Below, piece after piece: positions 1 through 64,000 of a DNA stretch of 64,000 nucleotides. How positions within the stretch are numbered: the stretch's first letter is position 1; each line of letters starts with the position of its first letter. The notes beneath the pieces are model-generated. The model was given only the letters and a program-made list of their open reading frames with translations, was not told the origin of the DNA and searched no databases. Source of the DNA: a virus (lineage: Duplodnaviria; Caudoviricetes); the IMG/VR virus record IMGVR_UViG_3300017761_003550, positions 1-64,000 of that record; one strand, given 5' to 3'. The translations under genes and the position numbers were made by a program.

Positions 1-717
1 CAAGATGAACGTTCACTAGCTTGTCTTGTTCATGCCAAGCCAGGTGAGTTTGTTTTCACTGATGAACAGAGTCTTGAAGATAGTTTCGCGACGCATCGTA
101 CGATCTGGACTGACAACGTTGAAGCTGAATACTGGGTAAGTCGTAACAAACAAGGTTACGTTGGTGATGCCGGACGCATCTATGGTGTTCAGTGGCGCGA
201 CTGGCAATACCACCGTGATGGCGAGTTTCATTCGATTGATCAAATTGATAATCTTATCCAAGGTCTAAAGAAAGATCCTTATGGTCGGCGTCATATCATT
301 ACCGCCTGGAACCCTGGTGAGCTTGATTTAATGTGTCTACCACCATGCCACATTCTTGCTCAATTCAACGTCACCAATGACGGCTACCTTGAGTGCATGA
401 TGTTCCAGCGCTCTGTGGATACGTTCCTCGGCCTTCCATTCAACATCGCTTCCTATGCTCTTCTGACTTACATTATCGCAGCTGTAACTGGTCTGAAGCC
501 AGGCCGACTGATTATGTCGCTTGGTGACGTTCACATCTACGAAAACCACGTTGAACAAGTGGGTGAGCAGTTGACACGTTTGAGCCGCGATGAACCAAAG
601 GTAATTATTCCAGAATTTGGTGATACTCTGCAAGCATGGCACACGATGCATCCAGATGAATTTTTTCTAGTAAACTATAATCCACACCCCAGCATAAAAG
701 CCCCAATGGCCGTATAG
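1..717 (+). CDS. thyA: Thymidylate synthase (5' truncated by window edge)
   Basis: Frame 1 is open from base 1. Motifs GRIYGVQWR, RRHIITAWNP, LPPCH (catalytic Cys), QRSVDTFLGLPFNIASY, GDVHIYENH. Confidence 0.97.
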   Translation, partial: QDERSLACLVHAKPGEFVFTDEQSLEDSFATHRTIWTDNVEAEYWVSRNKQGYVGDAGRIYGVQWRDWQYHRDGEFHSIDQIDNLIQGLKKDPYGRRHIITAWNPGELDLMCLPPCHILAQFNVTNDGYLECMMFQRSVDTFLGLPFNIASYALLTYIIAAVTGLKPGRLIMSLGDVHIYENHVEQVGEQLTRLSRDEPKVIIPEFGDTLQAWHTMHPDEFFLVNYNPHPSIKAPMAV

Positions 718-725
718 GAGAAACC

Positions 726-890
726 ATGATTACGTATTTCGAAACAGCATACAACATTGAAACGACTGAACCACTTGAAGGAGACTTTGTTGTATCAAAC
801 AACTATCTCTACACCTACCCAATCAATATGAGAATCCTAGATCGTGGGAGTTTTTCTCTGTCGTCACTTAACAAAATTAAGTATCGTTAA
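726..890 (+). CDS. Small hypothetical protein (54 aa, MITYFETAY...)
   Basis: Read manually. AGGAG SD upstream; fills the gap between thyA and nrdJ. Confidence 0.6.
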   Translation: MITYFETAYNIETTEPLEGDFVVSNNYLYTYPINMRILDRGSFSLSSLNKIKYR

Positions 891-952
891 CAGGGACCAT
901 AAGAACAATACACCACATAAATAATACCCAACCCCCTGTAGGATTATCAAAA

Positions 953-2818
953 ATGAAAGATTACCAACGCGTCATTGCCGTGTCCAGATACGCACGATGG
1001 CTTGAGGAAGAGAATAGACGCGAGACTTGGGATGAGACGGTTAGACGTTACTGTAGTTTTGTTTTACCAGATAAGCTTACAACTAAACTCAAAGACGAAA
1101 TATTCAACGCCATTGTGAACCTTGAAGTTATGCCTTCAATGCGCGCACTAATGACTGCTGGCCCAGCAATGGAACGTTGCAACGTTGCCGCTTATAATTG
1201 CTCTTATCTTCCAATTGATAACGTCCGTTCATTCGATGAGCTAATGTACATCCTGATGTGTGGTACAGGCGTCGGCTTCTCTGTTGAACGCATGTACACA
1301 GACAAGCTGCCAATTATTGCTGAACACTTTGAGAAAACCAATACCACCATCATCATCGGCGATTCCAAGTCTGGCTGGGCTAGAGCTTTCAAAGAGCTCC
1401 TGGCTCTTTTGTATTCTGGTCAAATCCCAAATCTTGACTACTCAAAAGTTCGCGCTGAAGGTGAACGTCTAAAGACATTCGGTGGTCGTGCCTCAGGTCC
1501 GGAACCACTTAAGCGTCTCTTCGAATACTGTGTTGATATCTTCCGTAACGCTGGCGGACGTCGCCTTCGTCCTCTTGAAGTTCACGACATTTGCTGTAAG
1601 ACAGCAGAAGTAATCGTTGCTGGTGGCGTTCGCCGCTCAGCACTTATCTCCCTCTCGGATCTTAATGATCGTGAGATGGCAACCTGCAAGAACGGTCAGT
1701 GGTGGACAACCCATCCTCACCGTGCTCTTGCTAATAACTCAGCGGTGTATAATGAGAAACCAACGGTCGGGCAATTCCTTGACGAATGGAAGTCGCTATA
1801 TGAGTCTAAGTCTGGCGAACGTGGGATCTTCAACCGTCAAGCATCAAATAACCAAGCCCTTCGATGCGGACGTAGAGAAATCGATGGAGTTCATTTTGGC
1901 ACTAATCCGTGTTCAGAGATCATCCTTCGGCCGTATCAATTCTGCAACCTTACCGAAGTCGTAGTTCGTGCTGAAGATACTCTCGAAACACTGAAGCAGA
2001 AGGTAGAACTGGCTGTGATCCTCGGAACGATCCAGTCAACCTTCACCGACTTCAAATATCTCCGTAAGATCTGGAAAGACAACTGCGAAGAGGAAAGACT
2101 TCTCGGCGTTTCTATGACAGGTATTTTCGACAACCCAAAAGCTATTGGGTGGATGAATGAACTTAGAGAGCTCTCCGTCAAAGTAAATGCTGAGTGGGCC
2201 AAGAAACTCGGCATCAATCAGTCAGTTGCTATCACCTGTGTGAAACCATCTGGAACCGTATCACAGCTTGTTGATTCGGCATCAGGCATTCACCCACGTC
2301 ACTCGGAATACTATCTCCGCACTATTCGCGGTGATAACTTCGATGCAATGACGACATTCCTTAAGGCTCAAGGTGTTCCAAACGAGCCAGATGTAATGAT
2401 GCCAAACAAAACTACTGTCTTCAGCTTCCCCCAGAAGTCACCAAAGGGTGCTGTTACACGTCATGACATCACCGCTCTAGAACACCTTGAAACTTGGCTA
2501 ACAGTTCAGCGCGAGTGGTGTGAACATAAACCTTCTGTAACGATTAACGTTGGTGAAGATGAATGGGTGGATATGGCCGCTTTCGTTTACAAACACTTTG
2601 ATGAGATCACCGGAGTAGCCTTCCTGCCTCGTGATGATCACACTTATCAACAGGCTCCTTATCAAGACATTGACAAGGAAACCTATGAAAAGTGGGTTGA
2701 AAATTCGCCTAAATCAATCGACTGGGATAAACTGCGCGACTTCGAAAAAGAAGATCAAACTACAGGAAGTCAAGAGCTTGCTTGCTCAGCTGGCGGCTGC
2801 GAGGTAACTTCTATCTAG
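953..2818 (+). CDS. nrdJ: Class II (adenosylcobalamin-dependent) ribonucleotide reductase, monomeric type
   Basis: YNCSY, RRSALISL, TNPCSEI (thiyl Cys), CNLTEV, KPSGTVSQL, C-terminal CSAGGC redox pair. No adjacent nrdB. Confidence 0.93.
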   Translation: MKDYQRVIAVSRYARWLEEENRRETWDETVRRYCSFVLPDKLTTKLKDEIFNAIVNLEVMPSMRALMTAGPAMERCNVAAYNCSYLPIDNVRSFDELMYILMCGTGVGFSVERMYTDKLPIIAEHFEKTNTTIIIGDSKSGWARAFKELLALLYSGQIPNLDYSKVRAEGERLKTFGGRASGPEPLKRLFEYCVDIFRNAGGRRLRPLEVHDICCKTAEVIVAGGVRRSALISLSDLNDREMATCKNGQWWTTHPHRALANNSAVYNEKPTVGQFLDEWKSLYESKSGERGIFNRQASNNQALRCGRREIDGVHFGTNPCSEIILRPYQFCNLTEVVVRAEDTLETLKQKVELAVILGTIQSTFTDFKYLRKIWKDNCEEERLLGVSMTGIFDNPKAIGWMNELRELSVKVNAEWAKKLGINQSVAITCVKPSGTVSQLVDSASGIHPRHSEYYLRTIRGDNFDAMTTFLKAQGVPNEPDVMMPNKTTVFSFPQKSPKGAVTRHDITALEHLETWLTVQREWCEHKPSVTINVGEDEWVDMAAFVYKHFDEITGVAFLPRDDHTYQQAPYQDIDKETYEKWVENSPKSIDWDKLRDFEKEDQTTGSQELACSAGGCEVTSI

Positions 2819-2827
2819 GAGTCGGAT

Positions 2828-3133
2828 ATGTCTTTAGAGCTAGAGTTAGGCGATTTTATTAACATTCTGAAAGAACCAGAATATGATTTCTGGAACAATA
2901 CAACTTCAGAGCCTGAGATAACTGGACCTGTATACAAAGTAAGACAGATTTCTCATAATCTTATTAAGAGAACCTATCGTCTAGCTTTAGAAGACATCTC
3001 AAAACCTGGTAACATTGATTATTTTGATCTAAGTGAAACAAAAATAAAAATTCTTCTCACGACTAAAGACGGCGATCCTTATTCTAAGATACTTAATAGT
3101 GCCAGGTGGTCATCACCTGGCACTGATCGTTAA
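2828..3133 (+). CDS. Hypothetical protein
   Basis: ORF in operon orientation with GGAG SD. Confidence 0.65.
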   Translation: MSLELELGDFINILKEPEYDFWNNTTSEPEITGPVYKVRQISHNLIKRTYRLALEDISKPGNIDYFDLSETKIKILLTTKDGDPYSKILNSARWSSPGTDR

Positions 3134-3208
3134 GTGTAAAATTCTATACGAGCTAAATATGTGTATGAAAATATCTGAAGAGAAAAACACAAAAAAGGAG
3201 AATTTCAC

Positions 3209-4528
3209 GTGGGCAACGAAAAGGATTTCGGCCGTCGTGGCGGATGGAAGAATGACGATAAGCGTGATGAACGCGAATCTGAACACCTTTCCGCACCAGT
3301 TGCAGCATCGGCTGTAGCTGAACCATCATTTCAACTTTCAAAGTCGTTAGTTGAACAACTTCAAGAAATTCTAAATGAAACAAATTCTGACGTTGGTTAT
3401 TTCAGCGCAGAAATTGCTGACACTGAAGCCGAGTTTGCAGATATCAAAGCTGAATTTGATGGCGAATTAGCTGTTCTTAATGCTAAGAAGTCACGTCTTG
3501 TTGGTAAAGCAGCTCAAGCTTCTGCTGCGATCGCATTCCTCATGCCACCTGTTGTGGTTGTTGAACCTGATCTACCACCAGTTGAACCAACACCGGTTGA
3601 AGAACCAGTTGTTGTAGTTGAACCTACTCCAGTTCCTGTTGAAGAACCAGTTGTAGTAATCGAAGAACCAGTTGTTGTAGTTGAACCTGCACCAGTCCCA
3701 GTCGAAGAACCAGTTGTAGTAATCGAAGAACCAGTTGTAGTAGTTGAACCAACACCAGAACCAGTAGTTGAAGAAACTCCTGTTATTGTTGTTGAGGAAC
3801 CAGTCGTAATTGAAACACCAGTTGAACCAACACCAGAACCACTACCTGTTGTTGAAGAAACTGCACCAGTTCCTGTTGAAGAACCAGTTGTTGATGAAGT
3901 TGTTGTAGTAGAACCTGCACCAGTCCCAGTCGAAGAACCAGTTCTTGTAGTTGAACCTGCTCCAGTTCCTGTTGAAGAAACAGTTGTTGTAGTAGAACCA
4001 ACACCAGAACCAGTGATTGAAACAGCACCAGTCTGGTTCCCAGAAATCATTTTTCTTCCACCACCAGTCATTGACGAAGTTGTGGTAGTTGAACCAGTTC
4101 CAACACCAGTTGTTGATGAAGTTGTTATCATCGAAGAACCAGTTGTAATCGAAACACCTGTTGAACCAACACCAGAACCAGTAGTTGAACTACCTGTTGT
4201 TGAACTACCTGTTGTTGAACCAACACCTGAGGTTAACCTACCAGCCCCAGTTAGTCCAGATATCATCGTCGAACAACCTATGGTCGAAGATGACACAGTG
4301 GTTATCGAAGCTCCTGAAGTAACAGAGCCAATTGTTGATCCAGTGATCCCGTTCCCAGAACCAATTTTCGACACACCTGTTGAAGAAGTTCTTGTTGACG
4401 CTCCTGCATTACAAGATGCTCCTGTCTTCGAATCAATCGTTGAAGAAGCACCACTAAATACTGATGAAGTATTGGTGCCATCGGCAGAATCTGAGCTTAT
4501 TCTTGAGCTTCCAGCCGACAAACAATAA
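3209..4528 (+). CDS. Pro/Val/Glu-rich repeat protein with N-terminal coiled coil
   Basis: GTG start after AAGGAG; helical N-terminal region, then about 300 aa of PVEEPVVVVEP-type repeats lacking Lys/Arg. Confidence 0.85.
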   Translation: MGNEKDFGRRGGWKNDDKRDERESEHLSAPVAASAVAEPSFQLSKSLVEQLQEILNETNSDVGYFSAEIADTEAEFADIKAEFDGELAVLNAKKSRLVGKAAQASAAIAFLMPPVVVVEPDLPPVEPTPVEEPVVVVEPTPVPVEEPVVVIEEPVVVVEPAPVPVEEPVVVIEEPVVVVEPTPEPVVEETPVIVVEEPVVIETPVEPTPEPLPVVEETAPVPVEEPVVDEVVVVEPAPVPVEEPVLVVEPAPVPVEETVVVVEPTPEPVIETAPVWFPEIIFLPPPVIDEVVVVEPVPTPVVDEVVIIEEPVVIETPVEPTPEPVVELPVVELPVVEPTPEVNLPAPVSPDIIVEQPMVEDDTVVIEAPEVTEPIVDPVIPFPEPIFDTPVEEVLVDAPALQDAPVFESIVEEAPLNTDEVLVPSAESELILELPADKQ

Positions 4529-4540
4529 GAGGAAGTAGAG

Positions 4541-6001
4541 ATGAGACTTTTAGAAGACGTACAGGGAATCGTTGATGGCATTGCCGGAGAACGAGAAAGA
4601 CTTGAAAAGCGTATTAAGAATCTTCAGCAAAAACTGAAAGAAAACGAATCGTCATATCAAGCAGATAAAGAGCGTATTACTAAAGATATCAAAGACGCTC
4701 AAGATGATCTTGCTGCTCTTGGTGCAAAAGCTCTTGAGTCTGAAAATGTCATCAAATATATGACAGGTAGACTTGAAGCTCAACCACCAGTGATCGTTGA
4801 AGTTATCAAAGAAGTACGTGTTGATGTCCCTGTAGAAGTCGTTCGCGAAGTCGAAAAACTTGTTGAAGTGCCAGTGCCAGGACCTGAACGTATCGTTGAG
4901 GTTCTTGGCCCTGAGCGCATTGTTGAGGTACCAGGACCTGAGCGTGTAGTTAACGTTGAGGTTCCTGGACCAACAGTTGAAGTCGTTCGCGAAGTCACTG
5001 TAGAAGTCCCAGGTCCAACAGTTGAAGTCGTAAGAGAAGTAACTGTTGAGGTTCCTGGACCAGAAAGAATCGTAGAAGTCTTAGGACCTGAGCGTATTGT
5101 TGAGGTTCCTGGACCAGAAAGAATCGTAGAAGTCTTAGGACCTGAGCGTATTGTTGAGGTTCTCGGACCAGAAAGAATCGTAGAAGTCCCAGGTCCAACA
5201 GTTGAAGTCGTAAAAGAAGTTACAGTTGAGGTTCCTGGACCCGAACGTATTGTCGAGGTTCCTGGACCAACAGTAGAAGTAGTAAGAGAAGTTACGGTTG
5301 AAGTACCAGGTCCTGAACGTGTTGTAGAAGTCCCAGGTCCAACAGTTGAAGTTGTAAAAGAAGTTACAGTTGTTGATGAAACAAAAGTAAAAGAACTTGA
5401 AGGTACAGTTGCAACTCTAAACTCTACTATTGAAGGACTACTCAAGCAACTTGATGCTGCTCTCGCACCAGCCCCAACGCCAGTTCCTGAACCAACACCA
5501 TTCCCAGATCCAGTTGTGGTCGTTGAACCAACACCAGAACCAGTAGTAGAACCTACTCCAGTTCCTGTTGAAGAACCAGTAGTGGTTGTTGTGGAACCAG
5601 TTCCTGTCTCTGAGCCTGTTGTTGAACCAGCGCCTGAACCAGTTGTAATTGTGGAACCAGCGCCTGAACCAGTAGTAGAACCTACTCCAGTTCCTGTTGA
5701 ACCAACACCAGAGCCAGTTTCTGAGCCTGTAGTTGATCCAGCACCAGTTCCTGTTGAAGAGCCAGTTCCTACACCAGTTGAAGAGCCAGCCCCAGTGGTT
5801 GTAACTCCTGATCCTGTTGTAGAAACTCCGGTCGTTGACATTCCTGTTGTTGAACCAACACCAGAACCTGCGCCAGTAGACCCAGTCGCACCAGTTGTTG
5901 ATCCGGTTCTTGAAACGCCAGCCTCGCCAGTAATTCCTGATTTTGATGTTGTAATCGAACCAGTAGTTTCTGAACCAGTGGCAAATACTTCGCCTACCTA
6001 A
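4541..6001 (+). CDS. Coiled-coil plus VEVPGPERI / VEVVREVT repeat protein with Pro/Glu-rich tail (articulin/alveolin-like repeats)
   Basis: GAGG SD; two heptad segments flank tandem VEV(P/L)GP(ERI/TVEVVREVT) repeats. Confidence 0.85.
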   Translation: MRLLEDVQGIVDGIAGERERLEKRIKNLQQKLKENESSYQADKERITKDIKDAQDDLAALGAKALESENVIKYMTGRLEAQPPVIVEVIKEVRVDVPVEVVREVEKLVEVPVPGPERIVEVLGPERIVEVPGPERVVNVEVPGPTVEVVREVTVEVPGPTVEVVREVTVEVPGPERIVEVLGPERIVEVPGPERIVEVLGPERIVEVLGPERIVEVPGPTVEVVKEVTVEVPGPERIVEVPGPTVEVVREVTVEVPGPERVVEVPGPTVEVVKEVTVVDETKVKELEGTVATLNSTIEGLLKQLDAALAPAPTPVPEPTPFPDPVVVVEPTPEPVVEPTPVPVEEPVVVVVEPVPVSEPVVEPAPEPVVIVEPAPEPVVEPTPVPVEPTPEPVSEPVVDPAPVPVEEPVPTPVEEPAPVVVTPDPVVETPVVDIPVVEPTPEPAPVDPVAPVVDPVLETPASPVIPDFDVVIEPVVSEPVANTSPT

Positions 6002-6026
6002 ACGAGTAAACAACCACTAACAGGTG

Positions 6027-6050
6027 ACGCCCAGTGTAACAGCTGGGCGT
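6027..6050 (+). terminator. Stem-loop, possible terminator after the repeat-protein pair
   Basis: ACGCCCAG-N8-CTGGGCGT; weak U tract. Confidence 0.5.
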
Positions 6051-6091
6051 TCACACATTTAAATAAATAATGGGTAATTCGGGAATCTGTC

Positions 6092-7090
6092 ATGTATACA
6101 TTCAAACAGTTTATTCGTGAAGGTCTGACGCAGTGGCAGGCAAAGCTTGCGCACAATGTTGCATCAAGAAGAAAGCCAGAAGTCCTAAAACAGACTGATC
6201 GTTACTTCGGAAAAGGCTCAGACGAGAAGAAACTCACAATTACTGATCCAGGGTCTAAAAAAAGCCCAGTGCATCAAGAGGTTGAGCAGCACCTTGGAAG
6301 AGAAATCTCACATTTTGACTACCATGAGGGATTGACGCCTGCAGACCCTAAAAAGCCACAAAATCGCACTAAACTCGGAAAGATGATCAAGGATTCAGGT
6401 ATCCGCGATCGCTTTAATTCTGACCCATCAAGAAATCGTGACCTATCGAGTCACAAATACAATCCAGTTATCCAGCATTCTGATGAACACCACGAATTAG
6501 TCGTTCAACGTGGAGCTCACGTCGCTGGCATGTCTAACCCTGAATCGGCGCCAGAACACCCAACTGGGCATTCTTGGGCTTATGGATCAGAATCCAGATC
6601 TGAGGGTGGACAACTTGATGGATCTTGTATGACACATCCATCGCATACAGATGTGTATCATATGGATGATGAAGAAGAAAAAGACACTCTAAGAATCCTG
6701 CATGGTCATGTTAGATACGGCGGTGTTGTGATGTATGGTCGTAAGAATGGTATTGACAAATATCGCGAGTTTCGTGTTCCATATCAAAACACTCAGGGAC
6801 ATACTATTTTCCACAAGAACAACAGCTATGGTGAACATCATCCAGCATTTATGGATGCGGCTGAAAAAGAAGCACAGAAAATGTCTGGGAAACCACGTGG
6901 TTCTGTTATCTACAAGGTAGATCGTGGAAGATTCTACGCCGAAGGTCCTGAACACAAACTTAGACCAGGAACTACTCCTGAACAAATAAAGAATGCATTA
7001 GATAGAAATCATCCAGATTATGAAACAGATTCTGGCAATCGGCTGGCTCTTTTTAAGATGTCGCAGAAATTAAAAGGACAAACGAAATGA
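6092..7090 (+). CDS. Putative internal head protein (CTS-like N-terminus MYTFKQFIRE)
   Basis: N-terminus resembles the T4 IP capsid-targeting sequence; TAAATA late-promoter-like motif at about 6060-6069. Confidence 0.7.
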   Translation: MYTFKQFIREGLTQWQAKLAHNVASRRKPEVLKQTDRYFGKGSDEKKLTITDPGSKKSPVHQEVEQHLGREISHFDYHEGLTPADPKKPQNRTKLGKMIKDSGIRDRFNSDPSRNRDLSSHKYNPVIQHSDEHHELVVQRGAHVAGMSNPESAPEHPTGHSWAYGSESRSEGGQLDGSCMTHPSHTDVYHMDDEEEKDTLRILHGHVRYGGVVMYGRKNGIDKYREFRVPYQNTQGHTIFHKNNSYGEHHPAFMDAAEKEAQKMSGKPRGSVIYKVDRGRFYAEGPEHKLRPGTTPEQIKNALDRNHPDYETDSGNRLALFKMSQKLKGQTK

Positions 7091-7257
7091 GAATTTTACT
7101 AATCGCATTGGCACTGATGACTGCAGCTTGTTCATCAGTGCCTGTCGTTACACCACCAATTTCAACAATTGAAGATGGTCGCTCAACTGAGCCATCGCCA
7201 GCGCCAGGTGGATATAGCCAGTTCTGTCGTGACACACCAACATCCCCCCTTTGCTGA
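7087..7257 (+). CDS. Small lipoprotein (56 aa) resembling the N-terminal part of alphaproteobacterial BTLCP proteins
   Basis: Read manually: MRILLIALALMTAAC (signal peptide + lipobox Cys), ends PGGYSQFCRDTPTSPLC; ATGA overlap with upstream ORF. Confidence 0.8.
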   Translation: MRILLIALALMTAACSSVPVVTPPISTIEDGRSTEPSPAPGGYSQFCRDTPTSPLC

Positions 7258-7269
7258 TAGGAGATTTTA

Positions 7270-7704
7270 ATGTCACTAGCAATCATCGATGAAGTGTTTA
7301 AGATCGTTAGACTACGGCTAATCTACGAATCAGATGAAAAGGTTTTTGGTAAAAATGAATATTGGAAATCTTGGAAAAATGAAATTGCTGCAGGCCCAGG
7401 AAATTTCAAAGATGATTGCGATGGCTTTGCTCTTACAATGGCAGAGATGCTGATCGATCGTGGTATAAACAAAAAGCATGTTGCTCTTTGTTTCTGCGCC
7501 ATCGTTGATGATGCAAGCCCAAACAACAAAGAATATCATCTAGCAACTAAGGTGTTCAACGAACAAGACGGATATTGGTATATTATGGACAACAATGTTA
7601 GTCGTCCACAAAGACGTAAAAACGCTGGTGGTTATGGATGGGGATTTGAATGGATCTCTTGTATGTACGCTGATAAACCAGGTAATTGGGTAGTGGATCA
7701 ATGA
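7270..7704 (+). CDS. Transglutaminase-like cysteine protease (BTLCP / peptidase C93, LapG-like) catalytic domain
   Basis: YESDEKVFGKNEYW, DDCDGFA (Cys), EYHLA (His), YIMDN (Asp), in BTLCP order and spacing. Confidence 0.75.
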   Translation: MSLAIIDEVFKIVRLRLIYESDEKVFGKNEYWKSWKNEIAAGPGNFKDDCDGFALTMAEMLIDRGINKKHVALCFCAIVDDASPNNKEYHLATKVFNEQDGYWYIMDNNVSRPQRRKNAGGYGWGFEWISCMYADKPGNWVVDQ

Positions 7705-8084
7705 TGAAAACGTTTAAAGAATTCAGTGAAGCTACTAGGGTCCGAGGATTCCCAAAGGGTTCAAGAATCACCACAACAACTGTCCACAAAAGTGATATTG
7801 AACACGCTACTGCGTTGTCATCAGATTTAGCGACAGCAGACAGTAAACCATTCGTTAAAATTCACCACAATCCAAAAGATAAAACTTTTGAAATCCACAC
7901 AAGACGAAGAGATGTTAAAGGTTCTCCAACTGGCCCAGCTGCTGTTACGAAATACGACGAGGGTAGTTTTATACGACACGCAAATAAAGTAATGAGTAAG
8001 GTCTTTCCAGATTTTTATCCACCTGCTAAACACGCTTCAATGGAAACCAACGGAAAGAAGTTTCGTTTCAAATTAGGTAGATAA
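7701..8084 (+). CDS. Putative internal head protein (MMKTFKEFSE)
   Basis: MKTFKEF matches the T4 IPI N-terminus as recalled; basic protein; start at ATGA overlap. Confidence 0.7.
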   Translation: MMKTFKEFSEATRVRGFPKGSRITTTTVHKSDIEHATALSSDLATADSKPFVKIHHNPKDKTFEIHTRRRDVKGSPTGPAAVTKYDEGSFIRHANKVMSKVFPDFYPPAKHASMETNGKKFRFKLGR

Positions 8085-8089
8085 ATATC

Positions 8090-8503
8090 ATGTGGATTTA
8101 TGAAGGTAAAGATGTTGAGGAAGTTCCAGAAAACGTTTTTGGGTTTGTCTATCTTATAGAATGCACAAACGGAAAAGCTTATATCGGTCGAAAGTATTTC
8201 ACTAAAGCCGGATACAAGGTCGTAAAAGGTAAACGTAAAAAACTTCGGAAGGAATCTGATTGGAAAGATTATTATGGTTCATCCAAAGATTTGCTGGCTG
8301 ATTTAGAACACTATGGTCCGAAATGTTTTAAAAGAACTATTCTTAGATTTTGCCAGACTCGCGGCGAAACCAACTACCAAGAAGCCAAGTTACAATTTCA
8401 ATATAATGTTCTAGAAGAAAAACTACCTGATGGAACTCCACGGTATTATAATTCGTGGATCTCAGGCAAATTCCACAGAGCATCTATTTCTAAAAAGGCT
8501 TGA
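8090..8503 (+). CDS. GIY-YIG nuclease (endonuclease II/DenA-like)
   Basis: GFVY-LIECTNGKA-YIGRK, YYGSS, conserved Glu (NYQEA) and YYN. Confidence 0.8.
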   Translation: MWIYEGKDVEEVPENVFGFVYLIECTNGKAYIGRKYFTKAGYKVVKGKRKKLRKESDWKDYYGSSKDLLADLEHYGPKCFKRTILRFCQTRGETNYQEAKLQFQYNVLEEKLPDGTPRYYNSWISGKFHRASISKKA

Positions 8504-8527
8504 CAACTGTCGTGCATACACTATACT
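8500..8527 (+). promoter_or_regulatory. Sigma70-type promoter
   Basis: TTGACA-16 bp-TATACT upstream of the SpeD-like gene. Confidence 0.65.
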
Positions 8528-8567
8528 ACACTATTCTATTAACAATCTTAGAAGGAAATTACGTGAA

Positions 8568-8996
8568 TTGGGAAAAGTACTCGAACACAAGCACCTCATT
8601 GTTAGGGCAGAATTAAACAACCCACCAAAGGATCCAGCCGCAATTAAGGACTGGATGGCTCGTCTTGTAGATACCATTGGGATGAAAATTCTTATGGGCC
8701 CATACAGCGTGTATTCTCCTATGGTTGGTAATCAAGGACTCACAGCAGTCACAATCATCGAAACAAGTCACATCGCGATGCACGTCTGGGACGAATGTGA
8801 TCCCGGACTAATGCAATTTGATGTATACACTTGTTCCACTCTTGATATTAAAGACGTCTTCGACGCTCTCAGTGAATTTGAACCAACGAAAGTTGAGTAC
8901 AAGTTCATTGATCGCGAACATGGTCTTAAAACAATCACCGGTGGTAAACGTACAAAGATTAAAGCAGTGAAGAAACAGCTTGACAAAGCTGCATAA
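8568..8996 (+). CDS. speD: S-adenosylmethionine decarboxylase proenzyme family (pyruvoyl-dependent)
   Basis: HLIV, GLTAVTIIETSHIAMHVWDE, FDVYTC; TTG start after AGGA. Confidence 0.8.
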   Translation: MGKVLEHKHLIVRAELNNPPKDPAAIKDWMARLVDTIGMKILMGPYSVYSPMVGNQGLTAVTIIETSHIAMHVWDECDPGLMQFDVYTCSTLDIKDVFDALSEFEPTKVEYKFIDREHGLKTITGGKRTKIKAVKKQLDKAA

Positions 8997-9194
8997 AAGC
9001 AGTAGACTTGAGTATGAAGAATCAATTGTTTTCTTGGCCAAAAACTTTTTTCTACTGCCACAAAGCTTCTTGGAAAAATGGTAAAAGTTTTCACACAGTA
9101 GTTGATCAACTACACCAGTTGAATTATTACTGTGTGAAAATACCTTTCAAGAGAAAGACACCATACCTTTACATTTTTATTGACAGGGAAATCG

Positions 9195-9416
9195 ATGCGT
9201 AAGTACGTTATCTGGTCTAAGAACAATTGCCGCTTCTGTCAAGAAGCTAAGAGCTTTTTGCTTATGCGGAAAGCAGACTTTGAAGTTAAGACACTTGATC
9301 TAGACTACAACATAGAAGAGTTCGTGAAGAAATTTCCTACAGCTAAAACATTCCCCGCAATCACCTGTAATGATGATTATATCGGTGGTTTTGAACAACT
9401 AAAAGAGAGTTATTAA
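9195..9416 (+). CDS. Glutaredoxin
   Basis: CRFC active site, TFP, YIGGF. Confidence 0.92.
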   Translation: MRKYVIWSKNNCRFCQEAKSFLLMRKADFEVKTLDLDYNIEEFVKKFPTAKTFPAITCNDDYIGGFEQLKESY

Positions 9417-9417
9417 T

Positions 9418-9696
9418 ATGAAAAAAGAAACACCACGTGAGAATTTCGTCAACCAATTACTTAAAGGACCATGTACAGTGGTCTTTACTAAGGTAGATGG
9501 TTCCACTCGTCGAATGCCGGCGACTCTTCATCACTCACTTATTCCTGCTGAAGAAATTGCACCTGATGACGCTACCAAAAGCCGCAAGGTAAACGAGGAA
9601 GTCGTTCCTTGCTTTGATCTAGAGCTCCAGAAATGGCGTAGCTTCAGAGTCGATTCTGTCATTAGTTTTGAACCAGCCCTGCGAGTTGAGACATGA
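9418..9696 (+). CDS. Conserved T4-like SH3/WYL_2-like protein
   Basis: VVFTKVDGSTRRM...CFDLELQKWRSFRVDSV pattern. Confidence 0.65.
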   Translation: MKKETPRENFVNQLLKGPCTVVFTKVDGSTRRMPATLHHSLIPAEEIAPDDATKSRKVNEEVVPCFDLELQKWRSFRVDSVISFEPALRVET

Positions 9697-9938
9697 TCGA
9701 AGCACAAGATTTCCCAATTCCTCAGTTCTTTACAAATAAGCTTTTCGCGGAACTGTTTGAGATGATGGGTCTGGCGATTGCAGATCCTACAGGAAAATGC
9801 GATTATCTTCTCACGGACACTGGTGTAGAATTCTTTTACACTAATGCTGCCGCCTCACCAAAAGACGTTATGAACGCTTTGGGTGTTGAGCTTCAGCAAT
9901 TTCGCGAAAGTAACGTTTTGACAGACGAGGATATGTAG
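9693..9938 (+). CDS. Hypothetical protein
   Basis: ATGA-coupled ORF with GAG SD. Confidence 0.65.
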   Translation: MIEAQDFPIPQFFTNKLFAELFEMMGLAIADPTGKCDYLLTDTGVEFFYTNAAASPKDVMNALGVELQQFRESNVLTDEDM

Positions 9939-9940
9939 TA

Positions 9941-10867
9941 GTGGAACTGAATGAAGTCAACAAAAACGCGAACGGTGGTACTGAACTCGTAACACGTGGG
10001 ATTCTTGAGAGGATTAGTCCGGAAGAATTTGAAGGTGTGCAGTTGATCACAAGTCGAGTGCGTGAACTGAAGAAGAGACACAAGAGAATTCTCCACCTAC
10101 ACGACCTTGCCGGTGATCCTGAAGTTCAACATCTTAAGTCTGATCTAAGTCGCAATCGTTTCTCTAAACTGGTGTTCTGTTCTAACTGGCAGTACGAATC
10201 CTATCGTAACCAGCTTGGTGTTCCTTGGGATGACAAGTCTACAGTAATCGCCAATGGCATTGAGCCGCTCGGTATGATGTTGAAACCTACCGATAAGATT
10301 CGTCTTATCTACACAAGTACACCGCATCGTGGACTTGAGATTCTGGTTCCGGTCTTTGAACATCTGTACAAACAGTTTGATGGTCAGATCGAGCTTGATG
10401 TTTTCTCAAGCTTCAACATCTATGGTTGGCCAGAACGTGACCAACCTTACGAAGAACTTTTTGAACGCTGCCGTCAACACCCCGGAATCAACTATCACGG
10501 ATTCCAACCAAACAGTGTTGTAAGAGGAGCTCTTGAGAAAGCACATATCTTTGCTTATCCATCTATCTGGCAGGAAACATTTTGTATTGCGCTCGCAGAA
10601 GCTATGTCTGCCGGTTGCTTGTGTGTCCATCCTAATCTAGCAGCTTTGCCAGAGACTTCCGGTGGGTTAACGGTAATGTATGATGGTAATCAGAATCCTA
10701 ATGAACATGCACAAGTGTTCGCTCATACGCTCGCTTATGCTATTGAGAATATTCGCCAGAATGATATGACACCATTATTGAAATACATCAAGTCTTTCGC
10801 GGATACTCGTTACTCTTGGACTAATGTTATCTATAAATGGCAATCACTACTAAACTCTCTGAAATAA
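9941..10867 (+). CDS. Glycosyltransferase, GT-B fold (GT4-like)
   Basis: GGTE, IYTSTPHRGL, YPSIWQETFCIALAEAMSAG (EX7E motif), AALPE. Confidence 0.9.
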   Translation: MELNEVNKNANGGTELVTRGILERISPEEFEGVQLITSRVRELKKRHKRILHLHDLAGDPEVQHLKSDLSRNRFSKLVFCSNWQYESYRNQLGVPWDDKSTVIANGIEPLGMMLKPTDKIRLIYTSTPHRGLEILVPVFEHLYKQFDGQIELDVFSSFNIYGWPERDQPYEELFERCRQHPGINYHGFQPNSVVRGALEKAHIFAYPSIWQETFCIALAEAMSAGCLCVHPNLAALPETSGGLTVMYDGNQNPNEHAQVFAHTLAYAIENIRQNDMTPLLKYIKSFADTRYSWTNVIYKWQSLLNSLK

Positions 10868-10881
10868 AGAACATTTTTTGC

Positions 10882-10910
10882 TTGCTTTCTGTGGCCGGAC
10901 GTAGTATACT
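10882..10910 (+). promoter_or_regulatory. Early sigma70-type promoter
   Basis: TTGCTT-17 bp-TATACT; same pattern at 16002 and 19161. Confidence 0.75.
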
Positions 10911-10936
10911 GAAGGCTCAGATAAAGGAGACCACCT

Positions 10937-12040
10937 ATGCCTCGCGGCATCAAAAAGAAACGCGCACGTAGAGCTTCCGGAACACAAACCGATGCCTTCT
11001 ACGGTGCAGAGCCGATCTTTACTGGTAAAATTACTGACCAACAACTCCACCCAACTCTAACTTGGTACAACTACACTCAAGACCCTGAGAAGGGTAAAGT
11101 GTGGCTTCTCGACTTTATGGGTCGTGAAGGTTATACGAAAGCCGAAATTCAGGCAGTCAGGCGTGTCAACTTTAACGCCATTCCTTCGGTCGTTTACTGG
11201 CTGTCTAAGATCGCTCTGAATGGCACGAAGCTTCCTAAAGACACGGTAGTTCGCTTCAAAGAACGCATTCAAACAGCCATTCAGAAGGGTGCCGGTCTCA
11301 AGGACCCTGACGCTGTCAAGGCGAAGAAGAAACCACCCAACATCCAGGAACGCATCAAAGAGAAGGGTGAGCAGCTTATCGCTGACCTTGAAGACGCTCT
11401 TGACAATTTCTTTGTCAACAAAGAGAAGTTCTCGATGTATGACTTCCTTCAGAAGAACGAAGTCTCTTCGCAGATCACTAATATGATCGCTGCTTATTAC
11501 CAACCAAAACTTGATGAGCTCAATGAGCGTGACGCACAGGTGACGGAAGCCTATGGGTCTGATCGCGCACGTCTGAAGAAGTTCTTCAACGAATGGTTTT
11601 CTGATATCGAGCGCTACGGCTCTAACCGTAAGGTGTCGAAAGAGCGGAAGCCTCGCAAGAAGAAAGAGAAGCTGGCCGTTGATGTCATCAAGCGTCTCAA
11701 GTACCAGAAAGAATTCAAGCCTCTGAAGATCGTTTCCGTTAACCCAATCGAGATGATTGGTGCGCAGCAGCTGTGGGTCTACAACACTAAATATAAGCAG
11801 CTGGCCGTTTATAATGCTGCCGGACCAGCTGGTATTAGTGTCAAAGGGACAACTCTTATTGGTTTCGATCAAGAAGAATCTGAGTACAAGACGCTTCGTA
11901 AGCCTGAAGAACAGGTCGCGAAGCTTCTCTCAACTGGTAAGATTGGTCTGAGGAAATTCATGGGTGAGATGAAGACTAAAGCTCGGAAGCCGAATGGCCG
12001 AATCAACGAGAACATCGTAATTCTAAAGGTGATTAAGTGA
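10937..12040 (+). CDS. Conserved hypothetical basic protein of T4-like phages
   Basis: 367 aa ORF, AAGGAG SD, own early promoter, C-ending codon bias. Confidence 0.85.
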   Translation: MPRGIKKKRARRASGTQTDAFYGAEPIFTGKITDQQLHPTLTWYNYTQDPEKGKVWLLDFMGREGYTKAEIQAVRRVNFNAIPSVVYWLSKIALNGTKLPKDTVVRFKERIQTAIQKGAGLKDPDAVKAKKKPPNIQERIKEKGEQLIADLEDALDNFFVNKEKFSMYDFLQKNEVSSQITNMIAAYYQPKLDELNERDAQVTEAYGSDRARLKKFFNEWFSDIERYGSNRKVSKERKPRKKKEKLAVDVIKRLKYQKEFKPLKIVSVNPIEMIGAQQLWVYNTKYKQLAVYNAAGPAGISVKGTTLIGFDQEESEYKTLRKPEEQVAKLLSTGKIGLRKFMGEMKTKARKPNGRINENIVILKVIK

Positions 12041-12891
12041 TTATCGTCGACCTACAACAAGTGATGATTTCTAATCTGATGATGCAGATGAGTAATCAGA
12101 AGTCCGCTGAGCTTGATGAGAGTTTGCTTCGGCACATGATCCTCAACTCGATCCGCTCCTACACATCACGCTACTGTGAAAAGTATGGTGAGCTTGTGAT
12201 CGCCTGTGATAGCCGAGGCAGCTGGCGCCGAGAGCAATTCCCCTACTACAAAGCAAATCGTAGGCAGGCTCGTGAAGAGACTACCACGATGGATTGGACA
12301 GCGATCTTCACCTATCTGGCGAAGATCCGTGCTGAGCTCAAGGAAAGCTTTCCTTATCGTGTTATCGAAGTTGATGGTGCGGAGGCTGACGATATCATCG
12401 CGACACTTGTCCACACCTACGGACCAGAGGGTGCGCGCATCCTAATCCTTTCCGGTGACAAAGACTTCATTCAGCTTCATACATACATGGCCGTTGAGCA
12501 ATATGACCCAGTACGCAAAAAGAAAATCACCCATAACAACCCCGACCTATTCAAAGCCGAACATATCATCAAGGGTGACAAAGGTGATGGTGTTCCTTCT
12601 ATTCTTATGGCTGACAACTCATTGGTTCTTCGAGAGCGCGCCAAGCCGGTAACGCAGAAGAAACTTGATGTCTGGGTTAAACAGAAACCCGAAGAGTTTT
12701 GTAATGAGCAGATGCTACAGCGCTGGCATCGGAATAAACAGTTGATCGATCTAGACTGTGTCCCGAAAAACATTCAGGAAAATATCTTGTCTGAATATGA
12801 AAATGAGGCTGGTAAAGGCCGCAAGAAAATGTTCAACTATTTCATGACACATAAACTCAAACATCTAATGGAGGTCATCGGTGACTTCTGA
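12037..12891 (+). CDS. rnh: T4-type RNase H (5'-3' exonuclease, FEN family)
   Basis: IIVD, CDS..SWRR..FPYYKANR, EADDIIA, SGDKDFIQL, GDKGDGVP. Confidence 0.95.
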   Translation: MIIVDLQQVMISNLMMQMSNQKSAELDESLLRHMILNSIRSYTSRYCEKYGELVIACDSRGSWRREQFPYYKANRRQAREETTTMDWTAIFTYLAKIRAELKESFPYRVIEVDGAEADDIIATLVHTYGPEGARILILSGDKDFIQLHTYMAVEQYDPVRKKKITHNNPDLFKAEHIIKGDKGDGVPSILMADNSLVLRERAKPVTQKKLDVWVKQKPEEFCNEQMLQRWHRNKQLIDLDCVPKNIQENILSEYENEAGKGRKKMFNYFMTHKLKHLMEVIGDF

Positions 12892-12908
12892 TACAAGGAA
12901 AAACTAAA

Positions 12909-13331
12909 ATGCCAATGAAACGAGCTATCTCTGAAATTATCACAGAGGCTGCTAAATTCGAAGACGATCAAGAACGTGTAGACTTTCTACGCAAGAACGA
13001 CGTCGCTCCTCTTCGAGTTCTTCTTCAGTATGCGCTTGATTCGCGTGTACGGTGGCTTCTCCCTGAAGGGGAAATCCCCTACAAGCCAAACAAAGAATAT
13101 CTTGATCTCCATGGTATGCTTTATTCACGTGCCCGCACTCTGTATCTCTTTGTTGAGAATAGCAACGCTCCGGCCATGACAATCGAGAAGCGTGTATCAA
13201 TGTGGCGCCAGCTTCTTGAAACAGTTCTGCCTGAAGACGCTGAGTTTCTTGAGCGTATTAGAAACGGTAAAGTTTGGAAAACGATTAATAAGAAGGTTGT
13301 GAACAGAGCCTTTCCTGGTCTGGTCAAGTAG
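12909..13331 (+). CDS. Conserved hypothetical protein typical downstream of rnh
   Basis: ISEII...LLQYALD...LPEGEIPYK pattern. Confidence 0.75.
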   Translation: MPMKRAISEIITEAAKFEDDQERVDFLRKNDVAPLRVLLQYALDSRVRWLLPEGEIPYKPNKEYLDLHGMLYSRARTLYLFVENSNAPAMTIEKRVSMWRQLLETVLPEDAEFLERIRNGKVWKTINKKVVNRAFPGLVK

Positions 13332-13342
13332 TAGAGAGAGAG

Positions 13343-13519
13343 ATGAGTAAGTCAAAACATACGCGGTCTAAATTCGAAAAATATGATGAAGATCAAGATG
13401 ACTGGAGGACCGATCGCGACGAGCATCGTCGGAAGGTTTCCAACAAGCGAATTAATGCCGCTCTAAAAACGAAGAACATCGATCAGCTCCGTGAGCTTGA
13501 TGATGAGCTTTACGACTGA
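13343..13519 (+). CDS. Small charged hypothetical protein (58 aa, MSKSKHTRSK...)
   Basis: Read manually; AG-rich SD; fills the gap. Confidence 0.65.
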   Translation: MSKSKHTRSKFEKYDEDQDDWRTDRDEHRRKVSNKRINAALKTKNIDQLRELDDELYD

Positions 13520-13529
13520 GAGATAGGTT

Positions 13530-14216
13530 ATGAAACGTGACCACACAACTCCTGAAACGTTATCAAATGTCATATCGAAAATAAAAAAAGAGAGAAAACC
13601 GAAATTATCCGTTTGGGATATTGATGACACATTGTTCAAGACACCATCAAAACACCTTAAAATTTATCTGGTTGATAAGAAAACAAAAAATAGAATAAGG
13701 GGTAAGAACGGAAAATATTTGTCGGTAACGACAGAGCAGTTTGCTGATGAAGATCATCTAAAGAGAATTCTTGATGTTAATAACGCTGCGTTGGATCAAA
13801 AAAACAGCTTCGGAGCATTTAGAGATCCTAAGATATTCAGTAAATACGCCAAACCAATCACCAAAAATCTTGTGATTGCTCTGAAAGAGTATGGTAAGAA
13901 AAAAGAAGTGTTCTTCTTGGCTTTGACGGCTCGTGATAACATGGATCCTGTAGGTTTGGATAATTTTCTCAACCATTTTGCCAACCACGGACTAAATATG
14001 AATACTGATCGTTCTCACATAATAAGAGCTCGTTCAGTTACCGTTCTTCCGGGTAGCGAAGCTAAGAGAAGAATTCTTGAGGGTATCTTAAAGAAATGCA
14101 AATTTATCAATGAAGTTGAGTTTTGGGACGATTCCCCAAGTAACATTAGCGAGTTTGTGAAGCTTCGCGAGATTTTTCCACAAGTAGTCTTCACAGAAAA
14201 TCATGTAACGAAATAG
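13530..14216 (+). CDS. HAD-superfamily phosphatase-like protein
   Basis: WDIDDTLF (motif I), LTAR (II), FWDD (IV). Confidence 0.8.
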   Translation: MKRDHTTPETLSNVISKIKKERKPKLSVWDIDDTLFKTPSKHLKIYLVDKKTKNRIRGKNGKYLSVTTEQFADEDHLKRILDVNNAALDQKNSFGAFRDPKIFSKYAKPITKNLVIALKEYGKKKEVFFLALTARDNMDPVGLDNFLNHFANHGLNMNTDRSHIIRARSVTVLPGSEAKRRILEGILKKCKFINEVEFWDDSPSNISEFVKLREIFPQVVFTENHVTK

Positions 14217-14224
14217 GTGTTCAA

Positions 14225-14536
14225 ATTCCGACTTACAAATTCTATAACAAAAATACAGGCAAAGAGTTCATCGAGTTTATGACGATCTCTGAGCGTGACG
14301 CTTATCTGGCGGCCCATCCTAATCTAGAACAACGTGTTCATGGCGCGCCAATGATTAGTTCTCACCGAGGCGGGGACCGCGCAAAGCCCGACGGTGGGTT
14401 CAATGACGTTTTGCAGAACATTGCAGAACACCACCCCCAATCCCCGCTAGCTGACCGATATATGAAAAAGTCTATCAAGCAATTGAAGACTGAAGAAGTG
14501 ATGAAAAAACACAGGAACCGTCAGCGTAACAAGTAG
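14225..14536 (+). CDS. Conserved T4-like hypothetical protein upstream of phoH, probable ATT start
   Basis: Frame extends 5' of the ATG at 14279 to (I)PTYKFYNKNTGKEF; AGGTG SD 5 nt before ATT at 14225. Confidence 0.65.
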   Translation: MPTYKFYNKNTGKEFIEFMTISERDAYLAAHPNLEQRVHGAPMISSHRGGDRAKPDGGFNDVLQNIAEHHPQSPLADRYMKKSIKQLKTEEVMKKHRNRQRNK

Positions 14537-14545
14537 AGAGTTTAT

Positions 14546-15304
14546 ATGAAACAAAGATTAACCCGCCGCGAAAAAAGACAAATAGAGCATGGTGATCTTG
14601 ATATAGGAACTGTTCTGAAGGACAAGGTCTTTAAAGTAAAAACCGTTGAACCTTTAACAGCAAACCAAGCCATTTCGTTTGAAGCATGGAATAAGGGAAA
14701 GAACCTTCTCTTGACCGGAACAGCCGGCACAGGTAAATCTTTTGTCGCTTGTTATCTTGCGCTCTCTACAGTTTTCAGTAAGCCTGATGTGTATGACGAT
14801 GTGACTATCGTGCGTTCAACAGTCCCATCACGTGATCAGGGATTCTTGAAGGGAAGCATTCAAGAGAAGTCCGAAGTGTATGAGATGCCATACTTCTCTA
14901 TCTTTCAAGATATGTCAGAAGTTGAACACGCCTACTCGGCACTGAAGAGTAAGGGTCTAGTAAAGTTTACATCAACCTCATACATTCGCGGCATGAATCT
15001 TAAAAACACCATCTTCGTTGTTGATGAGATTCAGAATATGACAAGCGAAGAGTTGCATACTATTACCACACGTGTCGGTAAGAACTCTCGCGTTATTATG
15101 TGTGGTGATATTAGACAAAACGACTTGAAGAATAATCGTCAGAACTCGGGGTTTAATGATTACTCTAAAGTCATCGATGAGATGAAATCCTTTCGTCACA
15201 TCCAATTCAATCGAGATGATATCGTGCGTAGTAATTTTGTGAAAGAATATATTATCGCCCGTGAGAATCTTGAGGATAGAGGAATTATCCAACCGCAATG
15301 TTAG
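14546..15304 (+). CDS. phoH: PhoH-like ATPase
   Basis: GTAGTGKS Walker A, IVRS, GFLKG, YIRGMNL, VDEIQN, CGD..QND, DIVRS. Confidence 0.95.
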   Translation: MKQRLTRREKRQIEHGDLDIGTVLKDKVFKVKTVEPLTANQAISFEAWNKGKNLLLTGTAGTGKSFVACYLALSTVFSKPDVYDDVTIVRSTVPSRDQGFLKGSIQEKSEVYEMPYFSIFQDMSEVEHAYSALKSKGLVKFTSTSYIRGMNLKNTIFVVDEIQNMTSEELHTITTRVGKNSRVIMCGDIRQNDLKNNRQNSGFNDYSKVIDEMKSFRHIQFNRDDIVRSNFVKEYIIARENLEDRGIIQPQC

Positions 15305-15975
15305 TTAAACAATTTGACAACAGTCAGTTGGTGAAGTTTCCTAGACTTGAGACAGAAACAATTGATGGTAAACGACATTATGTTGTGACGGGTGCGGAGA
15401 AATTCCCATCCGTCACAACGGTGCTCGATAAGACCGCTGATAAAACCTACCTTGATGAGTGGAAGAAAAACGTTGGTGAGAAACAAGCCAACAAGATTTC
15501 TGAACAAGCAAGAAGCCGTGGTACCGCTCTTCACTTTATGTGTGAACGATATGTCACCAACGTTCCATTTAACATCAAAGATGAAGCTCCTTCTAATGCC
15601 GCCTGCTTCCTTCAGATCAAGAAGGCTCTTGATAAGTGGGCTGGAGCGATCCATGCAGTAGAGGCAGCGCTCTACAGTAGGAAGCTTAAGGTCGCCGGGT
15701 CAACCGATCTGGTGACGATCTGGGACGGCGAACTGGCGATCGTGGACTATAAGACTTCTACCAAGATCAAGAAAGAAGAATGGATTCTAGACTACATTCT
15801 CCAGTCTTCAATGTATGCTTATATGTATTGGGAAATGACTGGTATTTTAATAAAGAAGATAGTAGTTGTCATTTGCGTTGAAGATCTTAGTGAACCACAA
15901 GTGTTCGTTAAGAATCCCGGTGACTATACTAAGCAAATAGCTGCTAGAGTTAAACAGTATTACCGTAATCTCTGA
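15298..15975 (+). CDS. PD-(D/E)XK exonuclease
   Basis: FPSVTTVL, RGTALH, VEAALYS, AGSTD, IVDYKTS, Q...YA. Confidence 0.88.
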   Translation: MLVKQFDNSQLVKFPRLETETIDGKRHYVVTGAEKFPSVTTVLDKTADKTYLDEWKKNVGEKQANKISEQARSRGTALHFMCERYVTNVPFNIKDEAPSNAACFLQIKKALDKWAGAIHAVEAALYSRKLKVAGSTDLVTIWDGELAIVDYKTSTKIKKEEWILDYILQSSMYAYMYWEMTGILIKKIVVVICVEDLSEPQVFVKNPGDYTKQIAARVKQYYRNL

Positions 15976-16001
15976 ATTACATGCATTTAATCTTTTGCTG
16001 C

Positions 16002-16030
16002 TTGCTTTTGACCCCGATCAGGCGTATACT
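16002..16030 (+). promoter_or_regulatory. Early sigma70-type promoter
   Basis: TTGCTT-17 bp-TATACT(GA). Confidence 0.75.
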
Positions 16031-16053
16031 GATGGTGGATTAGGAGAAACCCC

Positions 16054-16290
16054 ATGCAAAGCTGCCACGTGCTCTATGGTGTTAAAGATGCTTATGACGA
16101 CCCACTTTGGGGAACGGTTCCTGCCCGCCGAGTGATACTTGGCGTTCACCGGACCTGGTCGGGGCTTCAAGAAGCTCTAGCCAAAGCGATCAAGAATGTC
16201 GATGAGTATAAAGACCCAGTGAAGCGTAGTCTGACCTTCAATTGGAACTTCGACTACGTTGACTTTGAGACCCGCGTCCTTGAGGACTGA
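16054..16290 (+). CDS. Small early hypothetical protein
   Basis: AGGAG SD, first gene after the early promoter. Confidence 0.75.
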   Translation: MQSCHVLYGVKDAYDDPLWGTVPARRVILGVHRTWSGLQEALAKAIKNVDEYKDPVKRSLTFNWNFDYVDFETRVLED

Positions 16291-16293
16291 CCC

Positions 16294-16512
16294 ATGCTTC
16301 GTGATACCTTCACCGTTGATAACGGCGGCGAGAGAGCCAAGCCGGAAGTCTTTGAGACTGTACCAACCAAGAGGGAGAATCCCTGTGATACGTGTCCTCG
16401 CGCCACTATGTGTGACGCTCAAGAAGTAGATTGTTTCGCCTTCCGTCGTTGGAGTAATTGTGGTGATTATTCCGATACACAAGTTCAGCATCTAATTAGG
16501 AAATTTGACTGA
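16294..16512 (+). CDS. Small Cys-containing hypothetical protein (PCDTCPRATMC...C)
   Basis: GAGG SD; possible metal-binding Cys cluster. Confidence 0.7.
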   Translation: MLRDTFTVDNGGERAKPEVFETVPTKRENPCDTCPRATMCDAQEVDCFAFRRWSNCGDYSDTQVQHLIRKFD

Positions 16513-16712
16513 TGCCACAAGTTACGCCAAACTGTGTTGCCCGAGTAGACCTTGCCGAGTATGAGCGGGGTTGGGGTTCAAAGATTTTTGAGCGGGTATA
16601 TTTCACCACTCTTGAAGAAGCTGTTCAATTCATCAAAGAGTACAACGCGCAGAACGTTGAGACAGCTGCTCCGGATTATTACACCGTTGCTCAGGGACCA
16701 TATAACATATGA
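16512..16712 (+). CDS. Small hypothetical protein
   Basis: Coupled TGATG overlap. Confidence 0.7.
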   Translation: MPQVTPNCVARVDLAEYERGWGSKIFERVYFTTLEEAVQFIKEYNAQNVETAAPDYYTVAQGPYNI

Positions 16713-16861
16713 AATACACCAGGCGCATAAGCGTTAAGTGGTTCTGGGAACCTAGTCTTTGGGTTTGGGCGTTCCATAATCGCATTGATGAAAATGATCG
16801 CCCACGAAACGAGTGGGATATCGGACCACTATCTATCTTAATCCGCAGAGTGGAAGCCTAA
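16709..16861 (+). CDS. Small Trp-rich hypothetical protein (50 aa, MKYTRRISVKWFW...)
   Basis: Read manually; ATGA overlap. Confidence 0.55.
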   Translation: MKYTRRISVKWFWEPSLWVWAFHNRIDENDRPRNEWDIGPLSILIRRVEA

Positions 16862-16862
16862 T

Positions 16863-17075
16863 ATGACCAAATTTGTAAAAGAACAACTTAAAGACATAAT
16901 GGAGAGGCTTACTCGCGCCATTTCTTCTTGTAATGAAGAGGAAATTATTCTCCTCAACAAGCTGCAGGAGCTCTACTCGCAGCGAAAAACGTATCGTGAC
17001 GATTTGCAACTAACCAACAAACTTTACCAAGCAATCGACATTATCGCAGACATAAATAAGAATAAGCCCACTTAG
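16863..17075 (+). CDS. Hypothetical protein
   Basis: ORF in operon; its 3' end overlaps tRNA-Thr. Confidence 0.6.
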   Translation: MTKFVKEQLKDIMERLTRAISSCNEEEIILLNKLQELYSQRKTYRDDLQLTNKLYQAIDIIADINKNKPT

Positions 17076-17141
17076 CTCAGTTGGTAGAGCACTGCCTTTG
17101 TAACGCAGATGTCATCCGTTCGATTCGGATAGTGGGCACCA
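17066..17141 (+). tRNA. tRNA-Thr(UGU)
   Basis: GCCCACT/AGTGGGC acceptor, D arm, TTCGATT T-loop, encoded CCA; one C.C mismatch in the anticodon stem; CATAAATA late motif at 17051-17058. Confidence 0.93.
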
Positions 17142-17189
17142 CCAATTTCTGTATTGACTAAATATTCCGCAGTCAAAGAGGAACAACCA

Positions 17190-17942
17190 ATGAAGTCGCT
17201 TAGAGAACACGTTACAGAATCGCTTGCCGACCGTGGTGATATTCGCCCCGAGCACAACAAAAACGTATACGCCAAAGTCTTGAAATACGTTAAAAGCGAT
17301 CCTGAATTTCACAGTGCTCTTCACGGTGCTTCAGATGATATTGAGGGCTCTATTTCCTCGATGAGAAGAAATGATGAACGAAGAAACATCGTTGATCACG
17401 GAATGTCACCTTCCGCTGCTCGTGTTGCTGCAATAGCTAGTAACGGTAGTATTAAGGATGGTATTTCTGATTTCATGAAAGACCATTTGCATTGGAAATT
17501 TGGTAATCATCCAGGCTATTACAGCGGTCCAAACGTTCCTTCTATTGCAAGTGATATTGTGGACAAACATGTTGAAATTCCATATGATGACAGTGAAGAA
17601 ATAGCTGATGCCGAAAGAAGCCACAAGGAAAACGAAAGTCGTGCTGGCGTTCGTGCAGCTAAACAGAAAATTGACAACGAGATAAAGGATACTGTCAGTC
17701 GGATACATCCTGGTCAACTTCAACACAGTTTAGAGGTCCACAGATTACTTCGCGATAAGGCCACCGTTAGAAAAGCCCCGGAAGATGTACGCCACCACAC
17801 CAGAACTATGTTTCATATCAAAAAAGCTTTGGTGGCTAACGGTTTGACCCCATCTTCTCGTCCAAAGGCACCTGAAAGAAATGTGAGAGTATTAACTAAG
17901 AACGGTTTAGTTAATCGCCCGACTCGTCAACCTTTTAAATAA
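17190..17942 (+). CDS. Putative internal head protein (MKSLREHVTES)
   Basis: GAGG SD before ATG 17190; ACTAAATA late-type motif upstream; His/Arg-rich. Confidence 0.7.
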   Translation: MKSLREHVTESLADRGDIRPEHNKNVYAKVLKYVKSDPEFHSALHGASDDIEGSISSMRRNDERRNIVDHGMSPSAARVAAIASNGSIKDGISDFMKDHLHWKFGNHPGYYSGPNVPSIASDIVDKHVEIPYDDSEEIADAERSHKENESRAGVRAAKQKIDNEIKDTVSRIHPGQLQHSLEVHRLLRDKATVRKAPEDVRHHTRTMFHIKKALVANGLTPSSRPKAPERNVRVLTKNGLVNRPTRQPFK

Positions 17943-17949
17943 ATAATTT

Positions 17950-18024
17950 GCTGTCTTAGCTCAGTGGTAGAGCGCTGGTTTGTGGAACCGGTGGTCCGTG
18001 GTTCAATCCCACGAGGCAGTTCCA
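17950..18024 (+). tRNA. tRNA-His(GUG), no encoded G-1, U73 discriminator
   Basis: GCTGTCT/AGGCAGT acceptor, CTGGT-TTGTGGA-ACCGG anticodon arm, TTCAATC T-loop, CCA. Confidence 0.92.
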
Positions 18025-18027
18025 GTA

Positions 18028-18192
18028 TCGCGGTAGCTTAGTAATAACCTTGTGAGATCCTGTGTACAGGGATAAGATGGGTTCGGTAGTTCCAGTATTG
18101 ACGACGGGGGAGTCCGGAATGCTCCTGTCAGCCGGTGGAACGAGACTTAAAGCCCTAGTATGACTAGGAGACGGTGTGAAACCCCGCGACCA
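18028..18192 (+). ncRNA. Candidate structured RNA with tRNA-like ends
   Basis: 5' TCGCGG pairs with 3' CCGCGA followed by CCA; three internal hairpins; no sense ORF. Confidence 0.5.
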
Positions 18193-18210
18193 CTTTATCA
18201 TGAGGAAAAT

Positions 18211-18693
18211 ATGAACATCCTATTCCTTGACATTGACGGCGTACTTAACTCTCATGAGTGGTACGAGAAAAACGTAAAACAAATCCATTCTGAATCAAGC
18301 ATTTTTTGGCGCTCAGTAGCTGAGCTAGATCCGGCAGCTTGCGCTCTCGTTAACAAACTCTGTGAAGAAGAAGACCTAAAGATCGTAATCACATCCACAT
18401 GGCGTAAGCTTCATGATGTGTTTCAAATCGAGGCTATGTTCAAGAAGAAGGGTTTGTTCGCGGAAGTCTTCGATAAGACACCCGAACTAAAGGGTAAGGC
18501 TCGCGGATACGAAATTCAAGAGTACCTAGACACAACTCCCGGCATCGAGAAATATGTCATCCTTGATGATGATTCTGATATGCTTACTGGCCAACCATTT
18601 GTTAGAACACTGTGGTCGGTAGGGGTTCAACCAGACGACATTGAAATCGCGAAGGAAGTTCTCAATGGACGACTTAGTTCTATCGCAATCTGA
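18211..18693 (+). CDS. HAD domain protein (Swiss-army-knife RNA-repair-like HAD)
   Basis: FLDIDGVLN, IVITSTWR, RGYEI, YVILDDD. Confidence 0.85.
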   Translation: MNILFLDIDGVLNSHEWYEKNVKQIHSESSIFWRSVAELDPAACALVNKLCEEEDLKIVITSTWRKLHDVFQIEAMFKKKGLFAEVFDKTPELKGKARGYEIQEYLDTTPGIEKYVILDDDSDMLTGQPFVRTLWSVGVQPDDIEIAKEVLNGRLSSIAI

Positions 18694-18913
18694 AATAACA
18701 GATTCTTTCTTTAGTTTCAGAAGTGAAATCATTGGTCCGCTAATTCCTGAAAGAGACTTGGAAGAGATAAAAACGTTCGAGTACAATTTCCGACTGAACA
18801 ACTACTCTTCTGATGATAATGTGGAAACCAGCGTCATCCTAAAATTCATCGACGACTTTCCAATCGGAATGAAGTCTGGTGGTCTTATCTTTAAGTGGAA
18901 GTTGAAAATCTGA
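18665..18913 (+). CDS. Hypothetical protein
   Basis: ORF continuing the operon. Confidence 0.55.
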   Translation: MDDLVLSQSEITDSFFSFRSEIIGPLIPERDLEEIKTFEYNFRLNNYSSDDNVETSVILKFIDDFPIGMKSGGLIFKWKLKI

Positions 18914-19122
18914 TGGTAATTAATGAGGAAGAACTTATCGCGATCCACAAGATGCTTGATGAAGCCATCATCAACGTGGAAATAGTTCGTGACACATGGA
19001 GATCAATTAACTGGAGTCCGATTGATCAAGACATTTTGGTGTATACCGCCACCATTACCGCGTTCCAAAAGGAGCAAATTGATCAGCTTTTTGTAGATTT
19101 ACTAGGAAATTCAACGACTTAG
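18913..19122 (+). CDS. Hypothetical protein
   Basis: TGATG coupling. Confidence 0.55.
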   Translation: MVINEEELIAIHKMLDEAIINVEIVRDTWRSINWSPIDQDILVYTATITAFQKEQIDQLFVDLLGNSTT

Positions 19123-19160
19123 GAGATTAACACTTTTTAATACTTTTTTTCACGTTTTGA

Positions 19161-19189
19161 TTGCCTTTTATGCTGTATTAGAGTATACT
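19161..19189 (+). promoter_or_regulatory. Early sigma70-type promoter
   Basis: TTGCCT-17 bp-TATACT. Confidence 0.7.
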
Positions 19190-19239
19190 CTTATTTGTTG
19201 GGTCAGAAAAACCTGCCCACGTGAAACAGGAAATTGATA

Positions 19240-20241
19240 ATGTCGCATATGATTGAAATGGTCGATGGCGTTGCCCAGATGGCCTGGACCGGCGAGACAC
19301 CTTGGCATGGCCTCGGTAAACAAGTCCCCGCCGATCTGACTCCGCAACAAATGATGGAAGCTGCCGGTCTCGACTGGGAAGTCGAAAAGGTTCCGGCGTA
19401 TGCTACGGTCGGTAAGAAGCGTATCGCGGTCGGTAAGTCCGCCCTGATCCGTAAGTCGGATAACCGTCTGCTCGACGTCGTGGGCGATGACTGGAACCCC
19501 TGCCAGAACGCCGAAGCGTTCGAGTTTTTCAACGACTTCATCGGCAACGGTGATATGACGATGGAAACTGCCGGCTCGATTATGAACGGCAAACGCGTGT
19601 TCGCGATGGCCAAAGTGAAAGAGTCCTTCGAACTCTTCAAAGGCGACCGAGTTGACGCCAACCTGCTCTTCTCCAATCCCCACATGTATGGTAAGACGAT
19701 CGACATCCAGTTCACCCCAGTTCGGGTCGTGTGCTGGAATACGCTGTCGCTGTCTCTGAGCCTCGGCTCTAAGAACCGCGTGTCCGTCTCTCACCGTGTC
19801 AAGTTCGATGGTGATTCCGTCAAAGAGATGATGGGCGTTGCGAAAGACAAGCTTCAGACCTACAAGGAAGCTGCAGCGTTCCTCGGCTCGAAACGCTTCA
19901 CCGACGAGTCTGTGACTGAATACTTCGGTCGTGTGTTCGGCGCCAAGGAAAACAAGAAAACTGGCGAAGACAAGAACTCGCGGAATGCTCGTATCGCCTA
20001 CGACATCCTCGAGCAGCAGCCCGGTGCGAACTTCGCGAAGGGTTCCTGGTGGCAGGCGTTTAACGCTTCAACCTTCATGGTTGACCACGTCATCGGCCGT
20101 AACGAAGACAACCGCATGAACTCGGCTTGGTTCGGTTGGGGCCGTAACCTGAAGGTCAAGGCTCTCCAGACCGCCATGGAGATGGCTGCTCTCGACAAGG
20201 ACATCACCGTCCGCAAAGTCAAAGCTCCGGCTGCTGTCTAG
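19240..20241 (+). CDS. DUF932/DUF945 family phage/plasmid-like protein
   Basis: TPWHGLG, AGLDWEV, PCQNAEAFEFF, ETAGS, SNPH..G, TPVRVVCWNTL, WWQAFNA. Confidence 0.85.
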   Translation: MSHMIEMVDGVAQMAWTGETPWHGLGKQVPADLTPQQMMEAAGLDWEVEKVPAYATVGKKRIAVGKSALIRKSDNRLLDVVGDDWNPCQNAEAFEFFNDFIGNGDMTMETAGSIMNGKRVFAMAKVKESFELFKGDRVDANLLFSNPHMYGKTIDIQFTPVRVVCWNTLSLSLSLGSKNRVSVSHRVKFDGDSVKEMMGVAKDKLQTYKEAAAFLGSKRFTDESVTEYFGRVFGAKENKKTGEDKNSRNARIAYDILEQQPGANFAKGSWWQAFNASTFMVDHVIGRNEDNRMNSAWFGWGRNLKVKALQTAMEMAALDKDITVRKVKAPAAV

Positions 20242-20253
20242 TTCTTCTACTCT

Positions 20254-20275
20254 GGGGGAGGCTTCGGTCTCCCCC
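20254..20275 (+). terminator. Rho-independent terminator
   Basis: GGGGGAGGC-TTCG-GTCTCCCCC, then a short T run. Confidence 0.75.
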
Positions 20276-20297
20276 AAACCTTTTCGGGATTCATATT

Positions 20298-20489
20298 ATG
20301 GAATTTAGAGATATTGTAATAAAGCTTGTGGCCACAATTCTAGTTGTGGTTTGGCCGATTGCAATCGTTTTATCCTTTTTGTTTTTCACACCTTTCTTGG
20401 CAATTGTGTTTGCTACTTGGGTGTGGGCTTGGGGTACTCTGCTTGCTTTCTGTTTGGTTGTCGGTCTGCTTTCCTCAATATGGAATTGA
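20298..20489 (+). CDS. Small membrane protein
   Basis: Almost entirely hydrophobic, 63 aa, about 2 TM segments. Confidence 0.65.
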   Translation: MEFRDIVIKLVATILVVVWPIAIVLSFLFFTPFLAIVFATWVWAWGTLLAFCLVVGLLSSIWN

Positions 20490-20493
20490 TGGT

Positions 20494-20664
20494 ATGATTG
20501 AAAGACAAGCACTCGTTGATGAGCTAGCAGAAATCGTCTTTGACGGAAAGCTCCATAAAATGGAATACTTTCGTAAGAATATTTTTCAACTGACGGATGT
20601 AGAGACAATTGAGTTTTTCAAAAAGGTTGATGCAATCTTTCAACGATACGCGGAGAACATCTGA
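20494..20664 (+). CDS. Small hypothetical protein
   Basis: MIERQALVDELAE...; coupled to next ORF. Confidence 0.6.
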   Translation: MIERQALVDELAEIVFDGKLHKMEYFRKNIFQLTDVETIEFFKKVDAIFQRYAENI

Positions 20665-20921
20665 TGAGAACTATATGGAAATTCGAAGTGCCCATTCAAG
20701 ATGTTGTTGTTATCAAAATGCCAAAAGAGGCTAAGGTTCTTTTCGCTTCGGTTCAACATGGTAAACCTTGTTTCTGGGCGGAAGTTGATACCTTTGCTCC
20801 GCTAGAGAAACGCGAGTTCCGCATTTATGGAACCGGCCACCAAATTCCTGATTACAATGGACGTTACCTTGGCACCTTCATGATGCATGGTGATCAGCTT
20901 GTTTTTCACGCTTACGAATAG
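20664..20921 (+). CDS. Widespread small phage protein (MRTIWKF...WAEVD...YGTGH)
   Basis: Recognisable small phage family pattern. Confidence 0.75.
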   Translation: MRTIWKFEVPIQDVVVIKMPKEAKVLFASVQHGKPCFWAEVDTFAPLEKREFRIYGTGHQIPDYNGRYLGTFMMHGDQLVFHAYE

Positions 20922-20922
20922 G

Positions 20923-21111
20923 ATGGATAATATGTACTTCAGTAGGGACGGTGTTCTTATGGTTCAAAGAAACGAATCTGAGTTTTGGGTTGAAGAAACA
21001 AATGTCACCTTCAAGGGTGCTTGGTGGTTTCCGCCAAACTGGATCACTATGCCACTAGCAGCCTATCGGCGCAAGCTGAAAAAGATGCAGGCTCTGCACT
21101 ATGACGAGTAA
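20923..21111 (+). CDS. Small hypothetical protein
   Basis: ORF in operon. Confidence 0.55.
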   Translation: MDNMYFSRDGVLMVQRNESEFWVEETNVTFKGAWWFPPNWITMPLAAYRRKLKKMQALHYDE

Positions 21112-21172
21112 CAGATAAATATGAGTGGATCGAGGACTTAGGTCCTCGAACATTCATACACGGAGTTCTGTT

Positions 21173-21667
21173 ATGTCAAAGAGAGAATTAATCTCTAAGA
21201 ATTATTACCTTGATGAGTTCACATACTCACCAACAGCTGCAGCCCGCAAAATCGACAACACACCAAACGCAGAGCACGTTGCTAATCTGCGTCATGTTGT
21301 GCAAAATGTTATTCAACCAGTCAGAGACAACTTCAAGCGTGCGCTGAAGATCAATTCTGGGTATCGCTCGCCTGCTCTTAATCGTGCCGTTGGTGGTGCC
21401 ATGAACAGCCAACATGCCTTCGGTGAAGCTGTAGACTTTGAGATCGAAGGTCTGTCTAATAGACTAGTCGCTGACTGGATCGCAAAGCATCTCAACTATG
21501 ACCAGTTGATCCTTGAGTTCTACAACCCGATGGAGGGTGTCAACTCTGGCTGGATACATGTATCACTCAGAAAAACAGGTATAAATAGGAAAGATCGTCT
21601 TGTAGCATACAAAGACGGCAAGTCTACGAGATACGAGAAAGTCCCAGACTTCACTAAAATTAAATGA
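21173..21667 (+). CDS. Peptidase M15 family Zn peptidase, probable endolysin
   Basis: INSGYRSPALNRAVGG, SQH..GEAVD, QLILE, WIHVS; GATAAATA late motif at 21114-21121. Confidence 0.88.
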   Translation: MSKRELISKNYYLDEFTYSPTAAARKIDNTPNAEHVANLRHVVQNVIQPVRDNFKRALKINSGYRSPALNRAVGGAMNSQHAFGEAVDFEIEGLSNRLVADWIAKHLNYDQLILEFYNPMEGVNSGWIHVSLRKTGINRKDRLVAYKDGKSTRYEKVPDFTKIK

Positions 21668-21674
21668 GGATAAC

Positions 21675-21887
21675 ATGTCTAAGTACACATACGAACTATA
21701 CATCGATGCTGGTAACGAATGGCGTTATCGCTTGATCGCTGAGAATGGCAACAACGTCGGTAGTTCCGGTGAGGGTTACAAGAATTTCGGTGATGTTTTC
21801 GCATTGGTGAATAAGATCAAGAGCGCTGACTCTGACATCAAGATCATCAAAGAAGGTAATGATACTAAGCAACTTCTTCAGGAGTAA
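21675..21887 (+). CDS. DUF1508 (YegP-like) protein
   Basis: YELYIDAGNEWRYRLIAENG...SGEGY. Confidence 0.8.
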   Translation: MSKYTYELYIDAGNEWRYRLIAENGNNVGSSGEGYKNFGDVFALVNKIKSADSDIKIIKEGNDTKQLLQE

Positions 21888-21890
21888 AAG

Positions 21891-22091
21891 ATGCTAGACG
21901 AATCCTTAAAGGATATTATGTCTCTTAAAGACAGACAAGAATATAGCTTTCATCTGAAAAGGTTAAAAATTCACGCTGCTGCTGTTCCTAGAATTAGACA
22001 TGATGATATTAGGCGAGAACATAATAGAAAAATGGCTGATTTTCATCTAGACCAAGTAAATGCTCTTGTCAGTAAGTATTATCCAGGATGA
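21891..22091 (+). CDS. Small His/Arg-rich hypothetical protein
   Basis: AGGAG SD; MLDES N-terminus. Confidence 0.65.
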   Translation: MLDESLKDIMSLKDRQEYSFHLKRLKIHAAAVPRIRHDDIRREHNRKMADFHLDQVNALVSKYYPG

Positions 22092-22207
22092 TCGTTTGCA
22101 GTTGCAGAAGAATCAGCACTAATGACCACAAGTCAGAAGCTGAGTTAAAGAAACGTCTTAGACAAAAAGACGTTGGTTGTGGTAAATGCCTTTCGAAAAA
22201 GGCTTGA
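22088..22207 (+). CDS. Minimal BFD-like [2Fe-2S]-binding peptide (39 aa)
   Basis: MIVCSCRRIST...DVGCGKC: CxC...CxxC as in bacterioferritin-associated ferredoxin; ATGA overlap with AGG SD. Confidence 0.65.
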   Translation: MIVCSCRRISTNDHKSEAELKKRLRQKDVGCGKCLSKKA

Positions 22208-22232
22208 CTTGTAAGCTAAATAAGAGTATTAT
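22204..22232 (+). promoter_or_regulatory. Sigma70-type promoter with embedded late motif
   Basis: TTGACT-17 bp-TATTAT; GCTAAATA lies within the spacer. Confidence 0.55.
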
Positions 22233-22253
22233 CAATTCAATAGGAGCTTGTTC

Positions 22254-22610
22254 GTGGGTAGAATTCTTGATCTTATCAAAGAGTCTCTTGGCGATCCAAG
22301 TCGGTTGCTGAAAATTACTTACACAGGTTCCAGCGAGTGGCATGATCCAGAAGACGATTTTAATTATCAATCTGATTCAGCCTTCACACACTACAAAGTT
22401 CAACATCCAAACGGTGAAGTTCAACATGTTTCTATAGATCATGATAAGGGTTCTGTTATTAAACACAAAAAAGATCCAAACAGACCAAATGGTGCATGTC
22501 GCGGATCTGAACAATGTGATCATAAGCCAGAAGATTTTGAACATCTTGAAAACATCGCGATGATTAGAAAAACAATTGCTCCAAAAACAAAAGTACGAAT
22601 GCATAAATAG
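22254..22610 (+). CDS. Putative internal head protein (MGRILDLIKES)
   Basis: AGGAG SD 7 nt before GTG; IKE|S motif; His-rich. Confidence 0.65.
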   Translation: MGRILDLIKESLGDPSRLLKITYTGSSEWHDPEDDFNYQSDSAFTHYKVQHPNGEVQHVSIDHDKGSVIKHKKDPNRPNGACRGSEQCDHKPEDFEHLENIAMIRKTIAPKTKVRMHK

Positions 22611-22614
22611 TCTT

Positions 22615-22935
22615 AATGATAGTGAACTGAGGAAAATTAAACCAAGCAACACTCGGGGGCAGTGCCCGACGCCTCCACCAAAAGCACATACTTATGGTGA
22701 AGCACATCTTTTAAACCAAGCGGGTTTGAGTCCCGAGGCCTAATAAGTGTGTGTTTTTGATGGGGGCGACACAGGTTCGACTGTTTGTAAATAGGTTCTG
22801 AGGCTATCCGGATGTTCTCCGTTAAACGAACAAAAACACTAAATGCAAACGATAATGAAGTTGCATTTGAACAACGCCTAGCGGCGTAGTTTATTGGGCT
22901 GGGGACTTGCCTCGAAACAGAAAAGTCCCGCACTT
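22615..22935 (+). ncRNA. ssrA: Circularly permuted two-piece tmRNA, tag ANDNEVAFEQRLAA (outer ends approximate)
   Basis: Acceptor piece ends TCGGG-GGCAGTG-CCCGA-CGCCTCC-A-CCA (22680). Hairpin spacer 22681-22761. Coding piece starts GGGGGCG at 22762 (G3.U70). Tag ORF 22845-22889. CATAAATA late motif at 22602-22609. Confidence 0.92.
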
Positions 22936-22963
22936 CTTCTTTAACAACATAGAGAGTAAACAT

Positions 22964-23488
22964 ATGAAACTTCTAGTACTAGCTGCAGCCGCAGCAGTTC
23001 TCCTCGCGCCAGCTGCAGCCGCACAAACGGTTTCTGTTGGTACTACAAACGGACAAACAGACACGACCTACGTTAATGGCGAATGGGCTTGGGACGTTGG
23101 TAATGATGTCGAAGCAATCGTCGAAGGCCGTCTACGTGAATCAAACAGCCATCTCGTGAAGGTTGGTTTTCAGCGTGAGTTTGTAGACCTCGGCCTAGTC
23201 AAACTTTCCGGTCGCCTTAACCTCACCCAAACAGTCGGTGTTGGTAAAGACTTCGCTGGCATTTCAATCGAACCAACAGCTTCTTTCAATATTGATAAAG
23301 CCAAGGTAACTGTTGGATACGAAATCGGAGATTCGCTCAGAACAAAGGACACCAACGGTACAGTTCGCACTAGCACCATGCTGGTCATGTATCCATTCAC
23401 CTTCGGTAACTTCGGACTTCAATATGAAAACGAACGTGGTGATCTGAAGCAAGAGTCAGTTTCGCTCGTTTACTCACTCAAGCAGTAA
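22964..23488 (+). CDS. Secreted, probable outer-membrane beta-barrel protein
   Basis: Signal peptide MKLLVLAAAAAVLLAPAAAA|Q; alternating amphipathic beta-strands with Gly/aromatics. Confidence 0.7.
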   Translation: MKLLVLAAAAAVLLAPAAAAQTVSVGTTNGQTDTTYVNGEWAWDVGNDVEAIVEGRLRESNSHLVKVGFQREFVDLGLVKLSGRLNLTQTVGVGKDFAGISIEPTASFNIDKAKVTVGYEIGDSLRTKDTNGTVRTSTMLVMYPFTFGNFGLQYENERGDLKQESVSLVYSLKQ

Positions 23489-23534
23489 ATTTCTAAGGAT
23501 GGGGACTATCCTTTAAAAGTCCCAACATTATTCT

Positions 23535-23606
23535 TCCAGTGTAGCTCAGCGGTAGAGCCCTCGACTGTTAATCGAGTTGTCCTTGGTTCGATCCCAAGCT
23601 CTGGAG
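23535..23606 (+). tRNA. tRNA-Asn(GUU), CCA not encoded
   Basis: TCCAGTG/CTCTGGA acceptor (one T.T), CTCGA-CTGTTAA-TCGAG, TTCGATC T-loop; G73 followed by CAT. Confidence 0.9.
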
Positions 23607-23610
23607 CATT

Positions 23611-23662
23611 GGGAACTCCGAAAGTATAAATAGACTGTAATTAGTCTGCTTTCGGAGTTCCC
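23611..23662 (+). promoter_or_regulatory. Late promoter inside an RBS-occluding hairpin
   Basis: GGGAACTCCGAAAG (23611-23624) / CTTTCGGAGTTCCC (23649-23662) perfect inverted repeat; TATAAATA at 23625-23632; GGAG SD in the 3' arm; GTG start at 23663. Confidence 0.88.
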
Positions 23663-24274
23663 GTGTACTATATTGTGTATCAAACAACAAACATCAAGAA
23701 TGGTAAAATTTACATCGGTAAACACCAAACTGATTTTCTTGATGATGGATATATTGGTTCAGGACATTTCTTAAATCGTGCCATTAAACGCTATGGTTTA
23801 CAAAACTTCAAACGTGAGATACTCTTTGTTTTAAAAACAGAACAAGAGATGAACGCTAAAGAAGCTGAACTTGTGTCCGAAGAATTTTGTGATCGCAGAG
23901 ACACATACAATATTTGTCCTGGTGGCCAAGGTGGATGGGGATATGTCAATAGAGAACATCCAAATAACAAAAAAAATCATCGTAAAACGGGTAATTATGG
24001 ATTCAAATTAGTAAAACCGAAACTAGCTGATCCTCTAAAAATCAGCCATAGTATCAAAAAATATTATGAAGAAAACGGTAGCCATTGGTTGGGAAGAAAT
24101 CATTCTGATTTAACTAAAAATAAAATTTCAGAAGCTAACAAAGTTTCTCAATTAGGAGAAAGAAATTCCCAGTTTGGTTCTATTTGGATAACTAATGGCA
24201 CAGAAAATAGAAAAATAAAAAGAGTTGACATTATCCCAAATGGATGGTATACTGGTAGAACTATCCTTAAATAA
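23663..24274 (+). CDS. GIY-YIG homing endonuclease, SegB-like
   Basis: YIVY-QTTNIKNGKI-YIGKH, GYIGSG, YNICPGGQGG, NUMOD3-like HSDLTKNKIS, WITNG; next to a tRNA. Confidence 0.9.
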   Translation: MYYIVYQTTNIKNGKIYIGKHQTDFLDDGYIGSGHFLNRAIKRYGLQNFKREILFVLKTEQEMNAKEAELVSEEFCDRRDTYNICPGGQGGWGYVNREHPNNKKNHRKTGNYGFKLVKPKLADPLKISHSIKKYYEENGSHWLGRNHSDLTKNKISEANKVSQLGERNSQFGSIWITNGTENRKIKRVDIIPNGWYTGRTILK

Positions 24275-24286
24275 AGGAACAAAAAC

Positions 24287-24478
24287 ATGAGTTCCAAAGC
24301 AGATAGAAAACTTAAGCGCAGAGCTATTCGCCGCGCAACTAAAAACGCCAACATTGACGTTGGGCCAAAAGAGAACAAGAAGTTCATGAGCGCCGGATAT
24401 GGTTCTGGCGTCACGGCTTCTGAGTTCCCAAAACAAGAAGATCAACCATGGTGTCAAAGACTCAAGAATACAAACTAG
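24287..24478 (+). CDS. Small basic hypothetical protein
   Basis: AAGG SD; Lys/Arg-rich N-terminus. Confidence 0.6.
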   Translation: MSSKADRKLKRRAIRRATKNANIDVGPKENKKFMSAGYGSGVTASEFPKQEDQPWCQRLKNTN

Positions 24479-24702
24479 GTAAGACAATTGATCCCCAGCA
24501 GCTGTATAAAGATCTCGAGCAAATTGTTCGGGAGAACCATATCAGCTATGGAGATGCAATCATTCATTACTGTGAACGTGGCAAACTCGAGATCGAGACG
24601 GTAGCTGAAGTGATTAAGAGAAATCCTAAGCTTACATCCGCTCTTCAGAATGAGTTTGAAAGCCTCAACATGTTGCCTAAGACAGCACGGTTGCCTGTGT
24701 AA
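24448..24702 (+). CDS. 33: Late transcription coactivator gp33 (start uncertain)
   Basis: ISYGDAIIHYCE..KLEIETV..VI...L..E...LNML; synteny with gp59-gp32. Confidence 0.85.
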   Translation: MVSKTQEYKLGKTIDPQQLYKDLEQIVRENHISYGDAIIHYCERGKLEIETVAEVIKRNPKLTSALQNEFESLNMLPKTARLPV

Positions 24703-24704
24703 AG

Positions 24705-25274
24705 ATGCAAGCCTTTGATGCTTATGTTATGTTTCTTGCACTAAAACAGCACTTCAATTCCAGTTACGATTATCAGAAGTATCGCGGCAAGGTCCGTTCT
24801 GATCCAAGCAAGTTTGAAGTAAAGAAAGACAAGTACCTCTTTCAGAAGCTCGCGAAGCGACCTGATCCTGAGATGTACATTGTTGCCAATCTGATTGACA
24901 GAGACATCACCTGGGGTGGTGATCTGTTTGGTGAACAAGCTGAACGAGCATACACTGATTGGTTGAAGAGAAAAGAATCGCTGGCCTATGTGTTTAAGAC
25001 AGACTTAGGTAAGCTTGATGAGGACTTCAATAAGAATTTCGTTGTTGAAGATGGACAACACCCATATGCTCTTAAGCTCTTCAAGAGAAAGCTTATCTGT
25101 ATCGAGACGCTGATCATCCTTGATGACATCCTCGGCTTCATGAAACACTGGAACAAGCAAATAAATGATTCGGTCATTTGGCCAACTATTTACAGAAAAT
25201 GCTTGAAGTATCGTCCCTTTCTAGAGTATACTAGGGGTAAGTATCTCGCAATCCTCAAGGAGAAGTTCTTATAA
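24705..25274 (+). CDS. 59: Helicase loader gp59
   Basis: FDAYVMFLALKQHF..YDYQKYRGK, KKDKYLFQKL, ICIETL, KYRPFL. Confidence 0.9.
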   Translation: MQAFDAYVMFLALKQHFNSSYDYQKYRGKVRSDPSKFEVKKDKYLFQKLAKRPDPEMYIVANLIDRDITWGGDLFGEQAERAYTDWLKRKESLAYVFKTDLGKLDEDFNKNFVVEDGQHPYALKLFKRKLICIETLIILDDILGFMKHWNKQINDSVIWPTIYRKCLKYRPFLEYTRGKYLAILKEKFL

Positions 25275-26203
25275 TGTCTGAAGAAATGTTTACATACCAA
25301 GCAGCACCATACATGCCACAGGTTGATACGAGGCTAACGATGCCGTCACCTATCTGGCCTGACTTTAATCATGAGTCGACCGCATCTCAGCGAATGACTC
25401 GAGCCAAACGTTTGAATGATGAGAACTTCTGGTCAGAGATGCGTCAAGTGTTTGACCATGATTTCAATACACTTCCACTCGAACGCTACAAGGCATGGGC
25501 ATCCACATTCATGGTGCCAATTATGTCTAGGAACAAACCATCTGAGTATATCGCTCTGGCTCTTGGTGATGCCAACTCAAATGAAAAGGTTCGTGATGCT
25601 ATTACCGAACCTCTGGTTGGTATGACCATTGAAGATTTCAACGCCCACTATCGTGTGTTTGATGATAGTCTGATGACCATGAACCGCATCTTCCATTATG
25701 GGCATCTGAAGTATTTTGCTCAAGGAAGACCCGCTCACGAAAGCTTCACACAAGTTACTCAATATCTCAAGAGCCTGAAGCGCATCGTAGAGATTGGTGC
25801 TGGTGCCGGCGAAATGGCTGATGTATGCCGTCAGCTTGGCTTCGAAGGCGAATATGTAATCTACGACTTCAAGGAACTAACTAACATTCAACAGTGGTTC
25901 CATGAAAAGCGTGGACACAAGAACACTAAATATGTACATGATGTGAATGATCTTGGGCCTGCAGACCTCTGTATTGCTACATGGTCATTAACTGAAATGC
26001 CAATTGCGGATCGTGCCGCAGTGATGCAGAAACTGGGTGACACGAAGGACTGGATCGTTACCTATTCCGATACAATCTTCGGTATGGATAATGATAATTG
26101 GATCATTAATGACTTTCTACCACGTTTCGAAGCCAGAACGACGAGCATACAGCCGTTCTGGGATAATGAGTCGAAATACGTGTTCGTAAGACATACATCG
26201 TAA
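25274..26203 (+). CDS. Putative SAM-dependent (sugar O-) methyltransferase
   Basis: IVEIGAGAG motif I, YVIYD motif II, DLCIATWSLTEM. Confidence 0.75.
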   Translation: MSEEMFTYQAAPYMPQVDTRLTMPSPIWPDFNHESTASQRMTRAKRLNDENFWSEMRQVFDHDFNTLPLERYKAWASTFMVPIMSRNKPSEYIALALGDANSNEKVRDAITEPLVGMTIEDFNAHYRVFDDSLMTMNRIFHYGHLKYFAQGRPAHESFTQVTQYLKSLKRIVEIGAGAGEMADVCRQLGFEGEYVIYDFKELTNIQQWFHEKRGHKNTKYVHDVNDLGPADLCIATWSLTEMPIADRAAVMQKLGDTKDWIVTYSDTIFGMDNDNWIINDFLPRFEARTTSIQPFWDNESKYVFVRHTS

Positions 26204-26239
26204 TATACAACATACATCGAAACACAAAGGAATACGACT

Positions 26240-27205
26240 ATGGTTGACTTTAAAACAATGAAGAAGAGCGCAAACAATTTTGATAAGCTGAGAAAAGAAC
26301 TCGCTGATCAAAACCAAGGCAAATCCAAAAAAGAAGGCGAAGAACGTTTCTGGTCCCCAACGGTTGATAAAGCCGGTAACGGGTTCGCGATCGTTCGTTT
26401 CCTCCCAGCACCCGGCGATGAGGATCTTCCTTTCGTCCGCATGTGGGACCATGGCTTTCAAGGCCCAGGTGGTTGGTACATCGAAAACTCTCTAACGACA
26501 ATCGGTAAGGAAGACCCTGTTTCTGAGTTCAACTCCGAACTCTGGAACCAGTCGACCGATGACAATTCTCCACAACGTAAGCAAGCCCGCACTCAAAAGC
26601 GTCGCCTGTCCTACACTTCCAACATCTATGTTGTGAAGGACTCTGCTAAGCCAGAGAACGAAGGCAAGGTGTTCCTCTACAAGTACGGTAAGAAAATCTT
26701 TGACAAGCTCAATGATGTGATGAACCCGCTGGAAGCAGAGGGTGAAGAAGCTATGAACCCGTTCGACCTCTGGACAGGTGCTAACTTCAAGATCAAGATC
26801 CGTCAGGTTGATGGCTATCGCAACTATGACAAGTCTGAATTTGATGATGCTGGTCCGCTGCTTGATGATGACAAAGAACTTGAAGCCATCTGGAAATCTG
26901 AGCACCCACTACAAGAGCTCATTGATCCTAAACACTTCAAGGGTTATGATGAACTCAAAAAGCGCCTAGAGAAAGTCCTTGGTCTGAAGACTGCCAAGGG
27001 TGGTATGGATGAAGATGTTGATGCGGCAGAGAGCCGTAAGACAGCTGAACCAAAGAAACAAAAAGAAGCACCCGCTCCGAAGCAGAAAGCTGCGAAAGCA
27101 GCCAAGCCTCCGGTTGAAGAGGATGACGAATCAGATGATGAGGATGATGAAGAAGGTGGCCTGGAGTATTTCTCTAAGCTCGCCAATGAAGTTGATGAAG
27201 ACTAG
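26240..27205 (+). CDS. 32: Single-stranded DNA-binding protein gp32
   Basis: RFW.PTVDKAGNGFAIVRFLP, HGFQGPGGWYIENSLTT, YGKKIFDK, NPFDLWTGANF, acidic C-terminal tail. Confidence 0.97.
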   Translation: MVDFKTMKKSANNFDKLRKELADQNQGKSKKEGEERFWSPTVDKAGNGFAIVRFLPAPGDEDLPFVRMWDHGFQGPGGWYIENSLTTIGKEDPVSEFNSELWNQSTDDNSPQRKQARTQKRRLSYTSNIYVVKDSAKPENEGKVFLYKYGKKIFDKLNDVMNPLEAEGEEAMNPFDLWTGANFKIKIRQVDGYRNYDKSEFDDAGPLLDDDKELEAIWKSEHPLQELIDPKHFKGYDELKKRLEKVLGLKTAKGGMDEDVDAAESRKTAEPKKQKEAPAPKQKAAKAAKPPVEEDDESDDEDDEEGGLEYFSKLANEVDED

Positions 27206-27209
27206 TCAC

Positions 27210-27437
27210 ATGAAGATGCTTAATTTGAGACAAAGTCCTGGTGTACATCATCGGAGTTTGATTTCAGAATTTCTTGTAGCAACACTAGATGGTACTGTTA
27301 CCGTCAACAAGAAAATCTGTACCAGGTGTAAACGTCTTTTACCTATCACCGCTTTCTATCGCGAGTCTAGGTCAAAAAGAAAACACACCAACTCAGTACG
27401 ATCTTGTTGTGTTGAATGTTGGAATAAAGCATACTAA
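27210..27437 (+). CDS. Small zinc-ribbon protein (KICTRCKR...CCVEC), possibly an endonuclease remnant
   Basis: CxxC...CxxC pattern of HNH/endonuclease VII-associated zinc fingers. Confidence 0.55.
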   Translation: MKMLNLRQSPGVHHRSLISEFLVATLDGTVTVNKKICTRCKRLLPITAFYRESRSKRKHTNSVRSCCVECWNKAY

Positions 27438-27441
27438 ATTG

Positions 27442-27472
27442 AAAAGGGGAGCTTCGCGGCTCCCCTTTTTTT
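27442..27472. terminator. Bidirectional rho-independent terminator between convergent blocks
   Basis: AAAAGGGGAGC-TTCGCG-GCTCCCCTTTTTTT. Confidence 0.9.
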
Positions 27473-27473
27473 A

Positions 27474-29042
27474 TTAAAAAAATTGTGTCATTCCTCTTAA
27501 CGATGATTCACCGTCAGGCGGCACAACCATCAGATATTCTGATTTTGGCATCTTTGCACCAACACCACCCTGGACAATTGTTGTGTTATTTTGTACAACA
27601 GGAAGTTCCTTACTTCCACCACCTTTTTCTTCTTTTGCTATCCCAGAAATCATGTTTGCCTTTGTTTCTGTGCCAGCAGAAGGAATTTCTCTGTTCGTAT
27701 TAGCTACCACATCTTTATTTTTCGCGCCCAGGGCGATCATGTTGGCTTTAGCTAGACCTAGAGCTGCGTATAGTTCTTGAGCACCAACTGACGCTCTATT
27801 GTTGGCAACATCATCATAATTACCACGACCCTTATCAGGGTTTACAACACCAGCCCAGATCTCAGAAGTACCAACAGCGGCTTTTCTTTTATCTCCGGCT
27901 TCAGCACCAGCGAACAAATAATTTGCAAGATCAGGTTTTTTGGTGATGAGCCCTCGTATCATTATTTCGTCTTGTAGATCATTAGTAAATTTCTCATTAC
28001 CTCTTAATTTAAGTTTATCCTTCATTTCAGCCAATGTTACAGGCTCAATCTGATATTTTCCAGCAGCCAAAAATTCTTTATTTTTCTGTTTTTCTAAAAT
28101 CTCGTCTATTGTCATTCCAGACAAATCCATTTGACCAGGTTTAAAAATTTGTTGAGTTTTGCCATCTTTATCTTTAAAGGTTTTTCCTGTATCAATGTTT
28201 ATTGAGTCGTAACCAGTTTCAGTATTGCTCGATTCGGCTTTGTGTATTAAATCAATAAGCGGCATCAACGCTTCTTTAAGAGCAGGATCAAGATATGGTC
28301 TTCCATTATCATCTAGTAGAGCACCTGAATCTGACCATATTGGTGATTCACTATAAGTTGTTGGTGCATTAACTTTGTTAGCATCACTTAAAAAGGCTCC
28401 ACCGTTGCCAAAGATACCCTTTAAAATGTCACCCTCAATATTTTCATACCAAGGTTTCTCACCCTTCTTTTTTTCTTCTTCTGAAAGATGCATGTAATCA
28501 ACAACATCAGCACCAAATTTATCAATACCCTTTCCGATGTTCTCAATATCTTTACCAAGATTAATTCCAAAATCATTTAATGCGTCAACCATGGATTTAA
28601 TGTTTGACCCAAACAACATCCCTAGTGATGCTATAGCTACCTCAAGTAAATCTGAACCAGTGTCCTTTGCTTTCTCCATGAAACCACCAGTTCCTGGTGG
28701 TTTTTCTGTTTTCTCTGCATCTTCTTCGCGCATATCTTTTGATGCTTGAGTATAAAAAGCGTTCATATTCTTTAGAGATTTGTCAATTGATTTTAACAAA
28801 GTAGTTGACGATTCACAACACTCAGATTTTTCTTTAGCAGACGCGTCTTCTAATATAGGTTTTTTAGATGGATTGATTATAGTTGCTGCACTTTTTTGCG
28901 TAGCATCTTTTCCTCTGTTAATTTTTATTGGTGAAAATAGTGTTCCACTTGGTGCCGTAGTTGCACCAGCTACTCTCGACACCATCGGTGAAGGTGGATT
29001 ATCCTCACGAAGAAATTCTAATGGTGTTCTACTGTTATTCAT
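27474..29042 (-). CDS. Putative tape-measure/baseplate hub (gp29-position) protein with lysozyme-like domain
   Basis: LIHKAES..GYD, MTIDEIL, AAGKYQI, KFTNDLQD, WAG muramidase-like motifs; follows gp26/gp51. Confidence 0.65.
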   Translation of the reverse strand: MNNSRTPLEFLREDNPPSPMVSRVAGATTAPSGTLFSPIKINRGKDATQKSAATIINPSKKPILEDASAKEKSECCESSTTLLKSIDKSLKNMNAFYTQASKDMREEDAEKTEKPPGTGGFMEKAKDTGSDLLEVAIASLGMLFGSNIKSMVDALNDFGINLGKDIENIGKGIDKFGADVVDYMHLSEEEKKKGEKPWYENIEGDILKGIFGNGGAFLSDANKVNAPTTYSESPIWSDSGALLDDNGRPYLDPALKEALMPLIDLIHKAESSNTETGYDSINIDTGKTFKDKDGKTQQIFKPGQMDLSGMTIDEILEKQKNKEFLAAGKYQIEPVTLAEMKDKLKLRGNEKFTNDLQDEIMIRGLITKKPDLANYLFAGAEAGDKRKAAVGTSEIWAGVVNPDKGRGNYDDVANNRASVGAQELYAALGLAKANMIALGAKNKDVVANTNREIPSAGTETKANMISGIAKEEKGGGSKELPVVQNNTTIVQGGVGAKMPKSEYLMVVPPDGESSLRGMTQFF

Positions 29043-29223
29043 TTATTTTCTAAAGCCTTTTTTTTGTCTTCTAAGAATTCTAGTAGCATATCCACATATA
29101 AATCGCGTTCGAACGGATACATGTTTTCAAGATCAATAACCGAATATTTGTGGTGGGTTACTAATCCGAATATCAGTTTGTAGTAATTCACTAAACTCGT
29201 ATGACTTAGACCAGCGTAAAAAA
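29039..29223 (-). CDS. 51: gp51-like hub assembly segment, probably reached by -1 frameshift from gp26
   Basis: LSHTSLVNYYKLIFGLVTHHKYSVIDLENMYPFERDLYVDMLL; no ATG before the conserved region; T7 run at 29218-29224. Confidence 0.75.
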
Positions 29224-29916
29224 ATCTTCTAACGTATCGAGAACGATGCGTCGCTCACTTCCTTTTGAGTTTGTATATTCAATGACATGCTCAAGTTTAG
29301 GCGTATTCGCAAAGAAATCCTTAATCTTTTCCAGCGTTTTGGATGACATACTATCAATGAACTCATCAAGACTTGCTTCTTCAATTTCAGCAGCAGGATA
29401 AACTGTCTCTTCTATAACAACCTCAGTTAGACAGTTTTTGATGTAGAACATCAGCATATCTGACTCGTTCTTAAACTCTCCAATCTTATCAATCGTATCA
29501 CCATCACAGTGTCTCATAACCATAGTGGTTTTGTCGTTTATTTTAATTTTGTTGCTAACTTTCTTTTTTGGTTTAACGATTTTGATGTCTTCAATGTTTA
29601 CACTGAACTTGTACTCTTTACCATCCTCATTATCTCTGTATGCCAATTCAATAATATTGTTTACAGAGATGGCGCGCAGCTGAAGAAAGATATACTCGAT
29701 GTCAACGATCTGTAAACTATCGACATCGATCACATCTATAGCGCAGTTGTTCACAACCTGTTTGATAGATTTTAGAGCTTCTTTTTTACTCTTAGTTTCT
29801 CTAGCCATTAGAAGAATCTTTTCTTCTTTAACCAGAAACGGCCTGAAGTTGATAATTTTTCCTGTCGTCGGAACAGCTATCTCGCTGGTTGGGTGTTCAA
29901 TTTTAGGAAGTTTCAT
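29206..29916 (-). CDS. 26: Baseplate hub subunit gp26
   Basis: MKLPKI.HP, FRPFLVKEEKILL, DIEYIFLQLRAISV, PKLEH, LEDFF. Confidence 0.92.
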   Translation of the reverse strand: MKLPKIEHPTSEIAVPTTGKIINFRPFLVKEEKILLMARETKSKKEALKSIKQVVNNCAIDVIDVDSLQIVDIEYIFLQLRAISVNNIIELAYRDNEDGKEYKFSVNIEDIKIVKPKKKVSNKIKINDKTTMVMRHCDGDTIDKIGEFKNESDMLMFYIKNCLTEVVIEETVYPAAEIEEASLDEFIDSMSSKTLEKIKDFFANTPKLEHVIEYTNSKGSERRIVLDTLEDFFTLV

Positions 29917-29925
29917 ATTGTGTCC

Positions 29926-30834
29926 TTACTTGAATATCTTGTCAAATGTCTTGTTGATGTAACGCTCAGCGCCGCTGTATATTTCGCCTTGTACCAGTTT
30001 TCCTGTTTGATCCAGAATACTGTTTATTAAACTTGGTCTTTTGTTTTGGTTTATCGAATCATCATATACTTCTGACGAACCTTTTGGTGAAGAAGGATCA
30101 CCTTCAGCATGATTGACAAATTGCATTGACATGTGAGAAAATTGCATTACCACTTTCATATTGATAATTTGATTTTGTGATCCCCAATCAAGATCAATAT
30201 CAGATGTTGTTAATGGGAAACAGTCATACAGTTTTATTCCGAATGACATGGCGTTAGAATGATCATAAACCCAAACTCTAATTATCTTTGACATAAAATC
30301 ATCGCTGTATCTCAACAGGTATGGTTTAGTAGAGTAGTCTAGCGAAGGACTTGACACGCCAAAATCTGTGTCGTGATATACAATGCTGTTTGCCCAATCA
30401 TTAAAAAAATTGAGAACTCTGGCGTTTTTATCAACAATAAAACTCAATGTGATTGGGTTGAATGTTGGAAGATATGGTCGTTTCTCGATTTGACCGAATC
30501 CGTAACGTCTAATGTTATCGTTTGTGAAGAAATTGACACCTGGTATTGTGACAGCATCGCATCTAAGTGTAATGAAGTTGTCGTTATCAACAGTATTTCT
30601 TCTAGTATTTTCTATATACGGGTCAAGCTTTTTCACGTTCTTCGGCATCGACATTATCATGACAAATCTGTTGTTTTGGAGCACACCGTTTAGTTTAATC
30701 TCTGATCTAAATTCAGAAATATCAAATCTACCTTTTGGCTTACTGGGCGCTGTCACAATGACTTCGCTCTCTTCGGCTGCTTGCAAGGCAATCTTGCCAA
30801 TATCAGCGTTGATGATACTTGGAGTATAAGCCAT
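29926..30834 (-). CDS. 54: Baseplate tail-tube initiator gp54-like
   Basis: NRF, LRCDAVTIPG, ITLSFIVD, KLYDCFP...L.W tube-fold motifs. Confidence 0.75.
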   Translation of the reverse strand: MAYTPSIINADIGKIALQAAEESEVIVTAPSKPKGRFDISEFRSEIKLNGVLQNNRFVMIMSMPKNVKKLDPYIENTRRNTVDNDNFITLRCDAVTIPGVNFFTNDNIRRYGFGQIEKRPYLPTFNPITLSFIVDKNARVLNFFNDWANSIVYHDTDFGVSSPSLDYSTKPYLLRYSDDFMSKIIRVWVYDHSNAMSFGIKLYDCFPLTTSDIDLDWGSQNQIINMKVVMQFSHMSMQFVNHAEGDPSSPKGSSEVYDDSINQNKRPSLINSILDQTGKLVQGEIYSGAERYINKTFDKIFK

Positions 30835-30835
30835 C

Positions 30836-31432
30836 TTATTTTCTTACTTTCTTTTTGCTGTCGAACCAAACAACCTGTTTTGATTCCTTTTTGAAGCGTT
30901 CAGTTGGAAGAAACAGAGCGATATCCCATTCTTTTGGTGCTATGTACATAAATTTTGAACGTACGTGACTTGATAGATATCTTTTAACACAAGGACTAAA
31001 GAATTTCAGTTTCGCAGCCGTTTTTAGCAATTGGTAGTTCATGGCAAGTTGAGTTGTTTCGTTGTATTTCTCGTTGTTGGCATATTCATATAATCCATCC
31101 ATCAGTTTAGCTCTAAGCTGTGGTGGAAGATAATGCATATTCAATCCAAGAAACCCACCTTCAGCTTTTTCAAAAGGAAACACCAACGGGAACGTATCAT
31201 AGTACGGGAGATCCTCAGCAGTTTTCGGATCATAAAAAAACATATACATACTACCCAGAATCGGCTGTGTCGTCAAACGTGTTTTGTCGCCTTCTAGAAA
31301 ACTACGTTCGTTTAGATTGCTTATCTTTTTTGCGGTGTTTCTATACCACTCACGAGCAGATTGTGTCTTGGCAGGAGCTTGTCCAGCTCTCATACCCTTT
31401 TTAATAATGCTATCAAAAAGTGTTGCGACCAT
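30836..31432 (-). CDS. 2: DNA end protector gp2
   Basis: GSMYMFFYDPK, LPYYDTFPL, GFLGLNMHYLP, CVKRYL. Confidence 0.93.
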   Translation of the reverse strand: MVATLFDSIIKKGMRAGQAPAKTQSAREWYRNTAKKISNLNERSFLEGDKTRLTTQPILGSMYMFFYDPKTAEDLPYYDTFPLVFPFEKAEGGFLGLNMHYLPPQLRAKLMDGLYEYANNEKYNETTQLAMNYQLLKTAAKLKFFSPCVKRYLSSHVRSKFMYIAPKEWDIALFLPTERFKKESKQVVWFDSKKKVRK

Positions 31433-31467
31433 GTTTGTTCCTCATTTACTCTTTATTTATATGAGAA

Positions 31468-31920
31468 TTAGAACTTGATGCCTAGGTCTTTGGCGCCCAT
31501 CTTTACAAACATCCATCCCCTTTCGGCACAATATCGTTCAGCTGCAGCCCATTTGGCGCTGTTGATGCCCCATGTATATACTTCTTTGATGTATTGTTTA
31601 GAAGGCCGACCACCCTTAGTGGTACGTGGTTTAGGCTCAACCATCTGAGCTTCTGGTTTCACCTCAATAAGCACCTCTTCAATAGCACCACCTGGGGTGC
31701 GTTTCATAACATAAAAATCAGGAAAATATCGATGTTTGCGATTGTCTATTGGTGATATGTATGGAATGATTATTTCTTCAGAACTCCATTTTATGATGTT
31801 TGGTTGTGTGTCTAGATACATCATAAGTTTAAGTTCCCAACCACTGCGATAAATTATGTTAGTTGGATCACCTTTGTATTTGGATGGATTTTTGGGTTGG
31901 AATTTACCTTTGTACGCCAC
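31468..31920 (-). CDS. 4: Head completion nuclease gp4
   Basis: AYKGKF.PKNP.KYKGDPTNI.YRS.WE, WSSEE, RYFPDF, IEVKP. Confidence 0.95.
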   Translation of the reverse strand: MAYKGKFQPKNPSKYKGDPTNIIYRSGWELKLMMYLDTQPNIIKWSSEEIIIPYISPIDNRKHRYFPDFYVMKRTPGGAIEEVLIEVKPEAQMVEPKPRTTKGGRPSKQYIKEVYTWGINSAKWAAAERYCAERGWMFVKMGAKDLGIKF

Positions 31921-31950
31921 TGTCGGTATACCTTTCACGATTCAATAGTG

Positions 31951-31977
31951 TATTTATCATTTTTATGCGTATAAATA
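31951..31977. promoter_or_regulatory. Divergent T4-type late promoters
   Basis: GATAAATA on - (31951-31958) and TATAAATA on + (31970-31977). Confidence 0.85.
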
Positions 31978-32006
31978 GTCCGTTGTTTCTAACATAGAGA
32001 TGTTCG

Positions 32007-33587
32007 ATGTCCGTAAACGAAAACCTATTCAAAAACATTACAAACCCAATCGAGAAGCTTGTTAAAGAAAGCGGAAGTAGATTGGTTGATAGTGTTGAAA
32101 ATTCTGTTGTTGGTAGTTTATCAGCAGCACTACAACGTGTTGGGCTTGGTGATGGTTCTAATAAAAACGTCCTAGGTAATTTAGGCGAGCAAGTATTAGC
32201 TGGGATCGCTGGTGAGATTTTCGGTGCCATTGGTCGAGAGATTAACTTATCAAGCAAATCAGACATTGAGAATTTGCGTGGTGTTATTGCGGACACTAGC
32301 GAAAATTTGGCATCTATGGATTCCAGTTTTCAACAAAGTGATGATATACTGTTTTTCCCAACGGACCTAAACGAATTTTATGTACAGTTCGATTTTAAAA
32401 AATACAAACGACCCGCCCCAAATGTCCCAGCGACTGCTCTTACTGAGTGGCAGTTGGCTCTTCCTCTACCAAGGGAGTTGGTTGATAGACACAATGTGCA
32501 ATACAACGATAAAGCCGAATTAGGTTTTTTTGGAGTTGTTGCTAATGGTGGGCAGAATCCAGCTGATAACACGTTTGATACTGCAACAGCAGCAGCATAT
32601 GGTGGGCGACTTTTAATTAAAAGACTGACTGAACACAGCGGTAATGTCATGGGATTACTTTCACAAAGCTTTGGTGCTTCTTTAAACCCACACCTTTCCG
32701 TTATGTTTGAGGCTCCTACATTACGCACACATAGAATGCAGTGGTTGTTTGCTCCAAACAACGAGGAAGAAAGCGAAAAAATTAGACAAATCGCTAAAAG
32801 GCTGCGTGGTGCTGCATTGCCATCATTTATTAGAGATTCGGCTGGCAATGCGAATTTCAACATCTTGGATTATCCTATGATGTGCGCCATTACACTTTAT
32901 CCTTGGGGCGATGATTCTAAATTCAGTGGAGCAGCTGGCGCTAATGATAAACATTACGATGGGAGTATGTTTACATACAAACATTGTGTTATCAATCAAG
33001 TGGCATTGAATTATGCACCCGATGCTATTGCATTTTTTAGTGATGATAAGAGAAGCCCCGCATTTGTTTCTCTTGAGATTTCCTTTCTCGAAATTGAATA
33101 CTACACAGGAGATAATTTCGGAAGAAAGGGTGGTGAGAAAAAAGCAGAAGATTTAGCAAGAGAATTATCAGTAAGCGTGGGCGTTGCCACAGGAATAGAC
33201 GGCAACGATTTAAAAGCAGATGAACAGGTTAAAGTTCTTGGTGAAAATTTAAAATCTTACATCGACGATGGCGGCACAATTGGCAACACATCAGCCCAAA
33301 ACGAAAACATTGATAACAGCAGTCTAACTGATGTTCCCGTAACAACTAGAATCAACAATCCCAACAATCCTCAACAAATTTTGGTTAAGAGCACCCAAGG
33401 TGGTTGGTATGAAATAACGATGGGAGACAGTGGTAATACAGTTAGAATTGTTGAAAAGCTTAACGATCAAGTGTTTACTACTTACTCAGTTGATGGTGCA
33501 ACCACAACAATGGGTACAGCAATGACAGATGAAACGTTCGTATTAAATACTGGGGCCGATGGTCTCATAACCTGGGATAAACCGTAA
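32007..33587 (+). CDS. 48: Baseplate tail-tube cap gp48
   Basis: LPLP, NPHLSVMFE.PTLRTH, FAP.N.EE, YP, CVI.QV.LNY, LSFLEIE-like motifs; N- and C-terminal extensions. Confidence 0.85.
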   Translation: MSVNENLFKNITNPIEKLVKESGSRLVDSVENSVVGSLSAALQRVGLGDGSNKNVLGNLGEQVLAGIAGEIFGAIGREINLSSKSDIENLRGVIADTSENLASMDSSFQQSDDILFFPTDLNEFYVQFDFKKYKRPAPNVPATALTEWQLALPLPRELVDRHNVQYNDKAELGFFGVVANGGQNPADNTFDTATAAAYGGRLLIKRLTEHSGNVMGLLSQSFGASLNPHLSVMFEAPTLRTHRMQWLFAPNNEEESEKIRQIAKRLRGAALPSFIRDSAGNANFNILDYPMMCAITLYPWGDDSKFSGAAGANDKHYDGSMFTYKHCVINQVALNYAPDAIAFFSDDKRSPAFVSLEISFLEIEYYTGDNFGRKGGEKKAEDLARELSVSVGVATGIDGNDLKADEQVKVLGENLKSYIDDGGTIGNTSAQNENIDNSSLTDVPVTTRINNPNNPQQILVKSTQGGWYEITMGDSGNTVRIVEKLNDQVFTTYSVDGATTTMGTAMTDETFVLNTGADGLITWDKP

Positions 33588-34459
33588 TGTTATTTTCACG
33601 TTTTCCAGTTGTAAATTACAACGGCACTCCGGTACGCAACATTATGGCTAGGTTCGCGTTTGATGAAAACACAAAAAACAACCCATCAAATTTTATGCAA
33701 TTAAAAATTTCAGATGATGGTTCTCCGAGAACAGATGTCATCTCTGATAGATACTATGGTAATCCTAATAACGATTGGTTGGTGCATCTAAGCAACGGTG
33801 TCGTAGACCCATATAATGACGTTTTAAAATCTGAAGAAAATTTTAGAAAACACATCACAAAAAAATATGGATCTATCCAGTTTGCTCGCGAGAAAATCCT
33901 GTTCTACATAAACAACTGGGCGAATAACACAGAAGAAGAGATTACTGTTACTCAGTACGCAAATGCATCACAAGTTGTTAAGAAATTTTACACCGCTAGA
34001 ACAAACGTGCACAACCAAGTGGTTTCATACAGAAGACACCAACAAGATTGGATAAAATCCACCAATAAATTGCGTATATTGACGCTTGATTCAGTCAGAT
34101 ATCTTTTTGTTGGTTCTGTTATTGTTCAGTATGTCTCTGGAGAAATTGTTGCTAAAGGTGAGATTGTTGATGTAAATGGGGATGATAACAAAATCACCGT
34201 ACAACACATAACAGGCACCTTTGTCTCAACAACAAACACTGTAAAAAGATACAACACATCATCTACCTATGTAGTATCAGCTGTTAATAATCCATTCGTC
34301 GTCGATAACATTACCGATGAAGAGGCTAGTTACTGGACAAGCATGACAGCATATGATTTTGAGGAAGAATTAAACGAATCTAGACGTAATATACTGTTAT
34401 TACGATCTTCACTTCGAAGTGTCGCGGAGGATCAGATAACGAATCTGATGAGAGGATAA
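33587..34459 (+). CDS. 53: Baseplate wedge gp53
   Basis: FSRFP...Y, RTDVISDRYYG...DWLV...N...DP, YDFEEELNE.RRNI. Confidence 0.9.
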   Translation: MLFSRFPVVNYNGTPVRNIMARFAFDENTKNNPSNFMQLKISDDGSPRTDVISDRYYGNPNNDWLVHLSNGVVDPYNDVLKSEENFRKHITKKYGSIQFAREKILFYINNWANNTEEEITVTQYANASQVVKKFYTARTNVHNQVVSYRRHQQDWIKSTNKLRILTLDSVRYLFVGSVIVQYVSGEIVAKGEIVDVNGDDNKITVQHITGTFVSTTNTVKRYNTSSTYVVSAVNNPFVVDNITDEEASYWTSMTAYDFEEELNESRRNILLLRSSLRSVAEDQITNLMRG

Positions 34460-35688
34460 TGGATTCAGGTGAGATTGGTATAAGAAAATTCGAACTTGAA
34501 CATTTTGGTGATAAAACAGATCTCACACCGTTTGTTGTTGAGATGCACATTTTTGAATCAATATACGATCCGTATATTCAAGCGACTATGTCTATCATTG
34601 ACGGTGCTGGATTAATTGACCGTATTAGTTGGGCTGGGTCTACAGTAACAATAACATACACATCAAACGAGAATGTTGAGCCAACTACTATGGTCTTCAT
34701 CGTGGATGGAGCAGCTGGTGCTACACCAAGTATGGGTGATAAAAATCAAACATATCTTGTTCGTCTTTATAGCCAGGAAATACCGCGTGGTCTCGCTATT
34801 ACTACTGGTGAGATCTTTAATAAGATGGCTCCTGAAAAGATGATCCAGCAAATTTTAACAGACAAAATCAAAACAAAGAAACCGTTCGCATCAGATAAGA
34901 CTGGTTCTCTTGATACAATCAATTGCGCCAACCTTAGACCGTTTCAGGCTATTGATAAGATTAAACGACGTGCTGTTTCAAGAAACAAAATATCATCATC
35001 ATTTTTATTCTTTGAGAACAAGCATGGCTATAATTTCAAATCACTAGAGATGCTACTTTCTGATGCTAGAAAAAATCCTCAAGTGAAAGATGGAGATCGC
35101 AATTTCTATCTCGATTCAATTCAACACATAAATGTTGAGAACTCTTCTTGGCGCCAAATCTTAAGTTTCGAACGCACCAAATCACAGGGATTAATGGAAA
35201 CTATTGGTCAAGGTGGTGTGTCTGGTAAAATATATGCGTATGATGTTGGAACAGGAAAACATTATGAGTTCAAATATGAAGACAACAAAAACAGTTCCGA
35301 GTTTGACATCAACCCAGAATCAATAACATACAAGCGTGTTACTATAGACGATATTATGAAGAAGGGTGACGATCCAGCCAATATGATAGTCGCACCAATC
35401 ACAAGTACAGATGATCTTGAAAGAATAAGAAAAGAAATTTATGTGCGGGCTTTTATGTCTAAGATGGCCGCTAACATAGTGAGAATGCAGATTCATGGAG
35501 ATTCTAGATTAACTGTTGGTACTCCTGTTACGCTGAATCTTCCTATTATTGATGGAACAACAACAAAAAAGACAAACAAAATTGGTGGTGGTATCTATCT
35601 CATATCAAAGTTGAGACATATGATAACACCATCCAACCAATCATACGAACAGTCTTGTGAACTGATTAGAACAGGGATGCTTGAGTAA
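34459..35688 (+). CDS. Baseplate hub gp27-like
   Basis: IFESI, FLFFEN..GYNFKSLE, HGDSRL.VG, GGIYLI..LRH; position between gp53 and gp5. Confidence 0.7.
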   Translation: MDSGEIGIRKFELEHFGDKTDLTPFVVEMHIFESIYDPYIQATMSIIDGAGLIDRISWAGSTVTITYTSNENVEPTTMVFIVDGAAGATPSMGDKNQTYLVRLYSQEIPRGLAITTGEIFNKMAPEKMIQQILTDKIKTKKPFASDKTGSLDTINCANLRPFQAIDKIKRRAVSRNKISSSFLFFENKHGYNFKSLEMLLSDARKNPQVKDGDRNFYLDSIQHINVENSSWRQILSFERTKSQGLMETIGQGGVSGKIYAYDVGTGKHYEFKYEDNKNSSEFDINPESITYKRVTIDDIMKKGDDPANMIVAPITSTDDLERIRKEIYVRAFMSKMAANIVRMQIHGDSRLTVGTPVTLNLPIIDGTTTKKTNKIGGGIYLISKLRHMITPSNQSYEQSCELIRTGMLE

Positions 35689-36551
35689 TGATCATTGATC
35701 GGTTTGTTGGTTTTATTGCTAATGTCGTTGACATTAAAGGCGATGGTGTAAATTATGGCAAAGTAAAAATTCGTATTTTGGGAGACCAAGGAGAAAACGT
35801 TATTGCTGATTCAGAACTGTTGTGGGCACTAATCATGATGCCAACTACATCAGCAGCTGAAATGGGTATCGGAACAACACCAAACTGGCTGGTAGTTGGT
35901 TCTACTGTAGTTGGTTATTTCCTGGATGGTAAGTATCGCAACATTCCAATGATTGTTGGAACTCTTAATCAAAATAAAGAAAATGGTCACAGCATCACCA
36001 AACTGGCTAGTGGTGATGCTATACCACGTAATTACAATGATTTTGAGAAAGAACTTGGTGTTGAAGGTGCTCGCAGACCAAACTACAACGATAACAAAAT
36101 CATTACAACAGCAGCTAAAGAAACACCAGAAACAATCAATCATATCATTGAGCTTGATGATACACAGCAAGCCGAAAGAATTCTTGTTAAACATAAAAAT
36201 GGATCTTATGTAGAGTTTCTTCCTAATGGCACAGTTATGGTGAAAGGAGCAGAGGCATTTGCCGCTGTTTCTAATCAAGTTAAGCTCCGTGCTATTATTG
36301 GTATGCTTCTGAAATCGGATGCTGATGCTGACATCACAGCTGATAAAAACATCACCATTACCGCAGAAGAAAACATCACCATTAAAGGAAAAACTATTAC
36401 ACTTGAAGCAGACACTATAAATATGTCTGGTAACACTGTATTTAATGGCGATGTGAGCATAGTTGGTAATGCGGTATCAATTACCTCTTCAACAGTAAAG
36501 GTGGTTGGAGCTATGACACTTAATGGTCGCCCAGTAGCAACAGTAGGATAA
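35688..36551 (+). CDS. 5: Central spike gp5 (OB fold + beta-helix, no lysozyme domain)
   Basis: GKVKIRILG, LLWA, V.GYFLDG...P.IVG, ELDDT...ER, HKNGSYVE. Confidence 0.88.
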   Translation: MIIDRFVGFIANVVDIKGDGVNYGKVKIRILGDQGENVIADSELLWALIMMPTTSAAEMGIGTTPNWLVVGSTVVGYFLDGKYRNIPMIVGTLNQNKENGHSITKLASGDAIPRNYNDFEKELGVEGARRPNYNDNKIITTAAKETPETINHIIELDDTQQAERILVKHKNGSYVEFLPNGTVMVKGAEAFAAVSNQVKLRAIIGMLLKSDADADITADKNITITAEENITIKGKTITLEADTINMSGNTVFNGDVSIVGNAVSITSSTVKVVGAMTLNGRPVATVG

Positions 36552-36552
36552 C

Positions 36553-36975
36553 ATGGTATCTAGAGCAGATCGCAGAGCATCACCACCAACTCGTGATGCT
36601 GTATACTCAGATTTTCTTACAAATTTTAATGCGCATCCTAATACAGGTGATGTCATCCGGCGTGTTGATTCAGAGTCAGTCAAACGTGCATTACGTAATC
36701 TATTATTCACGAACAAAGGCGAGCGCTTTTTTCAACCGGATTTTGGATCAGATATCAAGAAATATCTGTTTGAACCAGTGTCTGAAATGACGCAACGTAA
36801 TCTTAGAACAGCCATTAAAGAAGCAGTTGAACACTTTGAGAAGAGGGCTATTCTTGAAGATGTTGTTGTCAAGTTGAACAATGATGAAGAATCTTACACA
36901 ATTGATCTTTATTTTAGAATAATAAATAATCCTGAGACCCAGTCTCTTAATGTCAAGTTGGATAGAATACGATAA
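36553..36975 (+). CDS. 25: Baseplate wedge gp25
   Basis: YSDF..NF.AHP.TGD, SVKRALRNL..TNKGERFFQPDFGS. Confidence 0.95.
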   Translation: MVSRADRRASPPTRDAVYSDFLTNFNAHPNTGDVIRRVDSESVKRALRNLLFTNKGERFFQPDFGSDIKKYLFEPVSEMTQRNLRTAIKEAVEHFEKRAILEDVVVKLNNDEESYTIDLYFRIINNPETQSLNVKLDRIR

Positions 36976-38765
36976 TGGCAACCGCAAATTCAAGCATTGC
37001 ACTAACATCACTTGATTTTGATTCGTACAAAGAATCTCTCAAGACATTTCTTCGTTCACAGTCACAGTTCGCCGATTATGATTTTGAAGCATCGAATATG
37101 TCGGTGTTTCTAGACGTTCTTGCATTCAACACATATCAAAATGCATTCTATATGAACATGATCGGTAATGAGATGTTCTTAGATTCAGCACAATTGCGTG
37201 ACTCTGTTATTAGTCATGCCAAAGAGTTAAATTATCTTCCACGCTCTTTCAAATCAGCGGAAGCTACTCTAGACATTCGCATTAACAGCACTAATGCAGA
37301 AAAGAAAAACATCACAGTTCCCAAAGGAACTGGATTTGTTACACGTGTTGGTGCTAACACATTCCTATTTACAACTAATCAGAATCATGTATTAACATCA
37401 GCAAACAGCACATTCACCGGAAGTATTAGAGTCTATGAAGGTGATTACATCACCGATTCTTATGTCTCATCAGATCGCGCATCACAAAGATATTTTATCA
37501 GCAACAAACAGGTTGATCTAGAGTCAATTAAGGTTGTGGTCATTGAAGACAATGGTGCTAATACAATTGATTACACAAGAGCAACAACGTTATTTGATAT
37601 CGACGAGACAGCCCCGGTATACTTTATACAACCAGGCACAAATGACCGCTATGAGGTGTTATTTGGTGATGGTATTATTGGTCGCAAACCAAAAAATGAT
37701 AGTGCTGTTGTTATTGAGTATCGCATCTCTAATGGTCAATTGCCTAATGGTGCTCGCACATTCCGTGTTGCGGAATCAATTGATGGTGAAGCTAATGTGG
37801 TTATCAGCACAGCATCATCAGCAACAGGTGGTGAGGTGTATGAGTCAATAGAGAGCATTAAATTCAATGCTCCTCGCGCATTCACAACACAAGAGCGAGC
37901 AGTTACTGCAGAGGATTATGAGAATCTTCTGCGTCTCAACTATCCAGAAATCAACGCTGTATCAGCGTTTGGTGGTGAGGATGCAACACCACCACAGTAT
38001 GGTCGTATCTTTATCTCTATTGACCTGAATGATGTTGATGGTCTCCCAAAAATCAAAGAGCAGCAGTATGTGAACTTCCTTCGTTCACGCAGCACTGTAT
38101 CAATGGATCCAATCTTCATTAGTCCTGATTACACATATATGCGTGTCATATCAGCAATCAAATACAACGTCAACCGTACCAGTTTAAACCCTGAGGATAT
38201 GCGTACACTTGTGTTGTCGGCAATCCTCAACTATGCTGATACAAGCCTAAACAATTTCGCTCGTATTTTCCGTTACTCTAAATTCATCAAAGCAATTGAT
38301 GATGCTGATCCAAACATCATCTCAAACGAGACAGAGGTACAGCTGGCTAAGTATCTCTCACCGTCACTGAATGTGAACCAAAAACTTCTAATTGACTTCA
38401 AGACACCAGTTTCTGATGATCTACCAGTAATTGCTTCTGAACACCCATCAGGTGACCAGCATGCTATTAGCAGCAGCCCATTTGTATACAATGGTATTCG
38501 TTGTGTTCTTGAGGATAATGGTAATGGTCTGCTGCGCATTGTCACAGCATCAGGAGCGACACACAGAGAGATGGCTGTTGTTGGTTCTGTTAATTATGCG
38601 ACAGGCGTTGTAACAGTATCCAACTTCAACATCAGTGGTTTTGATGGTACATACTTCAAGGTGTATGCACGTACTAACACTAAAGACATCCAATCAAATA
38701 AAAATGTCATCCTAAATATCCTTGAATCAGACGTAGCAATCACAATTGAGCAGGTAAGGGAATAA
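36975..38765 (+). CDS. 6: Baseplate wedge gp6
   Basis: LDFDSYKESLK, DYDFEAS, LDSAQLR.SVISHAK.L.Y.PRS, FGDG.IG, RAVTAEDY. Confidence 0.96.
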   Translation: MATANSSIALTSLDFDSYKESLKTFLRSQSQFADYDFEASNMSVFLDVLAFNTYQNAFYMNMIGNEMFLDSAQLRDSVISHAKELNYLPRSFKSAEATLDIRINSTNAEKKNITVPKGTGFVTRVGANTFLFTTNQNHVLTSANSTFTGSIRVYEGDYITDSYVSSDRASQRYFISNKQVDLESIKVVVIEDNGANTIDYTRATTLFDIDETAPVYFIQPGTNDRYEVLFGDGIIGRKPKNDSAVVIEYRISNGQLPNGARTFRVAESIDGEANVVISTASSATGGEVYESIESIKFNAPRAFTTQERAVTAEDYENLLRLNYPEINAVSAFGGEDATPPQYGRIFISIDLNDVDGLPKIKEQQYVNFLRSRSTVSMDPIFISPDYTYMRVISAIKYNVNRTSLNPEDMRTLVLSAILNYADTSLNNFARIFRYSKFIKAIDDADPNIISNETEVQLAKYLSPSLNVNQKLLIDFKTPVSDDLPVIASEHPSGDQHAISSSPFVYNGIRCVLEDNGNGLLRIVTASGATHREMAVVGSVNYATGVVTVSNFNISGFDGTYFKVYARTNTKDIQSNKNVILNILESDVAITIEQVRE

Positions 38766-38766
38766 G

Positions 38767-39285
38767 ATGACACTGTTAAATAAAATTCGCGAAGTATTGG
38801 CAGAGTCTAAGGTTGATCTTCCATTTGACACCAAGTTGCTGTTGATGAAATCACACAAAGCTATTGGTCATCTGATTGATAACAACACAAGAACACCAGA
38901 AAGAAATGGGTATACTGAAAGATTACATGATCATCCAGAGCATCTTAAGGCTCTTCATCATGCCATCGGAAATAGTATTCGTCGTTTAAACCCAAATACA
39001 CCAGATATGCAGACTTCGCATCCTAAAGGTAAAATGGGTGGACTTGTTAGATGGGACAGACCAAAACACCAGAAAGCTCTGTTGTGGATGGCTAGAAATG
39101 AGTTGAATAAAGTAAGAGCGCAACATGGTAATCCATTCAATTATGGACATCCAAATCCATCACATAAGATGAGTGATGGTGAGTTTGATGAGCATATCCG
39201 CAGACTAGGTGATGTTGTTGGTACTAAGCCTTGGCCAGAAGATGGCATGAAGGACACAATCAAAAAGGTTTGGAATAGATCATAA
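38767..39285 (+). CDS. Putative internal head protein (MTLLNKIREVLAES) inserted between gp6 and gp7
   Basis: LAE|S motif; His/Lys-rich; not a baseplate protein. Confidence 0.65.
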   Translation: MTLLNKIREVLAESKVDLPFDTKLLLMKSHKAIGHLIDNNTRTPERNGYTERLHDHPEHLKALHHAIGNSIRRLNPNTPDMQTSHPKGKMGGLVRWDRPKHQKALLWMARNELNKVRAQHGNPFNYGHPNPSHKMSDGEFDEHIRRLGDVVGTKPWPEDGMKDTIKKVWNRS

Positions 39286-39824
39286 TGGCTGTAAATTACA
39301 GATGGATATACCAAAAACATTATGGACCTATCCCAAAAGGATATGATATCCATCATCGCGATGGTGACCATGGTAATTGTGACATATCTAATCTAGTAGC
39401 TGTAACACTTCAAGAACACTACGACATACATTTTGCTCAAGGTGATACTGCTGCTTGTCAAGCAATTGCAATGAGAATGTCTCGTCCCCCTGAAACTGTC
39501 TCAGAGTTAGCTAAAAAACGTGTTGCTGAAGGTACACACCCATTCCAAGATAAAGAAGCAGCAAAACAACGAGCATACAAAAGAATTGCAGAAGGTACAC
39601 ATCCTTTTTTTGTAGATGATTTTCAAAAGAAAAACAACAAGAAAAGAGTTGAGGCTGGCACTCATAATATGCTGGGTCCAGCGTTATCCAAGAAAAGATT
39701 GGCTGAAGGCACACACCCATCACAAAAATTAAGAACATGCCCACACTGTAATAAACAAGGTAAGGCACCTGGTATATTCAAGTGGCATTTCGATAAGTGT
39801 TCAGAGAAACAATTATGTCTATAG
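39285..39824 (+). CDS. HNH homing endonuclease
   Basis: YGPIPKGYDIHHRDGDHGNCDISNL...EH; four R(V/I/L)xxGTH repeats; CPHC...WHFDKC zinc finger. Confidence 0.88.
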   Translation: MAVNYRWIYQKHYGPIPKGYDIHHRDGDHGNCDISNLVAVTLQEHYDIHFAQGDTAACQAIAMRMSRPPETVSELAKKRVAEGTHPFQDKEAAKQRAYKRIAEGTHPFFVDDFQKKNNKKRVEAGTHNMLGPALSKKRLAEGTHPSQKLRTCPHCNKQGKAPGIFKWHFDKCSEKQLCL

Positions 39825-42800
39825 AAAAAACAATCAGTCAGTATGTAGAGAAGCAGTTCCCAGCATTCTATCAAGACGAAGGACCACAATTTATCAGCTT
39901 CGTAAAAGCATATTACGAGTGGCTTGAGCAACCAGACAATGTGGCATATAAGGCTCGTCATCTGCTTGAGTATCGCGATATCGATACCACACTTGATGAG
40001 TTCATTCTTTACTTCAAAGAGAAATATCTCAAGAACATTCAGTTTGATACCGCAACCAACAAGAAACTGTTGGTCAAGCACTCATTAGACCTGTATCGTT
40101 CAAAAGGAACTGAGCGTTCTATTGACCTGTTCTTCAAGCTGGTGTTTGGTACCGCAGCAGAGGTACAATACCCAGGTGAGCGTATCTTCAAGCTATCTGA
40201 TGGTGTGTGGGAGCTTCCAAAATATCTCGAAGTAACATACAACAAGTTCAATCTCAATTACGTTGGTAGACAGATCATTGGCTCAGCCAGTGGCGCAACA
40301 GCATTCGTAGAGCGTTATATCCGTCGCCGTGCTGGTTATGGATATGTCAATCTGCTCTATATCAGCAATCAAGTGGGTACATTCACACGTGGTGAAGTCA
40401 TTGGTGTTCAATCAAGTGGTCGCTCAGTATACACACCAGGGCAGACAGCAACAATCATCGGTTCTATTGAAAGTGTAATCATTCAGGACAATGGACGTGA
40501 CTTTGCTATTGGTGATACCGTAAACTTCCTACATAGTGATCGTGGTATTGGTGGACAAGCACGTGTCACATCAATCGGCGAAGCCTCTGGTATTATCGAT
40601 TTCATTCTGAATGATGGTGGCTGGGGATACACAACCAATGCTACATCTATTGTTTCAGAGAAAGTAGCAACAGCTAATGGTGTTGTCGGCACAGTTGGTG
40701 CTAATCAGATCACACTATTCGATATGGCCATTCAGCCAACCATCTCCGTTGACTTCACAACTGGTCCTCAGATAGCACTTGGTGATATCGTTGGACGATA
40801 TGATGGTGCCAATCTTATTGCTAATGGTCAGGTGATTGAGATTGATCAGGTTTCTGGTAATGCCACTGGTACGATGACGATCAGCGTCAACAAGGGACCA
40901 TTTACCGAAGGCACACTGTATGTTAATGGGAACACAACAAGCCTTAATGCAACGACTATTGTAGACAGCAGCACCTATGCTGACATCATGGGTGTGCCAA
41001 GCGTGTATCAGCTATCTGTAGCCAACACAAATGGTGAATTTACCGTCGGAATGAATGTATTCCAGATACAATCTAGCATTGTACATGGGTATGGAACGGT
41101 GTCAAGCGTCTCCAATGGAGTGCTTGTGATTAGTGCAGCGACCGGAAACTTTAGCAATGGAACACCACTAATTGTAAGTGAGAATAACAGCGTCAATGCA
41201 ATCATCTCGAAGGTCGACACCACAATAGGTCTCTATAACATCAACAAACGGGCTTACAGCCTTGATTTTATTAGTGCAAACAACGATGGCATTGCAAACT
41301 CGCAATATTTGTTCCAATATGATGCATCTGCAAATGTCGTTTCCAGTGGGTTAGCCCTTCACTCGTCCGTGTCGTCCAATGCTGGAACTATCGAGTATGT
41401 TCCCATGAAGGGGCAGTTCCAGCTGTATGTACCCATCTACACAGTCGGTAATACCGCCAAGGCCAGCGTCTCTGTCATCACTGCACCAACAACAGGTGGT
41501 GACTTCGTGGAGTCGGCCAATGCTATCTGGAGAACGGCATATACCAATACCATGTTCACTGTATCCTCACTATCCGAGGGCACCGGTGCACAATTCGATG
41601 TTGGTACCATTGGAGAGACAGAAGTCCTGTATCTGGGCACCGATATCATCTCCGCGAATGGTGATGCGAGAGCAAACTTTGCGAGAAAGAGAATATTCGT
41701 CGGGTCGAGCACATCATTCCAAACTGGTGATTTCGTCTCGCAGGTCACAAACACGACATTTACCGCATATGGAACAGTTACTGGCACAGCTACTGGTATT
41801 GTACGTGTGACTGATATCTATGGGACATTCGGAAATACCGGTGGTGCCAATGGCAATCTACTGGTAGTGGGCAATTCCGCTGTCAACTCAAACATCACCG
41901 ATGTACTGGGAATCACCGCCTCTAGCTTCTTTCTGCAAGATATACCATATATGTACCTCCCAATCAGAGCATCCAGCTATGGATTCCCCAAGAACCCACA
42001 GGGCAACCATGCAGACATTATCTTTGACTGTCTATCCTTTGATCGATTCGAAGTGGGCACAATCGACTCATTAGCTGGTGTTGACCCTGGTTCTGGCTAC
42101 AATGTGGACCCATATGTTCTGGTGGAGCAACCAGAGATCGCTGGCTTCCAGAGACGGGACTATGTCTTCAATGTATCCAACTCGAGCTCATCATTCCTTG
42201 TGGGAGAGAAGATCAACCAGGTAGCGGCAAACCTGACGACATATACGCTCACTGTCAACTATGGCACGAGCAATACCGTGTATGTGAGCAGAAGCGCCAA
42301 TGTCACTCCGACATATGATGTGATTGCTGCTACCGACTTCATATACGCACAGAGCAACATATACACATTCACCGCTGGACAGGTGGTGAATCCATTCACA
42401 AGCTCTCTTGAGGTCGCCAATGAACTCCTTGTTGGAGATACTCTGAGATACTATGCAGAGACTGGGAATACTGGGATTATCGCGAACAATACCTTTGTCA
42501 CAGTGACAGCAGCCAATTCATCTGCATTCACAGTGAATGTGGCATTGACGATCACCAGCAACACATTCAATCCAAACAATATCGTCAACAACTTCATCAG
42601 CATAGCATCCAACCCATATGCGAATGGTGTACCACTGAGATATGTTGTAGCAGCAGGGAATACCGCTGTACCAGGCATATCCAACAACAACACATACTAT
42701 GCTGTAGAAGCAAATAGCACCGGTCTCCGCTTGTCATCAACACTATCCGGATCGGTACTGTCACTGACACTGGGCGCCAATGAGACTGGCCATGCTCTGA

Positions 42801-43816
42801 CAAGCACACTTCCAGCTAGCAATGGACATAAGTTCTCGGTATATCGCAACTCATTCAGCAATGGTGAGCAGGTGATCTACAATAACACATATGTCGGCTC
42901 TGCAGTGATCACTGGACTGGCAAACAACACTATGTACTATGTGGTACAGGCAAATAGCGTTGGATTCAAGGTAGCAACAACATTCGGTGGTGCAAACATT
43001 GATTTGACTGCTGGAGGTAGTGCGAATGACCACTTCTTCACATCAATCCCAGGCTGGCTCATTAATGAGGGTGTATACTCCAATAGTGGTGCATATGGTG
43101 TAATTCAGAGTGTTGGTAATGGGTCCATCGTTGTTAAAAGCGTCAGCAATGGCACATTCGCTGCACCAGGCACACTTAGCTCGAACACCAACTCTTACTT
43201 AACCGCCAATGTAGCAACAAGCACACTGAGCACTATAACACAGACATCAGAGGGCATCGTGAAGTCTTCTAACACTTCAGTCATTGTGGTTAAAAGGATT
43301 CAGTTTGAGAACAACTGGGCGTCTAACACCACTATAACGGGTGAAGTCACCGGTGCTACAGCAGTCTTAAACAGCATCGATATAGACACACTATCACTGC
43401 CTGTTGGTTTAAACGCCAATGTTGAAGCCAATGTCATTGCTGCTGAAGGACAGGTCACGGGTTTAAAGATCATTGATAGTGGCTTCGGATATGACAACAG
43501 TGAGATAATACAGTTCACCAGCGTTGATGGTTTAAGAGCAGCCAGTGCCAAGGTTATATTAGGTGGTGTTGGTAAGGGTGCTGGTTATTATAAGAGCTCT
43601 AAAGGCTTTCTTAGTGACTCTGTATGCTTACACGATGGCGATTACTATCAGGAATACTCTTATGAGATCTTTAGTAAGCTCTCAGTTGATCGGTATAGTG
43701 ACATGTTTAAGAAGGTGATGCACACGGCAGGGACCAAGTTCTTTGGCTCCGCACGAGTCGTGGAAGAGGATGCCGTGGTGGTGACGCTTGTTGACTCCAC
43801 TGTGGTCCAAGAGTGA
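39815..43816 (+). CDS. 7: Baseplate wedge initiator gp7 (with large insertions)
   Basis: QFPAFY..EGP.F..FVKAYYEWLE, YRSKGT..SI.LFF, DGDYYQEYSYEI, MHTAGTKFFG. Confidence 0.9.
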   Translation: MSIEKTISQYVEKQFPAFYQDEGPQFISFVKAYYEWLEQPDNVAYKARHLLEYRDIDTTLDEFILYFKEKYLKNIQFDTATNKKLLVKHSLDLYRSKGTERSIDLFFKLVFGTAAEVQYPGERIFKLSDGVWELPKYLEVTYNKFNLNYVGRQIIGSASGATAFVERYIRRRAGYGYVNLLYISNQVGTFTRGEVIGVQSSGRSVYTPGQTATIIGSIESVIIQDNGRDFAIGDTVNFLHSDRGIGGQARVTSIGEASGIIDFILNDGGWGYTTNATSIVSEKVATANGVVGTVGANQITLFDMAIQPTISVDFTTGPQIALGDIVGRYDGANLIANGQVIEIDQVSGNATGTMTISVNKGPFTEGTLYVNGNTTSLNATTIVDSSTYADIMGVPSVYQLSVANTNGEFTVGMNVFQIQSSIVHGYGTVSSVSNGVLVISAATGNFSNGTPLIVSENNSVNAIISKVDTTIGLYNINKRAYSLDFISANNDGIANSQYLFQYDASANVVSSGLALHSSVSSNAGTIEYVPMKGQFQLYVPIYTVGNTAKASVSVITAPTTGGDFVESANAIWRTAYTNTMFTVSSLSEGTGAQFDVGTIGETEVLYLGTDIISANGDARANFARKRIFVGSSTSFQTGDFVSQVTNTTFTAYGTVTGTATGIVRVTDIYGTFGNTGGANGNLLVVGNSAVNSNITDVLGITASSFFLQDIPYMYLPIRASSYGFPKNPQGNHADIIFDCLSFDRFEVGTIDSLAGVDPGSGYNVDPYVLVEQPEIAGFQRRDYVFNVSNSSSSFLVGEKINQVAANLTTYTLTVNYGTSNTVYVSRSANVTPTYDVIAATDFIYAQSNIYTFTAGQVVNPFTSSLEVANELLVGDTLRYYAETGNTGIIANNTFVTVTAANSSAFTVNVALTITSNTFNPNNIVNNFISIASNPYANGVPLRYVVAAGNTAVPGISNNNTYYAVEANSTGLRLSSTLSGSVLSLTLGANETGHALTSTLPASNGHKFSVYRNSFSNGEQVIYNNTYVGSAVITGLANNTMYYVVQANSVGFKVATTFGGANIDLTAGGSANDHFFTSIPGWLINEGVYSNSGAYGVIQSVGNGSIVVKSVSNGTFAAPGTLSSNTNSYLTANVATSTLSTITQTSEGIVKSSNTSVIVVKRIQFENNWASNTTITGEVTGATAVLNSIDIDTLSLPVGLNANVEANVIAAEGQVTGLKIIDSGFGYDNSEIIQFTSVDGLRAASAKVILGGVGKGAGYYKSSKGFLSDSVCLHDGDYYQEYSYEIFSKLSVDRYSDMFKKVMHTAGTKFFGSARVVEEDAVVVTLVDSTVVQE

Positions 43817-44128
43817 CACACGACACTGTGCCACGCGTCTTGGTGTCTCTAAAAAACCGAGGCGGCCCGGTTGATTTTCGGGTCCCCCTGCGTCGCCCCT
43901 TTAGCGGGGTAGGACCCGACTACCCCATTTCATAATGAGCAATAGTTGCGAGCTGCACCCTGCTATGTTTGCATTGGAATCGTCTCAAAAAATTTTTGCG
44001 AAAAAAAATTGCGGGCTGCAAAAAATCGTCCGTTTTGAAAACACCTCCCCCCCGTAATTGTGAAGAGTGACAAAGATATTGGGAAAACATAAATATACAC
44101 GAAACGCTAGATAAGAGGAACTGCAGTT
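43817..44128. other. GC-rich hairpin plus A-tract non-coding region
   Basis: No ORF. Competing hairpins at 43878-43926; A/T tracts at 43987-44041; CATAAATA at 44088-44095. Confidence 0.6.
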
Positions 44129-45193
44129 ATGTCATTCACATTAAGACCAAGAGATATGTCCGCCCACCCTAAGAATGTTGAAGATGAAAATGGTGCCGGT
44201 CACGCTACCTCTAATGGTGGTATCACCGATTCCGTCACATATCATTTTACCGCACATGATCATAAAGGAAGGCATATCGGTAATGTTTCTGTGAATGATG
44301 GGTTTGGTTACGACAACGAATTCAAGGTCAAATTTGCCCCAAAGGGAGCAACGGGTGCCGCTGCCAAGGGAACTGATATTACCCACGCAATAACACGATC
44401 AGATCAATTTGATATGGATCGTAATTATAATGGTAACAATGCCGATCATGCTCATGAGCATGGCATAGCAGCTTTAACTAGCTACCTCGGAAAGCCCGCC
44501 AGAAAGAGAGATAATTTCAATATTGAATCAACTGAGACACCAAAGAAATCACTTGCAGAATCTGCCGCAAAATTAATCTCTCAGCAAACCGAATTGTCTG
44601 AGATGGGGGATAAGAAGGGTAACGGGGTCTTACACCACTTTCGTTCTGAAAAAGATGTTGCTGGGATGGCCAGACAAAAAAAACTTAATGATCATAAAAA
44701 GGGTTTCGAAGAAGCGATGGTTCGCCGTAACAGGGCGCTGGCGAAGGCTACAGATCTGATGACTCCAGATAGAGATAGATCCACCCACCTAGCCATGGCC
44801 AACCAAGCTCACGGTGAAGCACAGGAACATGCTAAGGAACACACAAAAATTATGAATGCTGGTCGCAGATATACACATAAACCACATGCCAGCCTTTATG
44901 GTGAATTTGAATCTAAGATGCCTAAGAGCACACCTAGACAAGAGTTTGACAAGTCGCGAGATCATCGAGATCATCGAGCGGAGTCTAATCTTGGTAAGAT
45001 TAAAAGAGATCACGCAGCTGCCGTAAAAAGGGTTGAAGATCACCTTGCAAGTACTGAAACTTGGCGACGCCATCGCCCAGCATCTGCGGAACAAACTGCA
45101 GAACACAGCAAAAAACTTAAATTGGCTAAACAAGAAGTTGCGAAACACAGAGCTGCCTTCATCGACGCCGGTGGTAAAGAGTCAGATCTTTAA
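44129..45193 (+). CDS. Hypothetical His/Arg-rich protein with internal [ILV]xE sites
   Basis: Late motif upstream; KKSLAE|S and TELSE|M internal. Confidence 0.75.
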   Translation: MSFTLRPRDMSAHPKNVEDENGAGHATSNGGITDSVTYHFTAHDHKGRHIGNVSVNDGFGYDNEFKVKFAPKGATGAAAKGTDITHAITRSDQFDMDRNYNGNNADHAHEHGIAALTSYLGKPARKRDNFNIESTETPKKSLAESAAKLISQQTELSEMGDKKGNGVLHHFRSEKDVAGMARQKKLNDHKKGFEEAMVRRNRALAKATDLMTPDRDRSTHLAMANQAHGEAQEHAKEHTKIMNAGRRYTHKPHASLYGEFESKMPKSTPRQEFDKSRDHRDHRAESNLGKIKRDHAAAVKRVEDHLASTETWRRHRPASAEQTAEHSKKLKLAKQEVAKHRAAFIDAGGKESDL

Positions 45194-45206
45194 GAGGAAT
45201 AATATT

Positions 45207-45494
45207 GTGAGAAAATCTTTAAAGCAAATTATAGCGGAGAAGCATCTAAGAGAATCTGTATCTCAAGGTCGTCGGGCGATTGTTAGGCAGATGAAATCAG
45301 ATCTTGATGGTCTTAATACAAAGGCACAAAACTATAGAAGCATCTCCGCTTTCCATAAAGATTGTCTAGCTACTGCAACAAGAGTTGATGATGCGGAGCA
45401 TTCCCAGTTCATGAGTGATGTAAATAAAGACATAGCAAACAGAGTTCAGGCGCATGCCGACGAACTAGCAGCCAAAATTAAAGCTGTTCGATAA
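45207..45494 (+). CDS. Putative internal head protein (MRKSLKQIIAEKHLRES)
   Basis: GAGG SD before GTG at 45207. Confidence 0.7.
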   Translation: MRKSLKQIIAEKHLRESVSQGRRAIVRQMKSDLDGLNTKAQNYRSISAFHKDCLATATRVDDAEHSQFMSDVNKDIANRVQAHADELAAKIKAVR

Positions 45495-45524
45495 ATACAC
45501 AAAACCTTCCGGAGAGATATTAAG

Positions 45525-46760
45525 ATGGTAAAGATTACTCTAGATAGTGTCAAGCACCACGATAACGGCACACCCGAGCCAGGCGAAGAGCATTATGGTG
45601 ATGGCTATACGCATACGTTCCATGTGCATTCTAATAGTGGTGAGCATATTGGTACAGTGACGCACTACACAACGGAAGGTGGATATCCAAGACAAATTAC
45701 ATATCACCACATGTCTGATGGAAAGCCGACATTTACTAGCTATGGGGCAAAACGCTGGACTCCTATTGGACGAACGCTCGAAAGAGGTCTGAAATACGAA
45801 AATGACTTCGATAAAGATGGAAATGATCTAACTAAAGAAAAAGCAGAGGGTGTAAGAGCTAGAAATGCCCTTACGCAAGTAAAGAGTGCCGTTCGTTTAT
45901 TTGCAAGAAGCAAAGGAGGTCAAGACTTTCTTGCCGCATCACACTTTGATGCTAAGACTAAGGGTAATAAAACTCCAAAGCGCGAAATGCCTAAGGAACT
46001 TGGGGAATCATTTAAAAAAAGCAAGCTTACTATCATCAAAGAAGCTATTCGCGAACAGCAGCCTGTTCAAGAACAAACTGAAGCCGAGAAGCATACCTGG
46101 TTTGCTCAACAACACACTAAAGCCGCTGATCAACTAGATGGTCGCATTGCCACATTAAATTATAGATTTAATTCCGCTGCAAAGCAATCTAAAGAGTTTC
46201 CAGGTGTGTCTGATTCCACATCAATAAAAGCACACCATATGAATATCGCTATTTGGCAAGCTATAGCGGATGGCCATCGTAAAGATGCTGCTTGGCACAC
46301 TGGAAAGGCCAAAGAACTTACTCCTGCTGTAGAATCATATGTCTCAGAAAGAGCGGGAGCGAATTTTCAAATTGTGGCGCCCGACCATGATGATGATGGA
46401 AAAATCTTTACAAGACGCGAGGATGCTATTGCTAGAATCAAAAAAATAAAGAAAACGCATCCTAGTATCCGTTCTAGTATTAAGAGTCTCCATGCTGAAG
46501 CCACAGAAGAAGATAAGAACTCTCAAGAAATAACAAGACAAGAATGGTATAAGGCCAAGGAAAAAATCCACAAAAACAATCGCGCATTACTAAGAAAGGT
46601 TGGTATTAATGGCCCTGGACAATCAATTAAAGGTTGGACCGGAGTTGTCACACACAAAGGCAAGCAAGTAAATGTTGCTAAGCTGAGAAGTCAGGTTGGT
46701 TGGACTGCAGATCTATTTCGCAAGAATCGCCTAGCTGGTAAAGTAGAAACTGCAGATTGA
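45525..46760 (+). CDS. Modular hypothetical protein with several internal [ILV]xE linkers
   Basis: GATAAATA at 45490-45497; ELGE|S, IIKE|AIRE|Q, YVSE|R. Confidence 0.8.
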   Translation: MVKITLDSVKHHDNGTPEPGEEHYGDGYTHTFHVHSNSGEHIGTVTHYTTEGGYPRQITYHHMSDGKPTFTSYGAKRWTPIGRTLERGLKYENDFDKDGNDLTKEKAEGVRARNALTQVKSAVRLFARSKGGQDFLAASHFDAKTKGNKTPKREMPKELGESFKKSKLTIIKEAIREQQPVQEQTEAEKHTWFAQQHTKAADQLDGRIATLNYRFNSAAKQSKEFPGVSDSTSIKAHHMNIAIWQAIADGHRKDAAWHTGKAKELTPAVESYVSERAGANFQIVAPDHDDDGKIFTRREDAIARIKKIKKTHPSIRSSIKSLHAEATEEDKNSQEITRQEWYKAKEKIHKNNRALLRKVGINGPGQSIKGWTGVVTHKGKQVNVAKLRSQVGWTADLFRKNRLAGKVETAD

Positions 46761-46771
46761 AGGTTTAAGGT

Positions 46772-47161
46772 ATGACACTTCTAGAAAGAATCAAATATCA
46801 TATCAATGAAAAGAAATGCACATGCTGGAAAGGGTACAAGCGTGTTCCTGGTACCAAGCCATGTTCAAATAATTCTTGCGTAAAAGAACAGCGTTTGGCT
46901 GAAGCTGAGTACCAGGGAAATACTGTTACCCTCAACAAACCATCTGCGGGTGATGTAAAGAATAAGAAGTCTAAAGTATATGTCATAGGCCCGAATGGAA
47001 AGGTTGTTAAAGTTAACTTTGGTGATAAGAATATGACCATTAAAAAGCATATTCCCGGAAGAAGAAAATCATTTAGAGCTAGACATAATTGCGATAACGC
47101 AGGGCCAAAATGGAAAGCAAAATATTGGAGTTGCGATGCCTGGGAAAAACCTGATCGCTAA
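46772..47161 (+). CDS. Conserved T4-like small protein (CWKGYKR.PG / EAEYQG..VTLNKP / RRKSFRARHNCD / YWSC)
   Basis: Motifs recalled from aquatic T4-like phages; N-terminus MTLLERIKYHINE|K. Confidence 0.8.
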   Translation: MTLLERIKYHINEKKCTCWKGYKRVPGTKPCSNNSCVKEQRLAEAEYQGNTVTLNKPSAGDVKNKKSKVYVIGPNGKVVKVNFGDKNMTIKKHIPGRRKSFRARHNCDNAGPKWKAKYWSCDAWEKPDR

Positions 47162-47225
47162 AAATAAAGCCTGGTAATTATAATATAAATTTATTTGTTA
47201 GCACCCAGAAAAGAAAGTATATAGC

Positions 47226-47459
47226 ATGTCTGATACATTGAAAATTAAGGTAAGAACCGGCGATGTCCGTAGAGTTATTGTCATGAATCTTGGCGAGTTT
47301 GATTCCGTGGATCGTACCTGGAAAATGAAAATGGATGTCGAATTTGTCCAAAAGCTTGTTGAGGCTTTTCATACACCAGAAGTCAAAGCTGCCGGAGTTG
47401 AAATTGTCTTCGAGTCTGCCATGTCTGATGATTCGCACATCGTGAGAAGTAACACCTAA
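47226..47459 (+). CDS. Hypothetical protein
   Basis: 77 aa ORF before gp8. Confidence 0.55.
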   Translation: MSDTLKIKVRTGDVRRVIVMNLGEFDSVDRTWKMKMDVEFVQKLVEAFHTPEVKAAGVEIVFESAMSDDSHIVRSNT

Positions 47460-47520
47460 ATAGATCGCAGAGATCGGGGCGCTTCGCGCCATTGGTGGAG
47501 ACTTAATTGGGTAATAAAAT

Positions 47521-49917
47521 ATGTCAGTAACTAAGAAACTGGTAACGAAGAAATTCAACGTACACAACGCAAAGCAATTTGTTAGTGCTAATGATGAACT
47601 CTTCGTTTACGTAGCGAAACACACACCATATGCTCTGGGCGATGACCAGCTTACTGATCCTTCAGACTCAGTAGATCAAACAGTTCTAGATGTATACAAC
47701 AACATGATTTTCGCAAAGAGAGTTGCGAACACAGATCTAATGCATATGATCCCAAAGTATATGTGGACATCAAATACCGTATATGATATGTACACGCATT
47801 TAGATGGTGATCTTGCATCCAAAGAGTTCTATGTTATTACTGATGATGTTTCAGAATACAACGTTTTTAAATGCCTCTATAATGCACAAGCTAATGCATC
47901 AATCGTAGCTCCTTCTCGCATGGGATCTAATGCGGATCTTCAACCATTTATTACGGGCGATGATTACGTATGGAAATATATGTTTACTATCACACAAAAC
48001 CAGTGGGACAAATTTGCTACAACAAGTTACGCTCCAGTCACTGCAAATACAACAGTAATTTCGGAAGCAATTCCTGGAGAAATTGATGTTATCCGTATTG
48101 TAGATGGCGGTGCAGGATATAACAATTACATCGCCAATGGTATTTTCCGCACTGGAGACATCAAGGTTTCTGGTTCTGATACAACATATGGTGCACCTGA
48201 AACAGCATCAACGGTAGATGACTTTTATCGTGGTGGTGTTCTTAGAATGACCAGTGGTGGAGTTGGTGTTGTTAATAAATTTCGCAGAATCGTTGATTAC
48301 GATGGAACTTCTTCTCAAAAGAAATTTACACTTGACCAACCATTTACCACAGCTCCACAGGTAGGAGACACCTACGAAATTCTCCCATATGTATTTGTGT
48401 TTGGTGATGGAAATGAAACATTATCTGCAGAAGCCATGGCTGTTGTTGATCCTGATGCAAGTAATACAATTATCGGTATTGAGATTCTAGAGCCAGGTGC
48501 GGGATATCGTTCTGGTTCTACATATGCCGGTGTATCATCTTCTGAGGTTCCAACAACAGCATCTAGCGTTCTTATTTCGGTACCAACGGTAATTGCAGAA
48601 TCACCAAACTTTATTGCTGCAAACCTTGAGGTAATTATCCCACCAGCGGGTGGACATGGATCAGATCCATGGAATGAATTGTTCGCTAATCGTGTTTGTG
48701 TTTATACTAAGTTTGCAAACACAGAAGGTGGGATGATCCCAACAGAAAACGATTTCCGTCAGGTTGGTATCATCAAAAACCCTCTCTTTACAAATCTTGA
48801 CGTGTTCTATGATGCAAACGTAACAACAGGAAGTTTCTCTGTTGGCGAAACTGTATCACAGTTTAAGAATCTCCGTCTAGCAGGTAACGTCTCTATCTCT
48901 ACCGCTGCTAACACCATAACCAAAACAGATGCCGGTAAGATCTCATCAACGATTCTAATTGCCAATGGTGGTATTGGATACAACTCTACTACCAACAACG
49001 AGATGGTTATTGCCGCACCGCCAGCGGGTGTGACTGCTACAGCTACCTTCGCGAACAACGGTAGCGGAACCATCACTTCTATTACTGTAACCAACCAAGG
49101 TACAAACTACACTGAAGTTCCAACTGTAACAGTCGCGGCAGGTGCTGGTGGTTCGAATGGCGTGTTCACTGCCTCATTAGCAAACCCACTTGAAACTCTA
49201 TTCGAAGATGCGTTTGATGTTGGAGATTATGTTCTTGTTCAATCTGATACAAGAAACTGGATCAGTAACGTTACAACAGTCACAAGTGATTCGGTTATCC
49301 AGGCGTCAAGCAACGCTCCATTCACAAGCACATCATCAACGGTAAGTGCACTTCTGCTTGCAGCAAGTGGCACTGTTACTGCAGTTTCTGTCGGTCAAGT
49401 TACGCTCAGCAATGTATCAGGTATCTTCGAAGAAGAAGCTAAGATTATTGGATTAACATCTGGCGCTACATCACAGATTAGAAGTTCAAATGCAACATTC
49501 AATGCACTAGAACTAAACGATAAAGATCCTAATGGATTTAATACATCACTGCAGCTAACACGTCTACTTGGTAACTTTGAAGCTGGGGTAAATTTTGCAA
49601 ATGACGAGTTGATTATCCAAACAGGATTGATCAGTTACACTGATCCACAAGGATTCTTACACCACGCTGATATTGGCGGTGGATCTGATGATGACGTTCT
49701 ATACATCTCAGGAGAAAGAGGATTGTTTGCTATCGACCCAAGTAACTTTAGACCAATTTTAGGTGACTCTTCAGGAGCAACCCTTTCTCGTCTTTCAGCT
49801 AAATATCCAGGTGACTTCGTAAAAGACAGCGGAGAAGTATTGTATTATGAAAATCTAGACCCTATCTCTCGCGCTGGAAACAAATCTGAGATCGTCAAAA
49901 TTATATTGGAATTTTAA
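47521..49917 (+). CDS. 8: Baseplate wedge gp8 (expanded)
   Basis: YNVFKCL.N, DDYVWKYMFTI, GHGSDP..EL, NDFRQVGIIKNP, SGEVLYYEN..PI.R...KSEIVKIILEF. Confidence 0.92.
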   Translation: MSVTKKLVTKKFNVHNAKQFVSANDELFVYVAKHTPYALGDDQLTDPSDSVDQTVLDVYNNMIFAKRVANTDLMHMIPKYMWTSNTVYDMYTHLDGDLASKEFYVITDDVSEYNVFKCLYNAQANASIVAPSRMGSNADLQPFITGDDYVWKYMFTITQNQWDKFATTSYAPVTANTTVISEAIPGEIDVIRIVDGGAGYNNYIANGIFRTGDIKVSGSDTTYGAPETASTVDDFYRGGVLRMTSGGVGVVNKFRRIVDYDGTSSQKKFTLDQPFTTAPQVGDTYEILPYVFVFGDGNETLSAEAMAVVDPDASNTIIGIEILEPGAGYRSGSTYAGVSSSEVPTTASSVLISVPTVIAESPNFIAANLEVIIPPAGGHGSDPWNELFANRVCVYTKFANTEGGMIPTENDFRQVGIIKNPLFTNLDVFYDANVTTGSFSVGETVSQFKNLRLAGNVSISTAANTITKTDAGKISSTILIANGGIGYNSTTNNEMVIAAPPAGVTATATFANNGSGTITSITVTNQGTNYTEVPTVTVAAGAGGSNGVFTASLANPLETLFEDAFDVGDYVLVQSDTRNWISNVTTVTSDSVIQASSNAPFTSTSSTVSALLLAASGTVTAVSVGQVTLSNVSGIFEEEAKIIGLTSGATSQIRSSNATFNALELNDKDPNGFNTSLQLTRLLGNFEAGVNFANDELIIQTGLISYTDPQGFLHHADIGGGSDDDVLYISGERGLFAIDPSNFRPILGDSSGATLSRLSAKYPGDFVKDSGEVLYYENLDPISRAGNKSEIVKIILEF

Positions 49918-49920
49918 CAG

Positions 49921-52900
49921 ATGCCTCTACAGACTGATCTAAATCAAGCTCCATATTTCAACGACTTCGATCCGTCGAAGGGATATCAGCAAATTCTATT
50001 CAAGCCCGGTGTTGCCGTACAGGCTCGCGAGCTTAACCAGTATCAATCGATGCTGCAAAACCAGATCGAAAAGTTCGGCGACAACATCTTCCGTCGCGGA
50101 ACAATCATCGAGGGATGCGGCCTTACTTACTTCTCGGTGTTTCCATACGTCAAGCTGAAAGACGCTGAAGTAGATGGAACGCCCGTAAACGTATCCAGCT
50201 ACCGTGGTCTGTATGTTAAGAGTGCTATTGACATCGCTAACAATACTGGTGGTCTTGAAGCTCTTATCGTCACATCAGTTGATGGATTCGAATCACAGTC
50301 TCCAGATCTCAATACGATATATGTGAAATACACCAATTCTGGCGTTAATGGTAACACATCTGTATTCTCTGCTAATCAGGTTTTAACTGTTTACGACAAA
50401 TCATATCCAATTTTCTCATATGACATTAATGACGGTTCAAGTGGGGTTTCTAACTCTGACTCTGTTGTTGTTGTTTCAGCGCTGGCTATTCAAAACTCAA
50501 CTGGCGGTTCAACTTTCCCAGGCGGAGCTTGGGATGTTGGGCATGTTATTCAGAACAACGTAGCTAACCTTACCATCGTTTCAACAAATTCAACAGCTAA
50601 CTCAACAGCACTAATTCTAAGAGTCAAGCCGCTCGCTGCTGACCTTAAACTTGCCAATTCTGTTCTTTGGACATTTAACGCCGGAGACACAATTCGTAAC
50701 GCGACAACAGCCAACACCGCTAACGTTGCTGGTATTGTTGGGTATGGTGCTGGAGGTTCTCTGGTAACCGACTCACTCGGTAAAATTACTTCTATCGCGG
50801 TAACCAGTTATGGTACGGGTTATTATATAGCACCACATGTTACTGTGTCTATTGTCTCAAACAGCGCAATTACAACAGGCCAAATAAACCAGCTTGATGT
50901 TTCTGCGCTTAACTATCGCACAACTGTAACAGTCGCAGAAAGCGCAAGACTTCCTATCGGAACAGGATATGGCGTTAAGATCGCTCCAGGCGTTGTGTAT
51001 CAAAAAGGATTCTTCTCAAGAGTCCTTGAACAAACAATTATCGTAAACAAATACTCTAACACAGACTTCGATGCTGCTGTTGGGTTCACAACTGAAGAGG
51101 CTATCGTAACATCAGATGTGGATGAGACGCTTCTTGACAACGCAACTGGCAGCTATAATTATGCTGCTCCTGGCGCCGATCGCCTTCAACTTAATCCTAC
51201 TCTGGTCGTTCTTGACCCTATAGATGCTGCAGCTAATTCTGATTTCTTACCAATTATAGAGTTCAGTGATGGATCACCATTCCGTCAACGTACACAGACT
51301 GTGTATAATACAATTGGCGATGAGATGGCGAAACGTTCTTATGAACAATCAGGTAACTACGTCATCAATCAATTCCTCGTACTCCCAAAGGATGACAGCG
51401 TATTAGCTAATACTGCAAGTACGTTCCAAATCGTTGTAGATCCTGGGCTTGCATACATTAAAGGTTATCGCGTTGAGACAACTGGTAACTTTGTTAAGAA
51501 TGTAAACAAAGGTTCTAATACCGTAAACATTCCGGCAGCTACCTCGCGCGTAGCATACGGATCATATATCAGAATTCAAAATCTCGGTGGTATTTTCCGT
51601 TTTAATTACGGTGATACTGTTACATTCTATGATACAGCTAAAGGATACATCGCATCTGTAAGTAACGGCTCAAACGCGATTACTGCTCCAAGCGGTAATG
51701 TGATTGGTACAGCTCGCATGCGTGGAATGCTGACGGGTGATAACACTGGCGAATATAATTTGTATCTCTTCGATATCCAGATGAGCGCAGGTAAAAACCT
51801 AGTTGATGTTCGTTCAGTATATTACAACAACACTATTGTCGGTGTCGCAGATACTGTTCTTGAATCAAACAACACGATTCTTCGTGACACCGGCCCAGGC
51901 TTTAATGGTCTGTTAGTAAAGAACCACAAAGCTACAGCATCTGCTAACAGCATCACATACACATATCGTACTTTTGATACAGGTGAAAGTGCAAACACAA
52001 CTGGATTTGCTACACTTGTGCCAGGTGGTTCACAATCATTCCCATACTCTGGAACACTAACGACTACAGAACGTAAAGAGTTTATGGTTATCCCAAAGAA
52101 TAACTATCAAGCTCTGTCAAATGCTGCTGGTTCAGTCTCATTCACATCAACTCATGCAAACGTAGTTGGAACAGCTACAGTGTTCTTAACAGCTTATCGT
52201 GCTGGTGACTACATCAAAGTTGCAAACTCAACAGCTAATGCCGTTGCTCGTGTTCTGCAAGTAGCCAATGATACGTTTATGACACTTACCGCGAATGCTC
52301 CTCTTACAATCGCAAACACATCATATCTCTACTATCCAAACAACGTTCCTATTGCACTTACCCGCGATGGTCGTTCAGTAGTAGTTGAGAGTAACGGTTC
52401 TATTACTATTGCTATCGGTAATAACATCGCTAACACAGCAGGCTCAGCATCTACTATGGATCTAGCAATTGCTTACAATATTAAAGAAAATAACAGCGCA
52501 GCTAGTGCCAAAACAATCAAGCGTGGTATCTTTGCTCGTATTAAAACATCAAACAACTCTGCAGGTGTTCTAGGCCCATGGCCACTTGGAACTTCAGATG
52601 TATTTCGCATGCGTCAAGTACTACAAGCTAACGGTGCTTCTCTAACACTTTCTGTCAACTCTGAGACAGCAGTGTCTAACACTGACGATTTTATAACTGT
52701 GTCAGGGAACAAGTTCGCAAACGGCGACTCGCTCCTGTACTCAAACACGACAGGAGCAGTAATTGTCGGACTCGCAAACAACACAACCTACTTTGCCGTT
52801 GATGCAAACACAACAGGATTTAAACTCGCTTCTTCGCGTAATGGATCCGCAATCCCACTTACATCAGTCTCTGGTGGCGGAAATCACAGCCTTATCGGAA

Positions 52901-55248
52901 GTCCTACGTATTTCGCTAATGGAACAAACGGTGCCACTGATATTACAAATGAGTTCTACATCGACCACAGACAAAATGAAGACTATCTAGATATTTCATA
53001 TCTGGTACGTAAACCTAAACTTGCTGCACTGTCGAATAACGATGTGCTTCTTGTAATGTTTGATGTGTTCACATCAGGTGATGGTGTGAAATCTAAAAAT
53101 TCATACAACGTGACTGACGGTCAAACTATTGCGACAATGGGTAATACTTCTATTAACACACTGGAAATTCCAGAAGTCTGGGGTATCAACGGTGAATATT
53201 ATGATCTACGCGACCAGTTTGATTTCCGACCATCTGTTGCTAACACTATCCCTCTAATCTCAGAGGCTTCTAACACTTCTGTCCTGAACCCAACAGTGCC
53301 TGTTTCTAAATTTACAGCAGCTGATAAGAAGTTTCCAGTATCCGATTCGGATCTAGTAGCTAACGTCTCCTACTACCAAGGGCGCACTGATCGTGTGATC
53401 GTTGGACGCGATGGAACGATCGATGTGATCCGAGGGTACGACGGTAAGACCGAGCCGCCACCCCCACCAAACGACTCGATCACTCTTCAATTACTTGAAG
53501 TGCCGCCGTACCCATCATTACCAAAGTCGATGTCACCAGCAATTATTACTCTGGCTGATACGCAAGTATACAACGGTAAAGGTTCCGAACGTATCTTTGA
53601 GTATACCGTAGGAACACCTATTGACGAGACCCAACGCGAAATTCTACAGGTACGTAACTACCGTATGGAAGACATCGCGGCAATCTCGCACCGTATCTCT
53701 GCTTTAGAGTATTATGTTTCGTATACACTAGCAGAAACTGTTGCGAAGGCACGATTTATTCCATCAAGTCTCGATGGTGGTGTTGATCGCTTCAAAGTAG
53801 GATTTTTCGTTGATCCGTTTACGAATTATAACTTCTCTGAGACACTCGACCCAGAGTTCTATGCTACAATTGAAGACGATCAGCTTACAACTCACATCGC
53901 CGAAACGATTCTCGAATTCCGTCACGAAACATCACCTGGTGGTGGTGAGTCTATGGCGACTCTTGACTACGAAGAGTTTACAGCATTCAGGCAGCTTGAT
54001 TCAACAAACGGACCTCTGATTGAAATTGTTGATGACCTAGTAACAGTTATTCCAAACCCACCTACTCCTAACAATACACCAGTAGTACCACCACCGCAGC
54101 CACCAAGTCAGAGTAACACAGATGTTACTATTATTACTGTTACCCAGCAGATTACTTCTGAGAACAAGGTAAACAAATCTGCTGCTTGGAACATGAATGG
54201 ACAAGTGTTCGAAGACTGGACATTTACAATGTCCGCTACAACTGGTCCAGTAGAAATTTACATGAACCATCGTGCACGTCTAAATGCAATTGCCGTGTAT
54301 CAATCTGAATCAGCAAATGGTCCTTGGGTTGAAAAAACAAATTCTAATGCTGCATTTGGTATTTCAACAGCAGATATCAACACTAAAGGTATCAAAAACA
54401 TTATGAGTAATTATGGTTATTACAAACCAAATGTTACATTCCGTGATTCAACTATTGTTCCAGGAACATCTATTTACTGGTTCCGTGAACACCAAAAATT
54501 ACTCTTCACGCATGATCCAGCAAATGGTATATACTATAAGATCCGCATCTTTAAGGGTAGAAAAAACGTATCTGCTGGCCCATTCGGTAATTATGAATTT
54601 AAAATTTACTATCCAACTGACTCAATATCAAGCCGTACTATCTCAACAAGTAGCCCTGACACTTATGTCTACGCTGGCGAAGTTGTTGATATCGTTCCAC
54701 GTAACATTACTATCGGCGGCTCGAACATTAATGACCCGAGCAACTATCAAATCTGGCTGTCGCAAGGCGAAGCGCCAGGAATTAGTGACGCCCAGCTGAT
54801 TAACAACGGCAATCAATCTTACTGGTACACAAATGGTAACAGACATCGAATCTCTGTTATTGGTCTAAAACCAAATACTGTGCATACGTTCATGTATGAC
54901 GGTATTCCATCAACAGATAAATGTGTTCAAATCCGTACAACAACAGACAACGTGACTGGACTAAAAACTGATGAAAATGGTTCGCTAACGTTTGATTTCT
55001 ATAACGATCTACAGGTTGATTGGTCAACAATTCAAACATCATTCGCAGAAGATCAACTACGTAGTGGATCTACACCAGGAAATAAATCCTTTGAGATTGA
55101 AAGTTTTGATGGTAGTTCTCTCGCCACTGGTGTTATTACAGTAACACCATGGCTCGCAGCTCCAACAAAAGCTGTTACAGTCGATGTGGTAGAAACTGCT
55201 AGAGAAGTGGTCCAAACTCGAGGCAAATATGGTACTCGACTCGTCTAA
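49921..55248 (+). CDS. DUF4815/VrlC-like large virion protein, N-terminal part
   Basis: LNQAPYFNDFD..K.Y..ILFKPG.AVQARELNQ.QS.LQNQIEKFG, APGADRL, PGLAYIKGY, DRFKVGFFVDPF. Confidence 0.88.
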   Translation: MPLQTDLNQAPYFNDFDPSKGYQQILFKPGVAVQARELNQYQSMLQNQIEKFGDNIFRRGTIIEGCGLTYFSVFPYVKLKDAEVDGTPVNVSSYRGLYVKSAIDIANNTGGLEALIVTSVDGFESQSPDLNTIYVKYTNSGVNGNTSVFSANQVLTVYDKSYPIFSYDINDGSSGVSNSDSVVVVSALAIQNSTGGSTFPGGAWDVGHVIQNNVANLTIVSTNSTANSTALILRVKPLAADLKLANSVLWTFNAGDTIRNATTANTANVAGIVGYGAGGSLVTDSLGKITSIAVTSYGTGYYIAPHVTVSIVSNSAITTGQINQLDVSALNYRTTVTVAESARLPIGTGYGVKIAPGVVYQKGFFSRVLEQTIIVNKYSNTDFDAAVGFTTEEAIVTSDVDETLLDNATGSYNYAAPGADRLQLNPTLVVLDPIDAAANSDFLPIIEFSDGSPFRQRTQTVYNTIGDEMAKRSYEQSGNYVINQFLVLPKDDSVLANTASTFQIVVDPGLAYIKGYRVETTGNFVKNVNKGSNTVNIPAATSRVAYGSYIRIQNLGGIFRFNYGDTVTFYDTAKGYIASVSNGSNAITAPSGNVIGTARMRGMLTGDNTGEYNLYLFDIQMSAGKNLVDVRSVYYNNTIVGVADTVLESNNTILRDTGPGFNGLLVKNHKATASANSITYTYRTFDTGESANTTGFATLVPGGSQSFPYSGTLTTTERKEFMVIPKNNYQALSNAAGSVSFTSTHANVVGTATVFLTAYRAGDYIKVANSTANAVARVLQVANDTFMTLTANAPLTIANTSYLYYPNNVPIALTRDGRSVVVESNGSITIAIGNNIANTAGSASTMDLAIAYNIKENNSAASAKTIKRGIFARIKTSNNSAGVLGPWPLGTSDVFRMRQVLQANGASLTLSVNSETAVSNTDDFITVSGNKFANGDSLLYSNTTGAVIVGLANNTTYFAVDANTTGFKLASSRNGSAIPLTSVSGGGNHSLIGSPTYFANGTNGATDITNEFYIDHRQNEDYLDISYLVRKPKLAALSNNDVLLVMFDVFTSGDGVKSKNSYNVTDGQTIATMGNTSINTLEIPEVWGINGEYYDLRDQFDFRPSVANTIPLISEASNTSVLNPTVPVSKFTAADKKFPVSDSDLVANVSYYQGRTDRVIVGRDGTIDVIRGYDGKTEPPPPPNDSITLQLLEVPPYPSLPKSMSPAIITLADTQVYNGKGSERIFEYTVGTPIDETQREILQVRNYRMEDIAAISHRISALEYYVSYTLAETVAKARFIPSSLDGGVDRFKVGFFVDPFTNYNFSETLDPEFYATIEDDQLTTHIAETILEFRHETSPGGGESMATLDYEEFTAFRQLDSTNGPLIEIVDDLVTVIPNPPTPNNTPVVPPPQPPSQSNTDVTIITVTQQITSENKVNKSAAWNMNGQVFEDWTFTMSATTGPVEIYMNHRARLNAIAVYQSESANGPWVEKTNSNAAFGISTADINTKGIKNIMSNYGYYKPNVTFRDSTIVPGTSIYWFREHQKLLFTHDPANGIYYKIRIFKGRKNVSAGPFGNYEFKIYYPTDSISSRTISTSSPDTYVYAGEVVDIVPRNITIGGSNINDPSNYQIWLSQGEAPGISDAQLINNGNQSYWYTNGNRHRISVIGLKPNTVHTFMYDGIPSTDKCVQIRTTTDNVTGLKTDENGSLTFDFYNDLQVDWSTIQTSFAEDQLRSGSTPGNKSFEIESFDGSSLATGVITVTPWLAAPTKAVTVDVVETAREVVQTRGKYGTRLV

Positions 55249-55279
55249 TAAATAATATGAATTAAGATAAGAGAAACAT

Positions 55280-57412
55280 ATGACTCTCTATAATTACATC
55301 CAAACATTTTTTGCCGATTTCGAAGCGGTTAATAGATCACCTGAGATGATGGTGACTTCTATTAATCTGTATTTTAAATCTAAACCTAACGCTGATAGCA
55401 ACACATCTGGGGCAGCAAAGCCACAGGTATCGATGTGGTTGTGTGAAATTGATAATAACGTTCCAAACCCTGATAAGAAATTAAAAGATTCAACAACATG
55501 GGTTGAGTGGGACCAAATTGCCTGCTCTACGAACGCCACAGCATCTACGACATTCTCTTTCCGTAACCCGGTTCTATTAAAATCAAACACACCCTATGGT
55601 ATTGTAATTAGATTTCAAGACAGCGGTTTTATTTTGTGGGAAAACGTTCGCGGAGACGCTCTAGTTCGTGAAACAGGAACAACACAGGTCGCGTCAACTG
55701 GTTCTCAGAGCACAACAGACGGTTCGCTCTTTAAATCGGTGTCACCAGGATCAGATGCTCTTCGTTATGTTGATCGTGATCTTAAATATGAGATCAAAGT
55801 CGCTAGATTTACCGGTGCAAACACATCTGTATATGTTGTGAATAAAGATTATGAGTTTTTTACGATCAACACGGTCGTTGGTGGTTTTATTCCAGGCGAA
55901 TTAGTATATAAACAGACATCTAATGCTAGTGGAAACATCACAATTTCGAGTACAAACACACTTGTAACAGGTGTTGGTACTGTTTTCGAAACAATGTACG
56001 AAGGTCAAACAATTATCATTGACAATGCTTCTGCAAATGGCGAAGCTATCGTAAAATCAATTACCAGCAACACAGAAATGTATCTTGATCGTCCAATGAA
56101 CTTTTCTGGAGCAGGAAAATACAAAACACCAGTCGTTGGTAAGGTGTTTAAATATTCTGCACCATCAAAAACTCTTTTCCTAGTTGATTCTAACGCTGCA
56201 AACGGCACATTTAAGTTTGCAGCGGGTGATACTATAGTCGGAGCTCGTTCTTCTACAACAGCCAACGTTGTTTCGCTTGATCGCTACTCTGTAGACAGTT
56301 TTGTTCCAAAATTTACACTCAATGGTCCGGTTGCTGGTTCGTTTGAGCTCAGCTACAAGATTGCAACCGAAGCAAACACGCTACAATCATCCTACACTGG
56401 TTTCAGTCTAAATAATATTAACAGAGTTGGCCAGGTTTCATATGTGCTGTCTCGTTCTCAAGAAGTTGAGGGTTCCTCTCTCTATGGAACGGAAAAGAAA
56501 TCAGTTGTGGCGAAAATCGACCTCTCAGTTACCGGCACAGGTAACGCATTTACCGCACCATTCATCGACTGCGATGATCTTGATCTAATTATCAAGAAAC
56601 ATGAAGTAAACAACACATACAAAGAAACTCGGAATTACGTATCATCTGCAAACAGCAGTTACTTTTATTCTATCGCAGATTATGATACTGAAATTGATCG
56701 TAATGGTCTTTCTCAGTCAAAGTATATCTCGAAGAAAGTGTCATTCGCTCCCGGAGTGTACGCTGAAGATTTAAAAGTCTTTCTAGCGGCTTATCGTCCG
56801 TCTGGAACTGAAATTCGCGTATATGCTAAGCTCCACAACTCTGCGGATGTTGATCCATATGATATTAAGGCGTGGACGCCATTGGTTATTTCGCAGAATA
56901 ATTCTAAGTACTCTTCTGAGAATGATCTAACAGATCTTGTTGAGTATACATACAGTCTGCCACAGTATCCTGAGATTATGTCTACTCATGGAGAAAGCAA
57001 TCTTGCAGAGTACGGAAACAACATTATTAGAACGCCATCATCATTAGAATCAGTTCTACAAGAGAATGATCTAATCCGTATCTATAAACCTGACTTTGCT
57101 GAGACGAATCATGAAGTTTATTCAGTTCTATCTTCTAACTCAACTACTATCACAGTAAACCGCACAATCCGTAATACAGATATCGTTAATGGATTAGGTC
57201 AACCAGCTGTCGGTGTTGGTATCGATAAATTGAAATACAAGAATATCACATTCAACAATCTGGCTAATGATAATGTGGCTCGTTACTATACATCTTCTAA
57301 AACTGAATTTGATAACTTCAATACAATGCAAATTAAGATCGTTATGCTTACAGATTCTTCAAACAAGAATCCTCGCGTTGAACAAATTCAAGCGATCGGG
57401 GTGAGTGCTTAA
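55280..57412 (+). CDS. VrlC-like virion protein, C-terminal part
   Basis: QTFF, VTSINLYFKSK, PVLL, DLKY, YISKKV, F..MQIKIVML...PRV. Confidence 0.8.
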   Translation: MTLYNYIQTFFADFEAVNRSPEMMVTSINLYFKSKPNADSNTSGAAKPQVSMWLCEIDNNVPNPDKKLKDSTTWVEWDQIACSTNATASTTFSFRNPVLLKSNTPYGIVIRFQDSGFILWENVRGDALVRETGTTQVASTGSQSTTDGSLFKSVSPGSDALRYVDRDLKYEIKVARFTGANTSVYVVNKDYEFFTINTVVGGFIPGELVYKQTSNASGNITISSTNTLVTGVGTVFETMYEGQTIIIDNASANGEAIVKSITSNTEMYLDRPMNFSGAGKYKTPVVGKVFKYSAPSKTLFLVDSNAANGTFKFAAGDTIVGARSSTTANVVSLDRYSVDSFVPKFTLNGPVAGSFELSYKIATEANTLQSSYTGFSLNNINRVGQVSYVLSRSQEVEGSSLYGTEKKSVVAKIDLSVTGTGNAFTAPFIDCDDLDLIIKKHEVNNTYKETRNYVSSANSSYFYSIADYDTEIDRNGLSQSKYISKKVSFAPGVYAEDLKVFLAAYRPSGTEIRVYAKLHNSADVDPYDIKAWTPLVISQNNSKYSSENDLTDLVEYTYSLPQYPEIMSTHGESNLAEYGNNIIRTPSSLESVLQENDLIRIYKPDFAETNHEVYSVLSSNSTTITVNRTIRNTDIVNGLGQPAVGVGIDKLKYKNITFNNLANDNVARYYTSSKTEFDNFNTMQIKIVMLTDSSNKNPRVEQIQAIGVSA

Positions 57413-57609
57413 TGGAGACTTTCGTTAGAGCAAAAGATACTGGCGCTTTAATAAATACAAACGCGAAAGAATTACTTGAGATAAAGAAAAAACGTGCAGA
57501 AGCGAAACAAGCTAAAGAGACGATGATGCGTCTTGACGCTCTCGAGAATGAAGTTAAAGAATTAAGAGAGCTCGTTTCAAGGCTCACAAAAGGAACGATA
57601 GATGTCTGA
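57412..57609 (+). CDS. Small conserved coiled-coil protein downstream of VrlC-like genes
   Basis: TGALINTN, then heptads. Confidence 0.75.
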   Translation: METFVRAKDTGALINTNAKELLEIKKKRAEAKQAKETMMRLDALENEVKELRELVSRLTKGTIDV

Positions 57610-58747
57610 GGCAGTATCAAATGTAAATATCCTCGCGGATACCTTCGAGGGATGGCTAAATCGCCACAACCAGATTTCACATCTGATGTCATTATCTGCA
57701 ATTACCGCAAATGTATCCGGTGCTAATACGGGCAACTCAACAGTTTCTCGTATTTCACAACTATGGGGAACTTTTGGTGCTAACACACTTGTTGCTACAG
57801 ATGGGCTTCGTGGTGGTAACGTATCTACAGTAAACGCTCTTCCAGTTGTTGCAAACCTTGAGGTTTATGTAGGAGCATCTACTGGTGCAAACGTTCCAGT
57901 TGTAAAGGTTGGTAATTCTACAGTTATCTCAACAATTGATCTTTATGGTCTCAGAGCTGGTAACGGAACATCCAATACCGTCATCAGTAACAGTTCTATT
58001 ATATCTCAATCTAATACGACCGTCAAGTCAAATATCACTCCAACAGAAATAAATGTTGCGAATGGTGCGGTAAACGCTTCAATGACTCCTATTGGCTTTG
58101 TAGCCGGTATTACTGGTGCAAACCAGACTCACAAATACGTTGGAGCGAATGTAGTTCTTAGCAGCAGTTCGGTAACTGTTGGAAACTCTACATTAAACGC
58201 TGTTATGACATCGCAAGAACTACTGGTGCAAGCGGGTGCTAGCACTTCTTCTATTAGAGAAGATGGGATCTCAACTTCAGGAACCATGAATGTCTCGAGC
58301 AACGCGACCTTCCTCGGTCCAATCGCTGCTAATAACACTGTGTCTCTTGCAAATACATTGACGGTGACTGGCGCGACATCGGTTAACAACACCATAACGA
58401 TCAAAACCGAATATGTTCTGGATGTTGCTTCAAACACAAACATTGGTTCTAACGTAACTCACAACCAGTTGATCTTCAGTTTCCCAAAGGCGACTTACTC
58501 TTCGGGTAAACTTAGTGTTCAAATCAAAAATGGGACAAACACTCAGATCTCCGAGATCGTTCTTGCTCACAACACATCTAACGCTTATCTGACTGTTTAC
58601 GGTACAGTTAGCTCACCACCGAGCGGTAACTCTTCACCATTACTCGGTGTATTCGAAGCTAACATAAATAATGCAAACGTTGAACTTCTTATTATTCAAA
58701 CTCAGGCGAGTTCTTCAGCGAAGATCGTCGGGCATTTAATCAAGTAA
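57602..58747 (+). CDS. Tail fibre-associated virion protein
   Basis: N-terminal DTFEGW...N; Asn/Ser/Thr/Val-rich beta body; C-terminal YSSGKLSVQI...QISEI..AHN...YLTVYG domain. Confidence 0.75.
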   Translation: MSEAVSNVNILADTFEGWLNRHNQISHLMSLSAITANVSGANTGNSTVSRISQLWGTFGANTLVATDGLRGGNVSTVNALPVVANLEVYVGASTGANVPVVKVGNSTVISTIDLYGLRAGNGTSNTVISNSSIISQSNTTVKSNITPTEINVANGAVNASMTPIGFVAGITGANQTHKYVGANVVLSSSSVTVGNSTLNAVMTSQELLVQAGASTSSIREDGISTSGTMNVSSNATFLGPIAANNTVSLANTLTVTGATSVNNTITIKTEYVLDVASNTNIGSNVTHNQLIFSFPKATYSSGKLSVQIKNGTNTQISEIVLAHNTSNAYLTVYGTVSSPPSGNSSPLLGVFEANINNANVELLIIQTQASSSAKIVGHLIK

Positions 58748-58755
58748 GGTAACGT

Positions 58756-60828
58756 ATGGCTGACCAAAGATTTAAAATTGACAAAGGACTCCATGTAAAT
58801 GGCGCGAACGCTGAGTTCGAGACGCCAGCTACATTTGATGCCAACGTCGCTGTAACAGGTACAGTAACTGTAAACGGTTCTATTGTCCCAACTGCAAACG
58901 ACACCATGGTTCTTGGTGGTGTCAACGCTCGTGTATCCGCAGCACACCTTACCACATTGTTTGTTGCTAACAGCACGACAGTCCCAAATCTTAGAGCTAA
59001 CAACGCTGACACTGTTTTCGCTATTACAACAGCAGGATTTGTTGCAGCTATTGGATTAGCCAGCGGTGCTGCGCGCACATTGACCGGTTCTAACACAGTA
59101 GTTATTACGAATGGTACTGGTGCAGCTGGTAACCCAGCGTTTTCTGTTCCAATTTCTAATGGTCTTTTTTCAAACACAACTGGTGTGTATGTAAACGTAT
59201 CATCAGTCTCAGATGGAACACTTGCACTTAATCGTGGAGGAACAGGAGCAGCTACCCAAGCTACGGCAGCTAATAATATTCTTCCAGCACAAGCTGGTAA
59301 TGATGGTAAATTCTTAAGATCGGTTAGTGGCGCTATTGTTTGGGAAAACGGGCCAGTTGGATATACCGGTTCAAAGGGTGACATTGGATTTACTGGCTCG
59401 CTCGGCGCTACCGGATTTAATGGATCAATTGGTGCCACAGGATTTAATGGATCTATCGGCGCTACAGGATTCAACGGGTCTATTGGTGCTCAAGGACCCC
59501 AAGGTCCAACAGGATTTAATGGATCTACCGGGGCTACAGGTATAGGATTTACTGGATCTGTCGGAGCACCAGGACCAGCTTCAACAATTGGTTATACCGG
59601 ATCTGTCGGCGCGCAGGGTCCAATTGGTTACACCGGATCTATTGGTGTTACTGGATTTAATGGATCAACAGGATTTAATGGATCAATTGGTGCCACAGGC
59701 CCTAATGGTCCAACAGGTCCAACGGGCCCAACAGGATTTAACGGATCGATTGGTGCTACAGGACCAACTGGATTTACCGGATCGATTGGAGCTACAGGTC
59801 CAACTGGATTTACGGGACCAACAGGTCCAACAGGATTTAATGGATCAACTGGAGCTACAGGCGGTACGGGTCCTAATGGTCCAACAGGTCCAACTGGTCC
59901 AACTGGATTTAATGGATCAATTGGTGCCACAGGTCCTAATGGTCCAACAGGTCCAACGGGCCCAACAGGATTTAATGGATCAATTGGCGCCACAGGTCCA
60001 ACAGGATTTACGGGTCCAACAGGATTTACTGGATCTATTGGTGCCCAAGGACCAATTGGCTACACTGGATCAATTGGAGCTACAGGTCCAACAGGATTTA
60101 CGGGTCCAACAGGATTCAACGGATCGATTGGAGCTACAGGGGCAACAGGATTTACGGGTTCTGTTGGAGATAAGTCCGGTATCAGATACACGTTTAGTAC
60201 AACTGTAACTGATGCTGATCCTGGTACTGGTGTAGTAAGATTTAACAATGCTGCAATCGCTTCTGTTACAAACATTTTTATTGATAACGTAGATGTAAAC
60301 TCTGTTTCAAGAACAGGCTTATATGATACTTTTGACGATTCAACTAATACTAAAAAGGGGTTGATTACCTTTATAGGTAATCTGACATCTTCTACTGTTG
60401 CTTGTGTCTTTAGAGTAACTGGTGCGGTAACTGTTGCTTCTGGATATTACAAAATACCAGTTGAGTATGTTTCTGGAGCACTACCAGCTGATGCTTTAGC
60501 GATAAACTTGTCTTATTCTGCTACAGGTGACGTTGGATTTAACGGATCTATCGGCGCGACAGGATTTAACGGATCTATCGGTGCAACAGGATTTACTGGA
60601 TCTATCGGTGCTACTGGATTTAATGGTTCAATTGGTGCTACCGGATTTACTGGATCTATTGGCGCCACTGGTACAGGGTTTACAGGATCAATTGGCGCCA
60701 CTGGTACAGGGTTTACAGGATCAATTGGTGCGACAGGACCTACTGGACCTTCTGGTGCTCTTATTTTCGTTCAAACTGGAAACCCAGGAACACAGCCTGC
60801 AGGTAGCATCTGGATTTATGCAACCTAA
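58756..60828 (+). CDS. Collagen-like tail fibre
   Basis: RGGTGA fibre motif; long Gly-X-Y tracts ([12 protein letters not shown]); globular insert [12 protein letters not shown]; second Gly-X-Y tract. Confidence 0.88.
59365..60170 (+). repeat. Tandem degenerate 9-nt-unit (Gly-X-Y) coding repeats
   Basis: Repeated GGATTTAATGGATCAATTGG / ACAGGTCCA units. Confidence 0.85.
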
Positions 60829-61382
60829 TGGCCGCACAGTTCATATATGAAACTAAGGGTTACAGAAGTGGTGATTGGTCAGCAGCCGCGACTAATTTAT
60901 ATGCATCAAACGGTTCTGTGTGGAATCCGTTAAGCACAACAGCAGGTAGTGCTTTCTATAGAACAACTGGTGGTGTTTGGAGACGGTTTTATTCTGGCAT
61001 CGCTGATCAAAGTTTTCCAGTTGTTTGCCAGTATTCGTTTCCTAATAGACGTGGTGTTGTTGAGTATAGCTTTTTTAATAACGGAAATTATGACATTTTT
61101 ACAACAGAAGGTGATGCAGATTCAAATGGTGCTTGGGATATATCAGGTGCACCTGATATTGCAGATCTAGAAATTCGTGCTACTAAAGGAACTGAAAGCG
61201 GTGGTAGTTGGTTAGGATCTACTTATGGTAGCTGGTTAGCTTTATCAACATCAAGAGGCTTCGACTTTAGAACAGACATTGATACATCTGGGTATGGTAC
61301 TGCTACTGTAGAAATTCGCCACGCACCATCATTAGTCACATTAGCTACGTTTTCTTTAGAAGCAACCCCTAATTTTGTGTAG
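60828..61382 (+). CDS. Hypothetical fibre-associated protein
   Basis: TAATG coupling to the collagen fibre; Gly/Trp/Ser-rich. Confidence 0.7.
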   Translation: MAAQFIYETKGYRSGDWSAAATNLYASNGSVWNPLSTTAGSAFYRTTGGVWRRFYSGIADQSFPVVCQYSFPNRRGVVEYSFFNNGNYDIFTTEGDADSNGAWDISGAPDIADLEIRATKGTESGGSWLGSTYGSWLALSTSRGFDFRTDIDTSGYGTATVEIRHAPSLVTLATFSLEATPNFV

Positions 61383-61387
61383 GTAAC

Positions 61388-61726
61388 ATGTCTATAAAGG
61401 CAAATCTTGTAGTATCTCAGGGAACCAATTTCTTAACCGAGATTGAGATTGTCGATATTGATGGGCTTGCAATAGATTTAACGGGTTACACTGCTACAGC
61501 TTTTCTAAAAAAAGAGTGGAGTTCACTAGCAAATACAAAGATTACAATTGATACATCTATATCTGCATCAGATGGAATAATTACAATTAGTATGACTCAT
61601 GCGGCAACAGCAAACATCACACCACAGAATTATGTTTGGGCTTGTGATGTATTAATATCTAATACAAAATCTAGAATTTGCAGTGGCACAGTCAAGGTAG
61701 AACCATCTATAGATTGGCCTGCGTAA
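61388..61726 (+). CDS. Small Ig-like virion protein (QG..F...DLTGYTA...G.V.VEP pattern)
   Basis: Pattern recurrent in aquatic phage tail clusters. Confidence 0.7.
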   Translation: MSIKANLVVSQGTNFLTEIEIVDIDGLAIDLTGYTATAFLKKEWSSLANTKITIDTSISASDGIITISMTHAATANITPQNYVWACDVLISNTKSRICSGTVKVEPSIDWPA

Positions 61727-61767
61727 TGTCTACTCTTAGAATTCAAAGAATCACTATAAAAAAAGTC

Positions 61768-61803
61768 AAAAAAAATGGCTCGCTCCTTGATGTGAAGCAA
61801 GCC
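61768..61803 (-). terminator. Rho-independent terminator for the glycosyltransferase
   Basis: Minus strand GGCTTGCTTC-N7-GGAGCGAGCC, then A and T8. Confidence 0.75.
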
Positions 61804-61834
61804 AAAATTCGAGTTATATTTGTAACTTAGATAT

Positions 61835-64000
61835 TTACTGAACTTTATAAACCATTTGACCGTAGTGATCACATCGTATTTCTGGATCAATCCAGACTTG
61901 GTATCCCTTATTACGAGCTTTCATACAGAAATCAACATCCTCACTTAGTGAACCCTCAGCTGTGATTGCTCTATGGTAATCAAACTGGGGGTATCCTATT
62001 TTGCGAAGAACATCCACTTTGATTAACGCGCATCCAAAACCAATAGCTCCTACCTCGAACAATCCTGTTTTTGGAAACGAATTAGTATTATAGTATGAAC
62101 GGTAATTTTGATCGAAGACTTCTAAGATTTGTTGTTCTTTTCTTTGGCGATAGATACCTCCGACGATATCTTTGTCATGCGCCACGAGCTTTGCAACTGT
62201 TGCTGCATCAAATACAATGTCGTGATCTACACACATAAGGTAATCATAATTGTTTCGAATTGCGTAATCTGCAATTAGATTTCTTACCTGGTCTACATTG
62301 TATCCGTAGAAGTATTGGAAATCCACAGTTACTCCGCCCGGTGTAACTTGGTTATAGATAGTCCTGAATGTTTCAGGTTCAATATATCTTGCTGTCGGGA
62401 TCGCGATCAAAAGCTTTTTTGGCATTACTGGTTGCTCCAATGCTTTCTGAGCGTTTCGTGTTTGTTCATCAGAGTTTACCTTATAATCATTTAGAGGGTT
62501 AAGATCATTGTAATCTACTAGGATATCTTTGACAGCCATAATCTCTTCTGGTTCGCAGCGTTCAATCATTTCATAGAACATTGCTGCATCACCACCAGCT
62601 TTCATATATGTTCCATCTTCTGCGAGAAATTGGTGTTCGCGCATACCATAGAGTAGATCAGAACTGAATGTTCTTAGATGAGTGTATGGAATATTCCAGG
62701 GAAACTTATGTTGACGATAAGTCTTATTCACCATTACTTCTTGTGGGTAATCTTGAGCAATAAGAGGAATGTTATCTGCCATTGACCAGCAGCTGCCATA
62801 TGTAAATCTAATACTGCTGGCGTAATACATCTCATTGATACGACGGAAGATGTTTGGATCGTTTGATAGTTTATCATCACCATCAAGAATCATCACGATT
62901 TCATCTCCTGTGTTTATCTCTCCTGCGTATCTCATTGTTTTGATGTGTTCAAAGATACGTAATTGATTAGCTACTGCACCATCGCGAGAACCTTTTTCGT
63001 TTATGTGATATATTTGGATATTCTTCTTATCCATCCAACCAAGATCATTAAGAGTATCATAAATTTCTTTGACCGTATTATCTTCTGATCCATCATCCGC
63101 GATGTACATAATATAATTTGTGTAATCTTGCGCGGCAACTGAACGAATACAATCAGAGATATACTTTCTACCATTGCGCACAGTTGTTACGATGTTGATT
63201 TTCTTTTCTGGATGATAAGCTGGTTCAACATAATCTTCTGGATTGTGGAAGCGTCTACCGAAAACCTTATTTACCTTTGCGGTGATAGAACGAACATGTC
63301 TATATGACTCGATATCAAGGAACCGACCTGTTCTTTGGTATATGTGTTGTTTCCATTGAAGAGCAACAGTATCCCAGGTGCATATATCTCTTACGATATC
63401 ACAGTAGTTCTGTTTTTGCATGTAGAGATATGAGTTCTTCCATGCAAAGTAAGCTAAATCTACGAACTGTTTTACTTGCCAGTCTTCATCAATCTTAGTG
63501 TTATACACATTTGGTGTAACTGAATATGGTAGCTTGTAGCATGCAAGATCAATAGCTGTCTCTTCAAGAGCTCCAAATCTAGATGTAATAACTGGTGTTC
63601 TGTAAGCCAATGCTTCTAGAGTTGAGATACCGAATGTCTCCGGGAACTCTGTTGGGTAAAGCATGAATGATGCAGATTTAAGGATGTCAGAAACAACTTG
63701 CGGCTTAACAATGCCGGTGAATGTTACGTTCTTATCATTCTTGTAGCGGTCGCGCCAGAATGCTACGTCTTCACCCTGTTTGTCAAGCTTACCATCTGGA
63801 AAGTCATAGAATCCTCCAATAACAGTAAGTCTAGCATCTTGGATGCGTGAGCTTAGTAGTGGCCAAACCTTCTCTAATAGAACGCGCATACCTTTCGTGA
63901 ATGAAGAGTTGAATACGAAATGGTTGGCGTCTCTGAGGATAGGCTCTTTGTTTTCATACAGATTGATACCGTTACGAGTCTGCCAGATCTTACTTTTTAG
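61835..64000 (-). CDS. Multi-domain glycosyltransferase (GT-B/GT4-like + GT2 + second GT-A-like domain), 5' truncated by window edge
   Basis: Frame open to base 64000. YPTEFPETFGISTLEA (EX7E); ADDGSED, ILDGDD (DXD); CVDHD, GFGCALIK, SEDVDFC. Confidence 0.9.
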   Translation of the reverse strand, partial: LKSKIWQTRNGINLYENKEPILRDANHFVFNSSFTKGMRVLLEKVWPLLSSRIQDARLTVIGGFYDFPDGKLDKQGEDVAFWRDRYKNDKNVTFTGIVKPQVVSDILKSASFMLYPTEFPETFGISTLEALAYRTPVITSRFGALEETAIDLACYKLPYSVTPNVYNTKIDEDWQVKQFVDLAYFAWKNSYLYMQKQNYCDIVRDICTWDTVALQWKQHIYQRTGRFLDIESYRHVRSITAKVNKVFGRRFHNPEDYVEPAYHPEKKINIVTTVRNGRKYISDCIRSVAAQDYTNYIMYIADDGSEDNTVKEIYDTLNDLGWMDKKNIQIYHINEKGSRDGAVANQLRIFEHIKTMRYAGEINTGDEIVMILDGDDKLSNDPNIFRRINEMYYASSIRFTYGSCWSMADNIPLIAQDYPQEVMVNKTYRQHKFPWNIPYTHLRTFSSDLLYGMREHQFLAEDGTYMKAGGDAAMFYEMIERCEPEEIMAVKDILVDYNDLNPLNDYKVNSDEQTRNAQKALEQPVMPKKLLIAIPTARYIEPETFRTIYNQVTPGGVTVDFQYFYGYNVDQVRNLIADYAIRNNYDYLMCVDHDIVFDAATVAKLVAHDKDIVGGIYRQRKEQQILEVFDQNYRSYYNTNSFPKTGLFEVGAIGFGCALIKVDVLRKIGYPQFDYHRAITAEGSLSEDVDFCMKARNKGYQVWIDPEIRCDHYGQMVYKVQ

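Follow-up and report, generated by a model that had tools for sequence, protein, structure and literature searches.

The candidate genes

The window analysed here is the whole 64,000-nucleotide stretch at positions 1 to 64,000 of IMG/VR record IMGVR_UViG_3300017761_003550. The source phage is an uncultured T4-type myovirus that is distant from T4 (no cultured phage has a gp6 more than 37% identical to its own). Head genes are absent from the 83.9-kb contig, which stops at gp19, so the prohead protease is deduced through relatives: Peptidase_S77 (PF03420) was found in three of them (G002, G001 and G005). G002, a close relative with a gp6 identity of 83%, encodes a gp21-type protease and a capsid protein with the site ..LLGE/A (a slash marks processing sites, known or predicted).

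A first-pass annotation of the window described eight ORFs starting with a short leader that ends in [ILVF]-x-E and resembles the capsid targeting sequence (CTS) of the T4 internal proteins (IPs). The genes and the late-type promoter motifs are collected in Table 1; the eight N-termini read as annotated, two of them from a GTG start in place of ATG.

Table 1. Candidate leader-bearing genes and late-type promoter motifs in the window; genes are named by their start position
Feature	Position	Strand	N-terminus and predicted cut	Remarks
ATAAATA late-promoter-like motif	6063..6069	+		29 nt before the 6092 ATG; heads operon 6092-8084
6092 protein, 332 aa	6092..7090	+	MYTFKQFIRE/G	strong CTS candidate
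7704 protein, 126 aa	7704..8084	+	MKTFKEFSE/ATRVRG	mature pI 10.3; strong CTS candidate
17190 protein, 250 aa	17190..17942	+	MKSLREHVTE/SLADR	TAAATA at 17159; good CTS candidate
21891 ORF, 66 aa	21891..22091	+	MLDE/S	His-rich, basic; swappable slot
22254 protein, 118 aa	22254..22610	+	MGRILDLIKE/SLGD	GTG start; TAAATA at 22217; moderate candidate
38767 protein, 172 aa	38767..39285	+	MTLLNKIREVLAE/S	His-rich, basic; moderate to weak candidate
ATAAATA late-like motif	44089..44095	+		heads 44129-45494
45207 protein, 95 aa	45207..45494	+	MRKSLKQIIAE/K	GTG start; moderate candidate
ATAAATA late-like motif	45491..45497	+		heads 45525-47161
46772 protein, 129 aa	46772..47161	+	MTLLERIKYHINE/K	basic, Cys-containing; good candidate from family-level evidence

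Sequence comparison agrees with the annotation that the candidate ORFs are mutually unrelated. Their mature parts (62-322 aa) are generally basic and often His-rich, as described: the pI is 9.1-10.3 in seven of the eight (22254: 6.7) and the His content 4.8-8.3% (46772: 1.7%), while the genome has a mean His content of 1.7% and a median pI of 6.7. The mature part of 6092, for example, has 322 residues, a pI of 9.1 and 7.1% His. The same composition is common to the candidates and to leader-bearing ORFs in relatives. Pfam and PHROG searches gave no functional match for the mature part of any candidate, and 6092 had no match in the protein atlas either. The AF2 model of 6092 was poor; 46772 could be modelled, with a helical leader and a confidence that falls at residues 11-13, and a PDB fold search with its core gave no match, the resemblance to small SH3-like chromatin proteins being non-significant.

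The upstream TAAATA motifs were likewise confirmed, at -28 (position 6064), -31, -37 and -54 (position 38713) from 6092, 17190, 22254 and 38767, respectively, and the ATAAATA copies of Table 1 head the operons that contain 7704, 45207 and 46772. The hexamer is not enriched genome-wide (53 seen, 50 expected). (A)TAAATA stands at T4-like spacing before 6092, 17190 and 22254 and before the operons with the other candidates.

Leader statistics

The reference leaders of T4 (NC_000866) are MKTYQEFIAE/A in IPII and IPIII, MKTFKEFTS..ITE/A in IPI and MAKINELLRE/S in gp24, and the gp23 site is ..FLTE/AE. Ten residues suffice as a T4 CTS, residues 4 and 7 serving in targeting and 8 and 10 in processing (PMC9026906).

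The short-leader criterion of the first-pass annotation did not hold up, as [ILVF]-x-E occurs close to chance, in 22 of 88 N-termini as against 14.7 expected from internal 14-mers, and also on gp48, gp7 and gp19. So loose a motif cannot bear the claim, whose support comes from other evidence. Scored against MKTYQEFIAE, 5 N-termini reach 15 or more (0.19 expected). Four of these are 6092 (23, the top score), 7704 (21), 45207 (21, offset by one residue) and 17190 (18); the fifth, ribonucleotide reductase, was set aside as a false positive. Strict T4 geometry, defined as hydrophobic residues at 4 and 7, [ILVF] at 8 and E at 10, was found in three N-termini (6092, 17190 and 22254), with 0.12 expected. 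The leaders of 22254, 38767 and 46772 score at most 4, and together with 21891 they have no MKT(Y/F)(Q/K)EF-like sequence.

At the targeting positions we find F4/F7 in 6092 and 7704, I4/L7 in 22254, L4/I7 in 38767 and 46772, L4/H7 in 17190 and, shifted by one residue, L5/I8 in 45207. The predicted sites are IRE10 (6092), VTE10 (17190), IKE10 (22254), IAE11 (45207), LAE13 (38767) and INE13 (46772), and the site of 7704 is atypical (F-S-E at 7-9). The MLDE of 21891 is not supported as a leader: it is only four residues long, has no counterpart of residues 4 and 7, and a stop lies two codons upstream.

Conservation and exchange of the leaders

The Glu of the predicted site is conserved among homologues of 6092, 38767 and 46772. 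The homologues of 6092 (five clusters, down to 67% identity) all have F4, F7 and E10, with I or L at position 8. The first seven residues of 7704 are those of T4 IPI (MKTFKEFTST; 7/7), and its junction resembles that of IPII (..IAE/ARVGAG). The start of 7704, which overlaps the upstream stop (TGATG), is backed by the near-identical phage L025, in which the counterpart begins MKTFKEFTE; another homologue, in L026, begins MAKEKFSKGY and is leaderless.

L025 also shows an exchange at 17190. The DNA homology stops at 17234, 15 codons past the ATG, and restarts at 17955, and the mature parts share just 34% identity, meaning that the mature part was exchanged behind the leader. E10 is kept in two other alleles, P0134 (MKSLREHLSE/ALADR) and G002:1290 (MKTLRDTLLE/ALADR), and missing in L027:11810 (MKTLKEHIVKSL), which like L029:3055 has the leader body without the Glu. 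At the 21891 slot L025 has replaced the whole ORF by one of 87 aa that bears a full leader, MGKRLQTIKE/ALKPK; the two ORFs show weak similarity (z = 2.5), and homologues of 21891 were not detected.

The leader of 22254 resembles that of gp24 of T4. The pattern MG[KR]xL[QD]xIKE[AST]L has nine matches in IMG/VR, seven of them at ORF starts (about 0.05 expected by our own estimate), in three ORF families. Two of these families were checked against 22254 and are unrelated to it; a homologue search with the mature part of 22254 gave no match. For 45207 no homologues were seen in the loci compared, so that even its coding status hangs on the ORF, the RBS and the composition. Its leader is almost the same as the MKSLKTIIAE/A of a 46772-family member.

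Together with an HNH endonuclease (39285-39824), 38767 forms an insertion between gp6 and gp7 that is missing in L008, L019 and L011. Among its homologues (seven clusters) E13 of LAE13 is invariant and E9 is variable. MTLLx[KR]I[RK] is common to 38767 and 46772, and a leader similar to that of 38767, MNTLTRIRTVLGE/K, stands on a different His-rich protein (G002:95779); a strict MTLL-type scan of IMG/VR gave no coherent set.

The 46772 family has more than 6000 clusters. In 46772 itself the leader is followed by a CxCW module, the sequence RLAE/AEYQG and the core domain, and E44-A45 is invariant in the family. Homologues carry MLSFKQFLNE, MITFKQFITE/AEYQG, MKTFVSFITE/AEYQG, MKSLKTIIAE/A or MSRLLDRIKLSLDE/AEHQG before the same core, i.e. 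T4-like and MTLL-type leaders interchange before an invariant E/A junction. Forms with a leader were seen in C48C1, a Kyanoviridae phage, and in HTVC008M, there as an internal MVKSFKEVEE segment. Leaderless forms (M/A.Y.G) that begin at the junction were found in podoviruses, one siphovirus and one archaeal virus. The core also stands at the end of long ORFs, again preceded by this junction. T4-like core genes are present in 16 of 80 IMG/VR windows with 46772-family genes, so the leader system may not be confined to T4-like phages.

MKTFKEF leaders in environmental viruses

MKTFKEF was found in at least 120 stretches of IMG/VR. The matches listed gave 106 unique ORFs, in which the peptide is encoded by 47 synonymous DNA versions. 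TAAATA lies upstream in 41% of these 106 (background 4%), with a spacing mode of 25-29 nt, as at 6092. We examined the first 75 for start, site and pI. In 66 of them an upstream stop lies no more than 25 codons before the start, [ILVMF]8-x-E10 is found in 49%, and the mature parts have a median pI of 10.1. Of the 120 windows listed, 38 contain T4-like core genes, gp20-gp23 being frequent among them.

A proposed packaging pathway and its alternatives

Taken together, the leader comparisons make it probable that at least four ORFs (6092, 7704, 17190 and 46772), and probably also 22254, 45207 and 38767, carry a cleaved propeptide that is the counterpart of the T4 CTS and are packaged. The annotated CTS-like leaders are well supported by comparison for the first four, plausible for the next three and unsupported for 21891. 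It follows that the "at least 7" cargo proteins of the first-pass annotation are an upper-middle estimate and not a floor.

The pathway we propose would start with transcription from T4-late-type promoters. The leader, an amphipathic propeptide of 9-13 residues, would dock the protein on the scaffolding core during prohead assembly through its hydrophobic residues 4 and 7, and a gp21-type prohead protease (Peptidase S77) would remove it by cleaving after the Glu of [ILVF]-x-E. The small, basic, His-rich mature protein would be released and kept in the head beside the DNA, with which it would most likely exit at infection. We infer, with good support, that the candidates are packaged in the head with the DNA. 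Likeness to T4 leaders, their conservation and interchange, the cassette exchanges, the late-type motifs and the protease of a close relative are seen in the sequences; cleavage, ejection and any role after entry are predicted from them. That the proteins are ejected and act against host defences or in takeover, as had been suggested, is speculation: the sole pointer is the rapid cassette turnover, and searches of Pfam and PHROG revealed no likeness of any mature part to a known inhibitor such as the IPI*-like ones of restriction.

The proteins might instead be loaded and processed as structural parts that condense DNA, neutralise charge or belong to the core like T4 gp67 and gp68. We find this possible but somewhat less likely than not, and a structural role in the head is as open as an effector one. 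The mature parts are basic and of low complexity, without enzyme domains, the DNA of T4 heads holds about 1000 embedded internal protein molecules (PMC3012670), and in several environmental contigs MKTFKEF ORFs are flanked by gp20 and gp21, the position of gp67/gp68 in T4. The SH3-like resemblance of the 46772 core, non-significant as it is, points the same way. However, alleles turn over fast between near-identical phages and presence varies among relatives, which fits genes in conflict better than structural parts, and T4 IPI and IPIII are packaged and yet both counter host defences.

It is less likely, and in our view improbable, that only 6092, 7704 and perhaps 17190 are truly capsid-targeted, the other leaders being ordinary amphipathic helices with a chance [ILV]-x-E. 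Such a reading would account for the near-chance count of the loose motif, the low scores of 22254, 38767 and 46772, the failure of the strict MTLL-type scan and the lack of homologues of 45207, 22254 and 21891. It does not fit with MSRLLD- and MTKLIE-type leaders substituting for MxSFKxF-type ones at one E/A junction in the 46772 family, nor with the 22254-type leader recurring far above our chance estimate on mature parts that were dissimilar where checked. The likeness of the 22254 leader to the gp24 propeptide, the invariant E13 among 38767 homologues and the unusual His-rich basic composition, shared by the weaker candidates except 46772, also argue against it.

Mobile regulatory cassettes are reportedly known in T4-type genomes, late-type promoter motifs accompany the leaders at fixed spacing and recombination breakpoints fall at the leader, from which one could suppose that the shared N-termini merely come along with mobile promoter-RBS-start cassettes or result from selection for efficient translation starts, with no sorting role. 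This is very improbable, given that one MKTFKEF peptide is kept by so many synonymous DNA versions, that the conserved positions are those mapped for T4 targeting and cleavage (PMC9026906), and that in non-T4 viruses the homologues have no leader and begin at the predicted cut.

Comparison with known systems

Returning to the packaging pathway, it is useful to compare the candidates with the IPs of T4 and their CTS (Mullaney and Black 1996, cited in PMC3012670 and PMC9026906). The leader mechanism itself is already known from T4 and is most likely extended here to a new phage group. Both sets have N-terminal leaders of about ten residues (7704 equals IPI over MKTFKEF), with hydrophobic residues at 4 and 7 and [ILV]-x-E followed by A, S or G. 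Both consist of small, basic, mutually unrelated mature proteins, encoded by scattered genes with late-type promoters, putative ones in the present phage, and in both alleles are exchanged behind a conserved leader. On the other hand, the present mature parts show no similarity to IPI-III, His makes up 4-8% as opposed to 1-2% in T4 (where IP pI is 8.9-9.5), further types of leader, 10-13 residues long, occur, the baseplate wedge operon includes two of the genes, and the present proteins are known from sequence alone.

Other prohead proteins processed by gp21 in T4 (gp24, gp22, gp67, gp68, gp23 and Alt) also bear similarities: the gp24 leader is close to MGRILDLIKE/S of 22254, and the gp23 site ..LTE/AE resembles the ..[ILV]xE/AEYQG junction of the 46772 family. 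The T4 proteins belong to the conserved structure or scaffold of the head and have their genes in the head module, while the present ORFs are accessory, variable and located elsewhere.

A wider reading, which we hold tentatively and rate somewhat below an even chance, is that proteins become capsid cargo in T4-type phages remote from the T-evens simply by acquiring a short, interchangeable leader. This clade would load an unusual set of 7-10 His-rich proteins, including the polyprotein-like 44129 and 45525, whose chemistry would point to a further role in the head or after injection. The reading draws on that set, on the mature domains that near-identical phages have swapped right behind the leader, and on the 46772 core, a small basic domain of global distribution that has no leader in podoviruses, siphoviruses and an archaeal virus and bears the leader and an invariant E/A cut site in large myoviruses. 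The same domain with and without the tag makes a clean, testable case of becoming capsid cargo. If the leaders act as in T4, the tag could be read from sequence. In uncultured T4-type phages, dozens of genes that are now orphans would then fall into a defined class whose proteins travel inside the capsid. What a capsid carries in this way meets the host before any other phage product, the T4 set includes anti-restriction factors, and a His-rich composition would be a new property of such cargo.

Giant phages (SPN3US and the phiKZ group), with their ejection proteins and propeptides, belong to another phage group and differ in capsid size, and the parts of the literature on them that we consulted report no T4-like MKTFKEF leader (PMC5694885, PMC10052503). 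As in the pathway proposed here, many of their packaged proteins are cut by a prohead protease at short Glu-containing sites, and polyprotein-like cargo, comparable to the 46772 core at the end of long ORFs, occurs there as well (PMC5694885, PMC10052503).

Comparison with the T4 leaders

All eight N-termini proposed in the first-pass annotation translate as they were written there, two of them (22254 and 45207; the candidates are named after their start coordinates) from GTG. The property by which they had been recognised, a short leader ending in [ILVF]-x-E, is too loose to be of much use: within the first 14 residues it occurs in 22 of 88 N-termini, including those of gp48, gp7 and the tail tube, as opposed to 14.7 expected from internal windows. 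For this reason the true leaders in the T4 record were taken as the reference. When all N-termini of the genome were scored against MKTYQEFIAE, five reached a score of at least 15 where 0.19 were expected. The N-terminus of the reductase is a false positive: it was rejected as a leader since it is conserved enzyme sequence and has no Glu, and its leader-like score is a warning that similarity alone is unsafe for scoring leaders. The strict T4 geometry (hydrophobic residues at positions 4 and 7, [ILVF] at 8 and E at 10), i.e. the positions mapped in T4 for targeting and processing (PMC9026906), is found in 6092, 17190 and 22254, as compared to 0.12 expected.

Features of the window and T4 reference leaders. 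A slash marks the cut site, predicted in the case of the phage described here; scores are against MKTYQEFIAE.
Feature	Coordinates	N-terminus or cut site	Score	Remark
Candidate 6092	6092 (start)		23	
Candidate 7704	7704 (start)	SE/ATRVRG	21	
Candidate 17190	17190 (start)		18	
Candidate 45207	45207 (start)		21	offset by one residue
Reductase	953-2818	MKDYQRVIAV	21	
ORF 44129	44129-45193			His-rich, basic
ORF 45525	45525-46760			His-rich, basic
HNH endonuclease	39285-39824			within first block
First block	38767-39824			
Second block	44129-47161			
Lipoprotein-like ORF and 144-aa protein	7087-7704			
Two coiled-coil proteins	3209-6001			
T4 IPII, IPIII		MKTYQEFIAE/A		
T4 IPI		MKTFKEFTSTTTPVSTITE/A		
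T4 gp24		MAKINELLRE/S		
T4 gp22		MLKEQLIAE/A		
T4 gp23		..FLTE/AE		

There are further likenesses to T4: the MKTFKEF of 7704 is identical to that of the internal protein IPI, its junction recalls AE/ARVGAG of IPII, and the leader of 22254 resembles the gp24 propeptide. No paralogy among the candidates was detected by all-against-all BLASTP. The earlier claim that the leaders mark capsid-targeted proteins is partly supported. The case for a leader of the capsid targeting sequence (CTS) type is strong for 6092 and 7704, good for 17190 and 46772 and moderate for 22254, 45207 and 38767, while there is no support for 21891. In the papers searched, all outside subscription journals, we found no report of CTS-type leaders beyond the T-even group and the giant phages.

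The MKTFKEF leader in environmental sequences

In IMG/VR, at least 120 stretches of DNA encode MKTFKEF. In the first 75 unique MKTFKEF ORFs among the matches listed, the start is at most 25 codons from the upstream stop in 66 cases, [ILVMF]-x-E stands at positions 8-10 in 49%, the median length is 153 aa and the mature part, i.e. the protein after the predicted cut, has a median pI of 10.1. The 106 unique ORFs among the matches listed encode the seven residues in 47 synonymous ways, so that conservation is at the level of the peptide and not of the DNA; the MKTFKEF leader is a widespread protein-level module. The same 106 ORFs have TAAATA at most 60 nt upstream in 41% of cases as opposed to a 4% background, mainly 25-29 nt from the ATG, and the spacing in the window (6092, -28; 17190, -31; 22254, -37) agrees with these environmental ORFs. 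T4-like core genes, often gp20-gp23, are present in 38 of 120 MKTFKEF windows among the matches listed.

Individual candidates and their relatives

The homologues of 6092 form five clusters with identities down to 67%, all of which keep F4, F7 and E10 and have I or L at position 8. For 17190 the comparison with L025, a near-identical phage with an identical PhoH, is instructive: DNA homology extends up to 17234, exactly 15 codons past the 17190 ATG, is absent thereafter and returns at 17955, just beyond the stop. The two proteins have MKSLREH[VL][TS]ESLADR in common and are 34% identical beyond it. E10 is also kept in the 17190 alleles P0134 and G002:1290 (MKTLRDTLLE/ALADR), and the exhaustive HMMER search identified a single family of real relatives. 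In L025 the place of 21891 is taken by another ORF, which has a complete leader, MGKRLQTIKE/ALKPK; the idea that 21891 is a truncated leader-bearing gene was rejected because the alignment is weak (z = 2.5).

The 22254-type leader, MG[KR]xL[QD]xIKE[AST]L, has nine matches in IMG/VR against an estimated 0.05 or so by chance. Seven of the nine sit at ORF starts, in three ORF families; two of these were compared with 22254, and their mature parts are not similar to that of 22254. In the homologues of 38767, E13 never varies and E9 does, and a comparable leader, MNTLTRIRTVLGE/K, precedes another His-rich protein in G002, a relative with 83% gp6 identity. The IMG/VR matches of a strict MTLL-type pattern were mixed and uninformative.

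The 7704 homologue of a relative with 90% PhoH identity (L026:1354-1749) starts with MAKEKFSKGY and is without a leader, so the tag is gained or lost inside one protein family. Two ORFs of other relatives, L029:3055 (MKTFRQFIFGG) and L027:11810 (MKTLKEHIVKSL), contain the leader body without the Glu; these may be targeted yet unprocessed, or decayed.

Interchangeable leaders in the 46772 family

The 46772 family contains more than 6000 clusters. Its leaders include MLSFKQFLNE, MITFKQFITE and MKTFVSFITE, the 45207-type MKSLKTIIAE, as well as MSRLLDRIKLSLDE or MTKLIEKVQSILFE of the 38767/46772 type, and every type precedes one core, AEYQGKxVxLNKP..., so that the leader types stand in for one another. 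An alignment of 55 sequences has no variation at the Glu-Ala junction. Among cultured viruses outside the T4-like group (pelagiphage podovirus HTVC026P, siphovirus Kolga, Roseobacter phage CRP-901 and a Nitrosopumilaceae spindle-shaped virus) the homologue is leaderless and begins right at the junction, M/A.Y.G.., so the predicted mature N-terminus coincides with the natural N-terminus of these forms. The interchangeable leaders, together with the leaderless starts, argue best for the MTLL-type leaders of 46772 and 38767 being functional equivalents of the T4-like ones. Of the Kyanoviridae homologues, that of C48C1 reads MKKFKQYIDE/GCC..LTE/AEYQGK and that of HTVC008M has an internal MVKSFKEVEE segment and ..PLEE/AEFQGK.

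The core always stands behind [LIVMF]-x-E/[AS] in large phages and in the 80 IMG/VR loci closest to it, and is often the last module of long ORFs (100-1500 aa); some of the contigs are 200-500 kb. The expectation that leader-bearing homologues are limited to T4-like contigs was partly borne out: T4-like core genes are present in only 16 of the 80 windows, which suggests that the leader system may extend past T4-like phages.

Protease, composition and possible function

Peptidase_S77 (PF03420), the type of protease that cuts T4 leaders, was found in G002 and in two more distant relatives. Head genes are absent from the present contig: past the window, its last genes are those of tail sheath and tube, so the head module is missing. 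The head module of G002 consists of portal, core proteins, protease, scaffold and capsid protein, the last of which carries ..QQLLGE/AVPT at the expected position.

With the exception of 46772 (1.7% His), the candidates are among the 15 proteins with the highest His content in the genome (4-8% as opposed to a genome mean of 1.7%). Their pI is 9-10 (22254: 6.7), the genome median being 6.7. The T4 internal proteins are similarly basic but contain only 1-2% His, and the environmental MKTFKEF ORFs among the matches listed are not His-rich either (median 1.4%). High His is found also in leader-bearing ORFs of the close relatives G002, L025 and L029. ORFs 44129 and 45525 have no N-terminal leader and contain internal leader-like segments. 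There is weak similarity between their N-terminal modules, and KKSLAE/S, found inside 44129, is the start of separate ORFs in two related loci (L009:16848 and L001:6848).

Searches of Pfam and PHROGs gave no match for the candidates except for 46772 (phrog_7595, function not annotated), and no recognisable domain was found in any mature part by domain searches or, for 6092, in the protein atlas, where it had no match. The AlphaFold model of 6092 is unusable (pLDDT 41); that of 46772 (pLDDT 70) has no PDB match at E <=0.001, the SH3-like rows not being significant. We can only speculate, by analogy with T4 IPI and IPIII and from the fast turnover of the cassettes, that these proteins might have an anti-defence role.

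Genome and relatives

The window makes up the first 64 kb of a viral contig 83,859 bp long. PHROG matches identify a T4-type baseplate operon (equivalents of the tail tube cap, gp53, gp5, gp25, gp6, gp7 and gp8) as well as fibres, gp32, gp59, a class II ribonucleotide reductase, PhoH and homing endonucleases. No close relative emerged when cultured phages were searched with pieces of the window, both for near-identity and at the protein level. No cultured phage has a gp6 with more than 37% identity, the nearest being Caulobacter Cr30, Stenotrophomonas DLP6, Sinorhizobium phiM12, pelagiphage HTVC008M and cyanophages. Nearer uncultured relatives are present in IMG/VR (gp6 88%, 83% and 62%; PhoH 100%, 90% and 62%).

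The gp6-gp7-gp8 wedge operon is broken up by the two blocks listed in the table, whose genes are not in the relatives L008, L019 and L011 (gp6 identity 62% and 44%). The late-type operon that contains the two strongest leader genes also has, between them, the small lipoprotein-like ORF and the 144-aa protein, the latter conserved in L025-L028. The late operon at 6063 is immediately preceded by two coiled-coil proteins, possible protease substrates, with Pro/Val/Glu repeats, rich in V-x-E.
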